Assembly (NCBI GenBank): GCA_949299195.1 | Contig: CASFZN010000018.1 | Coordinates: 262,129-326,128 of the forward strand | DNA from: an uncultured bacterium | GTDB taxonomy: Bacteria > Bacillota_I > Bacilli_A > RFN20 > CAG-826 | DNA length: 64,000 nucleotides | Reading direction: 5' to 3' | In this document: positions 1 to 64,000 of the stretch, one piece after another | How the letters are laid out: the number at the start of each line of letters is the position of its first letter | How positions within the stretch are numbered: position 1 is the stretch's first letter | Translations under genes and position numbers: made by a program | Notes under the pieces: model-generated | The model's database searches: none | Seen by the model: the letters and a program-made list of their open reading frames with translations, nothing else | What the model was told of the DNA's origin: nothing

Positions 1-1
1 T

Positions 2-136
2 GTAGGAACATTAGCTAGAGATTTAGGATTATTAAAGAAGAATTATCATATCGATTCTATTGATTTTGTTGATATGTTTCCAAGAACTTTCCATATAGAA
101 ACCGTAGTTTCGATGTCCTTAATAAGAAAAGGATAA
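2..136 (+). CDS. 3' end of an unidentified protein gene (44 codons visible, stop TAA 134-136)
   Basis: The open frame runs from the window edge to a TAA stop. The translation VGTLARDLGLLKKNYHIDSIDFVDMFPRTFHIETVVSMSLIRKG has no family I recognise. Confidence 0.3.
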   Translation, partial: VGTLARDLGLLKKNYHIDSIDFVDMFPRTFHIETVVSMSLIRKG

Positions 137-184
137 GTTAAATATTAAGAGATAAATGTGTGTTTTATTTTCAATAGAATCTCT

Positions 185-393
185 ATGATTAAAGAAGGGA
201 AAATCCTAGTTTTCTCGCATAATTAGAGACAGGATATGTTGTTATTGAAAACCATCATCATTTTAAAGGCTACACTTTATTCCCTTGTAAAGAACATAAA
301 ACTGAATTATTTCAGTTAGATAATTCAATTAAAATAAAGTTTTTAGAAGAAATGAAATCAAGTTTGTTAAAAGAATTAAATAAATTACCATAA
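185..393 (+). pseudogene. Possible degenerate HIT-family (histidine triad) remnant, frameshifted and truncated
   Basis: ATG 185 gives MIKEGKILVFSHN then a stop. The +1 frame continues LETGYVVIENHHHFKGYTLFPCKEHKTELFQLD..., which resembles the HIT segment AFLDI.P..GHTLVIPK.H...L. It ends about 35 aa later, before any HxHxHxx triad. Confidence 0.25.
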
Positions 394-584
394 TACTTAT
401 TTCATTTTGTTGTTGGTAGGTTTCTGTGAATATATAAATTGATAAAGCTATAAGGAACTTTTGTTTTATCTTATAGTTAAAAATTGAGATTATCCTTTCT
501 AGATGCTTAAAAGAATAAAACCTGCCAAATTGTACGTTTTGAGGAATACAGATTCTAAAAACACGATAAACATCGTATAAATAA

Positions 585-600
585 GGTTCCACGTGGAAAC
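585..600. repeat. Dispersed palindrome copy 1 (variant GGTTCCACGTGGAAAC plus T7 tract), intergenic
   Basis: Matches the consensus 16-mer at 15/16 positions and is flanked by AA...TTTTTTT. Confidence 0.8.
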
Positions 601-780
601 TTTTTTTATAACCGAAATTTGCTATTTAATTACTGAAATTCTACTAACAATCAGTCTTTAAAAAATCGTTATCAAATTTGTAGACAAAGTTGTATTTATC
701 TTGTAAACTATGGCTAACATAATTAAATGAAAGACAAAATAAACCGTTTGGATTTATTTATGTTAATATTTTTCTCCTTT

Positions 781-810
781 AAACTGAGTAATATACTCAG
801 TTTTATTTTT
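781..810 (+). terminator. Intrinsic terminator-like hairpin (10-bp stem AAACTGAGTA/TACTCAGTTT, 3-nt loop) plus T-tract in the leader upstream of the flavoenzyme gene
   Basis: A perfect inverted repeat is followed by TATTTTT. A TATAAT hexamer follows at about 827 and the gene RBS/ATG at 882. Confidence 0.4.
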
Positions 811-881
811 GTGCATTTGTTTTATAATATATGTAATTCGATTTTGATTTTAAAATCATATAAAAAGGGGAAAAATAATTT

Positions 882-2939
882 ATGAAAAAAGAATATGAAT
901 CACTTTTTACTCCCTGGAAGATAGGCAATGTCACAATTAAAAACAGAATTGTAATGTGCCCAATGGGTGGAACCTCTCTTTTTGGATGGATGCAACCAAG
1001 CACTTTCAATAAAGTTGCTGCAGATTTATTCCTCGAAAGAGCTAAAAACGATGTAGGTTTAATTATTCCAGGAATTGCGCCGTTAAGAGATTCTATCGGA
1101 GGTAAATGGTTATATAAAAACAAGAAAGCTTTTGAAGAACTCGCAAAATATATGGAAGAATTCCATAAAACAGGCGCAAAAATGTTTGTCCAACTAACTG
1201 CAGGATTTGGTAGAAGTTATGCAATTAATAAGGAAGCTGCTTTATTGCTTAAATATAAAGCACTTGGAGCAATCGCTAAACCTATTTTAGATGTTTCCTA
1301 TTTAACTGCATCACCATCTGTTTTACCATCTAGATGGGATCCAGAACTTAAATGTCGTGAGATGACTAGAAAAGAAATAAACGAAATTGTTTTTGCTTAT
1401 GCAGAGACATCAAGAATGTTAAAAGAAGCAGGAGTTGATGGAGTTGAAGTTCACGCAGTTCATGAAGGTTATTTATTAGATCAATTCACTCTTAAATATA
1501 CAAACTTTAGAAAAGATGAATATGGCGGAAGTTTTGAAAATAGATATCGTTTCCCTGTTGAAGTTGTTCAAGCAATTAAAAAGGCATGCGGAGATGATTT
1601 CCCAGTTTCATTAAGATATTCCGTTATTTCTAAAACAAAAGGCTTTGAATATGGAGCATTACCTGGAGAAACTGACTATATTGAAGTTGGTAGAGATATG
1701 GAAGAATCCATTAAAGCTGCTAAATATTTAGAAGAAGCAGGGTATGACATGTTAAATGCTGATAATGGTACATATGACGCTTGGTATTGGGCTCATCCAC
1801 CAGTTTATATGCCATATAATTGTAACTTAGAAGATTGTGTAGAAATTAAAAAGCACGTAAAAATCCCTGTTGTTTGTGCAGGTAAAATGCAACTTGATGT
1901 TGCTTCTAGAGCAATTCAAGAAGGCAAGATTGATGCAATGGGTGTTGCAAGACAATTCTTAACTGATGGAGAATGGGTTAATAAAGTTATCAACGATAAA
2001 GAAGAAGATATCATGCCATGTATTCAATGTCATAACGGTTGTTTTGCTTTATGTAAATATAAAGGAGTTCCAAACACTCAATCCTTACATGAAGTTAAAC
2101 AAATGTCTCGATGTGCATTAAATCCAACCACAATGACTGGAGATAAATATAAATTAACTCCAGCAAAAGAAAAGAAACATGTTGTAATTATTGGTGGCGG
2201 AATCGGCGGAATGGAAGCTGCTAGAGTCGCTAAATTAAGAGGTCACGATGTAACAATCTATGAAAAAACCGATAGATTAGGTGGAGTTTTCAATGAAGCT
2301 GCTAATTTTGATTTCAAAGTTGAAGACAAAAAACTTATCGAATGGTATAAACGCCAAATGAAAAACTTAGAAATTGAAATTAAATATAACGAAGAAGTCA
2401 AAGACTTTAATTTATTAAGTTATGATGAATTAATTATTGCAACCGGTGCTAAAGAAAAGACCTTAAATATCCCAGGAATTGATAAAGCAATTAGCGCTTT
2501 AGATTATTTAAAAGATAAAGAAAAGGTTGGAAATAGAGTAGTTGTTATTGGTGGAGGCTTAACGGGATGCGAAATCGCTTATGATTTGCATTTAAAAGGT
2601 AAAACACCGGTAATTGTTGAAATGTTAAACGATTTAATGGCTGTTAAAGGTCTATGTTTAGCTAATTCATCATTCTTAAGAGACTATTTCAAAACTAATA
2701 GCGTTGAAGTCTATTTAGAATCAACAGTTCGCCAAATTAAAGAAGACGAATTAGTAGTTGTTGATAAAGCTGAACGACCAACAAACGTTAAATTTGATTC
2801 AATAATTTATGCAACAGGATATACTCCAAATCCATTAACAAAAGGAGCTAAAAATGTCCATGTTATCGGAGATTCTTATAAGGTAGGCAACTTAAAAGAT
2901 GTTATTTGGAGAGCATACGAAGTTGCAATGAATTTATAG
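882..2939 (+). CDS. Two-domain flavoprotein: N-terminal Old-Yellow-Enzyme / 2,4-dienoyl-CoA reductase-like FMN TIM barrel, C-terminal FAD/NAD(P)-binding domain (enoate reductase / NADH oxidase family)
   Basis: The translation carries the OYE N-terminal pattern (KIGNVTIKNRIVMCPMGG, HAVHEGYLLDQF), a 4Fe-4S Cys cluster (CIQCHNGCFALC) and Rossmann GGGIGGMEAA / VIGGGLTGCE motifs. RBS AAAAGGGG precedes the ATG. Length 685 aa. Confidence 0.85.
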   Translation: MKKEYESLFTPWKIGNVTIKNRIVMCPMGGTSLFGWMQPSTFNKVAADLFLERAKNDVGLIIPGIAPLRDSIGGKWLYKNKKAFEELAKYMEEFHKTGAKMFVQLTAGFGRSYAINKEAALLLKYKALGAIAKPILDVSYLTASPSVLPSRWDPELKCREMTRKEINEIVFAYAETSRMLKEAGVDGVEVHAVHEGYLLDQFTLKYTNFRKDEYGGSFENRYRFPVEVVQAIKKACGDDFPVSLRYSVISKTKGFEYGALPGETDYIEVGRDMEESIKAAKYLEEAGYDMLNADNGTYDAWYWAHPPVYMPYNCNLEDCVEIKKHVKIPVVCAGKMQLDVASRAIQEGKIDAMGVARQFLTDGEWVNKVINDKEEDIMPCIQCHNGCFALCKYKGVPNTQSLHEVKQMSRCALNPTTMTGDKYKLTPAKEKKHVVIIGGGIGGMEAARVAKLRGHDVTIYEKTDRLGGVFNEAANFDFKVEDKKLIEWYKRQMKNLEIEIKYNEEVKDFNLLSYDELIIATGAKEKTLNIPGIDKAISALDYLKDKEKVGNRVVVIGGGLTGCEIAYDLHLKGKTPVIVEMLNDLMAVKGLCLANSSFLRDYFKTNSVEVYLESTVRQIKEDELVVVDKAERPTNVKFDSIIYATGYTPNPLTKGAKNVHVIGDSYKVGNLKDVIWRAYEVAMNL

Positions 2940-2963
2940 ATATTCTTTTGGGGGTAAAGGAAA

Positions 2964-4256
2964 ATGAGCGAATATAAAATGAGACTTACAAAAGAACAAC
3001 AAGAAATTTTAGAAGGCAAAAAAGGCGAAACCATGAAGAAAATGATGGAAACGCTTGTCCTTTTTGGAGAGATTTTTGATGCAGAAAGACTTGCAAAAGT
3101 TACTCATAACGAAGGACATTTAGTTACATCGTTTGGCATCCCATTATTAAAACCATTATTTAAAACAATGGAAGAGCTTAATAATGAAGGAATTAAAGCT
3201 CCTGGAGGATTTACTTGCGATCCTCGTCCATTAGATTATAAAAATGTTAAATGTAATTTATTGGAAAAAGCCGTATTTAATCTTGTTTTATACGGAAAAC
3301 AAAAAGAATACGAAGAACAACTTCTAAAAGCAGGACTTACCGACTTAGATTCTTTTTCTTGTACTTGTTACTTAAAAGAATGTGGGAATAGACCTAAAAA
3401 AGGAGACATCTTATCTTGGGCTGAAAGTAGTGCGGTTGTTTTTGCTAACTCAGTTTTAGGTGCAAGATGTAATAGAAATTCTGGAATGATTGATTTGTTT
3501 GGTTCAATTATTGGATATGTCCCAGAATTTGGCTTATTACTTGATGAAAATAGAAAAGCTGATTGGGTAATAGAAATTAAAACTAAAGAAATTCCTGAAG
3601 CTCAAATTTTAGGTTCTGCTATTGGAATGAAAGTCATGGAAGATGTTCCTTATATTAAAGGATTAGATAAATTCTTAGGAACTGAAATTGATGATGAAGT
3701 TGAAGCGTATTTAAAAGATATGGGTGCTGCTAGTGCTTCTAATGGTGCGGTTGGATTATTCCACGTTGAAAATTTAACACCTGAAGCAAAAGAACAAGGC
3801 GCATCTTTAATTAAAAAAGAAATTAAAGGTACCTATATAATCGACGATTATGAACTTGAAAGAGTTTATAAATCTTATCCAAATATGCGGAAGAAAAAAG
3901 ATGCAACTCCTGAAGTTTGTTTTATCGGTTGTCCACATTTAAATCTTTATCAACTTCGTAAATGGCATAAAGATATCTTAAGTAGTTTAGAAAAAAATAA
4001 GAAAACCAAGGTTAATTGCCAAGTTATTTTAACTGCTGCACCAAAGGTTGTTGAAGAATTTAAAACAAAGTATAAAACCGATTATGACAATCTTTATAAA
4101 GTAGGAGTTAAGATCTCATCTATTTGTCCACTTATGTACACCAATAATCCACTCGTACATAAAAAAGCAATTATCACTAATTCCAACAAGTTAAGAACTT
4201 ATTCAATGGCAAGATATTTTAAAGATCAAGATATCTTGGAATTAATCACAAAATAA
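2964..4256 (+). CDS. Aconitase X family, catalytic/large subunit (DUF521-like)
   Basis: 430 aa with an RBS GGGGGTAAAGGAAA upstream. It is immediately followed by a ~150-aa partner gene with an RBS, the split AcnX arrangement. Family assignment is from recalled sequence pattern and architecture, not a search. Confidence 0.55.
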   Translation: MSEYKMRLTKEQQEILEGKKGETMKKMMETLVLFGEIFDAERLAKVTHNEGHLVTSFGIPLLKPLFKTMEELNNEGIKAPGGFTCDPRPLDYKNVKCNLLEKAVFNLVLYGKQKEYEEQLLKAGLTDLDSFSCTCYLKECGNRPKKGDILSWAESSAVVFANSVLGARCNRNSGMIDLFGSIIGYVPEFGLLLDENRKADWVIEIKTKEIPEAQILGSAIGMKVMEDVPYIKGLDKFLGTEIDDEVEAYLKDMGAASASNGAVGLFHVENLTPEAKEQGASLIKKEIKGTYIIDDYELERVYKSYPNMRKKKDATPEVCFIGCPHLNLYQLRKWHKDILSSLEKNKKTKVNCQVILTAAPKVVEEFKTKYKTDYDNLYKVGVKISSICPLMYTNNPLVHKKAIITNSNKLRTYSMARYFKDQDILELITK

Positions 4257-4269
4257 GGAGGGGAAAGGA

Positions 4270-4722
4270 ATGAAAACATTTAAAGGTAGAGTTATCGCAA
4301 AAGGTAATTTCAAAGGCGAAGCTGCTGTTACTCATAGTGGATTTAATACTTTAGCATCCTTCCAAAAATCAGCGTTAATGAATAAGAAGAATGTTATTGT
4401 TAGTGATCAAAATAACAAAGAATTATTTAATAAGGATATTACTGGTAAAATCTTGTGTTTACCAATCACAATCGGTTCTACAACTGGTGGATTAGTTATT
4501 CAAACTGTTTGTGAAATGGGAATAAATCCAAAAGCGTTCTTATTTAGTGAATCGATTGATTCGCTCGCTGCTAGTGGAATTATATTAGCAAAAGTATGGC
4601 AAAATAGTGACGTTATTTGTATTGATAGACTTGGAAAAGAATTCCTAGACACCGTAAAAACTGGTGATACTTTAGAAATTCATGAAGATGGTACAGTAGA
4701 TATTTTACAAACTAATTATTAA
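4270..4722 (+). CDS. Aconitase X family, small swivel subunit (DUF126-like)
   Basis: 150 aa, 13 nt downstream of the large subunit, RBS AGGAGGGGAAAGGA. Gly-rich core motifs (GSTTGGLVIQ) fit the AcnX small subunit. Confidence 0.5.
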   Translation: MKTFKGRVIAKGNFKGEAAVTHSGFNTLASFQKSALMNKKNVIVSDQNNKELFNKDITGKILCLPITIGSTTGGLVIQTVCEMGINPKAFLFSESIDSLAASGIILAKVWQNSDVICIDRLGKEFLDTVKTGDTLEIHEDGTVDILQTNY

Positions 4723-5383
4723 GATATTTATCGATATTTTCTATCATTTCATTAAGTGTTAAATAAACATTACTTAATGGATATCCATCTACAAATACAT
4801 GGGAAACGGTTATATTGAGGGTGACGAAATACTTGTCATCCTCTTTTCTATATTTATCCCAAAATACTCTTGGACAACTGCTTGATGTATGGTTATTACT
4901 AGGAGTTGGATGAGTCATTGAAACAATAGATAACGTTGGGATACACGATATATAAAAAACACCATAATCACCGTCATTATATGTAGTGTCAATATCGCTA
5001 CGTTGGCTATATTCATTTAAAGTTTTACGGCACTTTTTATTAAAATTTGAAAAGGAAAAACTTTCATTAAAATCGGTTCTAGCATTATAAAAGACTCCAT
5101 TTACTTTGCTCATTACAGTAAATGTAGGATGAATAACATCGTAATAATAAATTTCATCATCAATATCTCTATAATGAAATTCTTCTACCTTATTCATTGC
5201 TAAAGAAACTAAATAAATAAAGATGATAAAAAAGGAAATATTCTGTTTTTTCCCATAATTAACAACATTTGTAACATCAACATTCACATTAAAACCATAC
5301 GTTGGGTCACTAAACGTTTTGAAATAGAGATATTGACTTAATTTTTTATAATTTTTCTTATCGATTTTTTTCTTTAAATTCAT
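4712..5383 (-). CDS. CAT-family acetyltransferase (chloramphenicol O-acetyltransferase-like fold)
   Basis: 223 aa, colinear with classical CAT: N-terminal KKNYKKLSQYLYF (the CAT NW.RREHFE-YR region), central FYNARTDFNESFS, and C-terminal catalytic SHVFVDGYP (the CAT HHAVCDGFH motif). Confidence 0.6.
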   Translation of the reverse strand: MNLKKKIDKKNYKKLSQYLYFKTFSDPTYGFNVNVDVTNVVNYGKKQNISFFIIFIYLVSLAMNKVEEFHYRDIDDEIYYYDVIHPTFTVMSKVNGVFYNARTDFNESFSFSNFNKKCRKTLNEYSQRSDIDTTYNDGDYGVFYISCIPTLSIVSMTHPTPSNNHTSSSCPRVFWDKYRKEDDKYFVTLNITVSHVFVDGYPLSNVYLTLNEMIENIDKYLNN

Positions 5384-5449
5384 GATAAATATTCTAAACT
5401 AATTAGACTATTTTTGATAGAATTACCTTATTGATTAAGGGTAAAAGTT

Positions 5450-7864
5450 ATGGATATTAAGGAAAATATTAAAAATTTATCTATTGAAGAGAAAATTTCT
5501 TTTCTTAGAGGAAAAGATAATTGGAGAACTCAACCAATAGAATCTTTAAAATTAAAAACAATCTATATGAGCGATGGACCTCATGGATTAAGAAAAGAAA
5601 AAACTTGTGAAAAATTAGAGGTTTTTAAAGAATCTCATGTAGCAATTTGTTATCCCCCAGCATGTTTAAGTGCATGTTCTTTCAATAAAGAATTACTCTA
5701 TAAAATGGGTGATTATTTAGGAAAAGAGTGTTTAAATCAACGAATTGATGTCCTTTTAGGACCTGGAATAAACATTAAAAGAAATCCATTGTGCGGAAGA
5801 AATTTTGAGTATTTCAGTGAAGATCCATATTTAACTGGTGAATTAGCAACCGCATATATTAAAGGAGTTCAATCAAATAATGTTGGCGTTTCTTTAAAGC
5901 ATTACTGCGTTAATTCTCAAGAATTAGATAGAGCTAGACTTAACGAAGTTGTTGATGAAAGAGCACTAAATGAAATTTATTTAGCAGCTTTTAAAAAAGC
6001 AGTAATTGAAGCAAAACCTGATTCAATCATGAGTTCTTATAATAAGGTTAATGGTGAATATGTTGGTGAATCAAAATATCTTTTAACCGATGTTCTTCGT
6101 AATAAATGGGGATTTGAAGGTTTTGTAGTAAGTGACTGGTGTGCAGTTAATGATGCAGTTAAAGCCCATAAAAATGGTTTAAATTTAGAGATGCCTTATG
6201 GCTGTAACTATAATTATCACGTTTTATATAAAGCCTATAAAAATAGAGAATTAAGCGAAAACGAAATTAATGAAATTGTAGAAAAAAATTATTATTGTTT
6301 CAAAAAATATGAAAATAACGAACCAGTAGATTTTGATTTTGATGAACATCATAATCTTGCAGTAGAAATCGCAAAAGATTCGATGGTTCTCCTTAAAAAT
6401 GAACATAACATATTACCTTTAAGAGAAGAAGAATCAGTTCTTTTTGTTGGAGAATTTGTTAATAGACCTCGCTATCAAGGCGCGGGAAGTAGCGTGGTTA
6501 ACCCTTATAAAGTTACAAATCTATTAAAAGAAGTTAAAAAGTATTCAAGCCATGTAACTTATTTAAGAGGTTATGATAGTTTTAGTGTTCCAAATTCCAA
6601 AAAACTTATTCAAGAAGTTTTAGACAATATTAAAGATAAGGATAAAGTAGTTGTGTTTTTAGGATTACCACCTGAAATTGAAGCTGAAGGTTTTGATAGA
6701 GAAAATGCCCTTTTACCACTTTCTCAACTTATGTTATTAAGAGAATTAAGTAAGGTAAGAGATGATTTAATTGTTGTTTTAGAAAATGGATCAGTTATTG
6801 AAATTGAAGAAGTTATTAGTCTATCTAAAGCAGTTTTAGAAGCTTATTTAGGTGGCGAGGGAATTAACGAAGCAATTCTTTCGATTCTTTATGGAAAAAC
6901 TAATCCTAGCGGAAGATTAGCGGAATCTTTCTTCAAAAAGCTCGATAAATCCTATATTTATAATTATTTAACAAATAATAGAATGGATAGCATTCATAAA
7001 GAATCTATCTTTGTTGGATATCGTTATTATGGTAGAAATCCTTCAAATTTGTTATTCCCATTCGGATATGGCTTATCTTATTCAGATGTTAGATATGAAA
7101 ACTTCAATATCGATAAAACTCAACTTGAAGTTGATGGAAAAGTTAAGATTTCCTTTGATTTAATTAACGATACAGACTATGTCCATAAAGAGGTTGTCCA
7201 AGTCTACGTTTTGAAATCTAACAAGATTGTTTTTAATGCTAAAAGAGAGCTTAAAAATTTTGAAAAGGTGAAAATTATGCCTCATTCTAGTTTCCACGTG
7301 GAAACTTTTGTCTCGTATGAAAACTTTAGTTACTATGATATAAACACCCACGAGTTCGAAGTTTTAGCAGATGATTATTGGATTGAAGTCTGTAAAGATA
7401 GTGAAACTCCTTTAGTTAATTTCCCAATCTATGTAGAGGGAAAAAATTTAAAATCTCCATATGAGGGGAAAGCTAAAAAGTACTATTTAAGTGATGTTTC
7501 AAATATTACTAATGAAGAATATTTAGAAATTCATCCAGATATTAAACTTGCTAATGAAAATGAAAAATATGTTCATGATGTAAACTCTTCAATTACTTTC
7601 GCAGCTTTTAAAGGTTCAAAGGGCGCAAAATTTGTTAAAAGAATTCTTTCGTCTATCCCTCAACTTAAAAAAGATAGATATTCACGCGAATATGTTTTAT
7701 CAAGTCCAGTTAGACAATTTAGATATTTCTCATATACTTATTTTAATGATGAAAATTGCGAACTCATTTTAAAGATATTAAATGATGATCATTATCTTAA
7801 AAATGTATGGAAATTAGCGATGAATCTCAATAAAATAAGAAAAGAAGAAAAGAAAAAATTATAA
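5450..7864 (+). CDS. bglX: Glycoside hydrolase family 3 beta-glucosidase/beta-xylosidase-like (BglX type)
   Basis: GH3 N-terminal motifs SDGPHGLRK and the catalytic GFEGFVVSDW, plus a C-terminal beta-sandwich domain. 804 aa. Confidence 0.85.
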   Translation: MDIKENIKNLSIEEKISFLRGKDNWRTQPIESLKLKTIYMSDGPHGLRKEKTCEKLEVFKESHVAICYPPACLSACSFNKELLYKMGDYLGKECLNQRIDVLLGPGINIKRNPLCGRNFEYFSEDPYLTGELATAYIKGVQSNNVGVSLKHYCVNSQELDRARLNEVVDERALNEIYLAAFKKAVIEAKPDSIMSSYNKVNGEYVGESKYLLTDVLRNKWGFEGFVVSDWCAVNDAVKAHKNGLNLEMPYGCNYNYHVLYKAYKNRELSENEINEIVEKNYYCFKKYENNEPVDFDFDEHHNLAVEIAKDSMVLLKNEHNILPLREEESVLFVGEFVNRPRYQGAGSSVVNPYKVTNLLKEVKKYSSHVTYLRGYDSFSVPNSKKLIQEVLDNIKDKDKVVVFLGLPPEIEAEGFDRENALLPLSQLMLLRELSKVRDDLIVVLENGSVIEIEEVISLSKAVLEAYLGGEGINEAILSILYGKTNPSGRLAESFFKKLDKSYIYNYLTNNRMDSIHKESIFVGYRYYGRNPSNLLFPFGYGLSYSDVRYENFNIDKTQLEVDGKVKISFDLINDTDYVHKEVVQVYVLKSNKIVFNAKRELKNFEKVKIMPHSSFHVETFVSYENFSYYDINTHEFEVLADDYWIEVCKDSETPLVNFPIYVEGKNLKSPYEGKAKKYYLSDVSNITNEEYLEIHPDIKLANENEKYVHDVNSSITFAAFKGSKGAKFVKRILSSIPQLKKDRYSREYVLSSPVRQFRYFSYTYFNDENCELILKILNDDHYLKNVWKLAMNLNKIRKEEKKKL
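7290..7305. repeat. Dispersed palindrome copy 2 (GTTTCCACGTGGAAAC) inside the GH3 gene, in frame (encodes S-F-H-V-E-T-F)
   Basis: Exact 16-mer flanked by A/T (AG...TTTTG). Confidence 0.85.
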
Positions 7865-7889
7865 ATAATAAAAAGGATTTTTATATTTT

Positions 7890-8840
7890 ATGGAAAAGGT
7901 TTATTTAGGCGTTGATGTTGGTGGCATGTCCATTAAGGTAGGAGCAGTTAATGAAAATGGTGAAATTTTAATTAAAGATACTGTTAAAACTGATGGAGAA
8001 AATGTTGATAATTTTTTAAGCGATATGAAAAAGCTTCTCGAAAAAGTTATCAAAGAAGCAAAAGAAAAAGGATATGAAGTAGAAGGAATTGGTTTTGGAG
8101 TTCCAGGAGTTGTTAATAATAAAGAAGGAACCATCGATAAAATGGCTAATATTAAAGGAAAATATATTCCTTTAAGAGAATATCTCTCTTCCCTTAACCT
8201 TCCTATTAGAATTTCTAATGATGCTAATGTTGCAGCTTTAGCAGAACAAAAATTCGGTGCTGCAAAAGGTTATAATAACGTTATTTTATTAACCTTAGGA
8301 ACTGGGGTAGGTGGCGGAGTTATTGTTGATGGCAAACTCTTTGAAGGATATTTAGGAAAAGGAGCAGAACTTGGTCATGTCTGTTTAATTTATAACGGCC
8401 TTAAATGTGGATGTGGAAGAAATGGATGTTTAGAAGCTTATGCTTCAGCTTCAGCTTTATTAAGAGAAACAAAAGAAAAAATGGAAGCCCATAAGGATTC
8501 TGCAATGTGGGACTATTGTGATAATGATATCAATAAAGTAAGTGGCCTTACATCATTTGAATGTGCTAAAAAAGGGGATAAATATGCGATAGAAGTCGTA
8601 GATCAATACGTATCATATCTAGGAGAAGGATTATTAGATTTCTGCAATATCTTTAGACCAGAAGTAATTGTAATTGGAGGAGGAATCTCTAATCAAGGAG
8701 AATATTTATCTAATAAACTTCAATCGTATTTAGAAAAAAGAAATTATGGCTATGAAACCGCTCCTAGAAGTGAAGTTTTAATCGCTAAACTTAAAAATGA
8801 TGCTGGAATTATTGGAGCTGCATCGTTATTAATAAAATAA
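7890..8840 (+). CDS. glcK: ROK-family glucokinase
   Basis: N-terminal LGVDVGGMSIKVGAV ATPase motif and the ROK zinc motif CGCGRNGCLEAYAS. 316 aa. Confidence 0.8.
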   Translation: MEKVYLGVDVGGMSIKVGAVNENGEILIKDTVKTDGENVDNFLSDMKKLLEKVIKEAKEKGYEVEGIGFGVPGVVNNKEGTIDKMANIKGKYIPLREYLSSLNLPIRISNDANVAALAEQKFGAAKGYNNVILLTLGTGVGGGVIVDGKLFEGYLGKGAELGHVCLIYNGLKCGCGRNGCLEAYASASALLRETKEKMEAHKDSAMWDYCDNDINKVSGLTSFECAKKGDKYAIEVVDQYVSYLGEGLLDFCNIFRPEVIVIGGGISNQGEYLSNKLQSYLEKRNYGYETAPRSEVLIAKLKNDAGIIGAASLLIK

Positions 8841-8965
8841 AACAAAATTAATATATTTTTAATTAGTTTTTACTACTTACTTATACTAGAATAGTAGTTA
8901 ATATTTATAAGGATATTTATAAAATATTTTATAAATATCTTTATTTTTTAAGAGGTTTAATTGAT

Positions 8966-10594
8966 ATGGGAAAGGAAATGAAGTTTTTATTTGTTACAGG
9001 TGGAGTTATTTCTTCATTAGGAAAAGGAATAAGTGCCGCAAGTGTTGGAAGATTATTAAAAAGAAGAGGATTAAATATCTTCTCAATGAAACTAGATCCA
9101 TATTTAAATGTCGATCCAGGAACTATGTCCCCATATCAACATGGTGAAGTCTTTGTAACTAAAGATGGTGCTGAAACTGACTTAGATTTAGGGCACTATG
9201 AAAGATTAATTAATACCTCATTAACTAAAGAATCTTCGATTACATCTGGTAAAATTTATTCTTCTGTCATCGAAAGAGAAAGAAAAGGAGAATATTTAGG
9301 AGCCACTATTCAAATCATTCCTCATATTACTAACGAAATTATTAAAAGAATTAAAGATGGATTTAATGCCAAAGGCGATACTGATATCTGTATTGTTGAA
9401 ATTGGAGGAACAGTTGGAGATATTGAATCTCAACCATTTTTAGAAGCAATTAGACAAATTAGACGTGAATTAGGATGGAAAAACACCTTCTTTTTGCATA
9501 CAACTTTAGTTCCATATTTAAAAACAACATTAGAAATTAAAACCAAACCAACTCAACATAGCGTAAAAGAATTGTTAGGACTTGGTATTCAACCAGACGC
9601 CCTCCTTTTAAGATGTGAAGTTGATATCGATAAAAATAGTAAAGAAAAAGTCGCGCTTTTCTGTAATTTACCAAAAAATGCAATTATTTCAGTTAAAGAT
9701 GCACCAGTTATTTATCAAGTTGCTTTAAATCTAAAAAAACAAAAGCTTGATGATTTAATTTTAGAACACTTTGGTTATTCTAACTTACCAGAAGCGAATA
9801 TGAGCGATTGGGAAGATTTAATCGTAAGAATTAAAAACTTAAAAGAATCGATAACCATCGGACTTGTTGGTAAATATGTTGAACTTCATGACGCCTATAT
9901 TTCAGTTGTTGAATCCTTAAAATATGCAGGTTATAAAGTTAATAAAAAAGTAAATATTAAGTGGATTAATAGTGAATTTTTAAATGAAGAAAACTATTTA
10001 ACTGAACTTGAAGGCTGTAAAGGAATTGTAGTTCCTGGAGGATTTGGAAACCGTGGAATTGATGGCAAAATGATCGCTATTAAATATGCTAGAGAAAATA
10101 AAATCCCGCTATTAGGTTTATGTTTAGGAATGCAATTATCTTTAATTGAAATTGCTAGAGACGTTTTAAATAAAAGTGACGCTAATTCAACCGAATTTGA
10201 AAAAGATACTTCTTATAAAGTATTTGATTATCTCCCAGATCAATATGAAGGAATAAATATGGGAGGAACTATGAGACTAGGAGAATATGAATGTCAAATT
10301 AAAGAGGGCACATTAGCACATTCTTTATATAATAAGGATATAGTCTTAGAAAGACATAGACATAGATATGAATTTAATAATGAATTAAAGGTTGATTTTG
10401 AAAAAGTAGGAGTGGTTTTTTCAGGAATTAATCCTCAAACTGGTCTTTGTGAACTTATAGAAATTAAAGATCATCCATATTTTATTGCATGTCAGTTCCA
10501 TCCAGAATTCTTATCTCGTCCACTTCAACCACATCCTTTATTTTTAGGATTAATAAAAGCTTCGATAAATTATGAACAAGAATTACAAAAATAA
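8966..10594 (+). CDS. pyrG: CTP synthase
   Basis: N-terminal synthetase domain (KFLFVTGGVISSLGKG) and C-terminal glutamine amidotransferase (GLCLGMQL, HPEF). 542 aa. Confidence 0.95.
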   Translation: MGKEMKFLFVTGGVISSLGKGISAASVGRLLKRRGLNIFSMKLDPYLNVDPGTMSPYQHGEVFVTKDGAETDLDLGHYERLINTSLTKESSITSGKIYSSVIERERKGEYLGATIQIIPHITNEIIKRIKDGFNAKGDTDICIVEIGGTVGDIESQPFLEAIRQIRRELGWKNTFFLHTTLVPYLKTTLEIKTKPTQHSVKELLGLGIQPDALLLRCEVDIDKNSKEKVALFCNLPKNAIISVKDAPVIYQVALNLKKQKLDDLILEHFGYSNLPEANMSDWEDLIVRIKNLKESITIGLVGKYVELHDAYISVVESLKYAGYKVNKKVNIKWINSEFLNEENYLTELEGCKGIVVPGGFGNRGIDGKMIAIKYARENKIPLLGLCLGMQLSLIEIARDVLNKSDANSTEFEKDTSYKVFDYLPDQYEGINMGGTMRLGEYECQIKEGTLAHSLYNKDIVLERHRHRYEFNNELKVDFEKVGVVFSGINPQTGLCELIEIKDHPYFIACQFHPEFLSRPLQPHPLFLGLIKASINYEQELQK

Positions 10595-11501
10595 CTTAAA
10601 AACTAGAAATATTAAAGTAGAAAAGAAAAAGATAGATTTTAAAGAATATAAGGTAAAAGAAAATAAAGAATTATTATTATATTTAAACGAAAATCTAGGT
10701 TTTTCTCGTAATAATGCTAAGAGTCTATTATCAAATCACTTAGTAGCAATTGATGGAGCACCAGTTTCTCAATTCAATTTTATGTTGTCTAGTGGAGACT
10801 CTTTAATTATTTCAAAAAGACCAATTAAACGTAAAAAACGTGACAATCTTCCTATTATTTATGAAGATGATGAATTGATTGTCATTAATAAACCTGCAGG
10901 ATTATTGTCTATTGCAACTGATAAAGAAAAATCTTCCACCGCTTATAGAATGGTAATGGAATATGTTCAAGAAAAAGATCGTAAGAATCGTATCTTTGTC
11001 GTTCACAGATTAGACAAAGAAACTAGTGGAGTATTAATGTTTGTTAAAAATGAAAAAATTAAAACTTTACTCCAAGATTCTTGGAATGAAATTGTTTCAA
11101 AGCGAGGGTATTACGCCGTTTGTGAAGGCATATTCAATAAAAAAGAAGATCGAATTATCAATTATATTAAGAAAAATGCTGTGGATTTAATGGTTTTAAC
11201 CTCAAAAGCTAATAAAAAAGCTTATAAATGTATCACAAACTATAAAGTTATCGATGAAAATAAAAAATATTCCTTATTAGATATCAATTTAGAAACTGGA
11301 AGAAAAAATCAAATTAGAGTTACAATGGGAAGTTTAGGACATTATGTTTTAGGAGATGATAAATATGGAGAGCCGGAAAACCCAATTAATAGGCTTTGTT
11401 TACATGCTTATGAACTTTCATTTATTCATCCAATTTCAAAGAAAAAGTTAGATTTTAAGGCAGAAATGCCAAAAGAGTTTAGTCAATTAATAAAAAAGTA
11501 G
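10572..11501 (+). CDS. RluA-family 23S rRNA pseudouridine synthase (RluD-like, S4 domain + catalytic domain)
   Basis: HRLDKETSGVLMF catalytic Asp motif with an S4-like N-terminus. It overlaps the pyrG end by 23 nt. Confidence 0.8.
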   Translation: MNKNYKNNLKTRNIKVEKKKIDFKEYKVKENKELLLYLNENLGFSRNNAKSLLSNHLVAIDGAPVSQFNFMLSSGDSLIISKRPIKRKKRDNLPIIYEDDELIVINKPAGLLSIATDKEKSSTAYRMVMEYVQEKDRKNRIFVVHRLDKETSGVLMFVKNEKIKTLLQDSWNEIVSKRGYYAVCEGIFNKKEDRIINYIKKNAVDLMVLTSKANKKAYKCITNYKVIDENKKYSLLDINLETGRKNQIRVTMGSLGHYVLGDDKYGEPENPINRLCLHAYELSFIHPISKKKLDFKAEMPKEFSQLIKK

Positions 11502-11547
11502 AAAATTTGTGTTTCTTTAAAATGTAAAAAACCTTTATAATTTTTTT

Positions 11548-13107
11548 ATGAAAGCCGAAAGAAAAGCTGTTTTTAAACTAATTTTAAAAGAGTCCCTAAA
11601 AGGTTTTTGGGAAGCTTTTATAAGTGTTCTTCCAATTGTTATCATTGTTTCGATTTTCTTTGCTATTCAGTATGGACTTTTAAGTTCTAATCAAATTAGC
11701 ACGGAAATTATCAGTGTTAACGCTTATATAACTTTCTTAATTTGTTCTTTATTTCTATGTATAGGAATGAATATTTTTACTCACGGCTCAGATATGTCGA
11801 TGAGTAAGATTGGTAAATATATTGGTGAAGATTTAACTAAGAAAAAATCGATAATTTTGTTAGTTATTTTCATTATTTTATTAGGAACGATTATTACGAT
11901 TGCGGAGCCTGATTTAGCTGTGCTTTCTGAATATATCCCTAAAGAGACTTTAAATCCATGGATTTTTAGACTTCTTATAGGAGTAGGAGTTGGGGTATTT
12001 TTTGCAATTGGAATTTATAGAATCATTGCGAATAAATCCATTAAATATTGGGTATCTTTATTTTATGGAATAATCTTTATGGTGGCTTCACTTTTTGGCG
12101 ATGATAATCAAGCCTTCTTAGAATTATCTTTTGATAGTGGTGGAGTTACAACCGGGCCAATTACTATCCCATTCTTACTTGCCTTTGGCATTGGTATTGC
12201 GGGAGCAAAAGGTGGTAATAAGGCTAGCGAAAACTCTTTCGGTTTATCAGGAATTTGTTCGATTGGACCTGTAATCGTTGTTATGTTTATTGGGCTTTTT
12301 GTAGGAAGTGAAAATCTTAATCCTGCAACAAGCGAAACTATGGAATTAGGCGAAGCTTTTGTAAGTAGTTTAAGTGAAGTAGGAATCGCAATTTTACCTA
12401 TTTTAGCTTTATTTTTAATTTATAATTTTGTTTTCTTAAAATTACATAAAGAAGAATTTTTAAGAATTATAATTGGCTTAGTTTATACCTATTTAGGTTT
12501 AGTTATATTCTTAACTGCTGCAAATTATGGATTTATTTCAATCGCTAGAAATATCGGTAAAGGATTTGGAGAATCCCATATTTTAATTCTAATTATGTCC
12601 TTCTTTATCGGTGCAAGTAGTGTTTTAGCCGATCCTTCGGTTTCAATTTTAGTCCATCAAGTCGAAGATATATCGAATGGAATTATTAAAAAAAGAACAA
12701 TGTTATCATCTCTTGCTATTGGTGTTGGTTTAACTCTTGTAATTGCGGTTACTCGTGCAATTTATTTCCCAGAATTACCAGTTTTATATATTTTAGCTCC
12801 TGGATATGCGGTTGCTTTAATACTTACTATTTTTAGTGAAGATTTATATGTTGCATTAGCTTTTGATAGTGGTGGAGTTGCTGCAGGAACAATGGCAAGC
12901 TGTTTTGTTTTACCATTTATGTTTGGATTATCTTCAATTACCGATGTAGGAACAAGTGGATTTGGAGTCATTGGAATGTTAGGAATGATGCCTATTATAA
13001 CTGTTCAACTTGTTGGGGTATTATCGAATCTTAAACATGTTATGGCATTACGAAAAACTCGTCAAAAACTCAAAGACGAATACGATATGCAAGTTATTAG
13101 GTTTTAA
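11548..13107 (+). CDS. Polytopic membrane protein, probably DUF1538 family (duplicated ~250-aa modules)
   Basis: 519 aa and very hydrophobic. The two halves share the motifs AFDSGGV(A/T)TGP and ITIPF / VLPF. Two small PII-like genes follow directly. Confidence 0.5.
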   Translation: MKAERKAVFKLILKESLKGFWEAFISVLPIVIIVSIFFAIQYGLLSSNQISTEIISVNAYITFLICSLFLCIGMNIFTHGSDMSMSKIGKYIGEDLTKKKSIILLVIFIILLGTIITIAEPDLAVLSEYIPKETLNPWIFRLLIGVGVGVFFAIGIYRIIANKSIKYWVSLFYGIIFMVASLFGDDNQAFLELSFDSGGVTTGPITIPFLLAFGIGIAGAKGGNKASENSFGLSGICSIGPVIVVMFIGLFVGSENLNPATSETMELGEAFVSSLSEVGIAILPILALFLIYNFVFLKLHKEEFLRIIIGLVYTYLGLVIFLTAANYGFISIARNIGKGFGESHILILIMSFFIGASSVLADPSVSILVHQVEDISNGIIKKRTMLSSLAIGVGLTLVIAVTRAIYFPELPVLYILAPGYAVALILTIFSEDLYVALAFDSGGVAAGTMASCFVLPFMFGLSSITDVGTSGFGVIGMLGMMPIITVQLVGVLSNLKHVMALRKTRQKLKDEYDMQVIRF

Positions 13108-13112
13108 TTTTT

Positions 13113-13562
13113 ATGACAGAAAAAGAGAAGAAAGTTATAAGGAAAATCTTTAAAAAAGAAAGAAAAGTAGATAACAACACAAGTAATTACACCTCTAAAT
13201 ATGAGGTTGAAAAATTATTTGTATCTTTTGTTATTGTCACTCGTTATCAAGGATCTTATTTTGTAGATAAATTTATAGATTTAGGGGTTTCTTCGTCTTT
13301 TATTGTCTTTGGAAAAGGCACTGCACCTAGTGAAATGATTTATGCTCTTGGTCTTCCAGAATCTAAAAAAGATGTAGTAATCACAATATTTAAAGAATCA
13401 ATGAAAGATAAAATTAATGAAATTATCGAAGAAAGGTTTGATTTTAGTGCCTCAGCTAAAGGAGTCTCGTTTATTATTCCGCTTGATTCGGTTATGGGAT
13501 TATTAAGTTATAGATTTATGTCAGATACCAAGATTAATAGGAGGAAAGAAAATGGAAAATAA
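13113..13562 (+). CDS. PII (GlnB)-like small signalling protein, divergent
   Basis: 149 aa. The C-terminal two thirds resemble the PII fold (VTRYQGSYF...GVSFIIPL). It lies 5 nt after the DUF1538 gene and overlaps the next PII-like gene. Confidence 0.4.
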   Translation: MTEKEKKVIRKIFKKERKVDNNTSNYTSKYEVEKLFVSFVIVTRYQGSYFVDKFIDLGVSSSFIVFGKGTAPSEMIYALGLPESKKDVVITIFKESMKDKINEIIEERFDFSASAKGVSFIIPLDSVMGLLSYRFMSDTKINRRKENGK

Positions 13563-13872
13563 TAATAATGAAAATAAATTAATTATTACTATTATAAATA
13601 AAGGTTATAGTGATGTTGTTATGGAAGCTGCTAGAAGAGCCGGAGCAACAGGAGGAACTGTTATTAAAGCTAGAGGAACGGGTAATAAAGAATTAGAAAG
13701 TTTTTATGGAATCGTTATTCATCCTGATAAGGAGATGGTTTTAATAGTAGTAAATGAAGATATTAAAGATAAAACCATGGAAGAAATATATAAAGATTGT
13801 GGCTTAGAGACAAAATCTCAAGGAATTATATTTTCTTTACCTATTGATGATGTAAAAGGGATTAGCATCTAA
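13552..13872 (+). CDS. PII (GlnB)-like nitrogen-regulatory family protein
   Basis: 106 aa. IITIINKGYSDVVMEAARRAGATGGTVIKARGTG is a typical PII/DUF190-type beta-alpha-beta core. Confidence 0.55.
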   Translation: MENNNNENKLIITIINKGYSDVVMEAARRAGATGGTVIKARGTGNKELESFYGIVIHPDKEMVLIVVNEDIKDKTMEEIYKDCGLETKSQGIIFSLPIDDVKGISI

Positions 13873-14730
13873 CTAATCCCTTTTTTCATCTAATAATATT
13901 TCTTTAATTTTATTCTTTTTTATTTCAAAAATTATTGATAATGCAGTAATTGCATCTTTATTGTTTATTCCATTTTTAATTAATTCATTATATTTAAAAA
14001 TAATTGAATTAATATCGATAGAATCGTCAGTTTTAATTATTTTATTGCCTTCTAAAACTAGTACTAACTCTCCTTTATATTCTTTATGATTTTCACTAGC
14101 TTCTTTTAAAGAGGTATAGATAAATTCTTCATGAAGCTTAGTTAATTCTCTAACAATTGTGAGTTTTCTATTGCCTACTATTTTATATAAATTATCGACA
14201 GTTTCATTGACTCTATGAGGAGCTTCATAAAGGATAATGGTATAAGGTAGATTCATGATTGAATAAATTTCTTTTTCTCTATCGCTTTTATTTGAAGAAA
14301 AGAAACCATAAAAGATAAAGTGATCTGTATCCATTCCGGAAGCCACAAGGCTAGATAAAGAGGCACTTGGACCACTTAAAGGTACAATTTTTATATCTTC
14401 TTTAATAATCTCTTTAACTAAAATTGAACCAGGATCAGAGATTCCTGGATAACCGGCATCACTTACATAAGCAACATCATTTCCTTCTTTAAGTAGGTTG
14501 ATTACCTTACTAGAAACTTCTTTTTCATTAAATTTATGGCAAGAAAATAACTGTTTTTTATTATTAATTCCCATTAAACCAAGTAATTTATTGGTATTTC
14601 TAGTGTCTTCACAAAAAATATATGAAACCATGTTTAAAGTTTCATAGATTCGGGGACTAACTTCTTTAATATTCCCGATTGGGGTAGGAACTAAATAGAA
14701 AGTTCCATATTTATTTTGAACGTTGTTCAT
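13873..14730 (-). CDS. rsmI: 16S rRNA (cytidine1402-2'-O)-methyltransferase
   Basis: TFYLVPTPIGNIKEVSPRIYETL...CEDTR is the tetrapyrrole-methylase-type RsmI N-terminus. Synteny with yaaT as in Bacillus. Confidence 0.9.
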   Translation of the reverse strand: MNNVQNKYGTFYLVPTPIGNIKEVSPRIYETLNMVSYIFCEDTRNTNKLLGLMGINNKKQLFSCHKFNEKEVSSKVINLLKEGNDVAYVSDAGYPGISDPGSILVKEIIKEDIKIVPLSGPSASLSSLVASGMDTDHFIFYGFFSSNKSDREKEIYSIMNLPYTIILYEAPHRVNETVDNLYKIVGNRKLTIVRELTKLHEEFIYTSLKEASENHKEYKGELVLVLEGNKIIKTDDSIDINSIIFKYNELIKNGINNKDAITALSIIFEIKKNKIKEILLDEKRD

Positions 14731-15532
14731 GCTTTTTTAAGAGTTTATTTATTTCATCTAAAGATAAGAATGTAATATCGTCTTCTGCATCAATTCTAAC
14801 CATTTTGGTTAAAATATTATAGGAATTAATTTTATATTCTTTTTTATCGATTGTTAATTTTGTTCCGATTGGTGGATATTTTTTTCTTTCTTCGGTGTAA
14901 TAATCGTCTTCATAATTTAAGCAACACATAAGTTTATTACATTGACCAGAAAGCTTAGGAATATTGATTGAAAGCATTTGGTTTTTAGCTCTATTTAAAG
15001 ATACGCCTTCAATATTTTTTAAGAATCTAGTGCAACATAATTGTTGACCGCAAGGGCCGATTCCACCGATGAGTTGGGCTTTTTCTCTAGGATTGATTTG
15101 TTTTAATTCAATTCTACATTTTAATTCGGTAGCAAGTTCTTTTAAAAGTTCTCTAAAATCGACTCTTTCATCACTAACATATGTGAATAAAACTTTAGTC
15201 CGATCTAAAGTGTATTGAGTCGAGATTAAGTTCATGTTTAATTTATGTAAAGCAACTTTTTCGGTAAAGATTTTTGATGCTTTTTCATTTAAATCTTCAC
15301 TAATATTGAACATTTTAATATCTTCATTGTTAGCTTTTCTTAAAATTGGCTTAAGTTCTAATTCAAATTTAAGATTTTTTCTAGGTTCTGGTTTTCCAAC
15401 TACAATAGCTAACTCTTTGCCGACAACTGTTTCGACAACAACAAAATCGCCATCAACTAATGTGGCATCTTCTGTTGAAAAATAATATAACTTATTTGCT
15501 TTAGCAAATTTTAACTTAACGAATAAATCCAT
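14711..15532 (-). CDS. ricT: PSP1-domain protein YaaT/RicT (stage 0 sporulation / RNase Y regulator family)
   Basis: PSP1 C-terminal domain with a Cys cluster (CGQQLCCTRF...CNKLMCCLNYE). Gene order tmk-holB ... yaaT-rsmI. Confidence 0.8.
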   Translation of the reverse strand: MDLFVKLKFAKANKLYYFSTEDATLVDGDFVVVETVVGKELAIVVGKPEPRKNLKFELELKPILRKANNEDIKMFNISEDLNEKASKIFTEKVALHKLNMNLISTQYTLDRTKVLFTYVSDERVDFRELLKELATELKCRIELKQINPREKAQLIGGIGPCGQQLCCTRFLKNIEGVSLNRAKNQMLSINIPKLSGQCNKLMCCLNYEDDYYTEERKKYPPIGTKLTIDKKEYKINSYNILTKMVRIDAEDDITFLSLDEINKLLKKHEQRSK

Positions 15533-15615
15533 ATATATATTAAAAAGTGATTAATAACGAATAAAAATCATTAATAATCTTAATATTTTAGTTCCCAAAA
15601 TTCAATAATAAAGTC

Positions 15616-15641
15616 AAAAAGTTTCCACGTGGAAACTTTTT
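15616..15641. repeat. Dispersed palindrome copy 3, the full 26-bp perfect palindrome AAAAAGTTTCCACGTGGAAACTTTTT, in the yaaT/glyA divergent region
   Basis: Exact. Confidence 0.9.
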
Positions 15642-15735
15642 ATATATTATTTGTGCTTTCTTTAAAGCTTACTGCTAGATTATACATTTTTTAATTGAGA
15701 ATATAAGTAAAAGGCGATATTTATCGTTTAAATAA

Positions 15736-15751
15736 GTTTCCACGTGGAAAC
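15736..15751. repeat. Dispersed palindrome copy 4 (AAGTTTCCACGTGGAAACTTT), 115 bp from copy 3 and ~90 bp upstream of glyA
   Basis: Exact 16-mer core. Confidence 0.9.
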
Positions 15752-15840
15752 TTTAATTACATGAAAGTTAAATATTTTGATTATTTATATTGTAGTTTGT
15801 ATAATTTCTATTAGAAATTATTTTGAAAAGGGGATATAAA

Positions 15841-17082
15841 ATGAGCTGTTTAGAGTGCAACGATAAAGAAATTTTTGATTTAATTAAAAAAGAAAAGAAA
15901 AGACAAAAAGAAAATATTGAACTTATTGCATCAGAAAACTTTGTTTCTCCTGAAGTTTTAGAAGTTCAAGGAAGTATTTTAACTAATAAATATGCTGAAG
16001 GTTATCCAACAAAAAGATATTATGGTGGTTGTGAAAACATTGATGGTATCGAATCATTAGCGATTGAAAGACTTAAAAAATTATTTAATTGTAAGTACGC
16101 AAACGTCCAACCTCATTCTGGATCTTCAGCTAATATGGCAGCTATCAGAGCCTTAATTAATCATGGTGATAAAATTTTAGGCATGGCTTTAGACGCAGGC
16201 GGACATTTAACTCACGGTTATCGTCTTTCCTTCTCCGGTCAAGATTATGAATCTTATGTATATGGAGTTAATCCAGAAACCGGAAGAATAGATTATGAGG
16301 ACGTTTTAAGAATAGCAAAAGAAGTTAAACCTCAACTTATTATTTGCGGAGCAAGTTCATATTCAAGAGAAATAGATTTTAAGAAATTTAGAGAAATTGC
16401 AAATGAAGTTGGCGCATATTTAATGGCTGATATTGCCCATATTGCAGGGTTAGTTGCTAGTGGAGACCACAATTCACCTGTTGGTTATGCCGATGTTATA
16501 ACTTCAACCACTCATAAAACTTTAAGAGGTCCTAGAGGCGGTATCATTATGACAAATGATGAAGAAATCGCTAAAAAAGTCGATAAGGTTTTATTCCCTG
16601 GTATTCAAGGTGGACCACTAGAGCATGTAATTGGGGCTAAAGCTGTTGCTTTTAAGGAAGATTTACAACCTGAATACAAAGAATATATTCATCAAGTTGT
16701 TAAAAACGCAAAAAGAATGGCTGAGGAATTCGTTAATTTAGGTTATAGAGTTATTAGTGGTGGAACTGATAATCATATGTTGGTAATCGATGTTAAATCG
16801 ACTACCGGATTAACAGGAAAAGCCGTCGAAGATTTATTAGGTTCGATAAATATCACGGTTAATAAGAATTCAATTCCAAACGATACTGAAAAACCTATGT
16901 TATCAAGCGGAATTCGTATTGGAACTCCAGCAATGACAACTCGTGGATATAAAGAAGAAGATTTTGTTCGTGTTGTTCATTTTATAGATAAAGCTATTAA
17001 AAATCGTAATAATATCGAAGTTTTAAAAAAGATTAAAGAAGAAGTTATCTTATTAAATAAAGAAGTAGATGAAAGAAAATAA
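15841..17082 (+). CDS. glyA: Serine hydroxymethyltransferase
   Basis: PLP motif [13 protein letters not shown]. The ORF track begins at TTG 15823; the ATG at 15841, preceded by RBS AAAAGGGGA, is the more likely start ([18 protein letters not shown]...). Confidence 0.93.
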
Positions 17083-17581
17083 TATTGAAATAAAGTTAGT
17101 TAAAATTGATGAACTCGATAAAGTTTTTGATGTTTATTTAAAGGCAAGAGAGTTTATGAAGAAAAGCGGGAACCCAAATCAACGGGGAGATTTTCATCCT
17201 ACAAAAGCAGTTCTAACTGACTTTATAAATCGAAATACTTTATATAAAGGTGTTAATGAAGATGGTGAAATATGTTTCGTTTTTGCCTTTATTGTAGGAA
17301 TTGATCCAACCTATCTTTATATTGAAAACGGGAAATGGCTAAATGATGATATTTATGGAACAATTCACGCTTTAGCTTCTACCCATTTAGCAAAAGATGC
17401 TTTTGGATATATCTTTAATTTTTCGTTAAAAAAAGTCGATAACATTCGTATCGACACTCACGAAGATAATAAAATAATGTTACATATTTTAGATAAATAT
17501 AATTTTAAAAGATGCGGTATTATCTATGTTTTAGATAAATCCCCTCGAATTGCTTTCCAATACTCTAAAAATACAAATTAA
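17069..17581 (+). CDS. Putative GNAT-family N-acetyltransferase
   Basis: 170 aa, overlaps the glyA stop. Weak GNAT-like pattern; assignment tentative. Confidence 0.4.
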
Positions 17582-17965
17582 AAAGAGTTCAGTTTATTCT
17601 TCATTTCTCCATCTCTAACGTTTTAAGTTAATCTCGAATTGGGTTTATCCTTCAATTTTAGTTTTCTTTTATTTTGGCTTCTTTTTATCCTTTTGTCTTC
17701 TTTTTTGATGTGCCTTAACTTTTAATTACAGAATCTTTGGATTGTTTAATCTTTTTTCTTATTTCTATATTTATTAAATAGCCTTATATTATAACTTTGT
17801 TTAATAAATTATAGAAACTCTGTAATCTTGAAGGAGTTCCCCTTAACCCTGAACTCTTTTATTAACTTTATATTAAGAAAGAATGCGCAATTTGACAATA
17901 TTAATTTACATTAAAATTAATGATAATCGAATTTTTTCCGATAAAATCTTTATAAAAAATTTAAA

Positions 17966-18940
17966 TTATTTTTTTAAAATTTTTGTTAAAGAATGAATTA
18001 TAAGAAGATTCAAATTAACATTTAGTCCAATTTGAGCTTCGTCTTCTAATAAAATTTTAATAGCTTCATCTAAATCTGGAATAAATTTAATTAAAGTGTC
18101 TAAAAATCCTGTGTAGCCTTTATATAGATAATTGATTTTTAACTTTTTATTTCTAGCTTCGACTAAGAAAGATACGAATATATCATAAAAATAGTAGGCT
18201 TTATCCACATTATTTGCTTCTTTTAATAATTTGGTCTCAATAAAATATCTAGTTTCATCATAAGAGTTTAATCTTTGAATATATTCTAAAACTAGGTTCC
18301 TTGTATTAGTAATTAAAGGATTATCAACATTATTTACAATCTCTTCATAGTTATCAAAAAGATAAGACAAAATAGGAATATTTGAATCATTTCCTTTAAT
18401 TTCGTTTGCTTTTGCAATTAAAAAATCTTTATCTACTTTAGAGAATCTAATAATTTCACATCTAGAAAGGATGGTTGGTAAAATTCTGTTTTGGTTTTCA
18501 GTTGTAAAGATTGCGTAGGTATTTTTTGGAGGTTCCTCTAAAAATTTCAAAAGCATATTTGAGGCCTTTGATCCTAAATATTCAATGTTTAAAATTACAT
18601 AAATTTTAATTCCCTTTTTCTCAACGCCAGTTTTAGAGAAAAAATACTCAATTTTATCCTTGATGTCGCTTACTTTTATCTCTTTATTTTTAGCATCAAA
18701 AATTAAAAAGTCTCCATAACTTCCTTTTTCAATTTTTATGCAAGAAGGACAAGTTTCACATGCAAAAAGTTCATTATCGCAAATTAAAGATTTTGCTAAA
18801 TACTTAGCAATTATATCGAGCGACGAACCTTTGGAGCCGCTTAAAAGAGTGGCGTGAGCAAAATTATTATTTTTTAATGAGTTAAAAAATATTTGATAAA
18901 CAATAGGTTGCGAATGTTTTAAATATTCTTGAATATTCAT
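17966..18940 (-). CDS. holB: DNA polymerase III delta-prime subunit
   Basis: AAA+ clamp-loader motifs (HATLLSGSKGSS, Cys zinc module CETCPSC) and a position directly downstream of tmk. Confidence 0.8.
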   Translation of the reverse strand: MNIQEYLKHSQPIVYQIFFNSLKNNNFAHATLLSGSKGSSLDIIAKYLAKSLICDNELFACETCPSCIKIEKGSYGDFLIFDAKNKEIKVSDIKDKIEYFFSKTGVEKKGIKIYVILNIEYLGSKASNMLLKFLEEPPKNTYAIFTTENQNRILPTILSRCEIIRFSKVDKDFLIAKANEIKGNDSNIPILSYLFDNYEEIVNNVDNPLITNTRNLVLEYIQRLNSYDETRYFIETKLLKEANNVDKAYYFYDIFVSFLVEARNKKLKINYLYKGYTGFLDTLIKFIPDLDEAIKILLEDEAQIGLNVNLNLLIIHSLTKILKK

Positions 18941-19576
18941 CTAATTTTCTTCGATTTTATTAATAATAATTTCTAATGTTTCTTTTAAAACAGTATTAAT
19001 ATCTTTTGATGCGTCTACTATTTTATAGCGATCATCGTATCTTTTTGCGAGCTCTAAATAAGCGTTACGGCATTTGTGATAAAAACTAAGTTTTTCTAAG
19101 TCCAAACGATTTACTTCTCTAACTTTTGACTTATTAATTCTACCAAGTCCGTCTTCTGGTTCTAAATCAAAAAGGATTGTTAAATCCGGTAGTTTATTTT
19201 CGGTAGCAAAAAGATTGATATTTAATACGTTATCAATTCCTAATCCCTTTCCAGCTCCTTGATAAGCCAAAGAAGAATCGATATATCGATCGCAAAGAAC
19301 AATCTTTCCTTCATTTAATGCAGGTAAAATCTTTTCTACTAAGTGTTGTCTTCTTGAGGAAGCAAAAAGAAGTGCTTCGGTTCTATCATCTAAATTTGTA
19401 TTTTTTCTATCTAAAATAATAGCACGAATATCTTCGGCTATTTTGACTCCACCAGGTTCTCTAGAAAGAATTAAATCGTAACCTTTTTTATTTAATTCTT
19501 CGTAAACTAGCTTTGCGATAGTTGATTTTCCAGAACCATCTATTCCTTCAAATGTTATAAATAATGATTTTTTCAT
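18941..19576 (-). CDS. tmk: Thymidylate kinase
   Basis: P-loop FITFEGIDGSGKST, DRY motif, 211 aa. Confidence 0.9.
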   Translation of the reverse strand: MKKSLFITFEGIDGSGKSTIAKLVYEELNKKGYDLILSREPGGVKIAEDIRAIILDRKNTNLDDRTEALLFASSRRQHLVEKILPALNEGKIVLCDRYIDSSLAYQGAGKGLGIDNVLNINLFATENKLPDLTILFDLEPEDGLGRINKSKVREVNRLDLEKLSFYHKCRNAYLELAKRYDDRYKIVDASKDINTVLKETLEIIINKIEEN

Positions 19577-19589
19577 ACGTTTTAATAAT

Positions 19590-20192
19590 TTATTTAATAT
19601 CTGTTCTATTTTCTAAAGCTTTTATCAAAGTTAGCGAATCACTATATTCAATGTTTCCTCCCATAGGAAGACCTCTAGCAAGACGCGTAACTTTTAAATC
19701 TTTATTGTCTTCAAAAACTTTAGAAACATACATCGCAGTGATTTCGCCTTCAATTGTTGAATTAGTAGCAAGAATTAATTCTTTTATTCCTTCATTCTCA
19801 ACTCTATTTTGGAGTTCGGTGATTCTTAAATCATCAATTCCAACTCCTTTTGAAGAAGAAATTTCACCATTTAATACGTGATATTGTCCATGATATTCAT
19901 CAACTTTATCAAAAATAAATACATCTTTTGGATAAGATAAAACGATACAAGTATCGTGATTTCTTCTTGAATCGTTACAGTAAGGACATTCTGTAGTATC
20001 AATCAATGCTCCACAATTTTCACATTGATGTATTTTTTCTTTAGCATCTTTAATAGCTTTTAAGATTGATTCAACCTTTTCTTCATCCATTGAAAGTATA
20101 GAAAAAGCCATTCTTTCGGCTGTTTTTCTACCAATAGAAGGAAAAGAAGATAGGGCGTCTATTAAATTTGTTAAAGAAGGAAGTTCTTTCAT
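19590..20192 (-). CDS. recR: Recombination protein RecR
   Basis: HhH N-terminus, C4 zinc finger (CENCGALIDTTECPYC) and a Toprim domain. 200 aa. Confidence 0.95.
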   Translation of the reverse strand: MKELPSLTNLIDALSSFPSIGRKTAERMAFSILSMDEEKVESILKAIKDAKEKIHQCENCGALIDTTECPYCNDSRRNHDTCIVLSYPKDVFIFDKVDEYHGQYHVLNGEISSSKGVGIDDLRITELQNRVENEGIKELILATNSTIEGEITAMYVSKVFEDNKDLKVTRLARGLPMGGNIEYSDSLTLIKALENRTDIK

Positions 20193-20205
20193 ATATAAAA
20201 TAAAG

Positions 20206-20511
20206 TTAGAAGAAGACTCCTCCAGGTTGTTGTTGATATTTAGCCATTAATTTATCTTCTTCAGCATCAATTAAATCTTTTGCGTTTTGATATGCGATAG
20301 CGATTGTTTCTTCAATCATTTCTTTATTATCACTAGACAAAATAGAATCATCTAAAAATTCTACCTTTTCGATTGTTAAGTTACCTTTTAAATAGACTTT
20401 AACAACTCCACTTGCAGTACCTTCAAAGACTTTTTCTTCTAAGACTTTATGTTCTTTTTCGTATTCTCTTTGAAGCTTTCTTACAGATTGAAGCATTTGT
20501 TGCATGTTCAT
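20206..20511 (-). CDS. ybaB: Nucleoid-associated protein YbaB/EbfC
   Basis: 101 aa with the MQQMLQSVRKLQ... pattern, sitting between dnaX and recR. Confidence 0.85.
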   Translation of the reverse strand: MNMQQMLQSVRKLQREYEKEHKVLEEKVFEGTASGVVKVYLKGNLTIEKVEFLDDSILSSDNKEMIEETIAIAYQNAKDLIDAEEDKLMAKYQQQPGGVFF

Positions 20512-20529
20512 AGTTAATATTTCTCCTTT

Positions 20530-22302
20530 TTATTCAAATTCAATGTCATTTATATTTAAATCTCTTGTTTTAGGAAGTCTTTTGACCTCTTCTAAATTAC
20601 GATATTGAGTAACTAAATTTGTAGATTCTACTCGATCAAGAGCATAAATATTTATTTTTTTACCAATTAATTTTTCTAAGATTAATTGGAGTTTTTCTTG
20701 GTTCGCTTTAATGTTTACTAATCTTGCTATATTAGGAACGTTATACATTAATATGAAGAACTTGTCGGTTAATAAATAAGGGACTCCGTTTTCTAATAAT
20801 TCAACGTAAGGAACTAATTTTGCATCTTTTGTAAAGCCTTTAAGTAGGTTCCATCTTGCTGCTAATTCTCTTTTAGCGGTTTTGTTGGAAAGGACAGATA
20901 ATTTAATTAAGTTTTCGCTAGAAAGATGATAACTATCCCCATCTTTTATTACCGAATATTCTTTTTTAGTTGATTCTTTTTTCTCATCTTCAAAGATTGG
21001 AGGTAAAGAATCGATAGTTTTCATAATTGTAGTAGGTGTTGGATCTACTATTTTTTTAGATAAATCGACCTCTTCTTTAGGGGTTTCCTTTTTATAAGAA
21101 TAGGTAGGTGTTTCTAATTTAGTCTCTTTAGCCTTTATTTCTTCTTTATAAATAGAAGGAGAAGGAGTTATTTTTTCTTCTGCCTTATTAAAGGAAGGAG
21201 TAGGAACAATCTTCTCAATGCTATTTTTTGCATCTATTAACTTTAATAAATAAAGTTCAAGAAGAAGTGAAGCGTTATTAGTAATCTTTAATTCTTTTGA
21301 TAAATCAATAAAAACGTCGATAATTGCTTTAATTTGAGCGCTTGTAAAATATTTATTAATCATTGTGATATAAATATCTACGCTATCTTTTTTAGAAAGA
21401 GAAGAAATTAAAGCTTCTTTTAACATTTTTAAATAATCATTAACTAATCGATTAACATCGATATTTTTCTTTTCTGAGATATCGTTAAATTTACGTAATA
21501 ATCCGGAAGGATCATTATTTTTAACGTATTCAAGTAGTTCAATCTTTTCTTTTTTGGATACTATTCCAAATAAATCTTCGATGTTTTTTGTGTGAATTGA
21601 GCTACCAGAGAAGGAAATTACTTGATCCAATAAACTTAAGGCATCTCTTGCTCCGCCATTAGCGAGTTCAACAATTTCTTCAACTGCCTTTTCTTCGTAA
21701 CTAATTCCCTCTTTAGTTAAAACTTTAATCAATAATTTCTTTAAATCTAAATTAGTTAATTTTTTAAATTCGTATCTTTGACATCTAGATAAAATTGTAG
21801 GCAAAACCTTATATAATTCGGTAGTACATAGGATAAAAATAACGTGTTCTGGTGGTTCTTCAAGAGTTTTAAGTAAAGCATTAAATGCACTATTACTCAT
21901 CATATGAACTTCGTCGATAATATAAACTTTGTATCTTGATTTAACTGGAGAATATTTTACTTTTTCAACGATATTTCTTACCTCATCAACTCCACTATTA
22001 CTAGCGGCGTCGATTTCAATAACGTCAGGCGAATTTCCAGTAGTAATTTCTTTACAGTTATCGCAAACTCCACAGATTTGTCCCATTCCTTTTTCGCAGT
22101 TCAAAGCCTTAGCTAAAAGTCTAGCAACACTGGTTTTACCAGTACCTCTAGGTCCTGAAAAAAGGTAGGCGTGAGCTATTTTTCCTTCTTCTAAAGAATT
22201 TTTTAAAGTTTGTATGATTGCTTCTTGACCGAAAACTTCATCAAAGTTTTGAGATCTATATTTTCTATAAAGTGCTAAATAAGACATAAAATAAACCTCC
22301 AA
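20530..22302 (-). CDS. dnaX: DNA polymerase III subunits tau/gamma
   Basis: Walker A GPRGTGKTS, a zinc module (CGVCDNCKEI) and the SRC motif. 590 aa. Confidence 0.95.
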   Translation of the reverse strand: MEVYFMSYLALYRKYRSQNFDEVFGQEAIIQTLKNSLEEGKIAHAYLFSGPRGTGKTSVARLLAKALNCEKGMGQICGVCDNCKEITTGNSPDVIEIDAASNSGVDEVRNIVEKVKYSPVKSRYKVYIIDEVHMMSNSAFNALLKTLEEPPEHVIFILCTTELYKVLPTILSRCQRYEFKKLTNLDLKKLLIKVLTKEGISYEEKAVEEIVELANGGARDALSLLDQVISFSGSSIHTKNIEDLFGIVSKKEKIELLEYVKNNDPSGLLRKFNDISEKKNIDVNRLVNDYLKMLKEALISSLSKKDSVDIYITMINKYFTSAQIKAIIDVFIDLSKELKITNNASLLLELYLLKLIDAKNSIEKIVPTPSFNKAEEKITPSPSIYKEEIKAKETKLETPTYSYKKETPKEEVDLSKKIVDPTPTTIMKTIDSLPPIFEDEKKESTKKEYSVIKDGDSYHLSSENLIKLSVLSNKTAKRELAARWNLLKGFTKDAKLVPYVELLENGVPYLLTDKFFILMYNVPNIARLVNIKANQEKLQLILEKLIGKKINIYALDRVESTNLVTQYRNLEEVKRLPKTRDLNINDIEFE

Positions 22303-22433
22303 TATTTTACAATATTTCCTTTTCTTTTAATACAAGAAAAGGAACAAAAACCATTTATTTAAGAACTTATATTTAATATAATAAGGCGAATGAAAAAGGT
22401 AGTGATTGATTTATTTATTTTTAATCTTTTCCT

Positions 22434-22469
22434 AACCACTTTAAAAAATCTATAAAGTGGTTGTTTTTG
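22434..22469 (+). terminator. Intrinsic terminator-like hairpin (10-bp stem AACCACTTTA/TAAAGTGGTT, 9-nt loop) plus GTTTTTGG, 45 nt upstream of prfA
   Basis: A perfect stem followed by a T-run is present on the + strand only. No + strand CDS lies upstream (dnaX is on the - strand). Confidence 0.4.
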
Positions 22470-22513
22470 GCGATTATTTTTAAGAATTATTTATTAAATT
22501 AGGAGGATTAAAA

Positions 22514-23590
22514 ATGGATAAAAACATGAGAGATAGACTTGTTACAAGTGAAAAAAGGTTAAATGAAATTGACGAATTATTATTAAAAGAAGAAACAAGT
22601 AAAGATATGAAATTATTTAAGGCTTTAAATAAAGAAAGAAGCAATTTAGAGCCTATAGTCGAGAAATTTCATGAATACGAAGTTGCTGAATCAAATAAAA
22701 ATGACGCTTTAATCATGGCTAATGATAGCGATACTGAAATTGCTCAAATGGGTAAAGAAGAAATTAAAGCGAACGATGAAAAAATTGAGAAAATTATCGA
22801 AGAATTGAAAATTCTTCTTATTCCTAAAGACCCTAATGATGGAAAAGATATAATTTTTGAAATCAAAGGCGCAGTTGGTGGAGATGAAGCCAATATTTTT
22901 GCTGGCGATTTATTTAGAATGTATCTTAGATATTGTGATAATGAAGGCTATTCAGTAAAAGTTTTAGATGAAAACCCTTGTGGAGTTGGCGGATTTTCAT
23001 ATGTTTCTTTTGTTGTTAAAGGAGACGATGCATACTCACATTTAAAATATGAAAGTGGTGTTCACCGTGTCCAAAGAGTTCCTAAAACTGAATCAAGTGG
23101 TAGAGTTCATACTTCAACTGCAACCGTTGTTGTTATGCCTCAAGTTGAGGTCAATGAAGTTGAAATTAGAAGCGAAGATTTAAGAGTTGATCGATATCGT
23201 TCTCAAGGAGCAGGTGGACAAAATGTTAATAAAACTGAATCTGCAGTTAGAATTACTCACATCCCTACTGGAATTGTTGTTAGCTGCCAAACCGAAAAAT
23301 CACAAATTCAAAATCATGAAATTTGTATGCAAATGTTAGCTTCCAAATTAGCTCAATTAGAAGAAGAGAAAAAAGCTGAAAAAGAAGCATCATTTAGATC
23401 AAAAATCGGTTCTGGTGATAGAAACGAAAAGATTAGAACCTATAACTATCCACAAAATAGAGTTACTGACCATAGAATCGGTTTTACAATTCAACAATTA
23501 GATAGAGTCATGGAAGGCGAATTAGATTCGATAATTGAAGCCTTAGCAAACTATGAACAAGAACAACTTATCAAAGGTAACTCCAAGTAA
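22514..23590 (+). CDS. prfA: Peptide chain release factor 1
   Basis: GGQ motif ([13 protein letters not shown]) and the PxT-type codon-recognition loop (VPKTESSGRVHTS). RBS AGGAGG. 358 aa. Confidence 0.95.
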   Translation: MDKNMRDRLVTSEKRLNEIDELLLKEETSKDMKLFKALNKERSNLEPIVEKFHEYEVAESNKNDALIMANDSDTEIAQMGKEEIKANDEKIEKIIEELKILLIPKDPNDGKDIIFEIKGAVGGDEANIFAGDLFRMYLRYCDNEGYSVKVLDENPCGVGGFSYVSFVVKGDDAYSHLKYESGVHRVQRVPKTESSGRVHTSTATVVVMPQVEVNEVEIRSEDLRVDRYRSQGAGGQNVNKTESAVRITHIPTGIVVSCQTEKSQIQNHEICMQMLASKLAQLEEEKKAEKEASFRSKIGSGDRNEKIRTYNYPQNRVTDHRIGFTIQQLDRVMEGELDSIIEALANYEQEQLIKGNSK

Positions 23591-24416
23591 TTTAGAGTTA
23601 TTTCAAAAGTATAAAAATAATAAAAACTTAACTGAACGAGATATAAATGAAATCTTAATGTTTGTTAATGAATATAATTCTTTTAACGAACTCTTTTTAC
23701 ACTATGAAGATAAATGCAAAGATGATAAATTAGCCGAAAAAATGTTTTCACGTGGAAACTTTGGTGAACCTATCGAATATATTTTGGGGAAAACCGACTT
23801 CTTGGGACTTCCTTTAAAAATTAATAAAAACGTTCTCATTCCGCGAGAAGAAACAAAAGAACTAGTTATTAAATTAGTTGATAAAATAAATGAAAAAAAG
23901 TTTCCACGTGGAAACTTTTTGGATGTTTGTACCGGTAGCGGGTGTATTGCTATATATTTAGGAAAGAACTTAGAAAATTTTAAAGGTTATGCATCCGATA
24001 TTTCTAAAAAAGCGTTAAAAGTCGCAATAGAAAATTCCAAAAATAATAGAGCTAACATTGAATTTATTCATACTGATAAATGTCGCTATTTCCTTCAAAA
24101 TAGTATGAAATTTGATATTCTTGTTTCTAATCCACCATATGTAGATAAAAAAGAAGAAATCGAGGAAAATGTTTTAAAATATGAGCCTATAAAAGCTGTT
24201 TATTTAAAAAACGGAACCTATTTTTATGAATACTATTTTAAAAATTATAATGAATTAATGAATGAAAAGTTTATAATGGCTTTTGAGATAGGTTATGAGC
24301 AAGAGGAAAAACTCACCAGACTTATCAAAAAATATTTTAAAGACGATAATATTTCATATGAATTCATAAAAGATTTATATGATAAAACTAGATTTCTATT
24401 TATATATAAGGATTAA
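23553..24416 (+). CDS. prmC: Release factor glutamine N5-methyltransferase PrmC/HemK
   Basis: The (GEP)IEYILG ... VLIPREET ... DVCTGSGCIA ... VSNPPY motif order is diagnostic. It contains two in-frame copies of the dispersed palindrome. Confidence 0.9.
   Translation: MNKNNLSKVTPSNLELFQKYKNNKNLTERDINEILMFVNEYNSFNELFLHYEDKCKDDKLAEKMFSRGNFGEPIEYILGKTDFLGLPLKINKNVLIPREETKELVIKLVDKINEKKFPRGNFLDVCTGSGCIAIYLGKNLENFKGYASDISKKALKVAIENSKNNRANIEFIHTDKCRYFLQNSMKFDILVSNPPYVDKKEEIEENVLKYEPIKAVYLKNGTYFYEYYFKNYNELMNEKFIMAFEIGYEQEEKLTRLIKKYFKDDNISYEFIKDLYDKTRFLFIYKD
23744..23759. repeat. Dispersed palindrome copy 5 (variant GTTTTCACGTGGAAAC) inside prmC, in frame (F-S-R-G-N-F)
   Basis: One mismatch to the consensus. 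Confidence 0.8.
23895..23920. repeat. Dispersed palindrome copy 6, the full 26-bp palindrome inside prmC, in frame (K-K-F-P-R-G-N-F-L)
   Basis: Exact 26-mer, 150 bp downstream of copy 5 in the same gene. Confidence 0.9.
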
Positions 24417-24419
24417 AGT

Positions 24420-25460
24420 ATGAAATTTTATAAAAAAGAAGATATCAAACTAATCGCAAAAGATTTAAAAGATGGTAAAATTGTTGCTTTCCCTACCGAA
24501 ACTGTAATGGGTTTAGGAGTTTTAGCAACAAAAGAGGAATATTTTAAAAGATTATGTAATGTTAAAAATCGCCATCCAGATAAACCTTTTACATTAATGG
24601 TTTCTGATATAAAAAAGTTAGAAGACATCTTAATTATTAACGATTATGCAAGAAAAATTATTAATAACTTAATGCCAGGAGAAATAACCTTAATTTTAAA
24701 AGCAAAAGAAAATACTCCATACTATTTAGATTTAGATACCGGATTTATTGGTGTTAGAATCCCTAAAGATACATTCTTATTAGAATTATTAAAAGAAGTA
24801 GATGAGCCACTTTTAGTTCCTAGCGCTAATCCTAGCGACTTATCTCCAGCTACTAATAGCGAAGAGGCTTATAAATATTTTAAAGACAGTATCGATGCAA
24901 TAGTCGAAGGAAAATCAATTTCTAATACACCTTCAACAGTTGTTATAATCGATGGAATTAACTATAAAATATTAAGACAAGGTAATATAAAAGAAGAAGA
25001 TTTAAAGAGGTTAAATATGAAAATTGCAATCGGATCAGATCATGGCGGATATGAATATAAACAAAGATTAATTAAAGATTTAGAAAAAGAAAATTTAACT
25101 ATAATTGATTGTGGAACCAATTCTTTAGAAAGCTGTAATTATGCTGAATTCGGATATGAAGCTGCTAAAAAAGTAGCAGCAGGCGAAGCAGATTATGCGG
25201 TTGTTATCTGTACAAGCGGTGAAGGAATTTCTATAGCTGCAAATAAGGTTAAAGGTGTAAGGTGTGCATTATTATATAATGATGAAGTCGCACACTTAGC
25301 AAAAGAACATAATAATTCCAACGCAATTGCTTTTGGAGCGAAGTTTATGGATTATGAAGATGTTTTAAAAAGGGTACATATTTTCTTAAATTCAAACTTT
25401 GAAGGTGGGCGCCACGAGAAAAGAGTGGATTTTATAAAAAATATTGAAAAAAATTTTTAA
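24420..25460 (+). CDS. Fusion (or stop-less junction) of L-threonylcarbamoyladenylate synthase TsaC/YrdC (aa 1-199) and ribose-5-phosphate isomerase B (aa 200-346)
   Basis: The N-terminal half has YrdC motifs (KIVAFPTETVMGLG). The C-terminal half is an RpiB/LacAB fold (MKIAIGSDHGGYEYKQ...VICTSGEGISIAANK). An internal RBS AAGAGG lies 6 nt before the in-frame ATG at 25017. Confidence 0.8.
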   Translation: MKFYKKEDIKLIAKDLKDGKIVAFPTETVMGLGVLATKEEYFKRLCNVKNRHPDKPFTLMVSDIKKLEDILIINDYARKIINNLMPGEITLILKAKENTPYYLDLDTGFIGVRIPKDTFLLELLKEVDEPLLVPSANPSDLSPATNSEEAYKYFKDSIDAIVEGKSISNTPSTVVIIDGINYKILRQGNIKEEDLKRLNMKIAIGSDHGGYEYKQRLIKDLEKENLTIIDCGTNSLESCNYAEFGYEAAKKVAAGEADYAVVICTSGEGISIAANKVKGVRCALLYNDEVAHLAKEHNNSNAIAFGAKFMDYEDVLKRVHIFLNSNFEGGRHEKRVDFIKNIEKNF

Positions 25461-25479
25461 AGAAAAAAGACGATAAAAT

Positions 25480-25511
25480 GGGCACTTTCTAAGTGCCCTT
25501 TAATTTTTTTT
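25480..25511 (+). terminator. Rho-independent terminator (GGGCACTT-TCT-AAGTGCCC plus T-tract)
   Basis: A GC-containing 8-bp stem followed by TTTAATTTTTTTT after the tsaC::rpiB stop. Confidence 0.6.
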
Positions 25512-25572
25512 AAAAAAAGTTGAATAATTTTTCAAATTAAAGCGTTCTTGTATAGTGTAAGGGGGTGATAGC

Positions 25573-26721
25573 TTGTATAAATGCCCGCTTTGCGGAAATA
25601 CAGAAAAACGCTATTTAGGTAATATAAATGGACGCATTTATTGCCGTAGATGTATCTCTTTTAAAGGAGAGCTTGTGGAGGAGAAAGCTTTTATAGAACA
25701 AAAAGTAAATTCTTTCCAAGGGATCAATATTAACTACTCTTTAAGTGTAGATCAAACTAAGATATCTCAAGCAATCTTGAAGGGATTTATCGAAGGGAAA
25801 GATACCTTAGTCTATGCTGTATGCGGAGCGGGCAAAACGGAATTAGTCTTTAAGGTTATTGAATACGCGTTAATTAATAATCTTAAAATTGGTTTTGCAA
25901 TTCCGAGAAAAGATGTCGTTATTGAGCTAAAAGAACGCTTAGCACATACGTTTAATAAGAATAAGGTTATTGCTATATATGGAGGAAATCATGATGATTT
26001 AAAGGGTGATATATTGGTTTTAACAACTCACCAACTCTTCCGCTTTGAACATTATTTTGATTTATTGATTTTAGATGAAATTGATGCCTTTCCATATAGA
26101 GGAAACCCTGTATTAATCGCTCTTTTTAAACGTTCACTTAAAGGACACTATGTCCTTATGTCAGCAACTCCATCAGATGAAGTAATGAAGGAATTTGAAA
26201 AGCATAATAAACAAATATTAACCCTTTTTAAACGCTATCATGAACATCCTCTTATAGTTCCATCATTAAAAATAAGATATTTAATATTTAAATATTCTCT
26301 AATTATTGATTACTTAAAAAAATACGAGCGCGAGAAGAAGAAAGTATTTATTTTTTGTCCAACAATAAAAGAAACTGAGTATTTATTTAAAATTCTTAAT
26401 CTCTTCATAAAAAACGGTAATTATGTACATTCAAAAAGACTAAATAGAGCGAATATTATCGATGATTTTAGAAATGATAAATATAGTTATTTAGTCACTA
26501 CCTCAGTTCTTGAAAGAGGGGTAACAGTTAAGAATTTACAGGTTATTATTTATCACGCTGACCACGAATTATATTCAAAAGAAGCTTTAATTCAAATCTC
26601 AGGAAGAGTCGGGCGTTCAAGTGACTATCCTAGTGGAGAAGTAATTTATGTTGCAAGTAAAAAGACTACCGCAATTCTTGAATCGATTAAAACAATCGAA
26701 GGTTTCAACAGGTGTTTGTAA
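25573..26721 (+). CDS. comFA: Competence protein ComFA-like DEAD/DEAH-box helicase
   Basis: N-terminal Cys4 zinc ribbon (CPLCGN...CRRC), Walker A AVCGAGKT and DEID box (LILDEIDAF). Followed by comFC. Confidence 0.75.
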   Translation: MYKCPLCGNTEKRYLGNINGRIYCRRCISFKGELVEEKAFIEQKVNSFQGININYSLSVDQTKISQAILKGFIEGKDTLVYAVCGAGKTELVFKVIEYALINNLKIGFAIPRKDVVIELKERLAHTFNKNKVIAIYGGNHDDLKGDILVLTTHQLFRFEHYFDLLILDEIDAFPYRGNPVLIALFKRSLKGHYVLMSATPSDEVMKEFEKHNKQILTLFKRYHEHPLIVPSLKIRYLIFKYSLIIDYLKKYEREKKKVFIFCPTIKETEYLFKILNLFIKNGNYVHSKRLNRANIIDDFRNDKYSYLVTTSVLERGVTVKNLQVIIYHADHELYSKEALIQISGRVGRSSDYPSGEVIYVASKKTTAILESIKTIEGFNRCL

Positions 26722-27358
26722 GATATGTTTTAAAGATTTAAGTGTTGATTCTTTTCATTCATTAGTTACTTCCACAATTATTTGTTCAAGCTGTTTGAAT
26801 AAAATGGATCCAAAATTTAAAAGCTTTAATGTTGATGGCATTAAAGCTTTATCCCTTTATCCATATAATGATGAGATTAAAAGACTCATTTATTGTTTTA
26901 AAGGGTGTCAGGATTACGAACTTAAAGATGTATTTTTATCTTATTTTATAAAAGAACTTAAAACTAAATATAAAGGTTATTACCTTCTACCAGTTCCTTC
27001 ATCTAAAAAACATGATGAAGAAAGAGGATTTAATCAAGTTATTGAAATATTTAAACCATTAAACTTAGAGATGTTACTAATTTTAGAAAAGGTAAATGAT
27101 GAAACTCAAAAAGAAAAAACCCTTAAAGAAAGAATAAATTCTAAAGGGATGTTTAAAATCAAAAATAAGGAAACAATAAGCGGGAAAAAGATACTAATAG
27201 TCGATGATATTTGCACCACTGGCTCATCTTTAAGAGCAGTCATTGCTTTAATAAAAGATCTTTCTCCTAAGGACATAAAAATATTAGTGGTTGCCAAAAG
27301 AGATTTTACAAAGGAGGAATTAGAAAAAATAAAAGACAAAGACTTAATTTTGAATTAA
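26648..27358 (+). CDS. comFC: Competence protein ComFC (phosphoribosyltransferase-domain protein)
   Basis: N-terminal Cys zinc finger (CKICF...CSSC) and PRTase motif ILIVDDICTTGSS. The annotated ATG overlaps comFA by 74 nt, so the true start is uncertain. Confidence 0.7.
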   Translation: MLQVKRLPQFLNRLKQSKVSTGVCKICFKDLSVDSFHSLVTSTIICSSCLNKMDPKFKSFNVDGIKALSLYPYNDEIKRLIYCFKGCQDYELKDVFLSYFIKELKTKYKGYYLLPVPSSKKHDEERGFNQVIEIFKPLNLEMLLILEKVNDETQKEKTLKERINSKGMFKIKNKETISGKKILIVDDICTTGSSLRAVIALIKDLSPKDIKILVVAKRDFTKEELEKIKDKDLILN

Positions 27359-27370
27359 ATTTATTTAAAT

Positions 27371-28276
27371 TTACTTATTTTCATTATCTTTAAGATGCTT
27401 TTTAACGTCATTAATAAAAAGTTGGACATCTTTAATAGGATTTAATTGATATAAAAGCCCATATCCTATTGAATAATCCCGTTTTACAGGAATAGTTTTA
27501 ATCCCTGGATGAACATATTCCCAATTTTCGACTGTAAGAAGAAGCTTATCGCTTTTTGCACATTCATTAAATACTGAAATATCATAAAAATAACCAACAT
27601 CTTCAATTTTTAAAGAAGGGCAAAGCTTAGTTAATTCTTCTCTGATTTTATCGTTAGTAGGAGAATCTCCTTTTAAAACCATCATCATTGTTTGATTTTC
27701 TAAGTCTGAGATTTCTAAGATGTCTTTTTTTGCCAAAGGATGAGAACGAGAAACTCCAATCATCTTTTTGAAGGTTCCAAGTTGTAAATAATTTGCATAA
27801 TTTAGCCGCGTTTTTGAGTCGCAAATACCAACTAAAAAATCAAATTTTATTCCTAGATTTTGAATTTCTTTTAAGATATCTTCTTTAGTATCTTCAAAAG
27901 GAACAAGATGGATTGAATAATCTTTAAATCTGTTGTTGAGTTTATACCATAAATCCATAAATGGTTTTGCAGGATTTAATAATGAAGTGCCCACACAAAA
28001 AGACAAAGAATCAATTCTCATTTCTTCTTTAGCTTTAATTATTGCTTTTTTAGAATAATCGATAATAAATTGGGCATCCTTATAAATGCTTTCTCCACCT
28101 TTAGTTAATGTCAAACCTTGATGAGATCTAGTAAAAAGAGGAAATCCAACAATATCTTCTAAAGAATTCATTTGTTTCATAATTGCAGTAACTGATAAAG
28201 ATAAGGTCTCGCTAGCTTTTGTGAAACTTTTCATCTCTGCAACAACGATAAAAGTGTCAAGTAGATATGAGTACAT
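27371..28276 (-). CDS. LysR-family transcriptional regulator
   Basis: N-terminal HTH (LDTFIVVAEMKSFTKASETLSLSVTAIMKQMNSLE) plus a substrate-binding domain. Divergent from the flavodoxin/cupin/CMD genes. Confidence 0.85.
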   Translation of the reverse strand: MYSYLLDTFIVVAEMKSFTKASETLSLSVTAIMKQMNSLEDIVGFPLFTRSHQGLTLTKGGESIYKDAQFIIDYSKKAIIKAKEEMRIDSLSFCVGTSLLNPAKPFMDLWYKLNNRFKDYSIHLVPFEDTKEDILKEIQNLGIKFDFLVGICDSKTRLNYANYLQLGTFKKMIGVSRSHPLAKKDILEISDLENQTMMMVLKGDSPTNDKIREELTKLCPSLKIEDVGYFYDISVFNECAKSDKLLLTVENWEYVHPGIKTIPVKRDYSIGYGLLYQLNPIKDVQLFINDVKKHLKDNENK

Positions 28277-28386
28277 ATTATTCCTCCTTTATTAAGTATT
28301 AACTAATAGTTTATGCCGATTAAAGAAGATTGCAATTCTTAAAATAGTTATAAGAGTTTTTAATAAATCTAGGAGAAGTTATTTTT

Positions 28387-28899
28387 ATGAAAATTTTAAT
28401 TGCTTACTATTCTAGAATAGATGAGAACTATTTTAATGGAAAGCTTATAAATATTGAGCAAGGAAATACAGAGATAGCAGCTAAAAAAATAGCGAATATT
28501 ATCGGCGCAGATTTGTTTAAAATTGAACAATTATTCCCTTATAGTCCTTCATATAATGAGTGCGTTAATCAAGCTCAGAAGGATCTAAGAAATAAAGCGA
28601 GACCTTTGTTAAAAAATTATCTTCCTTCCGTTGATGAATACGATGAAATCTATCTAGGTTATCCAAATTATTGGGGAACTATGCCTATGGCAGTATTCAC
28701 TTTTTTAGAACACTATAACTTTTCAGGAAAGATTATTAAACCTTTTTGCACTCACGAAGGAAGTGGAATGGGGAATAGCGAAAAAGATTTAAAAGAAGTT
28801 TTAAAAAACTCTTTAATTAAAAGAGGATTACCTATAAAAGGAAGTTTGGTAAAAACATCGGAATCGATTATTGAAGAATGGATAAAGGAGGACAAGTAA
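28387..28899 (+). CDS. Flavodoxin-like fold protein
   Basis: MKILIAYYS... N-terminus and size typical of flavodoxin-like / NAD(P)H-dependent FMN reductase proteins. Confidence 0.5.
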   Translation: MKILIAYYSRIDENYFNGKLINIEQGNTEIAAKKIANIIGADLFKIEQLFPYSPSYNECVNQAQKDLRNKARPLLKNYLPSVDEYDEIYLGYPNYWGTMPMAVFTFLEHYNFSGKIIKPFCTHEGSGMGNSEKDLKEVLKNSLIKRGLPIKGSLVKTSESIIEEWIKEDK

Positions 28900-28903
28900 A
28901 TTT

Positions 28904-29326
28904 ATGAGAAAAATGTCTAAATTTCCAATTGGGGAAGAAAACGTTGCCTTTAAGGATTATTTTATTGGTGAATCTTACTTAGCCCCAATTTCAAATGAAT
29001 TGATATCTATTGCAAACGTGACTTTTGAACCTGGTTGTCGAAATAATTGGCATATTCATCATTCTAAAAATGGTGGAGGGCAAATTCTTATCTGTATTTT
29101 TGGTGAAGGAATTTATCAAGAACGGGGAAAAGATCCAATCTTTCTAAAAGAAGGAGATGTTATAAGTATAAAACCAGGTGTCAAGCATTGGCATGGAGCA
29201 ACTAAAAACTCATATTTCCAACATCTCGCAATCGAAGTTCCAGGTGAAGAAAATAAAAATGAATGGCTAGAACCGGCCGATGAAAAAGAATATGAAAAAA
29301 TAAATCATTTAAGAGGTAAACAATGA
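28904..29326 (+). CDS. Cupin-domain protein
   Basis: Cupin motifs NNWHIHHS...GGGQ and GDVISIKPGVKHWHGA. 140 aa. Confidence 0.65.
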   Translation: MRKMSKFPIGEENVAFKDYFIGESYLAPISNELISIANVTFEPGCRNNWHIHHSKNGGGQILICIFGEGIYQERGKDPIFLKEGDVISIKPGVKHWHGATKNSYFQHLAIEVPGEENKNEWLEPADEKEYEKINHLRGKQ

Positions 29327-29643
29327 AAAAAGTTACAGCAGGTAGAGACCAATTGAACGAATTTTCTCCTGATTTTGCCGAATTTAATGGTGATATTTTG
29401 TTTGGAAAAGTTTGGGCAAAAGAGAATGTAATTAGTCAAAAAACTAGGTCAATTTTAACCATTACAGTTTTAATTACTAGTGGAATTTTTGATTCATCTT
29501 TTGAACATCATATGCAAAATGCTAAAAATAACGGAGTATCAAAAAAAGAAATCGCGGATATTATCACACACATTGCTTTTTATACAGGTTTGCAAAAAGC
29601 CTGGGCCGCTTTTAGAGTTGCTAAAAAGATTTGGGAAGAATAA
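29323..29643 (+). CDS. Carboxymuconolactone decarboxylase (AhpD-like/CMD) family protein
   Basis: 106 aa with a CMD-like helix pattern. Overlaps the cupin gene stop by 4 nt. Confidence 0.55.
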   Translation: MKKVTAGRDQLNEFSPDFAEFNGDILFGKVWAKENVISQKTRSILTITVLITSGIFDSSFEHHMQNAKNNGVSKKEIADIITHIAFYTGLQKAWAAFRVAKKIWEE

Positions 29644-29758
29644 TTAAGTTTATTATCACTTTTTTCTTTTTTTAATTCAAAAATTAACTAAATTTTTTAT
29701 ATTGTCCTTTTTAAAAGAAATAAATTGAGTTTTATCACTCGTTAAGGGCAGTATTAAT

Positions 29759-29787
29759 TTGCGTACCATTATATATAATGGTAAAAT
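29759..29787 (+). promoter_or_regulatory. Candidate sigma-A promoter of secA (-35 TTGCGT, 17-nt spacer, -10 TAAAAT). The spacer is an 18-bp perfect palindrome, ACCATTATATATAATGGT
   Basis: Hexamers with the correct spacing about 30 nt upstream of the secA RBS. The palindrome occupies 29765..29782. Confidence 0.35.
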
Positions 29788-29817
29788 ATTCAAGATTTTT
29801 GAGGTTAAGAAAAAGAA

Positions 29818-32556
29818 ATGGGAAATGTTATTGATAAAATTTTTAGAGTAGATCAACGAATACTTAATAAATATAGAAAACAAGCAAAGAAGGTCATGGA
29901 TTTAGCTGATGATATGGCTAAATTAACTGATGACGAATTAAAACATAAGACTGTTGAATTTAAAGAAAGATTAGCAAAAGGACAAACCTTAGACGATATA
30001 AAAATCGAAGCTTTTGCTGTTTGTAGAGAAGCAGCAAAAAGAGTTTTAAACATGTATCCTTTCGAAGTTCAAATTATTGGTGGCTTAGTTTTACATGATG
30101 GCGAAATCGCTGAAATGAAAACTGGTGAAGGTAAAACTTTAACAGAAACTATGCCAACTTACTTAAATGCTTTAGAAGGAAAAGGCGTTCATATCGTTAC
30201 TGTTAACGAATACTTAGCACAAAGAGATGCTAACGAAATGGGTCAAATTTATCGTTGGTTAGGTTTAACAACCGGTGTTAACCTCCACGCTTTAACAAAC
30301 CCAGAGAAAAAACAAGCTCACGCATGCGATGTTACTTATACAATTAACTCTGAATTAGGTTTCGACTATCTTAGAGATAACATGGCTCCAACTGCTGAGC
30401 AAAGAGTTTTAAGACCTTTAAACTATGTTATTGTCGACGAAGCTGACTCTGTTTTAATCGATGAATCAAGAACTCCATTAATTATTTCTGGCGGATCCAA
30501 ATTCACCGCTACTCAATATCAAGTCGCAGATAGATTCTGTAAAATGCTTAGACCTTCAACTCCAGTTGATGAAGAATATAAAAACAAACATCCTGAATAT
30601 GTTCCAGATGGTGATTTTGAAATTGATGTAAAAACAAAATCTGTAAATCTTACCGATAAAGGTGTTGATAAAGCTGAACAAATGTTTGGTATTGAAAATC
30701 TTTATGCACCTCAATATCAAGAATTAGTTCATAGAATTCACCAAGCTTTAAAAGCAAACTATATCATGACTAGAGACGTTGAATATTTAGTTGATGATGA
30801 AGGTGAAATTCAACTTATTGATCAATTCACAGGCCGTGTTTTAAAGGGTAGAGAATATAGCGATGGCTTACAACAAGCTATTCAAGCGAAAGAAAATGTA
30901 AAAATTAAGGAAGAAACAACAACTTTAGCAACTATTACATATCAAAATTTCTTCAGATTATTCAAAAAACTTGCAGGTATGACTGGTACTGCAAAAACCG
31001 AAGAAGAAGAATTTAATAAGATTTATTCAATGAAAGTTGTTTGTATTCCTACAAATAGACCAGTTATAAGAAAAGACTTACCAGATTTAGTTTTTGCTAA
31101 TAAAGAAGCAAAAATGAAGGCTTTAGTTGAAGAAGTTAAAAAAGTTCATGCAACTGGACAACCAATCTTAATTGGCACACCTTCAGTCGAAGCTTCAGAA
31201 GAAGTTGCTGCTAGATTATCAAAAGCTGGATTAAGTTTTGAAATGATTAACGCTAAAAACCACTCTCGTGAAGCTGAAATTGTTGCTGATGCAGGTAAAT
31301 TGAATCACATTACTCTTGCAACAAACATGGCAGGTAGAGGTACCGATATTAAATTAACCCCTGAAACTAGAGAATTAGGTGGTCTTTATGTTTTTGGTTT
31401 TGAAAGACATGAATCACGAAGAATTGACAACCAATTAAGAGGACGTTCCGGTCGTCAAGGTGACCCAGGAACATCAAGATTCTTCGTTTCTTTAGATGAT
31501 GAATTAATGGTTAGATTTGCTAGTGATAGATTAAGAAATATGTTCTCTCAATTTGGCGATGAACCTATCGAAATGAGAATGTTAACTAATGCAATTACAG
31601 GCGCTCAAAAACGTATTGAAGGTCAAAACTTCGACGTCCGTAAATCATTGCTTGATTATGATGATGTTTTATCTAAACAAAGACATATTATGTATGCAAA
31701 AAGAGATCAAATCTTATTCGCTGCAGACATCGAAGACTTATTACTCGAACAATTTAAAGATTGTGGTAAAGCTTTAGCAAAAAGAGCAACTCAAAAAGAT
31801 GGCGCTTCTAATAGCGACGTTATTGATGGAACTGCATTAAAGAACCTTGCTACTCCTAGATTCCTTCCAGATGGTTCAATTAAACCTCAATTATGGGATG
31901 AAACTAGCGTTGAGGATGCAGCTGAAGATTTAACCGATCTTTTACTCGAAAACTATGAAAGCAAAAAGATTCAATGGGATAATCCAGATCTTGTTAAACG
32001 TTATGAAAGACAAATTTGTCTCCGTGTTATCGATAGAAACTGGACTCAACAAATTGATAATATGACAAGATTTAGAGAATCAGTTTCTTTAAGAGGATAT
32101 GCTCAAACTAACCCATTGCAAGATTATGTTAATGAAGGTTGGGCGTTATTTAGAGAAATGTTAGAAGTTATTTCATTAGAAGTTGTCTTAAATTTAATGA
32201 ACTTAAGAGTTGAAAAACGCGAAGAAAAGAAACAAGAATTTAACACTCAAATAGATGCTTCACAATCTCAAGAAGAAGCTAAGAAAGTAGTTGAGGAATC
32301 TAAAGAAACCGAAGGAATGAAAGTTTCTGTTAAAGAAGAAGGAGTAACTGATTCTGTTCCTCAAGCTCCAACTCCAGAAACTCCAAAAGTTTCTGAAACT
32401 ACTCCAACTATCGAAGAATCCTCGAAAGTTGAAGAACCAGTAAAAGAAGAGATTCCTCAAAAAGATGCTTCTAAGGCAAGTTTAAATATCTCTGATATTG
32501 ATAGCGATAAAGAAGCAGCTACAGAGCACGATTTTGATGATATTAGAACAAATTAA
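29818..32556 (+). CDS. secA: Preprotein translocase ATPase SecA
   Basis: Full-length DEAD-motor SecA (Walker A MKTGEGKT, DEAD-like VDEADS). The C-terminal ~130 aa is an acidic Ser/Glu/Lys-rich tail without the usual CxC...CH zinc motif. Confidence 0.97.
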   Translation: MGNVIDKIFRVDQRILNKYRKQAKKVMDLADDMAKLTDDELKHKTVEFKERLAKGQTLDDIKIEAFAVCREAAKRVLNMYPFEVQIIGGLVLHDGEIAEMKTGEGKTLTETMPTYLNALEGKGVHIVTVNEYLAQRDANEMGQIYRWLGLTTGVNLHALTNPEKKQAHACDVTYTINSELGFDYLRDNMAPTAEQRVLRPLNYVIVDEADSVLIDESRTPLIISGGSKFTATQYQVADRFCKMLRPSTPVDEEYKNKHPEYVPDGDFEIDVKTKSVNLTDKGVDKAEQMFGIENLYAPQYQELVHRIHQALKANYIMTRDVEYLVDDEGEIQLIDQFTGRVLKGREYSDGLQQAIQAKENVKIKEETTTLATITYQNFFRLFKKLAGMTGTAKTEEEEFNKIYSMKVVCIPTNRPVIRKDLPDLVFANKEAKMKALVEEVKKVHATGQPILIGTPSVEASEEVAARLSKAGLSFEMINAKNHSREAEIVADAGKLNHITLATNMAGRGTDIKLTPETRELGGLYVFGFERHESRRIDNQLRGRSGRQGDPGTSRFFVSLDDELMVRFASDRLRNMFSQFGDEPIEMRMLTNAITGAQKRIEGQNFDVRKSLLDYDDVLSKQRHIMYAKRDQILFAADIEDLLLEQFKDCGKALAKRATQKDGASNSDVIDGTALKNLATPRFLPDGSIKPQLWDETSVEDAAEDLTDLLLENYESKKIQWDNPDLVKRYERQICLRVIDRNWTQQIDNMTRFRESVSLRGYAQTNPLQDYVNEGWALFREMLEVISLEVVLNLMNLRVEKREEKKQEFNTQIDASQSQEEAKKVVEESKETEGMKVSVKEEGVTDSVPQAPTPETPKVSETTPTIEESSKVEEPVKEEIPQKDASKASLNISDIDSDKEAATEHDFDDIRTN

Positions 32557-32567
32557 TTAAGGTATTT

Positions 32568-33672
32568 ATGGATTTATTAACGATTAAAACTGAAATTGAT
32601 AAAAAGGAAGAGTTACTAAAGTCTCTTGGTGGCTCACTTTGACAATGCTGAGATAGTCGCTAGAATTCAAGAAATTGATGAATTATCTTTAAAAGAAGAT
32701 TTTTATAGTAACCAAAAAGAAGCAAAAAAACTTATTTCTGAAAGAAATGAATTAAATGATTCCAGAAATAAATATTTAAATTTATTACATAAAATAGAAG
32801 AATTAAAATCCTTATCAGCTCTTTTAAACGAGGACGATCAGGATCTTTTTCTCTTATATAAAAATGAAGCTAGTGAAGTCTTTAAAGATATCGATGAACT
32901 TAGAAGAAAAACACTTTTTAATGAAGAATATGATAGTTTATCTGCTATTTTAGAGATTCATCCTGGGGCAGGAGGAACAGAAGCTTGTGATTGGGCTAAT
33001 ATGCTTTTAAGAATGTATGAAAGATACGCAGATAGGAAAAAATTCTCCTTCAAAATATTAGATTTCCTTCTAGGTGAAGAGGTAGGAGTTAAATCGGTTA
33101 CTTTATTAATCGAAGGAAAATACGCCTATGGTCTATTAAAAGGAGAAAAAGGGGTTCATAGACTCGTAAGAATCTCTCCTTTTGATGCAAATAAAAGAAG
33201 ACATACGTCTTTTGCAAGTGTTAATGTATATCCTAAGTTTGATGATTCAATAAATGTTATTATTAATCCAGTAGATTTAAAAATCGATACTTTTAGAAGT
33301 GGAGGAGCCGGCGGACAAAACGTTAATAAGGTTGAAACTGCCGTTAGAATTACTCATATTCCTACCAATATAGTAGTATCGTGTCAAATTGAAAGAACTC
33401 AATTAAAAAATAAAGAAATCGCGATGAATATGCTTAAATCTAAACTTTTCGAATTAGAAGAAGAAAAGAAGAAAGCTAAATTAAGCGGGATTATTGGAGC
33501 TCAAAAAAATATCGAATGGGGCTCACAAATTAGATCATATGTATTCTGTCCTTATACTTTGGTTAAAGATAATAGAACAAATTATGAAGACAATCAGGTC
33601 GATAAAGTTATGGATGGAAATATCGATGGTTTTATTGATTCATATTTAGAAATGAAAGGAGACAAGAAGTAA
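32568..33672 (+). CDS. prfB: Peptide chain release factor 2, requiring a programmed +1 ribosomal frameshift (frame 0 covers 32568..32639, frame +1 covers 32641..33672)
   Basis: ATG 32568 encodes [24 protein letters not shown], then the in-frame UGA at 32640. The +1 frame continues ...[10 protein letters not shown]... through the SPF motif ([13 protein letters not shown]) and the GGQ motif. Confidence 0.9.
32637..32643 (+). promoter_or_regulatory. RF2 autoregulatory +1 frameshift site CTT TGA C
   Basis: The canonical CUU UGA C heptamer, with a GGTGG Shine-Dalgarno-like element a few nt upstream. Confidence 0.85.
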
Positions 33673-34784
33673 TGGGAAAATTATTAAAGGGTAAATTAAC
33701 TTGGAAGAATGTAAGAAAACAACTTTTAAAAAGTTTAGTCGTTTTAATAGGAACATTTTTAGTCGCTTTTGGATCATCTACCTTCTTAGTTCCTTTTAAT
33801 ATTATTAGTGGAGGACTTTCGGGTCTAGGTATTATTTTAGAAACGTTCATTCCTATCGGAATTGATGTGATTATTTTGATTCTTACCTGGGTTTTATTCT
33901 TTTTAGGATTAATATTCTTAGGTCCTACATTTGCGGCGAATACGCTTATTTCTACGATATTTTATCCATTATTTGTATCGTTAGTTTTAAGAACAGGAAT
34001 GGGTGAATTCTTAGTCGAACTTTTAATTAATGAATCTGTTACTATCTCTACGACTGATGATGTTTTAACTCTTGTTGGTTTAGAAACTCTAGAAACTGGA
34101 CGATTAATTTTGTGTGGTTTAGTTGGAGGAGCACTAGTTGGTTTTGGAGTTGGTATTACCTTTATAGGGGGCGGATCAACTGGAGGAGTCGATATTTTAT
34201 GCTTTATCATCAATAAATTTACAGGTATTAAAGCTTCAACAATCACTTTCTTAATTGATGGCGGTATAGTTTTAGCCGGCTTAATTATGAATATTGTAAA
34301 TAAGTCTTCTTATGGAGTTTTAGCAAGTTTAGTCGGTGTTTTCTCAGCAGTTTTATCTTCAATTATGATTGAGTTTATCTATGTTAGACGACTTGGCGCA
34401 TATTATGTTGATGTTATTACCGATAAATATGATGAATTAAGAGATAGAGTAATTGAAAATTTAGATAGAAGTGTAACTATTTATGATGTAGTTGGTGGAT
34501 ATACAAATGAACCAAAAAAATGTGTAAGAATCATTTTTTCTCGTGATGAACTTATTAAAGTAAAGGATTTAATTGCAGAAATTGATAATGAGGCATTTAT
34601 GATAATTGGTGAGTGTCAAAATGTTAATGGAGAAGGTTTTACACCATTAAAATCTTCTAAAGAAAATACATTCTCTGATATTAAAAAATTAGTCAGCGAT
34701 ACAAAAACTGATGAAGATATAAAAGAAGAAGTTAAAAAGGATGATAATGTTGAGGAAATAGTAAGAAATAAAAATGGAAAGTAA
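33672..34784 (+). CDS. YitT-family membrane protein (DUF161 transmembrane region + C-terminal DUF2179 domain)
   Basis: Multi-TM N-terminus and a soluble C-terminal domain (YTNEPKKCVRIIFSRDELIKVKDLIAEID) characteristic of YitT/YqfU. Confidence 0.65.
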   Translation: MGKLLKGKLTWKNVRKQLLKSLVVLIGTFLVAFGSSTFLVPFNIISGGLSGLGIILETFIPIGIDVIILILTWVLFFLGLIFLGPTFAANTLISTIFYPLFVSLVLRTGMGEFLVELLINESVTISTTDDVLTLVGLETLETGRLILCGLVGGALVGFGVGITFIGGGSTGGVDILCFIINKFTGIKASTITFLIDGGIVLAGLIMNIVNKSSYGVLASLVGVFSAVLSSIMIEFIYVRRLGAYYVDVITDKYDELRDRVIENLDRSVTIYDVVGGYTNEPKKCVRIIFSRDELIKVKDLIAEIDNEAFMIIGECQNVNGEGFTPLKSSKENTFSDIKKLVSDTKTDEDIKEEVKKDDNVEEIVRNKNGK

Positions 34785-36756
34785 AAGTTTTGAACTAATT
34801 TCTAGATTTAAACCTACTGGTGATCAGCCACAAGCGATCGAATCCTTATATGATGGTTTAAAAAATAATAAGAAATTCCAAGTTTTATTAGGCGCAACTG
34901 GAACTGGAAAAACTTTTACTATGGCTAATGTTATATTAAAGCATCAAAAACCTACTTTAATTTTGGTACATAATAAAACTTTAGCTGCGCAACTTTATCA
35001 AGAATTCAAAGAACTCTTTCCTAATAATAGAGTCGAATACTTTGTTTCAAACTTTGATTTTTATCAACCTGAAGCTTATGTTGTTTCTTCAGATACATAT
35101 ATTGAAAAAAGCGCGATGATGAACGAAGAAATTGAAATGATGAGAGTTAGCGCAATTAACTCTATTGTTTCAAGAAGAGATACAATCGTTGTTGCTAGTG
35201 TTGCTTCCATTTATGGATTAACTGATCCTGAAGAGTATAAGAAATTAGTATTTGAAGTTAGAGTTGATGAAGAAATTGAGAAAAAATCTTTCTATAAAAA
35301 ATTAATCGATTCTCAATATAAAAGAAACGATATCGATTTAGTTCCTGGAAGATTTAGAGTAAGTGGCGACACTATTTCAATTATGGGAGCCAATAATAGA
35401 GATGATTACATTCGAATTGAATTATTTGGAGATACCGTTGAAGGTATTTATAAAGTTAATTATCTCACTGGCGAAATTATTGAAAATTATCACACTTTTT
35501 CTTTCTTTCCTGCTTATGACCACGCTTCTACCCAAGAAAGAATAAATAAGGCATGCGAATCCATCATGAGAGAACTTGAAGACCGCTTAACTTTTTTTAA
35601 AAAAGAAGGAAAACTTCTTGAATATGAAAGATTAAACATGAGAACTAGACAAGATGTTGAATCATTAAAGGAATTTGGAATGTGCCCAGGAATAGAAAAC
35701 TATTCTCGTCATATTGATGGAAGAAAGGAAGGAGAAAAACCATTCTGTTTAATGGATTATTTTCCAAAAGATTATTTGCTTATAATCGATGAATCTCACG
35801 CTTCAATTCCTCAAATTAGAGGTATGTTTAATGGCGATAGAAGTAGAAAAACAACTTTAGTCGAATATGGTTTTAGACTTCCTTCAGCTTTAGATAATAG
35901 GCCATTAAATTTCGAAGAATTTGAAAACGAATATAACCAAGTCATTTTTTCTAGCGCAACTCCTGGAGATTATGAACTTGAACTTGCTAATCATGAAGTA
36001 AGTGAACAAATTATCCGTCCTACTGGCTTACTTGATCCAAAAATTGACGTAAAACCTACCTTAGGGCAAATCGACGATCTTATTTTTGAAATTGAAAATC
36101 GAATTAAAAATAAAGAAAGAGTTATGGTAGTTACTTTAACCATTAGAATGGCTGAAGATTTAACTCAATATCTTAAAAATAAAGGTATAAAAACTGTATA
36201 TTTACATTCTGAATGTAAAACTTTAGAAAGAAGTGAGATTATTTATCAACTTCGTAAAGGTAAATATGATGTACTAGTAGGAATTAACCTTTTAAGAGAA
36301 GGATTAGATATTCCAGAAGTTTCTTTAATCGCTATTTTAGATGCTGATAAAGAAGGCTTCCTTAGAAGCGAAAGAAGTTTGATTCAAGTTGTTGGTAGAG
36401 CTGCTAGAAACGCTAATGGCAAAGCAATAATGTATGCTGATAAAATCACTGAAAGCATGGAAAAAGCTATCAAAGAAACCAATAGAAGAAGGTTAATTCA
36501 AGAAGAATATAACGAAGAAAACGGGATTATTCCTACTACAGTTTATAAAGAAATTGTCGATCCAATTCATGCAATATTACATGAAGAAAAAGATGACAAG
36601 TTATTTAATAAAAACGAAAAATTAACTCGTAAAGAAATAGAAACAAAAATCAAACAAGTTGAAAGCAAGATGAAACAAGCTGCCAACAAATTTGATTTTG
36701 AAAAAGCTATTGAATATCGAGAGATTTTAATGGAACTTAAAGAGATGTTAAGTTAA
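34774..36756 (+). CDS. uvrB: Excinuclease ABC subunit B
   Basis: Walker A GATGTGKT, the beta-hairpin region, helicase motifs and the C-terminal UvrC-interaction helix. 660 aa. Confidence 0.97.
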   Translation: MESKSFELISRFKPTGDQPQAIESLYDGLKNNKKFQVLLGATGTGKTFTMANVILKHQKPTLILVHNKTLAAQLYQEFKELFPNNRVEYFVSNFDFYQPEAYVVSSDTYIEKSAMMNEEIEMMRVSAINSIVSRRDTIVVASVASIYGLTDPEEYKKLVFEVRVDEEIEKKSFYKKLIDSQYKRNDIDLVPGRFRVSGDTISIMGANNRDDYIRIELFGDTVEGIYKVNYLTGEIIENYHTFSFFPAYDHASTQERINKACESIMRELEDRLTFFKKEGKLLEYERLNMRTRQDVESLKEFGMCPGIENYSRHIDGRKEGEKPFCLMDYFPKDYLLIIDESHASIPQIRGMFNGDRSRKTTLVEYGFRLPSALDNRPLNFEEFENEYNQVIFSSATPGDYELELANHEVSEQIIRPTGLLDPKIDVKPTLGQIDDLIFEIENRIKNKERVMVVTLTIRMAEDLTQYLKNKGIKTVYLHSECKTLERSEIIYQLRKGKYDVLVGINLLREGLDIPEVSLIAILDADKEGFLRSERSLIQVVGRAARNANGKAIMYADKITESMEKAIKETNRRRLIQEEYNEENGIIPTTVYKEIVDPIHAILHEEKDDKLFNKNEKLTRKEIETKIKQVESKMKQAANKFDFEKAIEYREILMELKEMLS

Positions 36757-36824
36757 AGAAATCGATAGACTTATGATTAAAATCATAATAAAATTATAAA
36801 AGACTTTTTGGAGGATTATTATTT

Positions 36825-37127
36825 ATGCAATGGTACGATTGGATTTTCTGGGTCATTTGCTTAATTATTATAGTATTAGGATTACTTCAAGGTGGTAAGA
36901 GTGAAGGTGCTTCCGGAGCTATTACTGGTGGTGGACTTAATGTCTTCGTTAAAACCAAAGAAAGAGGAAGCGAAAAAATTGTTTCTTATTTAACCCTTGG
37001 ATTTGGTATCGTCTTCTTATTCTTAGCTTTACTTTCAAGTGTATTAACAACTGGAAGTGGAACAAGCGATAGTGGAGATACAACAACAACTGCAATAAAT
37101 GTTATTAATTTTTTAACTTTATTCTAA
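36825..37127 (+). CDS. secG: Preprotein translocase subunit SecG
   Basis: 100 aa with two TM helices around the Gly-rich loop LLQGGKSEGASGAITGGG, as in SecG. RBS GGAGG. Confidence 0.7.
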   Translation: MQWYDWIFWVICLIIIVLGLLQGGKSEGASGAITGGGLNVFVKTKERGSEKIVSYLTLGFGIVFLFLALLSSVLTTGSGTSDSGDTTTTAINVINFLTLF

Positions 37128-37150
37128 AAATAATTAATTTATTAAGTTAA

Positions 37151-37190
37151 AAACCGCATTCTTATATAAACTCTGAATGCGGTTTTTTTA
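37151..37190. terminator. Bidirectional rho-independent terminator (AAACCGCATTC ... GAATGCGGTTT with A/T tracts on both sides)
   Basis: An 11-bp GC-containing stem with an A-run 5' and a T-run 3', between the convergent secG and the membrane protein gene. Confidence 0.7.
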
Positions 37191-37227
37191 TTTCTTAATA
37201 AATAAATTTTAAAGTCTACTATTTTTC

Positions 37228-38241
37228 TTATTGAATTGGAGTTCTTAAGTATTTCATTGATAAATACATTGCTCTAAATCCATAACACATAACATAGAGT
37301 AATGTCATATAAGTGAAGGCTCCTCCCATTAAATAACCTATAATCATTGAAATAAGTGCAGGAGAGAGAGTGGAATGAAATCCAATACCCATACAGTGAT
37401 AGAACTTTAAGGTTCTATTTGGATTATTTTTGCCTCTACTCATAAGGAAGAAGATTAAAACAACAATTAAGGTAATACCAGCATTAACTCCTAAGATAAT
37501 TCCAGTATAAATTCCAACCGTTTGACCTCTAATGTCTAAATAACCTAAATCAGTAAATTCATAGAAATTAGATAAATAAACTTCACGTTTTTCACTAATT
37601 GGAGCATCGCTAGAAGAGATACCTTCTTTTATATAATCTTTAAAGGAAGAAATATCATCCATATGATTATATCCTCCAGTTGTAGCAGCAGTAGTTTGAA
37701 GGGTTGAAGGATTAATAACACTAATTTGATAAGTACTAGTTCCAAAGAAAATAGTAGATTGTAAATTAGGATTATTATCACGAATACTTGTAATTTGAGT
37801 ATTCATATCAGGATTACCTTCACTAGTATTTAAAAAATAAATATCAAGTCGATAATTAGAAGCACTATCAATATTATCTTTAGTATAGGTATAAACTAAA
37901 GAGTTGGTGCTATTTCCAACACTACTCATCTTATGATCAACAATAGTTAAATCGTTACTTTCAGTATCATCAACATAGGATAATAATGCTTCAGCAATAA
38001 TATCGTTACTAGTACCGCTAATAGCGCTTGAACCATTTCTTGTAGCTTCAGTTGTTAAAGTAGGAAGTGCAGAAATAAAAATAGAAACGAAGAATACTAA
38101 AATAGAAATTCCCCAATATCTAATACCTAATTCTTTACAAACGCCATTATTTATTAACGACCTAAGCCAAAAAGTAACTTTTGACCAATTAAATTTTTTC
38201 TTTTTTACATTTTTTTCAACTTTTACACTTTTTTTAGCCAT
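37228..38241 (-). CDS. Hypothetical membrane protein (N-terminal TM, ~200-aa Ser/Thr/Asn-rich extracytoplasmic domain, 3 C-terminal TMs)
   Basis: Long ORF with an RBS. Topology inferred from hydrophobic segments. No family recognised. Confidence 0.45.
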   Translation of the reverse strand: MAKKSVKVEKNVKKKKFNWSKVTFWLRSLINNGVCKELGIRYWGISILVFFVSIFISALPTLTTEATRNGSSAISGTSNDIIAEALLSYVDDTESNDLTIVDHKMSSVGNSTNSLVYTYTKDNIDSASNYRLDIYFLNTSEGNPDMNTQITSIRDNNPNLQSTIFFGTSTYQISVINPSTLQTTAATTGGYNHMDDISSFKDYIKEGISSSDAPISEKREVYLSNFYEFTDLGYLDIRGQTVGIYTGIILGVNAGITLIVVLIFFLMSRGKNNPNRTLKFYHCMGIGFHSTLSPALISMIIGYLMGGAFTYMTLLYVMCYGFRAMYLSMKYLRTPIQ

Positions 38242-38315
38242 TAATTTTTACCTCAATGCTTTAATAGTATATACTATTAAAGACATTTTTAAAATAAATT
38301 ATTTAGGGTAAAAAT

Positions 38316-38714
38316 ATGGATAAAAAATATCAAAAATGCATTCTTACAAATATGTGTATGGTCTATAAAAATGAGATGATTCTCGTGGTTAATAGGAAAA
38401 AGAGTGATTGGCCGGGAATTTCTTTTCCAGGAGGTCATGTTGAAAGTAATGAAACTATTTTAGAAAGCGTAATTAGAGAGATGAAAGAAGAAACTAATTT
38501 AGATATTAAAAACCCTAAATTATGCGGAATTTATGAATGGAAACGGGAAGAAACTAATCGTTATATTGGATTTTTATATAAAACTGATGAATTTGAAGGC
38601 GAATTAAAATCTAACGAAGAAGGAGAGCTTTTCTGGATTAATAAACATGATTTAAATAAATATGAATTAAGCCAAGATTTCGATGAATTATTTGAAATTA
38701 TGGATAAAAATTAA
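38316..38714 (+). CDS. NUDIX hydrolase
   Basis: Nudix box GGHVESNETILESVIREMKEETNL. 132 aa. Confidence 0.8.
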   Translation: MDKKYQKCILTNMCMVYKNEMILVVNRKKSDWPGISFPGGHVESNETILESVIREMKEETNLDIKNPKLCGIYEWKREETNRYIGFLYKTDEFEGELKSNEEGELFWINKHDLNKYELSQDFDELFEIMDKN

Positions 38715-38763
38715 CCTTAAATATCGATTTTTTAAATAAATCCCTATATAATTAAAAAAACCT

Positions 38764-39138
38764 GGGGATGTCTTGGTTTCGACATGAATGAATTGAGCAT
38801 TATACGCAGTGGAGTTGTGACCTAATCACTAAAAAATATCTGGCAACAGACAATCTTTAGCACTCGCTTGCTAGTTAATTACTAGTAATTGTTTATAGGC
38901 CATAAGGTTTGGCCTTTGAGTGACAGATAGTAGATTAACAGCTTCTTTAGTTTATTATCTGGAGTATTTAGAAGCTAGTTTAGATGATGATTATAGTCTA
39001 GATGAAGTTTATATAATCTATGGAATATTGAAATTTGTTACATTTAATAAATATTCTTAATTCTTTAAATATAACTAAACTGTAGAGGTAATGTGGGATT
39101 ATTTGTGGACCGGAGTTCAATTCTCCGCATCTCCACCA
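38764..39138 (+). ncRNA. ssrA: tmRNA (SsrA), ~375 nt
   Basis: 5' end GGGGATGTCTTGGTTTCGACA and the 3' tRNA-like end GGACCGGAGTTCAATTCTCCGCATCTCCACCA. The tag ORF after AAATATCT reads GGC AAC AGA CAA TCT TTA GCA CTC GCT TGC TAG, giving (A)GNRQSLALAC. Confidence 0.85.
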
Positions 39139-39307
39139 AGTACGTTTTATTCGATATTTATCGTTATTTTTAAATAAATATCGTATTAATATAAATTAAA
39201 AAAGAGGAAAAAGGAAATGAATAAAATATCAAGATAAAAGGCATATAGTAGAAATCTAATTATGCCTAAAAAGAAAATTAAAAAATAAGCTTGGAGGCGT
39301 AATAGTT

Positions 39308-40804
39308 ATGTTAGAAATTAAAAATCTTGATATTTTTTTATATCCAAAATATTTAGTAAAAAATTTTACCTTATATATAAATAAAGGTGATAAAGTAGCA
39401 ATTATTGGCGAAGAAGGAAATGGAAAATCCACTCTTTTAAAGTGCTTAATTGAAACCCCTTCTCATCTTGAAGTTAAAGGTGAAATTAATTTAAAAGGAA
39501 ATAGGTTAGGTTATCTTCCGCAACAATTGGAAGAAAAGTATCTAAATTTTCGAGTTTTTGACTATTTATTTAAGAATGAAACCGATTATTTCAATAATAT
39601 AAATGAATTTTATAAATATCTTAACGAAGTTAATTTAAAAGATGAGGTTTTATATCAAGAATTTAAAACTTTATCTGGAGGAGAAAAAGTTAAGGTAATG
39701 ATTTTAAAACTACTACTTGAAGAAGTAGATATTTATCTTCTCGATGAACCAACTAACGATTTGGATTTATCCACTTTAATTTGGTTAGAAAATTTTATTA
39801 ATTCTACTAATAAACCAGTAATTTTTGTCTCTCACGATGAAACTTTATTATCAAATACTGCGAATATTATCGTACATTTAGAACAAGTTAAAAATAAAAG
39901 TGAATGTAGACACACCATTTTTAAAGGCGATTATGAATCTTACGTAAATTTAAGGTTGAGTCATATTGCACATCAAACTCAAATAGCAAATTTCGAAAGA
40001 AAAGAATTTCAAAAACGAAAAGAAAGACTTAATCGAATAATGCAAAAGGTAGAAAATCAACAAAATAATGCAGTTAGAGATCCCTCTTTAGGAAGACTAT
40101 TAAAAAAGAAGATGCACTCTTTAAAATCTCAAGAAAGAAAACTGGATAAAACCGAATTAACTGAAGTTCCTGCTGTTGAAGAAGTTATAAAGTTTTCATT
40201 CAAGGAGGTAAATATTCCTAATTCAAGAGTTATTTTAGATTTAGAAATACCATCATTAGAAGTAGATAACAAAAAAATAACTGATTCTATATCCTTATAT
40301 ATAAAAGGGAATGAACATATTGTAATTATTGGCGAGAATGGTGTTGGGAAAACAACTTTAATTAAAATTATTTATGATATCTTAAAAGATAAACCATTTA
40401 AAATTGGATATATGAGTCAAAACTATGATGAAATACTTAATAATTACGAATATCCTGTGGAATTTATTACTTCCTCAAAAAAGAAAGAGGATATTACAAA
40501 AGTGCGACAATATCTTGGAAATATGAATTTTACAAGTGAAGAAATGAGCGGAAAAATTAAAGATTTAAGTAATGGCAGTAAAGCTAAACTTATCTTAACT
40601 AAATTGGTGTTGACTAAATCTGAAATTTTAATTTTGGATGAACCTACAAGGAATGTTAGCCCTTTGTCGAATCCAACTATTAGGAAAGTTTTAGCTTCTT
40701 TTAATGGTCCAATAATTTCTATAAGTCATGATAGAAAATATATAGAAGAAGTTGCCGACAAAGTTTATGTATTAACAAAAAACGGCTTAAATGAAATAAA
40801 ATAG
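39308..40804 (+). CDS. ABC-F family ATPase (two ABC cassettes joined by a charged linker, no TM domain). Size and architecture match Lsa/Vga/Sal-type ribosomal-protection ABC-F proteins
   Basis: Walker A GEEGNGKST and GENGVGKTT, signatures LSGGEKVKV and LSNGSKAKL, linker rich in K/R/E/Q. 498 aa. Confidence 0.8.
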   Translation: MLEIKNLDIFLYPKYLVKNFTLYINKGDKVAIIGEEGNGKSTLLKCLIETPSHLEVKGEINLKGNRLGYLPQQLEEKYLNFRVFDYLFKNETDYFNNINEFYKYLNEVNLKDEVLYQEFKTLSGGEKVKVMILKLLLEEVDIYLLDEPTNDLDLSTLIWLENFINSTNKPVIFVSHDETLLSNTANIIVHLEQVKNKSECRHTIFKGDYESYVNLRLSHIAHQTQIANFERKEFQKRKERLNRIMQKVENQQNNAVRDPSLGRLLKKKMHSLKSQERKLDKTELTEVPAVEEVIKFSFKEVNIPNSRVILDLEIPSLEVDNKKITDSISLYIKGNEHIVIIGENGVGKTTLIKIIYDILKDKPFKIGYMSQNYDEILNNYEYPVEFITSSKKKEDITKVRQYLGNMNFTSEEMSGKIKDLSNGSKAKLILTKLVLTKSEILILDEPTRNVSPLSNPTIRKVLASFNGPIISISHDRKYIEEVADKVYVLTKNGLNEIK

Positions 40805-40873
40805 TATGTATAAGAAAATAGTAAAAATTCTTATTCCTATTATTTAAAAGAATTTATCGCATTTTTAAGAATT

Positions 40874-41353
40874 ATGAAAAAGATAACCTTTTTTGAATCC
40901 GAAGTCGGAAAAATAAAACTAACAAGTGATGAGCACTCACTTTTAGAATGTAACTTTGTAGAAACTATAAATGAAGATGAAGTATTAGAAGAAAACGAGC
41001 TACTTTCTAAAGCAAAGAAAGAATTGGAAGAATATTTTCTTGGAAAAAGAACAACTTTTAATATCCCTTTAGATATAAAAGGCACAAAATACCAAAAAAT
41101 AGTATGGAATAAAATTTTAGAAATTCCTTATGGCGAAATTAAAACTTATAAAGAAATAGGAGAAGAAGTCAAAAAGGAGTTAGGACTAAAAAATATATCC
41201 TATAGAGCAATTGGAAAAGCTGTTGGAAGTAACAAACTTTTAATATTTATTCCGTGTCATCGAGTCGTTTATAAAGATAAATCTAAAAAAGAAATGTATA
41301 AAGCCGGGCCAGAAATAAAAAAATACCTATTAGATTTAGAATCAAGTAGGTAA
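40874..41353 (+). CDS. ogt: Methylated-DNA--protein-cysteine methyltransferase (O6-alkylguanine alkyltransferase)
   Basis: Active-site IPCHRVV and the upstream YGEIKTYKEIGE helix-turn-helix. 159 aa. Confidence 0.85.
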   Translation: MKKITFFESEVGKIKLTSDEHSLLECNFVETINEDEVLEENELLSKAKKELEEYFLGKRTTFNIPLDIKGTKYQKIVWNKILEIPYGEIKTYKEIGEEVKKELGLKNISYRAIGKAVGSNKLLIFIPCHRVVYKDKSKKEMYKAGPEIKKYLLDLESSR

Positions 41354-41452
41354 AAATGTCGATAAAATTATTTAAATAGTGAGCAAAAGAAAAAGGGTCG
41401 CTAGGGGTATTGGAGTATATAGGTATTTTTGCGACCCTATAATCTTATTTAT

Positions 41453-42211
41453 CTAGAATGAATCATCAATGTTCTTGAGAAATAGATTCATATTAGAACT
41501 AGGGAGGCTATCAACTTCGATATTGTATTGATAGCCAGTATATTTAAAGAAGACCAAGGAACGATCGATCTCTTTTTTGATGTGGAATGTTATTTTATCA
41601 AAGCTTAGTTTTTCTTGAGCTTCGGTATATTCATCTAAGTCGCTGATTGTACAATAATCGTGACCGACATAGAGATTAACATCTGGATCAAATTGAGATT
41701 CGTAGTTTAAGAAGTAAAGTATAGGTTTTGTAGCGTCAACCTTATCTGATATAGTTTCTTTTGGATAATATTCACGATATTCCCTGACATTTTCCTTCTC
41801 TACGAATGGAATAAAATCAAGATGTTCGAAATTATTTGGCTGTGCTACTTTTAAGTCCGATATGCTAAATGAAGTACTGCCATCTCCGTTTCCTCCGGTT
41901 TCGCCTTGAGGTCCGTGTTCTCCGAACGATGTTTGGAATGATGGAGTAAGGAATGCGACACACAATATAACAGCACTAGCAAGAGCGAGAGGAGAAAAGA
42001 TTTTAACAAAGAAAGAAAAGGTAAATTTCGGTTTTGTGGTTTTTTCAGAACTCAAGCAAGGAGACAATGAATTCTGTTTAGTAGGCAAATCACCTTCGGA
42101 GTGTTTTAAAAGAAGCTTCGCCCTAGATGTAACGTCTTTTCGAGGGCTTTCGCTGTTTGTAATATATTCGTTAAATATGTCGTTGAGTTGTTCATCTTTC
42201 TTATTCTTCAT
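41453..42211 (-). CDS. Putative membrane-anchored anti-sigma factor, cotranscribed downstream of the ECF sigma gene
   Basis: 252 aa with one central TM (FSPLALASAVILCVAFL) between a cytoplasmic N-terminus and an extracytoplasmic C-domain. 32 nt after the sigma gene stop. Confidence 0.4.
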   Translation of the reverse strand: MKNKKDEQLNDIFNEYITNSESPRKDVTSRAKLLLKHSEGDLPTKQNSLSPCLSSEKTTKPKFTFSFFVKIFSPLALASAVILCVAFLTPSFQTSFGEHGPQGETGGNGDGSTSFSISDLKVAQPNNFEHLDFIPFVEKENVREYREYYPKETISDKVDATKPILYFLNYESQFDPDVNLYVGHDYCTISDLDEYTEAQEKLSFDKITFHIKKEIDRSLVFFKYTGYQYNIEVDSLPSSNMNLFLKNIDDSF

Positions 42212-42243
42212 ATTTCTCCTCTACCTATAAAACAATTTTAGGT

Positions 42244-42804
42244 TTAATTTTGTCCATAATTTTTAAATTTATTTTTTAAATCTTCTTCAGCTTTTTTAAT
42301 TTCTTTAGCAACATAGGATTTAGACTTATGTAGTTCTTTAGCTATATCTCTAACATTCATGTCTAAAAAATACTTCATATAGATCATTTCTTTTATAATA
42401 GGAGGATGTAAAGAGTTCATAATTTCTTCGACCACTATCATATTTTGTGTTTTCTCATTAAAAGAAGAAGAGTCACTACTTAATACATCGAATTCATCAT
42501 ATGAAAATTCAGTGTTTTCTAATTTATTTTTAGTGTTTAAAGAATTTAAAGCGGTATTTCTAACGATTTGGATAACCCAGGCATAGCCGTTACTACCTTT
42601 TTTATATTTAGAAATATTATTAACAACCTTTATAAAAGATTCTTGAACGATGTCTTCGGCTAAAAAGGAGTCTTTAACAATTCCTTTAGCTACGATTAAC
42701 ATTGCCTTGCTCATAGCTATAAATAGGATATTGACTCCTCTATCATTGCCTTCTTTAATTAGGGTTAAACCTTCTTCAACTTTCTCGTAAACATCCTTTT
42801 TCAT
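42244..42804 (-). CDS. ECF-type sigma-70 family RNA polymerase sigma factor
   Basis: Region 2 (DIVQESFIKVVNNISKY...) and a region 4 HTH (MIYMKYFLDMNVRDIAKELHKSKSYVAKEIKKAEEDL). 186 aa. Confidence 0.8.
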   Translation of the reverse strand: MKKDVYEKVEEGLTLIKEGNDRGVNILFIAMSKAMLIVAKGIVKDSFLAEDIVQESFIKVVNNISKYKKGSNGYAWVIQIVRNTALNSLNTKNKLENTEFSYDEFDVLSSDSSSFNEKTQNMIVVEEIMNSLHPPIIKEMIYMKYFLDMNVRDIAKELHKSKSYVAKEIKKAEEDLKNKFKNYGQN

Positions 42805-42995
42805 ATTTAAGAATTGTATTTATTTTTCCACTAATTAACCTTTTTAACAAGTAATTTATAGTCTGTGCCTTTTTATATAATTACAACCTTATTAAAAGAG
42901 TATTTATTAAAATTGTCCTTATTTATATAATATAGGTATAAAATTTTAAAAAATTGTCACCATTAAAATAATTGTTGCTTAAGGAGGGATAGAAA

Positions 42996-43931
42996 ATGAC
43001 TGATTTTGAATCCAAATTAAGGCTACTTTATCTATTAATTGATAGAATTCCTGAATATGTAAGTGCTAATGAATTAGGTGAAAAGCTTAATGTTTCGCCA
43101 AGAACTATTAAAAGATATGCTAAATCATTAAAAGATATTGGTTTAGTTGATGTGAGAAACGGAAGTAAAGGCGGGTATGCTTTTGATGGGAAAAAGAGTG
43201 AGATTCTTCCTTTTTGTTTTAGTGGAACCTATGAAACAATATTAGCCAACCTTTCAATTGTTAATAATTCAGTTATAGATAGGATTAATCAAATAAATGT
43301 TAATCGCACTCAGATGCATAAAGATTTGATGCTTACTTCAAATGCTATTTCTAATGATGATTTAGAGAAAATGGTTCCTTTTGCAATGGATATAATTGAA
43401 AAAAGACCGATTTATATCACATATTCAAGGTTTAATGAAAACGAAGATAAATTAGAAAAATTTGATATTTTTATTAAACCAATATGTTTCAAAATTTATG
43501 ATGGATTTATATATTTGTTTGCATATTATTATGATGATATTAGAGCATATGCTTTAAATAGAATTGAAAGAAGAGAAGATAAGGAAATACCTAAAAAATA
43601 TAATAAACCTTATGAGATTCTTCAAAAAGACGTTAATAAGATTAAAAATTTATCTGATCACGAAATTTATGGAAGCGATGAGTTGTTTGAGTTTAAAATA
43701 TCAGTTAAACGCATTGTATATAATAGGTTAAAGAAGTGTTTTAAAAGAGATATTTATATTGACTATAATCGTAAAACCTCCGTTATTTCTATTAAAACAA
43801 GATCCTATAAAGAGACGGCGTCTTTATTATTATCGTGTGGACCAAATATTAGTTTCTTAGTTAAAAAAGACAATCCAGTTTACACCGAATATAAGGCATT
43901 TTTAGATGAAATGTATAAAAACAATTTATAG
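42996..43931 (+). CDS. YafY-type transcriptional regulator (N-terminal HTH, central WYL domain, C-terminal WCX-like domain)
   Basis: HTH LLIDRIPEYVSANELGEKLNVSPRTIKRYAKSL. WYL-like core FIYLFAYYYDDIRAYALNRIE. 311 aa, divergent from the ECF sigma operon. Confidence 0.55.
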   Translation: MTDFESKLRLLYLLIDRIPEYVSANELGEKLNVSPRTIKRYAKSLKDIGLVDVRNGSKGGYAFDGKKSEILPFCFSGTYETILANLSIVNNSVIDRINQINVNRTQMHKDLMLTSNAISNDDLEKMVPFAMDIIEKRPIYITYSRFNENEDKLEKFDIFIKPICFKIYDGFIYLFAYYYDDIRAYALNRIERREDKEIPKKYNKPYEILQKDVNKIKNLSDHEIYGSDELFEFKISVKRIVYNRLKKCFKRDIYIDYNRKTSVISIKTRSYKETASLLLSCGPNISFLVKKDNPVYTEYKAFLDEMYKNNL

Positions 43932-43934
43932 AAA

Positions 43935-43950
43935 GTTTCCACGTGGAAAC
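43935..43950. repeat. Dispersed palindrome copy 7, 3 nt after the stop of the WYL regulator gene
   Basis: Exact 16-mer flanked by AAA...TTTTT. Confidence 0.9.
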
Positions 43951-44308
43951 TTTTTAAAACTTACTAAGGTTTAAAAATAGGTTAATTAACACTTTCGTTT
44001 TTATTGAAATATTTATTTATATTCTTTGTAATCTTCTTTGGAATATTCCGATTTGTAGCCCGTATAAATTTGAATACTATCGTAAAATTAGACTAGAAAG
44101 CGAGAGATATAAAAAAAGAAGAAGCAAAAGCAGGAGCTGAATAATTTGCTCTTTTGAAAAAGATAGTTTGGTAAAAATTATGATTTTTTTAGAGAAAACA
44201 GTAGTCTTTAAACTTAGAAAAAGGCGACAAAAAATCTTTATATTTTTATTTATAAACGTGTTCTAATTTAGTAGAATATTTGTGGTCTTATATAAGGAGA
44301 AATTATAA

Positions 44309-45607
<1,299 letters not shown>

Positions 45608-45637
45608 TCAATAAATCTATATCTTAAATTAGTATTT

Positions 45638-45675
45638 AAAAAGACCATCAAGCTATCTTAGATGGTCTTTTTATA
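45638..45675 (+). terminator. Rho-independent terminator after eno (AAGACCATC ... GATGGTCTT plus T-tract)
   Basis: 9-bp stem followed by TTTTAT. Confidence 0.6.
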
Positions 45676-45738
45676 TGGTTACTATTTTATTGATTTTTAG
45701 TTAATATAATTCCCTTTTAATGATATACTTTTGGTCAT

Positions 45739-46398
45739 ATGAGTGTTTCAAAAGGCGAATTTAATAGAAGATTCTTAGATTTTGCAGGTATAACAACTTT
45801 AATTATGGCCATTTTTTATATAGCTAAAGCTTGTTTAACCTTCTTTTTAAATATAAATACCACAGATTTAGTAACTGAGATTACTGCAGTTTCTTTTTAT
45901 ATTGTTTTATATTTATTAGTATCAATATTTTATTTTTTAAGTAGAAATAGAACTAAAATTTATGCTCTTATCGCATCAACGATTTTATTAGTTATTCTAT
46001 TTTTGATTCCTTTTGTTATGAGTTTAGTAGGATATTTTAATCGACTTGTAGCGGGTGAATTTGACGTTTTATTAGATATATTAAATGTTAATGTTCCTCT
46101 AATTTTAGGAGTTACATATTTAATATTTTTAATTCTTAATTTTAATCATTATAAAAAAGAATATTTGGTTGTTCTTAAAATTTTAGGCGTAATAATCGGA
46201 ATTATTTTAATTTCTGGTGATCTAAGCGCATTAATAAAGGGAGTATTAAGTTATATTGAATCTATTGGGAATTTAAGTGTAACGCTTAATACTACTGTTA
46301 GTTTTATATTGACAACTATTGAATCATCTTTATCGACATTAATCGCATTAATTATTACTCTTTTACCTTTTTATTTAGATAGAAAGCATGTAAATTAA
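45739..46398 (+). CDS. Hypothetical polytopic membrane protein, paralog A
   Basis: 219 aa with about 6 TM segments. Paralogous to the next gene (shared ...HYKKEYLVVLKILGVIIGIILISG... and C-terminal LLPFYLD motifs). Confidence 0.45.
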   Translation: MSVSKGEFNRRFLDFAGITTLIMAIFYIAKACLTFFLNINTTDLVTEITAVSFYIVLYLLVSIFYFLSRNRTKIYALIASTILLVILFLIPFVMSLVGYFNRLVAGEFDVLLDILNVNVPLILGVTYLIFLILNFNHYKKEYLVVLKILGVIIGIILISGDLSALIKGVLSYIESIGNLSVTLNTTVSFILTTIESSLSTLIALIITLLPFYLDRKHVN

Positions 46399-46432
46399 TG
46401 GTATAATCTTTAAATATTTAGGATGTAGTTTT

Positions 46433-47089
46433 ATGGATAGAAAATTAAATCGAACTGAATTAAAAGGAGCATTCTTAACAACTAGCGCTGTAGTTTGTCT
46501 TGCGATGATTCTTGTTAACATTGTTAGTATCGTCATCATGATGATGAGAGGACAAGGAAGTTTTAATATTTTTGATATTATCTTTTTAGGAATTGATGTT
46601 GTATTTTATTGTTTTGTTGCATCTCAATTTTATAAAGCGAGAACATCTAATAATTATGGTTTTGCATTATATGCAGTCTTATCTTTAGCGTTAGTTGAAT
46701 ACGTAATTCCAGCAATTATGTTCTTTATTCAAGGTATCTTTGTTTTAGATATAATTACCACTATTTTAGCAATAGTTATGGGGTTAGGCGTTGGTTTAGC
46801 ATACGGAATTATTTTAATTATTGAAGCTAGAAATCATAAAAAAGGATTGATTACCGCTTTAAAAGTTTTAGGAATTATCTTAGGAGTTATTGGCTTATTT
46901 TCAATTATTAGTGGATTTACTTATATGGGAATGGAATTAACTCAGTATTTTTTAATGGGAGGAACTTTAACTACTTTAGATACTTTAGCCTATGTTATGG
47001 AAGGTGTTGCAATGATCGTTTCTTTCCTCTTTACTCTTATTTTCTCAATCTTCCCTTTCTATTTAGATGATGAAAGAAAATATAATTAA
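46433..47089 (+). CDS. Hypothetical polytopic membrane protein, paralog B
   Basis: 218 aa with the same architecture as paralog A (NHKKGLITALKVLGIILGVIGLFSIISG, IFPFYLDD). Confidence 0.45.
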   Translation: MDRKLNRTELKGAFLTTSAVVCLAMILVNIVSIVIMMMRGQGSFNIFDIIFLGIDVVFYCFVASQFYKARTSNNYGFALYAVLSLALVEYVIPAIMFFIQGIFVLDIITTILAIVMGLGVGLAYGIILIIEARNHKKGLITALKVLGIILGVIGLFSIISGFTYMGMELTQYFLMGGTLTTLDTLAYVMEGVAMIVSFLFTLIFSIFPFYLDDERKYN

Positions 47090-47124
47090 TTAAAATAATA
47101 ATTCGATATTTATCAAATAAAAAG

Positions 47125-47140
47125 GTTTCCACGTGGAAAC
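47125..47140. repeat. Dispersed palindrome copy 8, between convergent genes (paralog B end and the 110-aa ORF end)
   Basis: Exact 16-mer flanked by AAAAG...TTTT. Confidence 0.9.
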
Positions 47141-47151
47141 TTTTATTATTT

Positions 47152-47484
47152 TTAACATATCGAATTAAATAGATCTTCATTATCAATATCAATAATATTT
47201 TTTAAAGGAAGATAGAAGGATGTGAAGTATACTATTTTCTTATTTATATCGATTGATACGATCTTGTCTTTAAGGCGATATAAATAACCATCATAATAAA
47301 TTAAGATATTTAAAGGAGTTTTATAATCATATTCTTTTAAAATCTTATCAATTTTACGAGTATGTTCGTTAAAAACTAATGGTTTATCAATCTTATATTT
47401 ATCATAAATCATTCTTTCTAAGATCTTACCTTGTTCTACTAAACTAGAAAAAGGTAACCATTTCTTCATTCCTCTTTCTTTCAT
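47152..47484 (-). CDS. Hypothetical small protein (110 aa)
   Basis: ORF with a plausible RBS. No family recognised. Confidence 0.3.
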   Translation of the reverse strand: MKERGMKKWLPFSSLVEQGKILERMIYDKYKIDKPLVFNEHTRKIDKILKEYDYKTPLNILIYYDGYLYRLKDKIVSIDINKKIVYFTSFYLPLKNIIDIDNEDLFNSIC

Positions 47485-47555
47485 AAATCAAGTATTATTA
47501 TAAAGGTATATTTCTTTTTATTTAAGTTTTTAAGGATTATAATTTTAAAGGTTAA

Positions 47556-49019
47556 TTGGATATGGATGAGTTTAAAAAATTAGAGATAGAAAAAGTAATA
47601 GAATATAAAGACTTAATATATAAAAATAATCGAGAACTATGCGATAATTCACTTGGAGTCATCTATGGATATAATGATTATTTTAACTTTCTTTATAGTA
47701 TAGATGAAAAAAGAAACATCTTTTATTTAAAAGGAGAATATGATTCTAAAAAGTATTCATATTATCTACCTTTTTTAGATAATATGAATTATTTAGATTA
47801 TTCACTAAAATATATTGAAAATATGGCACTATTAGAAAAAGAAGAACCTTTAACTTTTTGTTGTGTTAGAAATTCGCTCTTGCCTTATTTAACAAGTAGA
47901 TATCCAAATAATGAAGTTTATTATGAACGTGATTGGAGTGATTATTTATATTTTTTAAATGATTTAAAAGATTTTAAAGGTAATAAATTTTCTTCTAAAA
48001 GACATCAAAAGAATAATTTCATCAAACTTTACCCTCATATTATTTTTAAAAAAGTAGAGAACAACGAAATAAATGAAGAATTAATTTTAAAAATTAAAGA
48101 CTTTGTAATTTATTTTGAATCTAAAAAGAACCTATCTAAAATTGGGGAATTAGAAGAAAACGCAACTTTAAAATTAATACATAAAATTAAAGATTTTAAT
48201 TTAGATTTATTTCTCCTTTTAGATGAAAATAAAATCATTGGAGTTTCAGTAATAGAAAAAGTAAACAATGTTGTTATTGAACATATCGAAAAATGTCACC
48301 GCATGGAATATAAAGGAATTTATCCCTATTTTATTCATAAAATAACAAGTTATTATGCGGAAAAATATAGTAATGAAACACTATATCTAAATAGGGAAGA
48401 CGATTCAGGAGATGAAGGATTAAGATATTCAAAAATTGAGCTTCATCCAATTGAATTAGTGCATAAATATGTATTTAAAGTAATGAATAATCTTAACTTT
48501 TTAGATTCTATTCCTGAAATTATAATTAATGAAGATTACATGATTAAAAATTTAGAAATAAAAGATAAAGAGAGATATAAAAAACTCGTAGATGATAAAG
48601 AAATTAATAAATATTTTTATTTAGTAGATGAAGTAGTTCCTTCTTTCGATTCCCATACTTTATATAACAATTTAATTAATAGTTTAAAGAAAAAAGAATC
48701 TTATTCCTTCTTTATATATAAAAAGAATAAGGAAAATAACGGTTCAAACTCGTTAGTAGGCGAAATTATTTTATGGAATCTTACTAATGATAATAAGTGT
48801 GAAATAGGAATAAGAATATTTAATGAATATAGTGGCAAAAATATTGCATATTTAGCATTAAACTCTCTATTTTCGTATATAAAAAAGAATTTTAATCTAA
48901 CAAAGATTAAAATTCGTTATTATAAAGAAAATAGTAGAAGTGAAAAACTATTCTCAAGATTTAATATAGAGTTTATTAAAGAAGATAAAATCTATAAATA
49001 TTATGAATTAAGCTTATAA
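47556..49019 (+). CDS. Hypothetical protein with a C-terminal GNAT-like acetyltransferase domain
   Basis: 487 aa. The last ~160 aa look like a RimL-type GNAT (LVGEIILWNLTNDNKCEIGIRIFNEYSGKNIAYLALN). The N-terminal ~300 aa are unassigned. Confidence 0.35.
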   Translation: MDMDEFKKLEIEKVIEYKDLIYKNNRELCDNSLGVIYGYNDYFNFLYSIDEKRNIFYLKGEYDSKKYSYYLPFLDNMNYLDYSLKYIENMALLEKEEPLTFCCVRNSLLPYLTSRYPNNEVYYERDWSDYLYFLNDLKDFKGNKFSSKRHQKNNFIKLYPHIIFKKVENNEINEELILKIKDFVIYFESKKNLSKIGELEENATLKLIHKIKDFNLDLFLLLDENKIIGVSVIEKVNNVVIEHIEKCHRMEYKGIYPYFIHKITSYYAEKYSNETLYLNREDDSGDEGLRYSKIELHPIELVHKYVFKVMNNLNFLDSIPEIIINEDYMIKNLEIKDKERYKKLVDDKEINKYFYLVDEVVPSFDSHTLYNNLINSLKKKESYSFFIYKKNKENNGSNSLVGEIILWNLTNDNKCEIGIRIFNEYSGKNIAYLALNSLFSYIKKNFNLTKIKIRYYKENSRSEKLFSRFNIEFIKEDKIYKYYELSL

Positions 49020-49877
49020 AGTTTCAGAAACTGCAATAGCAATAACTCCAGGTCCGGTATGAACACTAACAACAAGTGAAAGTGGTGCAACATGGATATT
49101 ATCAAAACCTAATTCCTCTTTTACGGTTGGTAAAAACTCTAAAGCTTCTTCTTTATTATGTGAATAACATAAAGAAATGGAGAGCTTTTCTTTTGGAGTA
49201 TCTTTAAATTTAGTATTTAATTCTTTTTTAATTGCGTCTAAAAGTAAAACTCTTGCTTTTTTAGTGCCTAAAGCTTTTGCATAAGCATCTAATTTACCAC
49301 TAAATAAACATAAAATTGGTTTAATATGTAAAGCTCCTCCTAAAAGCGCAGCGGCAGGAGTAACTCTTCCACCTTTTTTAAGGAATTTAAGTGTATCAAC
49401 AATTACATAAATTGAAGCATTTGATGAGTTTTTTTCTAAGATTTCTTTGATTTCTTTAGCATCTTTTCCTTCATTAGCTAATTTAATAGCATCTTTAACA
49501 GCACATTTAAGTGTTGGCTCAATTCTATGATTATCAACAACATAAACCTTTCCTTTAAATTCATCTTGTTGAGATAAATTAATAGCGGTTTGAGTAGTAT
49601 AAGATAAACCACTACTCATAGGAATATGTACGATTTGATCGTATGTTTTCAATTTTTCTTCCCATAAACCCATAACTTCACCTGGTGAAGGTTGAGAAGT
49701 AGAAACGTTTCTATCACTATTTAAAATTTCAAAAAATTGATCTTCAGTGATATTTTCATCTTGGAAATATACTTCTCCATCGATGATCATTGGCATTCTT
49801 AATAAGGTAATGCCTAATTCTTTAGCTTCTTCTTTGGTGAAGCCAGCGTTATCGTCAGTTATAATACAAATTTTCAT
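49014..49877 (-). CDS. DegV-family fatty-acid-binding protein
   Basis: MKICIITDDNAGF N-terminus and overall DegV pattern. 287 aa. Confidence 0.85.
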   Translation of the reverse strand: MKICIITDDNAGFTKEEAKELGITLLRMPMIIDGEVYFQDENITEDQFFEILNSDRNVSTSQPSPGEVMGLWEEKLKTYDQIVHIPMSSGLSYTTQTAINLSQQDEFKGKVYVVDNHRIEPTLKCAVKDAIKLANEGKDAKEIKEILEKNSSNASIYVIVDTLKFLKKGGRVTPAAALLGGALHIKPILCLFSGKLDAYAKALGTKKARVLLLDAIKKELNTKFKDTPKEKLSISLCYSHNKEEALEFLPTVKEELGFDNIHVAPLSLVVSVHTGPGVIAIAVSETL

Positions 49878-50178
49878 TTGATAGTTCCCCTTTAAATTGT
49901 CTAAAACGGAATAATTATAATAAATATCGATTTTTTTGAAAAGTTGATACTAAAAACTAGGAGTCGAGTATAAAAATTGGATGTTGTAGTTTTTAAAACT
50001 AGCAAATAAAAAACTACTAGAAAACTACTAAAATTAGGTTTTTTGTTATGATTGAAATTGATATTAAAAATATGTAAAAATAAAGTTACTTAAAAATTGG
50101 GCGAAAACGAAACAAAAACAACTATTTTTAATTGTTTTTGTTATTTAATTTTTAGTATAATCGACAAGGGAATTTCTT

Positions 50179-51096
50179 ATGGCATTTTATTTAGTTTCTG
50201 GTGATTTAGTAAACATGGAAGTTGATTGCATTGTCGCAAACGCCAATGTCAATTTAAAAATGGTTGAAGGCGTAACTCGTGCAATTTTTCATAAGGCTGG
50301 AGATGTTGAGATGTTAAAGGCTTGTAGAGCAATTGGACACTGCGACGTTGGTAAAGCCGTTATGACTCCATCTTTTGGTATTACAAACACCAAAGCCATT
50401 ATCCATGCAGTTGGTCCTAATTATATAAATGGTAAGCACGGAGAGGAAAAAGCTCTTATTTCTGCTTATAGATCAGTATTTAAAATTATGGATGAAAATA
50501 ATTTTAAATCAGTAGCATTCCCTTTATTATCATCAGATTTTAATTATCCAATTAGAGACGCTTATAAAGTTGCAAGGAAAGAAATTAAAGCATATTTATC
50601 GGATCATTTAGATGTCGATGTCTATATGGTAATTTACTATAAAACAAATTTTGATACCTTCGATGATGATTTTAGAAGTGAAATTAATAATTACGCCTCT
50701 TCTTTATATAAATCAAAAACAACCGTTGATAAAAATATAGTTTCTAACAATAAAGATTTTGTTAAAGCCTTATATGAATTAATGGATAAAAAGAAGATTG
50801 ATGAAAATACTTTAACTTTAAATGCTAATTTAGAATATAAATATTTAGATCGCCTTAAAAATGATGAAACATTCATTCCTAGTAAAGATGCTTTATTATC
50901 GATGGCAGTTGCTTTAGAACTTAAAGTTGAAGAGGTAAATAAATTCTTAGGTTTAATCGGATACGTATTCTCAATTAATACAATCCACGAAATTATTGTA
51001 AGATTCTTTATAGAAAGAAAAGAATATAGCATTTATAGAATAAACGACTTCCTTTTCTATAATAATTTTGATAGCTTATCACACAAAGTATTATAA
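50179..51096 (+). CDS. Macro-domain protein (ADP-ribose / O-acetyl-ADP-ribose processing) with a C-terminal HTH-like extension
   Basis: N-terminal macro domain (VNMEVDCIVANANVNLKMVEGVTRAIFHKAG...AIIHAVGPNY). The C-terminal ~110 aa carry a predicted helix-turn-helix-like segment. Confidence 0.75.
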   Translation: MAFYLVSGDLVNMEVDCIVANANVNLKMVEGVTRAIFHKAGDVEMLKACRAIGHCDVGKAVMTPSFGITNTKAIIHAVGPNYINGKHGEEKALISAYRSVFKIMDENNFKSVAFPLLSSDFNYPIRDAYKVARKEIKAYLSDHLDVDVYMVIYYKTNFDTFDDDFRSEINNYASSLYKSKTTVDKNIVSNNKDFVKALYELMDKKKIDENTLTLNANLEYKYLDRLKNDETFIPSKDALLSMAVALELKVEEVNKFLGLIGYVFSINTIHEIIVRFFIERKEYSIYRINDFLFYNNFDSLSHKVL

Positions 51097-51101
51097 GTAT
51101 A

Positions 51102-51129
51102 AATGACCTTATTTAAGGTCATTTTTTAT
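51102..51129 (+). terminator. Rho-independent terminator (TGACCTT...AAGGTCA plus TTTTTTAT)
   Basis: Hairpin plus T-tract directly after the macro-domain gene stop. Confidence 0.6.
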
Positions 51130-51208
51130 ATAGAAAATTGCCCCTTTAAAAGACTATTTAAAGTGCTAAAATAGTAGTTGTGAATATATGACAATTTAGG
51201 AGGATAAT

Positions 51209-52393
51209 ATGTCAAGATTTACATTACCTAGAGATATCTATTATGGAAACGGCTCTTTAGCAGAATTAAAAAATTTAAAAGGTAAAAGAGCTATCGTCGT
51301 TACCGGCGGACATTCTATGAGAGCTAGTGGTTTTTTAGACAAGACCGTTAACTATTTAAAAGAAGCTGGTATGGAAGTTGAACTTTTCGAAGGTGTCGAA
51401 CCAGATCCATCAATCGAAACCGTTATGAAAGGTGCTGAAGCAATGAGAAAATTCGAACCAGATTGGATCGTTTCAATCGGTGGAGGTTCTCCAATTGATG
51501 CAGCAAAAGCTATGTGGGCATTCTATGAACATCCAGATACCACATTCGAAGCATTATGCACCCCATTCAATTTCCCACACTTAAGAGAAAAAGCAAGATT
51601 CTGTGCTATTCCTTCAACTAGTGGTACCGCAACTGAAGTTACTGCATTCTCAGTTATTACTGACTACGCAAAAGGTATTAAATATCCATTAGCAGACTTC
51701 GAAATTACTCCAGATGTCGCTATTGTCGATCCAGAAATCGTTAGAGGTTTACCAAAAGTACAAGTTGCTTATACCGGAATGGATGCTTTAACTCACGCAG
51801 TTGAGTCATATGTTGGTACAATCGCTACTCCATTCACTGAATGCTTATCATTAAAAGCAATTCAAATGGTCAATACTTACTTAGTTGATTCCTATAACAA
51901 TCCAGAAGGTAAAGGTAGAGAAGAAATGCACTATGCTCAATGTTTAGCAGGTATGGCATTCTCAAACGCTTTACTTGGTATCGTTCACTCAATGGCTCAT
52001 AAGAGTGGTGCTGCATTCTCAACCGGTCACATTCCACACGGATGTGCTAACGCAATGTATTTACCACACGTCATTGAATATAATGCAAACAACAAAGTCG
52101 CATTAGAAAGATATGCTCAAATTGCAACTGCATTAGGTATTCAAGGACATGATGCACATGAACAAACTCAAGGTTTAATCAATAGAATTCATGAATTAAA
52201 TACTTTATTAGGTATTCCACACTCAATGCAAGAATTTGGTGTTAAAGAAGATGAATTCCTAGAAAAATTACCACACATTGCTCATGAAGCAGTTGGAGAT
52301 GCTTGTACTGGAACTAACCCAAATCCAATTGATGACAAAACAATGGAAGAGCTCTTCAAATGCTGCTACTATAACATTCCATATAAATTCTAA
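51209..52393 (+). CDS. Iron-containing (group III) alcohol dehydrogenase, lactaldehyde / 1,3-propanediol reductase-like
   Basis: Fe-ADH motifs GGGSPIDAAKA and the His-rich metal site (HAVES...H...H). RBS AGGAGG. 394 aa. Confidence 0.9.
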   Translation: MSRFTLPRDIYYGNGSLAELKNLKGKRAIVVTGGHSMRASGFLDKTVNYLKEAGMEVELFEGVEPDPSIETVMKGAEAMRKFEPDWIVSIGGGSPIDAAKAMWAFYEHPDTTFEALCTPFNFPHLREKARFCAIPSTSGTATEVTAFSVITDYAKGIKYPLADFEITPDVAIVDPEIVRGLPKVQVAYTGMDALTHAVESYVGTIATPFTECLSLKAIQMVNTYLVDSYNNPEGKGREEMHYAQCLAGMAFSNALLGIVHSMAHKSGAAFSTGHIPHGCANAMYLPHVIEYNANNKVALERYAQIATALGIQGHDAHEQTQGLINRIHELNTLLGIPHSMQEFGVKEDEFLEKLPHIAHEAVGDACTGTNPNPIDDKTMEELFKCCYYNIPYKF

Positions 52394-52431
52394 TCTAGTA
52401 AATATAAATTAAAGAATTAAATGAATGTTAA

Positions 52432-52462
52432 AGATGGATAAAATTTTATCCATCTTTTTTTA
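52432..52462 (+). terminator. Rho-independent terminator (AGATGGATAAAAT/ATTTTATCCATCT plus T7)
   Basis: A 12-bp near-perfect palindrome followed by TTTTTTT. Confidence 0.65.
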
Positions 52463-52495
52463 ACAATATATAAATATTTGATATAATTTTAAGGT

Positions 52496-55327
52496 ATGTC
52501 AAATAGTGATGAAATTAAGATAAAAGGTGCGAAAGAAAATAACCTTAAAAATATAGATTTAGTCTTACCAAAAAATAAACTTATTGTCTTTACAGGAGTA
52601 TCAGGAAGTGGAAAATCCACCCTAGCCTTCGATACTATTTTTGCTGAAGGACAAAGAAGATATGTAGAAAGTTTATCTAGCTACGCTAGACAGTTTTTAG
52701 GTAGTTTTGAAAAACCAGATGTTGAAAGTATCGAAGGTTTATCCCCTTCCATTTCAATCGATCAAAAATCTACCTCTCATAACCCTCGTTCAACTGTTGG
52801 TACTGTTACTGAAATTTATGATTATTTAAGATTACTTTATTCTCGAATTGGAGTCCCTTATTGTCCACATCATCATATCCCAATTGTTGCCTATTCTATT
52901 CCTAAAATAGTCGATTTAATAATGAACAATGAAGAAGGAAGTAAGATTGTAATTATGGCTCCTGTTGTTAAAAAAGAAAAAGGAACCCATAAGGCAACAT
53001 TAGAAAAAATTGCTAAAAATGGCTTTGTTAGAGTTAGAGTTAATGGGGAAATAAAACGTATTGAAGAAATAAAAGACTTAGAAAAGAATATTAAGCATTC
53101 TATCGATATTGTTATCGATAGAATTGTTAATAAACCAGATATTAATTCAAGATTATTTGAAGATATTGAAACTGCTACTAACTGGGGAAATGGTTTTGTT
53201 ATTGTATTAATAAATAATGAAGAAAAATTATATTCTTCGCATAACGCTTGTCCTGAATGTGGTTATACTATCCCAAAACTTGAACCTAGATTATTCTCTT
53301 TTAATAATCCTTTAGGATGCTGTCCTTCTTGTAATGGACTTGGTATAAAACAAGAAGTAGATCTTTCTTTATTAGTACCAGATCCTAATTTGTCAATTAA
53401 TGAAGGCGCCATTCTTTATTATAAATACACTGTTAATACCACCAATTTAGATTGGGCACAATTTAAGGTTTTACTCAATCATTATCATATTTCTTGTGAT
53501 AAACCTTTTAAAGATTTAACTGAAGATGAAGTTGATATTATTTTAAATGGTTCTAGAGAAATTATTGATTATACTTTAACAAGTAGTAGTGGAAACACTA
53601 ATAAAAAACACGGATATATTGAAGGCGTAAAAACCAGAATTGAAAGGCTTTATAATGAAACAAGTAGTGAATTTAACCGTCAATACTACGCTAAATTTTT
53701 AAAAGATACCATTTGCACAACCTGTAATGGAGCTAGACTCAATGAAAGTGTTTTAAATGTATTTATCGATAATAAATCTATTTATGATGTTTGTTTACTA
53801 ACTCTTGATAAGTTATATGAATGGATTAACGATTTAAAATTTAAATTGAGTGAAAATCAACTAAATATCGCTTCGCTTATATTAAATGAAATTACTAATA
53901 GAACTAAATTTTTGTTAGATGTTGGATTAGAATATTTAACTCTTGCTAGATACGCAATGTCTCTTTCAGGAGGAGAAGCCCAAAGAATTAGACTTGCTAC
54001 TCAAATTGGAAGTAAATTATCAGGTGTTTTATATGTTTTAGATGAACCTTCAATTGGTTTACACCAAAGAGATAGTGCAAAACTTATCGCTTCTTTAAAA
54101 GAAATGAGGGATTTAGGAAATACTTTAATTGTTGTCGAACATGATGAAGAAATGATTAAAGCTGCCGATTATATCGTTGATGTTGGACCAAAAGCCGGAA
54201 TTCATGGTGGTGAAATTGTTGCTAAAGGTTCTTTAAAAGATATTGAAGAGAACAAAAACTCTTTAACCGGAGATTATTTAAGTGGTAGAAAGGAAATTAA
54301 AGTTCCTACCTTTAGAAGAAAAGGTAACGGCAAATTTATCGAACTTAAAGGGGCAACTTTAAATAACTTAAAACACGTTGATATTAAGATTCCTTTGGGT
54401 AGTTTTGTTGCAGTTACAGGAGTTTCAGGAAGTGGAAAATCTTCCCTTATTAACGAAACTTTATATAGTGCAATTTATACAAAACTATATAAAGTTAAAA
54501 CTTTCTGTGGACCATATGATGAATTGCTTGGACTCGAAAATATCGATAAAGTCGTTAATATTTCTCAAGAACCAATCGGTAAAACTCCTAGATCAAATCC
54601 GGCCACATATGTAAAAGCGTTCGATGATATTCGTGATATTTTTGCTCTTACTCCTGAAGCTAAAGCCAGAGGTTTTAATAAATCTAGATTTTCTTTCAAT
54701 ATGCCTGGAGGAAGATGTGAACACTGCCAAGGAGCCGGAGTTACTCGTATTCCAATGAATTTTTTACCTGACGTTTATGTTAAATGTGATGAATGCGATG
54801 GTAAAAGATATAATATCGAAACTTTATCATGCTTATATAAAGGTAAAAATATTTATGATATTTTAGAAATGAGCATTGAAGAAGCTTATGATTTCTTTAA
54901 AAATCACCGAAAACTTGCGCATAAACTTAAAACTTTAAATGATGTAGGATTAGGTTATTTAAAATTAGGTCAAAATGCTGTTACTCTTTCAGGTGGTGAA
55001 GCTCAAAGAGTTAAACTAGCTTATTATTTAGAAAGAAAGCCTACTGGAAAGAGTTTATATATTCTTGATGAACCTACAACCGGCCTTCATACAGATGATG
55101 TTGCAAGATTAATTAAAGTATTGAATGAAATCGTTGAGCACGGCGATACTGTAGTTGTTATTGAACATAATCTTGATGTTATAAAAGTTGCCGATTATAT
55201 CATTGATTTAGGACCAGAAGGTGGAGATAAGGGAGGAAGAGTTGTTGCTAAGGGTACACCAGAAGAAGTAGCAAAAAATCTTTCATCCTTTACAGGAGAA
55301 TATTTAAATAAAGTATTAAAGAAATAA
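52496..55327 (+). CDS. uvrA: Excinuclease ABC subunit A
   Basis: Two ABC modules (GVSGSGKS twice, LSGGEAQR twice) and zinc fingers. 943 aa. Confidence 0.97.
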   Translation: MSNSDEIKIKGAKENNLKNIDLVLPKNKLIVFTGVSGSGKSTLAFDTIFAEGQRRYVESLSSYARQFLGSFEKPDVESIEGLSPSISIDQKSTSHNPRSTVGTVTEIYDYLRLLYSRIGVPYCPHHHIPIVAYSIPKIVDLIMNNEEGSKIVIMAPVVKKEKGTHKATLEKIAKNGFVRVRVNGEIKRIEEIKDLEKNIKHSIDIVIDRIVNKPDINSRLFEDIETATNWGNGFVIVLINNEEKLYSSHNACPECGYTIPKLEPRLFSFNNPLGCCPSCNGLGIKQEVDLSLLVPDPNLSINEGAILYYKYTVNTTNLDWAQFKVLLNHYHISCDKPFKDLTEDEVDIILNGSREIIDYTLTSSSGNTNKKHGYIEGVKTRIERLYNETSSEFNRQYYAKFLKDTICTTCNGARLNESVLNVFIDNKSIYDVCLLTLDKLYEWINDLKFKLSENQLNIASLILNEITNRTKFLLDVGLEYLTLARYAMSLSGGEAQRIRLATQIGSKLSGVLYVLDEPSIGLHQRDSAKLIASLKEMRDLGNTLIVVEHDEEMIKAADYIVDVGPKAGIHGGEIVAKGSLKDIEENKNSLTGDYLSGRKEIKVPTFRRKGNGKFIELKGATLNNLKHVDIKIPLGSFVAVTGVSGSGKSSLINETLYSAIYTKLYKVKTFCGPYDELLGLENIDKVVNISQEPIGKTPRSNPATYVKAFDDIRDIFALTPEAKARGFNKSRFSFNMPGGRCEHCQGAGVTRIPMNFLPDVYVKCDECDGKRYNIETLSCLYKGKNIYDILEMSIEEAYDFFKNHRKLAHKLKTLNDVGLGYLKLGQNAVTLSGGEAQRVKLAYYLERKPTGKSLYILDEPTTGLHTDDVARLIKVLNEIVEHGDTVVVIEHNLDVIKVADYIIDLGPEGGDKGGRVVAKGTPEEVAKNLSSFTGEYLNKVLKK

Positions 55328-55376
55328 AAATATACGAATATTAGTTTAAAATAGTATGGAAAAGAGGTAAGTAAAT

Positions 55377-56873
55377 ATGAATGAATTTGTTTATTATTTA
55401 GGTTTAATATTGTTCCTTTTTGGACTTATAAGTTTTATTCCTTTTTTAATGAAAATTTATAAAAAAAGAGGTGAATATAAGACCTTAAAAGAGTTTCTTT
55501 TAGCTAAGAAATTATACTTTATTTTACCTCCTATTGCTTTTGCTTTAGGAATCGTATTCCTATGTATTGCTTTTTATAATAACCCCTATACCATCGAATT
55601 TTTAGCCGAAAAAGGATTATCTACAACTTGGTTCCATCAAACCGGAACATATGTATTTGGAATTCTTTTTGCTTTATCTTTATTTTCATTATTTTATATT
55701 CTTTACATTAAGTTATATTTAGAAAACTTTAATCTAAAAAGAAAGAATTTAAATATTGCGTTAACTATTTCAATTATTGTTACAATCGTTACTTTCTATG
55801 TCTTTGGAGAATGTAACGCTCCTTATTTAGAATATCCTCTTGCAAATGGCGTATATATTGGTGCTCAAGGCATTAAACTTATTAATACCTATACTCAAGG
55901 AATAGATTATTCAAATGGATTTACTATTTATTTATATGCAATATTCATCCTTTTTGGAGCTTGTTTAGTCCTTTATGTTTGTGATTATAAATTATATAAA
56001 ATCTATGGAAAGCATGATTTAATTACCAATACCTTCCTAGTTGGTTTCCCTTGTGGAATTGTCGGTGCTAGACTTTGGTATGTTGTACTTGATGTCTCAT
56101 CAGGTGGTACCAATTTTACAGGTTCAAACTGGGTAAACATCTTTAATTTTAGAGATGGCGGACTTGGTATTATGGGTGGCGCTATCTTAGGAATTATTGG
56201 AGGTGTTAGCCAAATTTTAATTGTTAAATATGGAACTAAGAATCCAAATTATAAGAATTTTGATTTACTTCAAGCAGCTGATATTATCGTTCCATGCATT
56301 TTATTTGCTCAAGCAATCGGAAGACTTGGAAACTTCTTTAATAACGAAGTATATGGTGGATTAGTTGATATTTCTTATTGGGAATGGCTACCTACTTGGA
56401 TTAAAAATAATATGTATTTTCAACACGGAAGCGTTCTTCCTGGACAATCATTAAGTGAAATGATGAATAATGGAGTATTTTCTATGCCGCTATTTTTTAT
56501 TGAATTCTGCACAAATTTAGCAGGTTACTTCATCTTAGAGTATGGAATTAGACATGGATTAAAGAAAATCCATAGTGATGGAACTTTAATTGGTGGATAT
56601 TTAATTTGGTATGGCTTAACTAGAGTCATCTTAGAACCATTAAGAACCAGCGCAGATTATTATGGAACTAGTGAAATTACTGCCTGGGTAATGGTAATTA
56701 TTGGAGTAATAATTGTCATCTTCTTTGTTATTAATAATTATGTATTTAAGAAAAAAGAATTACTTTGGTATAAGAAAAAAGAAGTTGTCACTAATGAAGG
56801 AGTAACTTTAAGTACTAATGAACCTGAAAAAGAAGAAGAACCTTCAAAAGAAAATAACGATAAAAAGGAATAA
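55377..56873 (+). CDS. lgt: Prolipoprotein diacylglyceryl transferase with a ~200-aa N-terminal multi-TM extension
   Basis: Lgt signature region (GGLGIMGGAILGIIGG, GRLGNFFNNEVYG). 498 aa versus ~270 aa for typical Lgt. Followed by a ppaX-like gene as in Bacillus. Confidence 0.7.
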   Translation: MNEFVYYLGLILFLFGLISFIPFLMKIYKKRGEYKTLKEFLLAKKLYFILPPIAFALGIVFLCIAFYNNPYTIEFLAEKGLSTTWFHQTGTYVFGILFALSLFSLFYILYIKLYLENFNLKRKNLNIALTISIIVTIVTFYVFGECNAPYLEYPLANGVYIGAQGIKLINTYTQGIDYSNGFTIYLYAIFILFGACLVLYVCDYKLYKIYGKHDLITNTFLVGFPCGIVGARLWYVVLDVSSGGTNFTGSNWVNIFNFRDGGLGIMGGAILGIIGGVSQILIVKYGTKNPNYKNFDLLQAADIIVPCILFAQAIGRLGNFFNNEVYGGLVDISYWEWLPTWIKNNMYFQHGSVLPGQSLSEMMNNGVFSMPLFFIEFCTNLAGYFILEYGIRHGLKKIHSDGTLIGGYLIWYGLTRVILEPLRTSADYYGTSEITAWVMVIIGVIIVIFFVINNYVFKKKELLWYKKKEVVTNEGVTLSTNEPEKEEEPSKENNDKKE

Positions 56874-56906
56874 ATAATAGGTATTAAATTAATTAAAAAA
56901 ATAATT

Positions 56907-57560
56907 ATGGTTAAACTTTTAGTTTTTGATATGGATGGAACAATTATTGATTCCGATATTATTCTTTATAAGACCTGGCAAGAACTTTATGATCTTTATA
57001 ATGGTCATAAAGTATTTGATATTAAAAAAATAAGTGAATATTCAGGTCCACCTTTAGATTATGCTATTAATGATGCTTTTAAAGATTATGAGGACAAAGA
57101 ATTTATTAGGAAAGAATATCGAAAAAGAACTAAAAAATATTATGATACCGATTTAACTCTTTTTCCTAATACCTATGAGGTATTAAAGAAAATACACGAT
57201 GAACATCATATAAAGTTTGGAATCTTTACCGCTAAAACCTTAGAAATGACTAAATACTGTTTAGATAAATATAATCTAACTGAATTATTTGATGATTTTA
57301 TTACCTGTGATTCAATCTTTCCTCCTAAACCAAATAAGGAAGGAATAGAATATTTAATAAATAAATATAAATTAAATAATGATGAAATAATTATGGTAGG
57401 AGATACTATTAATGATGCTTTAGTAGCTTCTAATTCTAATATTAAGTCAATTATTTTTATGATGCATGAAAGAAAAGATATCGATAAGGTAAAAATTACT
57501 AAAAAAGTAAATAATTATTTAGAATTTTATGATTATTTGTTAAATGAAAAATTAATATAA
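56907..57560 (+). CDS. HAD-superfamily hydrolase (PpaX-like)
   Basis: HAD motif I FDMDGTIIDSD and motif IV GDTINDA. 217 aa. Confidence 0.7.
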   Translation: MVKLLVFDMDGTIIDSDIILYKTWQELYDLYNGHKVFDIKKISEYSGPPLDYAINDAFKDYEDKEFIRKEYRKRTKKYYDTDLTLFPNTYEVLKKIHDEHHIKFGIFTAKTLEMTKYCLDKYNLTELFDDFITCDSIFPPKPNKEGIEYLINKYKLNNDEIIMVGDTINDALVASNSNIKSIIFMMHERKDIDKVKITKKVNNYLEFYDYLLNEKLI

Positions 57561-57593
57561 TAAAATAAAAGTAATTTATAAAGATATATACAT

Positions 57594-58559
57594 ATGAAAG
57601 AAGAATTATCTTTTGCAAAAATAGTTAAAGAAGAAATAACCACTAATGAATTTAATAGAGATATTAATATTTCTTTATTATCTTCATTTTTAAAGTGCTC
57701 TGCACATTTACAAATTAAAGATAATAAAGAAAGAATCTTAATAAAGAGTGAAAACGCAAAAGTAATTCGATATATCTATAACATCCTAAAAAAAGAATTT
57801 AAAAATATAAACCTTACTTTCTCATATCGAAAATCGATGAGATTTAATAAATCTACCGAATACATTATCAATGTTTTAAATCAGGTAGATGAATTATTAG
57901 AAGAATTAAAATTAGACTTTTTATCCACAAAAATCCATAAAGATTTAATAGATAAAGATGAGAAAATAAGAGGATATATGATTGGGTTATTTCTTTCTAA
58001 AGGAAGTATTTCTAATCCTCAAACCTCTAATTATCATTTTGAATTCTATGTAAATAGTGAAGAATATGCTCAAAATATTTTAAAACTCACTTCTAAAATA
58101 AAGGTTTATTATTTTGAATTCAAAATGATAAAAAGAAGAAATAACTATGTTTTATATTTAAAAAAGAGCGAACAAATAGGTAGTTTTTTAGCATATATGG
58201 ACGCATATAATTCAAGTTTAGAATATGAAGGATTAAGACTAGAAAGAGATATGTCTAATTCTGTTAATAGAATGCAAAATCTTGATTTATATAACTATAA
58301 AAAGAGTATAAAAAATAGTGAAGAATTAATCGATTTAATTAAATATATTGATAAGAAGTTAGGAATTAAAAATATAAATAACGAGAAAGTTAGAGAACTA
58401 TGTTATTTAAGAATGGAACATCCAGAAGCTTCCTATCAAGAGTTAGCAACATTTTTATCGATAAAACTCGATAAAAATGTCTCTAAAAGTAACGTCAATC
58501 ACATAATAATTAGAATAAGAGAAATCGGAGAAAGATTGAATTATGGAAAAGAAGATTAG
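57594..58559 (+). CDS. whiA: DNA-binding protein WhiA
   Basis: N-terminus FAKIVKEEI (WhiA pattern FSSEVKEEL), a degenerate LAGLIDADG-like double domain and a C-terminal HTH. 321 aa. Confidence 0.75.
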   Translation: MKEELSFAKIVKEEITTNEFNRDINISLLSSFLKCSAHLQIKDNKERILIKSENAKVIRYIYNILKKEFKNINLTFSYRKSMRFNKSTEYIINVLNQVDELLEELKLDFLSTKIHKDLIDKDEKIRGYMIGLFLSKGSISNPQTSNYHFEFYVNSEEYAQNILKLTSKIKVYYFEFKMIKRRNNYVLYLKKSEQIGSFLAYMDAYNSSLEYEGLRLERDMSNSVNRMQNLDLYNYKKSIKNSEELIDLIKYIDKKLGIKNINNEKVRELCYLRMEHPEASYQELATFLSIKLDKNVSKSNVNHIIIRIREIGERLNYGKED

Positions 58560-58797
58560 AAATGTTAAAAAAGATTTAGCAGACCATTTAAGGGATCTTC
58601 GCTTAGATAGAAATCTTTCTCAAGAAGAAGCTGCAAAGATGTGCGGATTAAGCAAATCTTATTATTGTGAATTAGAAAACGGGGTAAGAAATCCTACTTT
58701 AGAGATTCTATATAGAATAGCTTTAGGCTTTGATATTGAAATGGAGGAGTTATTTCATAATGTTGGTAAATCATCTATTATAAATACGAAAAAATAG
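58543..58797 (+). CDS. XRE-family HTH transcriptional regulator
   Basis: LRLDRNLSQEEAAKMCGLSKSYYCELENGVRNPTLEILYRIA is a classical HTH_3 domain. 84 aa. Confidence 0.7.
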   Translation: MEKKIRNVKKDLADHLRDLRLDRNLSQEEAAKMCGLSKSYYCELENGVRNPTLEILYRIALGFDIEMEELFHNVGKSSIINTKK

Positions 58798-58807
58798 GGA
58801 GGAAAAA

Positions 58808-58823
58808 GTTTCCACGTGGAAAC
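58808..58823. repeat. Dispersed palindrome copy 9, 10 nt after the XRE regulator stop and upstream of sdaA
   Basis: Exact 16-mer flanked by AAAAA...TTT. Confidence 0.9.
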
Positions 58824-58910
58824 TTTATGTATAAATAGCAGTTTTCTAGTATACTAAAAAACTCCTAAAATTAGGTTTTGATAGAATTATGAAGAAATAA
58901 TTTAATACTT

Positions 58911-60188
58911 ATGTTACAAAGTTTAAAAAGATTATATATTCAAGGTCCTGGACCTTCTTCATCTCATACAATTGGGCCATATAAAGCTGCAATTGATTTT
59001 TTAGAGTCTGAAGTAACTATAGAAAAATTACCTTTGCTTAAAGAGATAGAAGTAACTTTATATGGCTCTTTAGCACTCACCGGAAAAGGACATTTAACCG
59101 ATAAAATTATTAAAGACACTTTAAAAGAATCGCTAGATAAAAATATAGAAAATTCTGATAATATCGAGATTTTAATTAAATTTGATATTAAAAAATCTAC
59201 TCTTAAGCATCCTAATACAATGAAGTTTAAAGCTTATTTTAAGGGCGAAAATATTGAAGGAATTAAAGCCACCTATTATTCTATTGGAGGTGGAGAGATT
59301 CTTAAAAACTCTTTAGAAAAAAGAAAGAAGAAGTTTATTTATCCATTCTCATCTTTTAATGAAATAGTTGAATATTGTAATAAAAATAATATTACCGATT
59401 TAAAAGATTTAGTCGATAAATATGAAGATAAAGATATCGATAATTATTTATATGGAATCTTAAATATAATGATTAATAGTGTTAAAGAAGGCTTAACTAT
59501 TGAAGGTAAACTCCCAGGTAAATTATCTTTAGATAGAATCGCTAAAAGATTATATGAAAACACTCTTTCTTTATCTGATTCTGATAATGAAAAAATAATG
59601 ATGTTGCTCACATCTTTTGCTTATGCGGTTGCTGAAAATAATGCATCTGGAAAAATAGTAGTTACATCTCCTACATGTGGAAGTAGTGGTATTATTCCTT
59701 CAATACTTTATTATTTTAAATATTATAAAAATGAATCAGATAAAAGACTTATCGATTCATTAAAAGTGGCTTCTATATTTGGAAATCTTGCTAAAGAAAA
59801 CGCAACAATTTCAGGAGCAGTAGGAGGATGCCAAGCTGAAATAGGAGTAGCCTCTTCTATGGGGGCAGCAATATTCGCATATTTATATAATCTTTCTATT
59901 TATCAAATAGAATATGCAGCTGAACTAGCATTAGAACATTTCTTAGGATTAACCTGTGATCCTGTGGAAGGATACGTTCAAATACCATGTATTGAACGTA
60001 ATGGAATCGGAGTATTAAGAAGCTATAGTGCGGCATTATATGCTAAAAATATCGCTCTTATCCGTAAAAATAGAGTTACATTTGATGAAGTATTAAAAAC
60101 AATGAAATTAACAGGAGATGACTTATCAATCTATTATAAAGAAACCTCTATTGGAGGATTAGCAAAGATTAAAAAACTCGAAGAATAG
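58911..60188 (+). CDS. sdaA: L-serine dehydratase (iron-sulfur-dependent, single-chain beta+alpha)
   Basis: N-terminal GPGPSSSHTIGP and alpha-domain SPTCGSSGIIPS motifs. 425 aa. No obvious SD sequence before the ATG. Confidence 0.75.
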   Translation: MLQSLKRLYIQGPGPSSSHTIGPYKAAIDFLESEVTIEKLPLLKEIEVTLYGSLALTGKGHLTDKIIKDTLKESLDKNIENSDNIEILIKFDIKKSTLKHPNTMKFKAYFKGENIEGIKATYYSIGGGEILKNSLEKRKKKFIYPFSSFNEIVEYCNKNNITDLKDLVDKYEDKDIDNYLYGILNIMINSVKEGLTIEGKLPGKLSLDRIAKRLYENTLSLSDSDNEKIMMLLTSFAYAVAENNASGKIVVTSPTCGSSGIIPSILYYFKYYKNESDKRLIDSLKVASIFGNLAKENATISGAVGGCQAEIGVASSMGAAIFAYLYNLSIYQIEYAAELALEHFLGLTCDPVEGYVQIPCIERNGIGVLRSYSAALYAKNIALIRKNRVTFDEVLKTMKLTGDDLSIYYKETSIGGLAKIKKLEE

Positions 60189-60205
60189 CAATGTTCTTCG
60201 AGTTT

Positions 60206-63200
60206 TTATGTTTTATACCTATAATCAATCAGTCCATATAATAATCCATAATATGAATCGTTTTGATTTAATGATGTGTTAATTTGAATTCGATAGACAT
60301 AACCTCCAATAACAGGAGTAATTGTTGTTTGCCCGAATACATCTCCTTCTGTAAACCCAGAAATATAAGCATATTCATTTGATCCAGGTTCATTATAAAT
60401 ATAAGCATAAGATTCAAAAGCTTCAATAAAGTGCGACCATCTATAAAAGTCTTCTCCTGGGTCATTAGCATAATAAACACCACCTTCATCCGTTGAGAAA
60501 CTAACTCCTACATCTATTAAATTATAAAAATCTTCCATTATAAAATTGTCATCATTAAGGATAGGTTTGTTTTCTGAATTAAAGGAACAACCTCTAATAG
60601 AAATACTTTTCAACACTCTATCTTCGCTTAAATCACTTGAATTCGCAGGTCCATAATTAAGCTCAATAAAGAGTCCATTAAAACCTTCCATATTAATTAG
60701 TCCGCCCAAATCTATAGTCATTGAGAAACTGCCATTTCCAGTTGATGGATCGTCCTTAGTTATAAAGTTTCCTATACACTCTTCAAGAGTTTTTGTGTTT
60801 GTTGTGTCTGTCGATTCCTCTTCAACCATAGATAATCCTACTTGGTAATAGATTATGCCCATTATTTCATCTCTATCTATTGCGATTGAAGCAATACCAG
60901 TAACTTCATCAATTAAGGTGTAATCTACTAAATAATAAAGAATGTTGGGAACACTAACTTCATCAGAACTTCCATTTGGATTGTATGATGTGGAGCCGAG
61001 AAGCTGTGCTTGTGTTAATTTAAATGTTTCGATTGAATAGTTATAACTATCCTCGTTTATTCCTGATATTTCTGGTCTAGATAGATTGAATCTATATATT
61101 TCGCATTCCGTATAAATAGTAAATTCAGAAGCATTTTTATTATCATAATAACCAAGGACAGAATTACCACCGAAAAAATTTTGATTTATGTTATTTATAT
61201 ATTTCTTGGCTCGTTCTTCCTGTCCTTTCTTGTTAGAGTAAATCTGTGAGTCAAAATATTTATATTGGTCTACCTTTACCTTATTATTACTAGATCCATG
61301 ATATGAAGCGATTGGTTTATTGGTACCGTTATACCCAAGATATCTTAAATCATCACTTAAGTCGTTTTGAAAACTATAAACCTCATAATCCTCAACTTTT
61401 TCTTGTATTTTATCTCCCTTCTCTACAAAAGAAGCTGTAGTTTTGGAGACATAACAAATTTCTGTGCCGTCTTCTAATCTTTTTGTAAAATATTCTATGT
61501 AGTATGGTCTTGTATTATACATGTAACCCGGTTGTTGGTCATTTGTATTTTTAGCTCTTTCAATAATGATATGAGATCTCGTTCCTGAATAAAGTGGTTC
61601 ATCTGCTCCAATATCTTTTTCATCGCATACTTCGACCATAGCGGTAACGGTTCTTGGTTCGATAAGATCTACTGATCCAAGATCAATATCCAGGCCTAGA
61701 ATTTTATACTTTAAGAATATGTTTACATCGAGCTTGCCCTTAATTTTGAAATATCTTCTATATGTAGAGTTAATTCCTAAAGTGATTAATGTTGATAAAT
61801 CTTTGACGTTGATAAAGTCGCTTTTATTAGTTAGGTAGTCGTAATCAACAAAGTCATGAGTTGTTGGGTCGCCTTCAACGGCTCCAAAAATATTATCTTC
61901 TTTTAAATTCTCGTCTCTTTCTAATGTGAGATTATCGATGGTTCCTAAATTAGGGATAGAAAGCGAATCCAACGTTAATTTATCAATTGAATATAAGTTT
62001 TTCTTTGTTTCTTCATTATATTCTTTTGAAGCTTTTAAGGTTATCTCACTCCAAGTTGGGTTTTCACTTTTATCAATAGTGATATTTCCCTCTTCGTCTT
62101 TTTCATATGTATCAAAAATTGCAGAAGAGATGCTTGCTTCGAGAACAATTTCATTGGAAATAGTCTCGATTTTCTTTATTTTTATATAGTCTGATATTAA
62201 AGTTTCTATTTCTTTATTTTCAATTAAATACATGATAATAAAGTTAGAATTTAAAGCGTTAATTATAGATTCTAAGTACGAATATAATAAATTGCTATCT
62301 TGAAGAGTTTTAATTTGTTCTAGTATCTCTAAAATAGAGGAAGCAGGAGAAACAATTTTAAATGATTCTTTGTTTTTTTTATTAAGTCTTAGATTTGCAA
62401 CAATAGTATCTTTTAAAACTTTATTACCTTTTATATCTTCATAATATTCCATTCCGTCATATTCTTTTATCGCTAAATTCTCATCATTTTTAGTACCATA
62501 ATATTTGAAAATAACATTCATAGGATTAGATAAAACGGGAGTTCTTTCTTTTCCTAATGAAGAGATTTTTCCTAAATCCATATTTCCTGAAACTAATTGA
62601 CCTTGGTAATTCATAAAGACATCGCCTAAAACCCCATAAGCGTTTTCTTTAGATACTAATGAAGTTGAAAGGTTATAGCCAAGTTTTTCAGTTTCGAAAG
62701 CATTTGAATTTTGGTTAGTAAATAAATCAATTAAGTCCATAATTATGGATATTTCTAATTTGTTATTTTCGTTAAGTTCACTACTATCAACAAAATTGCC
62801 TTTATTAAAATCATCATATCCATAGTTAAAGTTGATGACATAATTTCCATCATGAGTAGCAATATTTACATAAATTCCGATTAATTCTTGGAATCTTGTA
62901 TCATATAAAATCTTTATATATGGAGAGAATGATGGATCATTAACTGCCATTTCGTATTGGAAAATATATTCTGGATCGACGGTAATTTCTAAAGTTTCCC
63001 ATTCTTCATTAACATCAATCTTTAAGAATTTTTCTAATGGTCTTAAAGAAATGTTATCCATAATATATTGAATATCTTGGGTTAATTCGTAGTTTTCTAA
63101 TATTTCGTCAATATAATAATTGATGGTTCCAAGTATTTGTTCAAAATCAATATTAATTGAATTTTCTGTATTTTGTAAAAGCTCTAAAATAGTAGAGATT

Positions 63201-63961
63201 AAGGAATTAATTCCTTCAAAAGGAATGCAGATATATTTATCTTCTCCAAATAAATTTATTTCTACTATTAATGATTTTTTATTAGTTAAAGGATCATCTT
63301 GAATATAAATTCCTTTAACCATATTCATAATAGAAGCAATCGTTTCATTGATTCCACTTATTCCAAAATTAGTTAAAGCTAAATCAAAATTAGAGATAGA
63401 ATCTAAAGATAAATTATTAAAATCTAATTTTGATGCATTTAAATCGATGTTAGAAGAAAAACCAATATTTGAGTTATTTTTTAAATCAAATAATTGGAAG
63501 GACATCTTTCCGCCTAATGTTTTACGGTTTATTAAACTGGTTACTGATTCAATCATTCCAGGCAAGAAATCGTATGAAGGGAAAGATGATAAGTCGTATG
63601 GTTTAAGTTCGATTAAATCGTTAATTCTTAAAGAGGCATCAATAGTAGTTTCTTCATCAACTCTTAAGTTTTTAATCTCGATTGTTTTAAGTTTTAAATT
63701 GTGTAATCCAATTTTTATATCTAAGATCGATTCAGGGAGTCCAAAGACACTAGAATCTATCTTTAAAGATAATAAATTATTCTTTAAAGAATAAGATTTA
63801 ATACTACTTAAATAGGAAGAGATGTCTCGAGTGGTAGATATTTCTTTAAAAGAAGTAGTATTAAATAATGAATTAAGAGGCATATTTACATATTCATTAA
63901 AATCTATGTCAGTATAATTACTTACGACATCTAAAAGAGAAGAGATACCAGTATCTGACAT
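60206..63961 (-). CDS. Very large hypothetical protein (1251 aa), Asn/Ser/Thr/Tyr/Asp/Ile-rich
   Basis: Continuous ORF with a strong RBS (AAAGGAAGG) before ATG 63961. No signal peptide, TM segment or known domain recognised. Its upstream context lies beyond the window edge. Confidence 0.5.
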   Translation of the reverse strand: MSDTGISSLLDVVSNYTDIDFNEYVNMPLNSLFNTTSFKEISTTRDISSYLSSIKSYSLKNNLLSLKIDSSVFGLPESILDIKIGLHNLKLKTIEIKNLRVDEETTIDASLRINDLIELKPYDLSSFPSYDFLPGMIESVTSLINRKTLGGKMSFQLFDLKNNSNIGFSSNIDLNASKLDFNNLSLDSISNFDLALTNFGISGINETIASIMNMVKGIYIQDDPLTNKKSLIVEINLFGEDKYICIPFEGINSLISTILELLQNTENSINIDFEQILGTINYYIDEILENYELTQDIQYIMDNISLRPLEKFLKIDVNEEWETLEITVDPEYIFQYEMAVNDPSFSPYIKILYDTRFQELIGIYVNIATHDGNYVINFNYGYDDFNKGNFVDSSELNENNKLEISIIMDLIDLFTNQNSNAFETEKLGYNLSTSLVSKENAYGVLGDVFMNYQGQLVSGNMDLGKISSLGKERTPVLSNPMNVIFKYYGTKNDENLAIKEYDGMEYYEDIKGNKVLKDTIVANLRLNKKNKESFKIVSPASSILEILEQIKTLQDSNLLYSYLESIINALNSNFIIMYLIENKEIETLISDYIKIKKIETISNEIVLEASISSAIFDTYEKDEEGNITIDKSENPTWSEITLKASKEYNEETKKNLYSIDKLTLDSLSIPNLGTIDNLTLERDENLKEDNIFGAVEGDPTTHDFVDYDYLTNKSDFINVKDLSTLITLGINSTYRRYFKIKGKLDVNIFLKYKILGLDIDLGSVDLIEPRTVTAMVEVCDEKDIGADEPLYSGTRSHIIIERAKNTNDQQPGYMYNTRPYYIEYFTKRLEDGTEICYVSKTTASFVEKGDKIQEKVEDYEVYSFQNDLSDDLRYLGYNGTNKPIASYHGSSNNKVKVDQYKYFDSQIYSNKKGQEERAKKYINNINQNFFGGNSVLGYYDNKNASEFTIYTECEIYRFNLSRPEISGINEDSYNYSIETFKLTQAQLLGSTSYNPNGSSDEVSVPNILYYLVDYTLIDEVTGIASIAIDRDEIMGIIYYQVGLSMVEEESTDTTNTKTLEECIGNFITKDDPSTGNGSFSMTIDLGGLINMEGFNGLFIELNYGPANSSDLSEDRVLKSISIRGCSFNSENKPILNDDNFIMEDFYNLIDVGVSFSTDEGGVYYANDPGEDFYRWSHFIEAFESYAYIYNEPGSNEYAYISGFTEGDVFGQTTITPVIGGYVYRIQINTSLNQNDSYYGLLYGLIDYRYKT

Positions 63962-64000
63962 CCTTCCTTTTAAAAATGGATCTTTATTATCAGTATTTTG

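Follow-up and report, generated by a model that had tools for sequence, protein, structure and literature searches.

Why should one short palindrome recur nine times, between genes and inside them, in the chromosome of an uncultured low-GC member of the Bacilli? A first, sequence-only reading of the 64-kb stretch of DNA analysed here (the window) had offered three answers: a mobile repeat, the operator of a global regulator, or a DNA uptake signal. We consider it probable that the nine palindromes, spread over 58 kb, are instead parS-type loading sites for a protein of the ParB family.

Nine copies of a 16-bp palindrome

We found the 16-mer GTTTCCACGTGGAAAC nine times in the window, the number originally given, with seven exact copies and two copies carrying one mismatch. 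They start at positions 585, 7290, 15621, 15736, 23744, 23900, 43935, 47125 and 58808, the mismatched ones being those at 585 (GGTTCC...) and 23744 (GTTTTC...). Matches to the 16-mer were absent from 100 dinucleotide shuffles of the window (0 vs 9 observed). CACGTG is indeed otherwise rare: all nine of its occurrences in the window are inside copies of the motif (expected 1.46 +/- 1.15). The half-site GTTTCCAC occurs 17 times in the window, 16 of them in abutting inverted (back-to-back) pairs. The density of the motif in the window is 1 per 6.5-7 kb, and no further copies were found in the 9 kb to its left or the 6 kb to its right.

The element had been described as a perfect palindrome of 26 bp, which is overstated, since the full AAAAA...TTTTT form is present in only two copies. 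The 22-mer AAA...TTT was found in four copies and the 18-mer A...T in six. A/T flanks had been ascribed to every copy; this holds for the 3' TTT (9/9), but an A is directly 5' in only 7/9. The sequence common to the copies ends at approximately aAG-16mer-TTT, about 22 bp. The same sites recur in assemblies made independently from other samples, some of them from strains with as little as ~97.5% identity, which excludes an assembly artefact.

Six copies are intergenic, in agreement with the initial count, and the remaining three are in coding sequence (one, at 7290, in a GH3 glycosidase gene and two, at 23744 and 23900, in prmC). Given a coding fraction of 0.926, the probability of at least six intergenic copies out of nine is 1e-5. 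Copy 1 (585..600, GGTTCCACGTGGAAAC, one mismatch) is in a spacer of 745 bp that separates a gene for a TrmA-like methyltransferase from an OYE/Pyr_redox gene. The left half of this copy is the canonical GTTCCAC half-site, and in strain L111 the copy has a second mismatch, in the core. Copies 3 (15621..15636, exact, with full AAAAA/TTTTT flanks) and 4 (15736..15751, exact) are the pair already noticed near glyA: they share the divergent PSP1-glyA spacer, 115 bp apart, with copy 4 located 71 nt upstream of the glyA ORF. Copy 7 (43935..43950, exact) is separated by 3 nt from the stop of the preceding HTH_11 protein gene and by 358 nt from eno, which is downstream of it. Copy 8 (47125..47140, exact) lies between two convergent genes, whose stops are 35 nt and 11 nt away. 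Copy 9 (58808..58823, exact) comes 10 nt after a small HTH_3 gene (downstream of whiA) ends, and precedes an L-serine dehydratase gene by 87 nt. Three of the nine copies (1, 4 and 8) are accompanied by a second 12-nt palindrome starting exactly 21 nt upstream, all on the + strand: CGATAAACATCG (564..575), CGATATTTATCG (15715..15726) and CGATATTTATC (47104..47114), respectively.

These positions bear on whether the sites are operators. A 16-bp palindrome with 8-bp half-sites does suit a dimeric HTH protein, as the sequence-only reading proposed, but the best candidate for that protein is a partition protein of the ParB family and not a global transcriptional regulator. An operator, recognised by a dimeric HTH transcription factor whose regulon is specific to the species, would account for the perfect 16-bp dyad, for the two copies upstream of glyA and for the single copies upstream of the eno, serine dehydratase and OYE genes, and HTH genes end right beside copies 7 and 9. 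We nevertheless regard it as improbable. Three copies are intragenic and three are at most 35 nt past stops, which makes them poor operator positions: copy 8 separates convergent genes, and copies 7 and 9 are 3-10 nt past stops and 87-358 nt from the next start. Nine identical sites of high information content would be unusual for a regulon, neither an exact nor a near copy is found at these positions in the syntenic stretches of relatives, and the identical sequence is a parAB-linked site in other phyla.

The terminator-like hairpin described earlier is real, with folding energies of -8.3 to -13 kcal/mol and U-tracts, and some of the intergenic copies may double as weak intrinsic terminators. 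It is much less credible that the motif is nothing but an intrinsic terminator, sequence-specific and bidirectional, or else a structural repeat of the REP type, acting as an RNA or DNA hairpin and not as a protein site. U-runs follow the RNA hairpins, whose z-scores are -3.2 to -5.3, copy 8 scores terminator-like on both strands, six of the nine copies are both intergenic and hairpin-forming, and the second palindrome at a fixed 21 nt is common to three of them. Copies 7-9 are 3-35 nt past stops, as expected of terminators (1-35 nt if the copy of L057 is included), but the three coding copies and the two in the divergent promoter spacer are not so placed. Termination needs no identical 16-mer, and the sequences of the other terminator-like hairpins in the window are unrelated. 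Within ORFs a terminator would be harmful, and the copies there were created by substitutions that change amino acids. A hairpin alone cannot explain the exact identity of the 16-mer or the coding copies. There is also no insertion footprint and there are no shared flanks.

Coding copies were made by point substitution

Copy 2 (7290..7305, exact), in the GH3 glycosidase gene (5450-7864), codes for S-F-H-V-E-T-F. The two copies in prmC are copy 5 (23744..23759, GTTTTCACGTGGAAAC, one mismatch), coding for M-F-S-R-G-N-F, and copy 6 (23900..23915, exact), coding for K-F-P-R-G-N-F just ahead of the DxCTGSG motif. The mismatch of copy 5 corresponds to a conserved Ser codon, and this copy is identical in strain L155 (97.7% identity). 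At the position of copy 6 relatives have KLPRENI or VPRGNI. Both prmC copies align to relatives without any indel and were made in place by point substitution, not by insertion. The substitutions include the amino-acid changes A->G, N->F, L/V->F, E->G and I->F, and the corresponding positions in genus-level relatives already encode (F/L/V)-(P/S)-R-x-N. These copies would thus show new centromere sites being built by upgrading near-matches already present in coding sequence. We rejected a REP/MITE mobile element, one of the initial suggestions, because the copies have in common only the palindrome and short A/T flanks, with nothing shared beyond ~22 bp, and because the prmC copies arose by indel-free substitution in place.

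Four sites (23744, 23900, 43935 and 47125) are covered by strains with 97.5-97.7% identity; all four are intact and their flanks vary, e.g., copy 7 has an intact 16-mer and variable flanks in strains at 97.5% identity. Together with the substitutions in prmC, this shows that selection acts on the DNA of the motif. In relatives at ~65% amino-acid identity we found no exact or near copy in the syntenic stretches holding five of the nine sites. A parS site is normally conserved from phylum to phylum, and a set so young and so confined to one lineage is unusual.

A DNA uptake signal, or another sequence accumulating by molecular drive through biased transformation, would be lineage-specific in the same way. 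It would also fit a motif that arose in place by point mutation, in coding DNA as well and under codon constraint, whose intergenic copies double as hairpins as uptake sequences do, in a genome carrying comFA and comFC. However, comF genes are ubiquitous in Firmicutes, and the relatives lacking the motif carry them too. Known uptake sequences are asymmetric 9-12-mers, occurring about once per kb and mostly as single copies. The motif is a perfect dyad at a density of 1 per 7 kb, with half-sites that are rarely single (16/17 are in abutting inverted pairs), and the identical 16-mer is found at the parAB promoter next to oriC in other phyla, which under this explanation would be a 16-bp coincidence. 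We therefore do not retain the suggestion of an uptake sequence, which we consider very improbable.

The same 16-mer adjoins parAB in other phyla

The comparison covered 127 loci of other organisms in which the exact 16-mer occurs, the loci being chosen by the motif. The arrangement dnaA-yidC-jag-[motif]-parA-parB, next to oriC, was found in 43 of them, from more than 40 genomes, and wherever these loci include parA the motif is directly upstream of it. The motif is typically 830-1360 bp upstream of the start of parB. We estimate the expectation by chance at ~0.3% for an 8-kb fragment. Canonical parS was absent from the motif-bearing loci with a recognisable ParB. This association with ParB comes from genomes of Omnitrophota and Planctomycetota (dozens), not of Firmicutes. 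The proteins adjacent to the motif are full-length chromosomal ParBs (Pfam ParB_N, HTH_ParB and ParB_C), and against solved structures of ParB and Noc they give E-values of 1e-42 to 1e-57.

All 27 readable motif-adjacent ParBs have a Lys at the position of Caulobacter Arg173, an association that is drawn from motif-selected loci and is thus not phylogenetically independent. Among the nearest 150 representatives of ParB at 50% clustering, 132 have Arg and two have Lys. Where ParBs of the same clade have R, S or N at this position, the outer bases of the site ahead of parA differ. In the work of Jalal et al. 2020 (PMC7383237), R173 forms a hydrogen bond with guanine 1 of parS, and the variants specific for parS all keep it.

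If the nine palindromes are such sites, the host genome would encode a ParB of this kind, which would bind all nine of them, and the window would be origin-proximal. Each HTH domain of the ParB dimer would read one 8-bp half-site. The site-bound protein would then take up CTP, close into a clamp and slide onto the adjoining DNA, following the established biology of ParB loading and sliding. Nine sites over 58 kb would build a broad partition complex, moved by ParA and loading SMC. We found no ParB, ParA, DnaA or YidC in the window or in the further DNA of this lineage that we covered, and no ParB or ParA in 15 kb of its flanks or in the loci of relatives. The window carries dnaX-ybaB-recR-tmk-holB-yaaT-rsmI, with metG just to its left, genes that we take to be origin-proximal in B. 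subtilis. The GC skew is uniform over the whole window, and oriC was not seen. The copy-free gaps on the two flanks (~9.7 and 11 kb) do not exceed the longest gap between neighbouring copies (20 kb), and hence no edge of a cluster is visible.

Scatter of this kind, with no cluster boundary in the window plus flanks, is also what a non-partition paralogue of ParB would give, such as a Noc-like nucleoid-occlusion protein that tethers DNA to the membrane from sites over most of the chromosome, which would form no centromere. Noc is a ParB paralogue of Firmicutes, and the host is a member of the Bacilli. However, the density of the motif (1 per 6.5 kb) is about ten-fold above that of the Noc sites of B. 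subtilis, of which there are about 70 per 4.2 Mb, and the exact 16-mer is found at parAB promoters in other organisms. The arms of the motif, xTTTCC/GGAAAx, match the Noc-binding site (NBS) ATTTCCCGGGAAAT (PMC7383237), but its centre is CACGTG, as in parS, and that of the Noc site is CCCGGG. No NBS-like site (14-bp palindrome) was found within two mismatches in the window. We regard Noc-like sites as unlikely.

The parS-type interpretation also allows a broader and more tentative proposal, which we think somewhat less likely to be right than wrong: the motif and its ParBs may form a second natural class of ParB-parS specificity, combining an expanded 16-bp G-to-C palindrome with Lys173 ParBs. 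This class would be the norm in Omnitrophota and related PVC lineages. A single lineage of low-GC Bacilli, at the rank of a genus, would have gained it, either because its parABS was replaced horizontally or because its specificity changed convergently. At least nine new sites would have been formed in situ in that lineage over little evolutionary time, and some of them would have cost housekeeping genes a change of amino acids. The parS site is usually held to be near-invariant from Firmicutes to Proteobacteria, with Arg173 of ParB as the fixed reader of guanine 1. If the proposal is true, a widespread natural variant whose guanine lies one base pair away from its usual place, paired with a Lys at position 173 of ParB, would offer a ready example of a centromere and its binding protein that have co-evolved. 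Such a variant would take further the work on the switch of specificity between ParB and Noc and give an orthogonal ParB/parS pair for DNA labelling, and predictions of parS based on the consensus would miss whole phyla.

Comparison with known systems

Like chromosomal parS, the motif is a perfect dyad centred on CACGTG. We used as canonical references the parS of B. subtilis (TGTTNCACGTGAAACA) and that of P. aeruginosa and M. xanthus (TGTTCCACGTGGAAC[A/G]). The motif and the parS of the latter two species have the same 12-bp core, TTCCACGTGGAA, whereas the G-to-C palindrome is 16 bp long in the motif and 14 bp in the canonical site (GTTTCCACGTGGAAAC vs GTT[T/C]CACGTG[A/G]AAC), the outer guanine being one base farther from the dyad in each half. 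Set against the palindrome tGTTNCACGTGNAACa, the core matches the parS of Pseudomonas and Myxococcus and the outer two positions of each half differ, or else the half-site is 1 bp longer. Read in register, the motif has four mismatches to either canonical 16-mer. No canonical parS was found within two mismatches in the window, and the exact sequence of the motif is absent from the searchable literature. As in parS clusters, the copies are many, extend over tens of kb and occur both within and between genes; nine sites in 58 kb fit the size of known clusters, which have 22 sites in M. xanthus and 10 in B. subtilis (PMC7022226). The exact motif adjoins parAB and oriC as parS does, but in other phyla only. 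The ParBs tied to it carry Lys in place of the otherwise invariant Arg173 of canonical ParBs, and genus-level relatives lack the motif, unlike the usual conservation of parS.

The motif resembles the NBS of Bacillus and Staphylococcus in its TTTCC/GGAAA arms, its Bacilli host and its dispersed sites, and we propose that it is likewise bound by a CTPase of the ParB family. It differs in being 2 bp longer, in its outer base (G, not A) and in being much denser. It shares with the DUS of Neisseria and the USS of Pasteurellaceae its over-representation, its restriction to a lineage, its in-frame occurrence in genes and its terminator-like hairpins between genes. Unlike these, it is a perfect palindrome with abutting half-sites, is about 6-fold sparser and is linked to parAB elsewhere. 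The RacA-binding motifs (ram) of B. subtilis, matS and the SlmA-binding sites are also short palindromes, repeated regionally and bound by a dimeric organiser protein. Their sequences are unrelated to that of the motif, which points specifically to ParB.

A palindromic 16-mer repeated across the window

All nine copies of the palindromic 16-mer GTTTCCACGTGGAAAC (hereafter the motif) reported by the sequence-only reading were present, starting at positions 585, 7290, 15621, 15736, 23744, 23900, 43935, 47125 and 58808, and seven of them were exact. The inexact copies are 585 (GGTTCC...) and 23744 (GTTTTC...). The motif occurred in none of 100 dinucleotide-preserving shuffles of the window, against nine copies in the real sequence, which bears out the claim of a repetition far beyond chance. 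The observation of a nine-fold motif is confirmed. The 26-bp perfect palindrome originally described occurs in full only twice, a 22-mer four times and an 18-mer six times. Some conservation reaches into the flanks, with TTT 3' of the 16-mer in all copies and A on the 5' side in seven of the nine. Half-sites rarely occur alone, since 16 of the 17 GTTTCCAC sequences of the window lie in abutting inverted pairs. Every CACGTG in the window falls within a motif copy (expected 1.46 ± 1.15). We discarded avoidance of this hexamer outside the motif, as from restriction-modification, because with only 1.5 expected its absence elsewhere is not significant. A further coding "pre-site" resembling the motif lies at 87–102, at the 3' end of a TrmA-like gene (CTTTCCATATAGAAAC, four mismatches to the motif), where the homologous codons of relatives read GTTTCAACGTGGAAAG and TTTTCCACGTGGAATG.

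The window sequence is identical to ENA ERZ16268187 scaffold_1, a scaffold of 426 kb, and the motif sites were seen again in independent assemblies from other samples, which rules out an assembly artefact. The adjoining DNA (9 kb on the left side of the window, 6 kb on the right) contained no further copy, but gaps of this size also occur between the copies inside the window and so do not establish a cluster boundary. The Rfam scan of the window gave no family overlapping the motif. In the searchable literature we found no paper on the 16-mer and only an HIV primer for the 14-mer, hence no mention of either as a parS.

Although 92.6% of the window is coding, only three copies fall in genes and the other six are intergenic (probability of this split 1e-5). 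The idea that the motif is the operator of a transcription factor draws on its dyad, which does fit such a protein, but the positions of the copies do not, and we regard this reading as improbable.

Host and gene surroundings

The host belongs to the Bacilli and is uncultured, with a low GC content (29%); the sources of homologues of a flanking TldD gene label them as Bacilli, Bacillales, Firmicutes or Clostridia bacterium. The window encodes rsmI-PSP1 divergent from glyA, holB-tmk-recR-ybaB-dnaX, prfA-prmC-sua5, comFA-comFC, secA-prfB, uvrB, eno, uvrA, lgt and whiA, together with a tmRNA gene (38764–39138, + strand; RF00023, 105.5 bits) that is its sole match to an Rfam family. In B. subtilis, several of these genes are origin-proximal. 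The GC skew is positive across the entire window, which therefore contains neither the origin nor the terminus.

Three of the nine copies are preceded by another small palindrome, CGATA(WWH)ATC(G), whose start is in each case exactly 21 nt upstream of the motif (564–575, 15715–15726 and 47104–47114). It also occurs at 39152–39163, where an inverted repeat immediately 3' of the tmRNA gene opens with CGATATTTATCG. Since the window holds only five such sequences, the fixed spacing is not due to chance. A very large ORF without Pfam match (60206–64000, − strand) runs on to position 16107 of the locus L114; it has 1603 residues in the source contig, and its length differs between strains (1603 vs 1618 residues). 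Around 70 nt downstream of the copy at 43935 (44023–44060 and beyond, upstream of eno), strains of 97.5% identity diverge strongly and have an indel, for which a recombination breakpoint or a hypervariable spacer could account.

The same 16-mer adjoins parAB and oriC in other phyla

Scanning for the exact 16-mer among the GTDB species representatives returned at least 103 loci, and a 22-mer scan of JGI metagenomes added 24, none of them from relatives of the window organism, giving 127 listed loci. Those with displayed titles were mostly from Omnitrophota and Planctomycetia, and also from Lentisphaerae and Kiritimatiellae. Among the 127 loci listed, 25 had near the motif an ORF of 234–317 residues with a GERRxRA box, and in 23 of these 25 the motif was 830–1360 bp upstream of the ORF start. 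One of these loci supplied the DnaA, RnpA, YidC, Jag, ParA and ParB queries for a tblastn search of the motif loci. The origin region dnaA-(rpmH-rnpA)-yidC-jag-[motif]-parA-parB was found in 43 of the 127 loci listed, for a chance expectation estimated at ~0.3% for an 8-kb fragment. Wherever such a locus contains parA, the motif is directly upstream of this gene. Loci with the motif between jag/yidC and parA, next to dnaA, range from L012 to L140 in Omnitrophota and Planctomycetota (e.g., L077 3630–5529 and L149 5168–6834). The motif-linked proteins are full-length chromosomal ParBs (Pfam ParB_N, HTH_ParB and ParB_C) whose E-values against solved ParB and Noc structures range from 1e-42 to 1e-57, and the loci carrying a recognisable ParB have no canonical parS within one mismatch. 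Hence, the exact 16-mer is a parAB-linked, oriC-adjacent site of many genomes and, judged by position and association, a parS.

Some loci, among others from Kiritimatiellae and Planctomycetota MAGs, carry tight arrays of four to six exact copies within 0.3–2 kb (L086 7299–7911, L045 5971–6277, L101 250–785, L123 272–2162), which look like centromere arrays. None of 18 matches on viral contigs with the motif encoded ParAB. One IMG/VR phage contig (L167, with portal and capsid genes, GC 35%) has three exact copies in 12.9 kb, at 169, 3360 and 9613, and could represent a phage exploiting a host ParB.

The sequence-only reading proposed a terminator-like hairpin. For the intergenic copies, folding does predict hairpins (−8.3 to −13 kcal/mol) with U-runs behind them, and three copies lie 3–35 nt after stop codons. 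Termination is a plausible secondary role of the intergenic copies, but it leaves unexplained the exact sequence identity, the coding copies and the parAB linkage.

Possible co-variation of ParB residue 173 with the site

In Caulobacter ParB, Arg173 hydrogen-bonds guanine 1 of parS; neither ParB orthologues nor the parS-specific variants of a library depart from Arg here (Jalal et al. 2020, PMC7383237). Alignments to solved structures showed that the motif-linked ParBs have Lys at the equivalent position (GKDKTTISN vs GKSRPHIAN, GKARSTVAN and GKERSTVAN). This Lys was found in all 27 readable ParBs adjoining an exact motif. The nearest 150 representatives of 50%-identity clusters included 132 with Arg and two with Lys. 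The best 120 matches in the Omnitrophota clade had 101 K, 8 N, 5 S, 4 R, 1 I and 1 T. We looked up three of the non-Lys clade proteins, and each had a different site upstream of parA: TGTTCCAC|GTGGAAACA with R, AGCTTCCACGTGGAAGAT with S and TGTTTCCACGTGGAAATG with N. This suggests that residue 173 and the outer bases of the site co-vary, in a sample that is phylogenetically non-independent and whose motif-linked loci were picked by the motif. For Omnitrophota and related phyla, the evidence linking the motif to Lys173 ParBs is stronger than that for assigning the window sites to parS.

Origin and conservation of the window copies

Aligning ±80 nt around all copies revealed nothing in common beyond the palindrome and short A/T flanks, which rules out a wider repeat unit or MITE and leaves the suggested REP/MITE-like element without backing. 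The copies in prmC encode M-F-S-R-G-N-F and K-F-P-R-G-N-F. At the syntenic loci, relatives of one genus have LFSRANN (ATTTTCACGTGCAAAT) and KLPRENI (ATTACCACGTGAAAAT), and those of another genus VPRGNI (AGTTCCACGTGGAAAT). As these codons align without length difference, point substitutions must have created the sites in situ, including non-synonymous ones (A to G, N to F, L/V to F, E to G, I to F). Copy 23744 departs from the motif only at a conserved serine codon. The motif copies are thus not a mobile element, the two prmC copies being decisive, and their formation in prmC reflects selection, or drive, on the DNA sequence rather than insertion.

The four sites covered by strains of 97.5–97.7% identity (23744, 23900, 43935 and 47125) were all kept while neighbouring bases vary; the weakest site, 585, acquired a second mismatch in one strain. 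This retention is evidence that the nine sites are probably functional in this species. Relatives at ~65% average amino-acid identity had no copy in syntenic 21-kb stretches holding five of the nine sites, nor did we find there another repeated motif of their own; the PSP1-glyA spacer of one relative does have a single perfect palindrome, TTTTCACGTGAAAA. This makes the set of sites a young one, specific to its lineage. Among low-GC Gram-positives the window species is not alone in having the motif: another MAG of low GC (28%), Firmicute or Mollicute-like and with RecU, MetK and Hpf, has one exact copy with A/T flanks that starts 1 nt after the metK stop codon (3792–3807 of L057). In-place origin and lineage specificity would suit a DNA uptake sequence, one of the proposed readings. 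Yet, a perfect palindrome that is sparse in the window, hardly ever present as a single half-site and identical to a ParB-linked site does not, making this very improbable.

Putative parS sites in the window and comparison with classical parS

The nine window sites probably form a parS cluster of variant sequence that would serve a ParB-family clamp. The motif would then be a new sequence variant of an already known type of element. Our confidence is only somewhat above even, mainly because a young, lineage-specific set is unusual for parS. The window, 15 kb of its flanks and the reachable loci of the lineage contained no ParB, ParA, DnaA or YidC. For ParB, regular expressions and tblastn gave nothing, relatives included, and a profile search with the Lys173 ParBs retrieved Omnitrophota proteins only. 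Among readings that stay within the ParB family, the strongest rival is binding by a Noc-like paralogue. The arms of the motif resemble the Noc-binding site, but its centre is that of parS, and we consider this unlikely.

The reviewed parS consensus sequences are TGTTNCACGTGAAACA in B. subtilis, TGTTCCACGtGGAACa in P. aeruginosa and TGTTCCACGTGGAACG in M. xanthus (PMC7022226). The parS of P. aeruginosa and M. xanthus share the 12-bp core TTCCACGTGGAA with the motif. Unlike classical parS, the motif has both TTT and CC, so that its outer G...C pair spans 16 bp instead of 14. Placed in register, it differs from either canonical 16-mer by four mismatches, which would be beyond what standard parS searches accept.

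Follow-up and report, generated by a model that had tools for sequence, protein, structure and literature searches.

AcnX enzymes abstract the C2 proton of their substrate and expel the C3 hydroxyl group, producing a 2-enoate, which is an alpha,beta-unsaturated acid (PMC8184944). The archaeal phosphomevalonate dehydratase (PMDh; AcnX type IIb; T. kodakarensis TK1249/TK1248, PDB 7cnr/7cns; A. pernix PMDh) is composed of two subunits and has a UbiD-type decarboxylase as its partner, whereas in the C3LHyp dehydratase (AtAcnX) route the unsaturated product of AcnX dehydration goes on to an NAD(P)H-dependent reduction. Two-domain OYE/Fe-S flavoenzymes are of the clostridial 2-enoate reductase or FadH type. 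Bile-acid 7-alpha-dehydroxylation (BaiE with BaiCD/BaiH) combines dehydration and reduction in gut anaerobes by means of this flavoenzyme family, to which the bilirubin reductase BilR of gut anaerobes also belongs, but its dehydratase, BaiE, comes from a family completely different from AcnX. A characterised pathway pairing AcnX with an ene-reductase of this kind was found neither in NCBIfam, nor in the PDB, nor in the searchable literature, in agreement with the initial annotation of this DNA, which knew of no such characterised pathway.

The window, meaning the whole 64,000-nucleotide stretch analysed, encodes such a pairing in a bacterial host, with the following features:

768-780, + strand: CU-rich box ATTTTTCTCCTTT, anti-Shine-Dalgarno-like, immediately 5' of the hairpin
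781-810, + strand: terminator-like hairpin (781-803) and T-run (804-810), from a terminator scan
823-828, + strand: candidate -10 box TATAAT of the operon promoter, downstream of the hairpin, read from the sequence
864-876, + strand: ribosome-binding region of the flavoenzyme gene, AAAGGGGAAAAAT, read from the sequence
882-2939, + strand: OYE-type flavoenzyme, 685 aa, with FMN TIM barrel, 4Fe-4S Cys motif and FAD/NAD(P)H domain
2964-4256, + strand: AcnX large (catalytic) subunit, 430 aa
4270-4722, + strand: AcnX small (swivel) subunit, 150 aa, carrying the catalytic Ser70
4817-4843, + strand: probable operon terminator, an 11-bp hairpin with T-run, from a terminator scan

The three genes are colinear and tightly spaced, with gaps of 24 nt between the flavoenzyme and AcnX large genes and 13 nt between the two AcnX genes, and each has its own ribosome-binding site, the Shine-Dalgarno sequences GGGGGTAAAGGAAAATG and AAGGAGGGGAAAGGAATG preceding the large (2964) and swivel (4270) genes and a further one preceding the flavoenzyme gene (882). 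This layout had been described correctly, as had the gene calls and domain architecture of all three proteins, which agree with the ORF list, Pfam and motifs; the HMM searches that had been proposed gave matches above cut-off or significant for every gene. The host of the trio is a low-GC gut bacterium.

HMM scores, the catalytic residues and the predicted fold all place 2964-4722 in the AcnX family. The large subunit matches AcnX (PF04412, E = 2.4e-91, 306.8 bits against a cut-off of 31.5) and the swivel subunit AcnX_swivel (PF01989, E = 6.2e-12, 45.6 bits against a cut-off of 27). In 74 homologues of the large subunit, a family with 59-97% conservation, the residues Cys133, Cys323, Cys388, Glu154-Ser155-Ser156, Lys409 and Tyr413 show at least 97% conservation; for G69-S70-T71-T72 of the swivel subunit, which aligns with TK1248 (7cnr_B) and AF0055, the figure is at least 95% in 62 homologues. 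Judged from these alignments, all catalytic and cluster-binding residues are retained, and the pair can be assigned to the bacterial type-II subclasses (IIc-f), a group without reported function.

The nearest solved structure to the large subunit is TkAcnX rather than AtAcnX, with a profile match of E = 2e-47 and, for an AlphaFold model of pLDDT 87, a TM-score of 0.79 (query) or 0.87 (target) to 7cnr at 28% identity. TK1249/TK1248 and the window pair share the fold, the three Cys ligands, Glu-Ser-Ser, Lys, Tyr and the catalytic Ser of the swivel. This proximity and the common three-Cys pattern would fit a bacterial phosphomevalonate dehydratase in an archaeal-type mevalonate pathway, a role that is nonetheless extremely improbable, as the phosphate-binding Asn79 of the archaeal enzyme is replaced by an invariant Asp86 and its loop Gly48-Val49-Ser50...Asn53 by an invariant GHLVTSFGI, genes for the decarboxylase, UbiX and kinase are not conserved nearby in 168 loci, and an ene-reductase has no role in that pathway. 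The window protein also differs by an insertion around residues 95-125. Replacement of Asn79 by Asp86 hints that the distal group of the substrate may be neutral or cationic rather than a phosphate.

A hydroxyproline route would follow the same logic as that of AtAcnX, whose core catalytic residues are retained together with Thr72, the contact of the ring nitrogen, which is matched by Thr72 of the swivel; the C3LHyp dehydratase model is also the only NCBIfam match of the large subunit, and the flavoenzyme family includes enzymes working on C-N bonds. That match, however, reaches 144 bits against a cut-off of 700, the substrate landmarks of AtAcnX are lost (Asp203 to Val54 or His52, Trp35 to Leu28, Ile206 to Phe57), and the cluster ligands follow the three-Cys archaeal rather than the type-I pattern. 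With TkAcnX the nearer structure, this route is very improbable. The reductase of the AtAcnX route is from a family unrelated to the window flavoenzyme.

The flavoenzyme matches Oxidored_FMN (residues 7-372, E = 1.2e-54) and Pyr_redox_2 (residues 433-656, E = 4.7e-41), with the Cys motif C380-x2-C383-x3-C387-x23-C411 between the two domains and GxGxxG at residues 438 and 557. Its nearest solved structures in the PDB are 2-naphthoyl-CoA reductase (6qkg, 9.4e-61) and FadH (1ps9, 2.5e-60), and it has the same three modules (OYE, 4Fe-4S and FAD/NAD(P)H) as these enzymes and the clostridial 2-enoate reductases, including the Cys motif and both dinucleotide motifs, although its identity to any solved member is only about 25-30%. 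In the motif H191-A-V-H194-E-G-Y197, the E-G-Y portion aligns with Tyr166 of FadH, whereas the H-x-x-H pair is lacking in FadH and NCR. The best NCBIfam matches are BilR-long and BaiCD, both rejected as identities, at 365 bits against a curated cut-off of 750 and 351 against 825, respectively, less than half in each case. No CoA ligase or transferase is linked to the trio, a further difference from the solved reductases.

In related genomes the three genes stay together, as was expected if the pairing is genuine, and the trio is met again in many bacteria of guts and digesters. An OYE-type gene lies beside the AcnX pair (within about 3.5 kb) in 42 of 80 species-representative genomes sampled around AcnX, and both AcnX subunits lie within 6 kb on 37 of 80 metagenome contigs sampled around OYE, in four arrangements, these counts being phylogenetically non-independent. 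The 42 AcnX-linked genes fall into two OYE clades and five arrangements. Of these genes, 25 are orthologues, placed upstream on the same strand (14), downstream on the same strand (4), divergently (5) or on the opposite strand some 3.5 kb downstream (2); the other 17, about 28% identical, form a second clade that is always directly upstream of AcnX. No other family occurs in more than 11 of the 168 loci when all ORFs are considered, and the unit is therefore exactly these three genes; nor is any transporter, regulator or further pathway enzyme linked in these loci, so that the neighbourhood gives no pointer to the substrate.

Partnerless loci are also common, making up about a third of informative loci in both samples: 23 of the 80 AcnX loci lack a partner on flanks of at least 3 kb to either side (a further 15 are uninformative), and 25 OYE loci have none within at least 3 kb. 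On the long contigs sampled, three OYE orthologues occur on their own amid unrelated genes, and the neighbours of lone OYE genes include a CoA-disulfide reductase-rhodanese, a nitroreductase, a Fur-family regulator, Ldh and tRNA synthetases. The two enzymes can therefore be encoded, and may also work, independently of each other. These neighbours, the frequent occurrence of both families alone among housekeeping genes and their high conservation (59-97% for the AcnX large subunit, about 60-69% for OYE) would suit co-located but separate pathways, in which the flavoenzyme serves as a general NADH oxidase or a reductase against redox stress, AcnX works independently as a housekeeping dehydratase, and the adjacency comes from shared regulation, such as that of oxygen-sensitive Fe-S enzymes. 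The same architectural family is also reported to include an NADH oxidase of a thermophilic anaerobe, in favour of this explanation, which is credible but unlikely: two OYE clades in at least five arrangements converge on adjacency with the same AcnX pair and no other redox gene is linked, a pattern expected from selection for a shared pathway.

The favoured reading, to which an even chance is given, is that the trio forms one metabolic unit for CoA-independent reductive beta-dehydroxylation of a carboxylic acid. In the AcnX heterodimer, Cys133, Cys323 and Cys388 probably carry a [4Fe-4S] cluster, and the enzyme would bind the carboxylate and C3 hydroxyl of a 3-hydroxy-acid, with Ser70 of the swivel taking the C2 proton as the hydroxyl departs onto the free iron, giving a 2-enoate (or 2,3-enamine). 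Electrons would pass from NAD(P)H through FAD and the 4Fe-4S cluster to FMN of the flavoenzyme, which would reduce the C=C (or C=N) bond just formed, Tyr197 being the likely proton donor. A dehydrate-then-reduce route had been suggested at the outset; it is chemically coherent because AcnX enzymes yield a 2-enoate (PMC8184944). The enzyme families, the intact catalytic residues and the conserved linkage of the genes are shown by the analysis; the common substrate of the two enzymes, the direction of flux and the cofactor are what we infer. The reverse direction, in which AcnX would add water to an enoate made by the flavoenzyme from a saturated acid, giving a 3-hydroxy-acid in a CoA-free process resembling beta-oxidation, is improbable: AcnX reactions are reversible, PMDh having been assayed in the hydration direction (PMC10040528), and the flavoenzyme relatives trimethylamine dehydrogenase and histamine dehydrogenase (both PDB matches) act oxidatively, but the hosts of the trio or its members are fermentative gut and digester anaerobes, NAD(P)+ oxidation of an unactivated acid is thermodynamically unfavourable, and the NAD(P)H-type second Rossmann motif of the flavoenzyme is intact.

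Upstream of the trio, the 781-803 hairpin (10-bp stem with 3 G-C pairs, 3-nt loop, then TATTTTT to 810) is real, although at -10.3 kcal/mol (z = -5.1 against shuffles) it is moderate and not strong as first described. Together with its T-run it is found at the same place in six close relatives, with compensatory changes giving four stem sequences among seven genomes. The adjacent 13-nt CU-rich box is conserved in the window, L001, L002, L003, L007, L009 and L010, while the rest of the intergenic region is about 53% identical; it is complementary to the Shine-Dalgarno region at 864-876 with one mismatch and pairs with it in the MFE fold of 601-890. Upstream of the box, a promoter-like TTGnnA-17-TAACAT is present in L001, L007, L009 and L010, of which the window keeps the TAACAT hexamer without a well-spaced -35.

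These elements could belong to a riboswitch or attenuator leader within 600-880, as the initial annotation proposed, but such control of the operon now appears rather improbable. Rfam gave no match in window positions 1-1200, even at E <= 10, or in seven relatives, and alignment of relatives revealed no conserved sequence, structure or aptamer upstream of the CU-rich box. From L006 outward, the other relatives sharing this gene order, with intergenic gaps of 47-293 nt, lack the element, and elsewhere the terminator-like hairpins upstream of such operons directly follow the preceding gene. The position equivalent to 823-828, a perfect TATAAT in the window, is occupied by TATAAT or a similar hexamer in the same six relatives named above, although no good -35 box accompanies that of the window. 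The earlier wording also contradicted itself, since an attenuator cannot be a terminator that precedes the promoter. As the position-conserved TATAAT stands between the hairpin and the ribosome-binding site, the hairpin is most simply read as an upstream terminator; in L001 and L002 no terminator-like element other than its equivalent follows the upstream RlmD-like gene. At the other end of the operon, the hairpin at 4817-4843 (-16.1 kcal/mol, z = -5.9 against shuffles), the single strong terminator-like hairpin after the third gene, lies 95 nt past the AcnX small-subunit stop, within a convergent CAT-like ORF.

The three genes at 882-4722 are co-directional ORFs of 685, 430 and 150 aa separated by gaps of 24 and 13 nt, the second and third being preceded by clear Shine-Dalgarno (SD) sequences and the first by AAAGGGGAAAAAT. 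The initial annotation had described them as an OYE-type flavoenzyme gene followed by a split aconitase X (AcnX), and this observation was confirmed in its ORFs, Pfam domains, SD sequences and spacing. The features concerned, with the tmRNA gene of the same window, are:

882-2939, + strand: OYE-type Fe-S flavoenzyme
2964-4256, + strand: AcnX large subunit (AcnX-L)
4270-4722, + strand: AcnX small, or swivel, subunit (AcnX-S)
4817-4843, + strand: probable operon terminator, a strong hairpin with T-run (-16.1 kcal/mol), 95 nt past the third gene
38764-39138, + strand: tmRNA gene (Rfam RF00023, 105.5 bits); no other Rfam family reaches gathering score in the window

A CatA-like acetyltransferase ORF (4712-5383, - strand; PF00302, E = 8e-20, under the NCBIfam CatA cut-offs) converges on the AcnX-S gene with an 11-nt overlap, placing the hairpin at 4817-4843 inside its 3' coding region.

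The flavoenzyme has the OYE/4Fe-4S/FAD-NAD(P)H architecture, comprising an N-terminal FMN TIM barrel (Oxidored_FMN, E = 1.2e-54), a four-Cys motif (C380-x2-C383-x3-C387-x23-C411) and a C-terminal two-dinucleotide-fold domain (Pyr_redox_2, E = 4.7e-41), with GxGxxG at 438 and 557 and both Pfam matches above their gathering scores. Within H191-A-V-H194-E-G-Y197, the E-G-Y aligns with the S-E-G-Y of FadH, which contains the proton-donor Tyr166, and this motif is conserved in both clades of AcnX-linked OYE genes. The nearest solved structures are 2-naphthoyl-CoA reductase (9.4e-61) and FadH (2.5e-60), and the top NCBIfam models, BilR-long (365.4 bits, cut-off 750) and BaiCD (350.6 bits, cut-off 825), were each matched at under half the cut-off. 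Because its solved relatives are FadH-type and the BilR and BaiCD cut-offs are missed, the flavoenzyme is a predicted, uncharacterised member of the FadH/2-enoate-reductase architecture.

The AcnX membership of 2964-4722 holds, with HMM scores above cut-off for both AcnX-L (PF04412, E = 2.4e-91, 306.8 bits, cut-off 31.5) and AcnX-S (PF01989, E = 6.2e-12, 45.6 bits, cut-off 27) and with catalytic residues and fold retained. The best PDB match to a 16-homologue profile is the large subunit of TkAcnX (PDB 7cnr; E = 2e-47), the archaeal type IIb phosphomevalonate dehydratase. An AlphaFold model of AcnX-L (pLDDT 87, pTM 0.90) matches 7cnr_A in Foldseek with E = 7e-30 and TM-score 0.79/0.87, and 7cnq_A with TM-score 0.80; the PDB search found no further AcnX structure.

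The residues described in Watanabe et al. 2021 (PMC8184944) were mapped onto alignments of the window enzyme. In the alignment with TkAcnX, Cys133 and Cys323 occupy the positions of Tk Cys110 and Cys283; Cys388 aligns with Cys508 of AtAcnX, the comparison enzyme for cis-3-hydroxy-L-proline (C3LHyp), and that position has been equated with Tk Cys342 (PMC8184944). All three are at least 97% conserved among 74 homologues and are the predicted Fe-S cluster ligands. The catalytic set is also kept (Glu154-Ser155-Ser156, Lys409 and Tyr413 on AcnX-L; G69-S70-T71-T72 on AcnX-S), at no less than 95-97% conservation across 74 large and 62 small subunits, and Ser70, within G-S-T-T, is the putative general base. 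Type II AcnX is divided into subclasses a-f; the landmark residues are missing from IIc-f, which have not been characterised (PMC8184944) and whose functions are still unknown according to a 2023 paper (PMC10040528). The window enzyme thus appears from its sequence to be an active AcnX of an uncharacterised subclass. Across Bacilli, Clostridia and Spirochaetes this subclass is highly conserved (59-97% identity), and the more than 590 species-representative genomes that carry it are small ones, for the most part from uncultured lineages of gut and digester.

Neither characterised AcnX activity fits the window enzyme well. A mevalonate route, in which the pair would act as TkAcnX does, is less likely, since the TkAcnX phosphate-binding residues are replaced: Asn79 is an invariant Asp86 in the window subclass, and the Gly48-Val49-Ser50...Asn53 loop is an invariant G51-H-L-V-T-S-F-G-I59. 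No UbiD-type decarboxylase, UbiX or isopentenyl-phosphate kinase was conserved within 6-10 kb in 168 loci. As the invariant Asp86 sits where the phosphate-binding Asn was, it speaks against a substrate whose distal group is phosphorylated or strongly anionic, and a neutral or cationic group would be compatible. A hydroxyproline route is likewise less likely, as of the AtAcnX landmarks Asp203, Trp35, Ile206 and Thr72 only Thr72 is kept by the window pair, the others being replaced by Val54 or His52, Leu28 and Phe57, respectively, and AcnX-L scores 144 bits against the C3LHyp-dehydratase equivalog NF051439 (cut-off 700).

The pairing of this AcnX with an ene-reductase is recurrent. An AcnX-anchored scan, with an AcnX-L alignment as query against one genome per GTDB species, returned at least 591 relatives. 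The 80 best loci were analysed; their source MAGs come from gut, rumen, chicken and digester and belong to Bacilli, Christensenellales and other Clostridia, Erysipelotrichaceae and Spirochaetales. The two AcnX genes are neighbours in every one of the 80, and an OYE-type gene lies within ~3.5 kb of the pair in 42. Twenty-five of these 42 genes are orthologues of the window flavoenzyme (56-70% identity), located upstream on the same strand (14), downstream on the same strand (4), divergently (5) or ~3.5 kb downstream on the opposite strand (2). The remaining 17 form a second clade of ~752 aa proteins, 26-30% identical and of the same architecture with an N-terminal extension, which lies directly upstream of the AcnX pair in 17 of 17 loci (L013, L014, L017, L019-L021, L024, L026-L028, L039, L041, L051, L063, L066, L074 and L077). 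Of the other loci, 23 contain no OYE gene within flanks that reach 3 kb or more on each side, and 15 were too short to judge.

The reciprocal, OYE-anchored scan of metagenome contigs with the flavoenzyme returned 80 contigs, 37 of which carry both AcnX subunits within 6 kb (22 downstream and 11 upstream on the same strand, four on the opposite strand); AcnX is absent from 25 with adequate flanks, and three more OYE orthologues, on long contigs, stand alone. With AcnX membership upheld and the trio conserved in relatives, the pairing therefore survives both objections that the initial annotation had foreseen, namely failed HMM support and lack of joint conservation, although it is not universal, being found in 42 of 80 loci from the AcnX side and 37 of 80 from the OYE side with 23 and 25 informative loci unlinked.

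Neighbourhood mining, by clustering of all ORFs in 81 and later 168 loci, found no other family, be it transporter, regulator or further enzyme, in more than 11 of the 168, nor was any CoA ligase or transferase linked to the trio in them. The remaining neighbours, a few of which were checked against Pfam, are lineage-specific housekeeping genes, presumably including MetH, MTHFR, RpoA, tRNA synthetases and PRPP synthetase, which were named by eye. With no dedicated transporter or regulator linked, the substrate could be an intracellular metabolite. Among cluster members the only annotations were 'predicted aconitase', 'aconitase X' and 'FAD-dependent oxidoreductase'. Four Spirochaetales loci (L022, L037, L047 and L055; e.g. 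L037:6525-9301) have no OYE gene within the flanks of the AcnX pair. A flavoprotein of the amine-oxidase/phytoene-desaturase type and an FNR-like 2Fe-2S reductase are encoded just upstream, with a divergent TetR gene; Fe-ADH, D-2-hydroxyacid dehydrogenase and an ABC transporter for polar amino acids follow downstream. Judging from these few related genomes, the flavoprotein/FNR-like pair may stand in for the reductase as a non-orthologous replacement.

Two-domain OYE/Fe-S flavoenzymes, such as FadH and the clostridial enoate reductases, use NAD(P)H to reduce just such activated C=C bonds as an AcnX dehydratase creates. In characterised AcnX, the carboxylate and C3 hydroxyl of the substrate are bound, a Ser of the swivel subunit abstracts the C2 proton and the hydroxyl is expelled onto the cluster iron, yielding a 2,3-unsaturated acid (PMC8184944). 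In the trio, the AcnX step would convert a 3-hydroxy-acid to a 2-enoate independently of CoA, and the flavoenzyme step would reduce the 2-enoate to the saturated acid at the expense of NAD(P)H. Gene linkage and residue conservation give this two-step, CoA-independent route an even chance of being correct, with reverse flux through the trio less likely. The main rival, that AcnX and OYE genes are co-located without sharing a substrate, agrees with the roughly one third of informative loci that are unlinked on each side and with the occurrence of stand-alone OYE genes near redox-stress genes, and is considered improbable. The CoA-independent route is the most economical account because two OYE clades, in five arrangements, accompany one tightly conserved AcnX with no CoA ligase or transferase linked.

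A more specific proposal is tentative, and on balance doubtful: that the trio performs an undescribed CoA-independent reductive beta-dehydroxylation, widespread in gut and digester Bacillota and Spirochaetes, of a beta-hydroxy acid with a neutral or cationic tail, the enoate serving as an NAD(P)H sink. The invariant Asp86 and an aromatic-rich insertion would be the features of such an AcnX subclass, and possible substrates are a 3-hydroxy-amino or 3-hydroxy-imino acid, or L-carnitine, converted via crotonobetaine to gamma-butyrobetaine. If true, AcnX types IIc-f would gain a first function, and the known transformations by gut microbes would grow by one.

All three proteins belong to known enzyme families, but neither this AcnX subclass nor its repeated association with an ene-reductase has been described. 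The pairing was not found in NCBIfam, PDB or the searchable literature, covering AcnX, DUF521/DUF126, phosphomevalonate and hydroxyproline dehydratases, and enoate reductase in combination with aconitase. The linkage provides a concrete, testable two-step scheme for an orphan family widespread in gut metagenomes, whose annotation would be affected by a possible CoA-free dehydroxylation of hydroxy-acids in gut anaerobes. The scheme, if true, would also be relevant to biocatalysis as a dehydratase-enoate reductase couple working on free acids.

The region upstream of the operon (~600-880) had been proposed as a riboswitch- or attenuator-type leader. The hairpin at 781-803 and its T-run are real, and are kept 100-170 nt upstream of the start codon in six close relatives (L001, L002, L003, L007, L009 and L010), with four different stem sequences among the seven genomes. 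Directly 5' of the hairpin, in all seven, is a 13-nt CU box (ATTTTTCTCCTTT, window 768-780), within an intergenic region otherwise poorly conserved. The CU box is the complement of the SD region of the operon itself, pairs with it in the MFE fold of 601-890 (z = -4.2), and could be an SD-sequestering element, a small-RNA 3' end or a relic minus-strand RBS. It also resembles the 16S anti-SD.

Regulatory function of the leader is nevertheless not supported. The Rfam scan proposed as a check matched no family credibly in window 1-1200 (Rfam 15, E <= 10; best score 21.6 bits, where 51.4 is the gathering score) and none at gathering score in seven related loci; nothing is conserved upstream of the CU box, and the element is missing from the other relatives that share the gene order, whose gaps measure 47-293 nt. 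Past the hairpin, at a conserved position, is a perfect TATAAT (823-828); the hairpin itself is, in L001 and L002, the sole terminator candidate behind the preceding RlmD-like gene, and 37 terminator-like hairpins were counted at 163 operon starts, mostly right behind the upstream gene. Most simply, the hairpin is read as an ordinary upstream terminator, behind which comes a candidate promoter belonging to the operon.

Two small ORFs were rejected in this region. A minus-strand ORF starting from the RBS-like reverse complement of the CU box (AAAGGAGAAAAAT) has no conserved start codon or peptide in seven loci, and a 52-aa ORF (727-885, + strand) is probably spurious, lacking an SD, crossing the hairpin and being unconserved in relatives; the latter is hydrophobic, starts at the putative leader start and, at its end, overlaps the OYE start codon as ATGA.

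Further upstream, window 136-600 comprises ~465 nt without an intact + strand ORF, from the RlmD-like 3' end (2-127) to a second hairpin-flanked region, with a palindromic hairpin and T-run at ~583-607. A stop-interrupted frame in this interval (…GYVVIENHHHFKGYTLFPCKEHK…LNKLP*, end 393) has no Pfam match. In L007, L009 and L010 an intact 107-aa gene takes its place; window 158-392 was rejected as a frameshifted copy of that gene, which tblastn showed to be absent from the window, and the fragment had no Pfam match. At the far end of the window, a 1251-aa ORF (60206-63961, - strand) has no Pfam match at E <= 1e-5. The window is otherwise ordinary chromosome of 29% G+C, with secA, uvrAB, glyA, dnaX, tmRNA and a gene taken by eye to be pyrG, and is most closely related to uncultured gut 'Bacilli'/Mollicutes-like MAGs.
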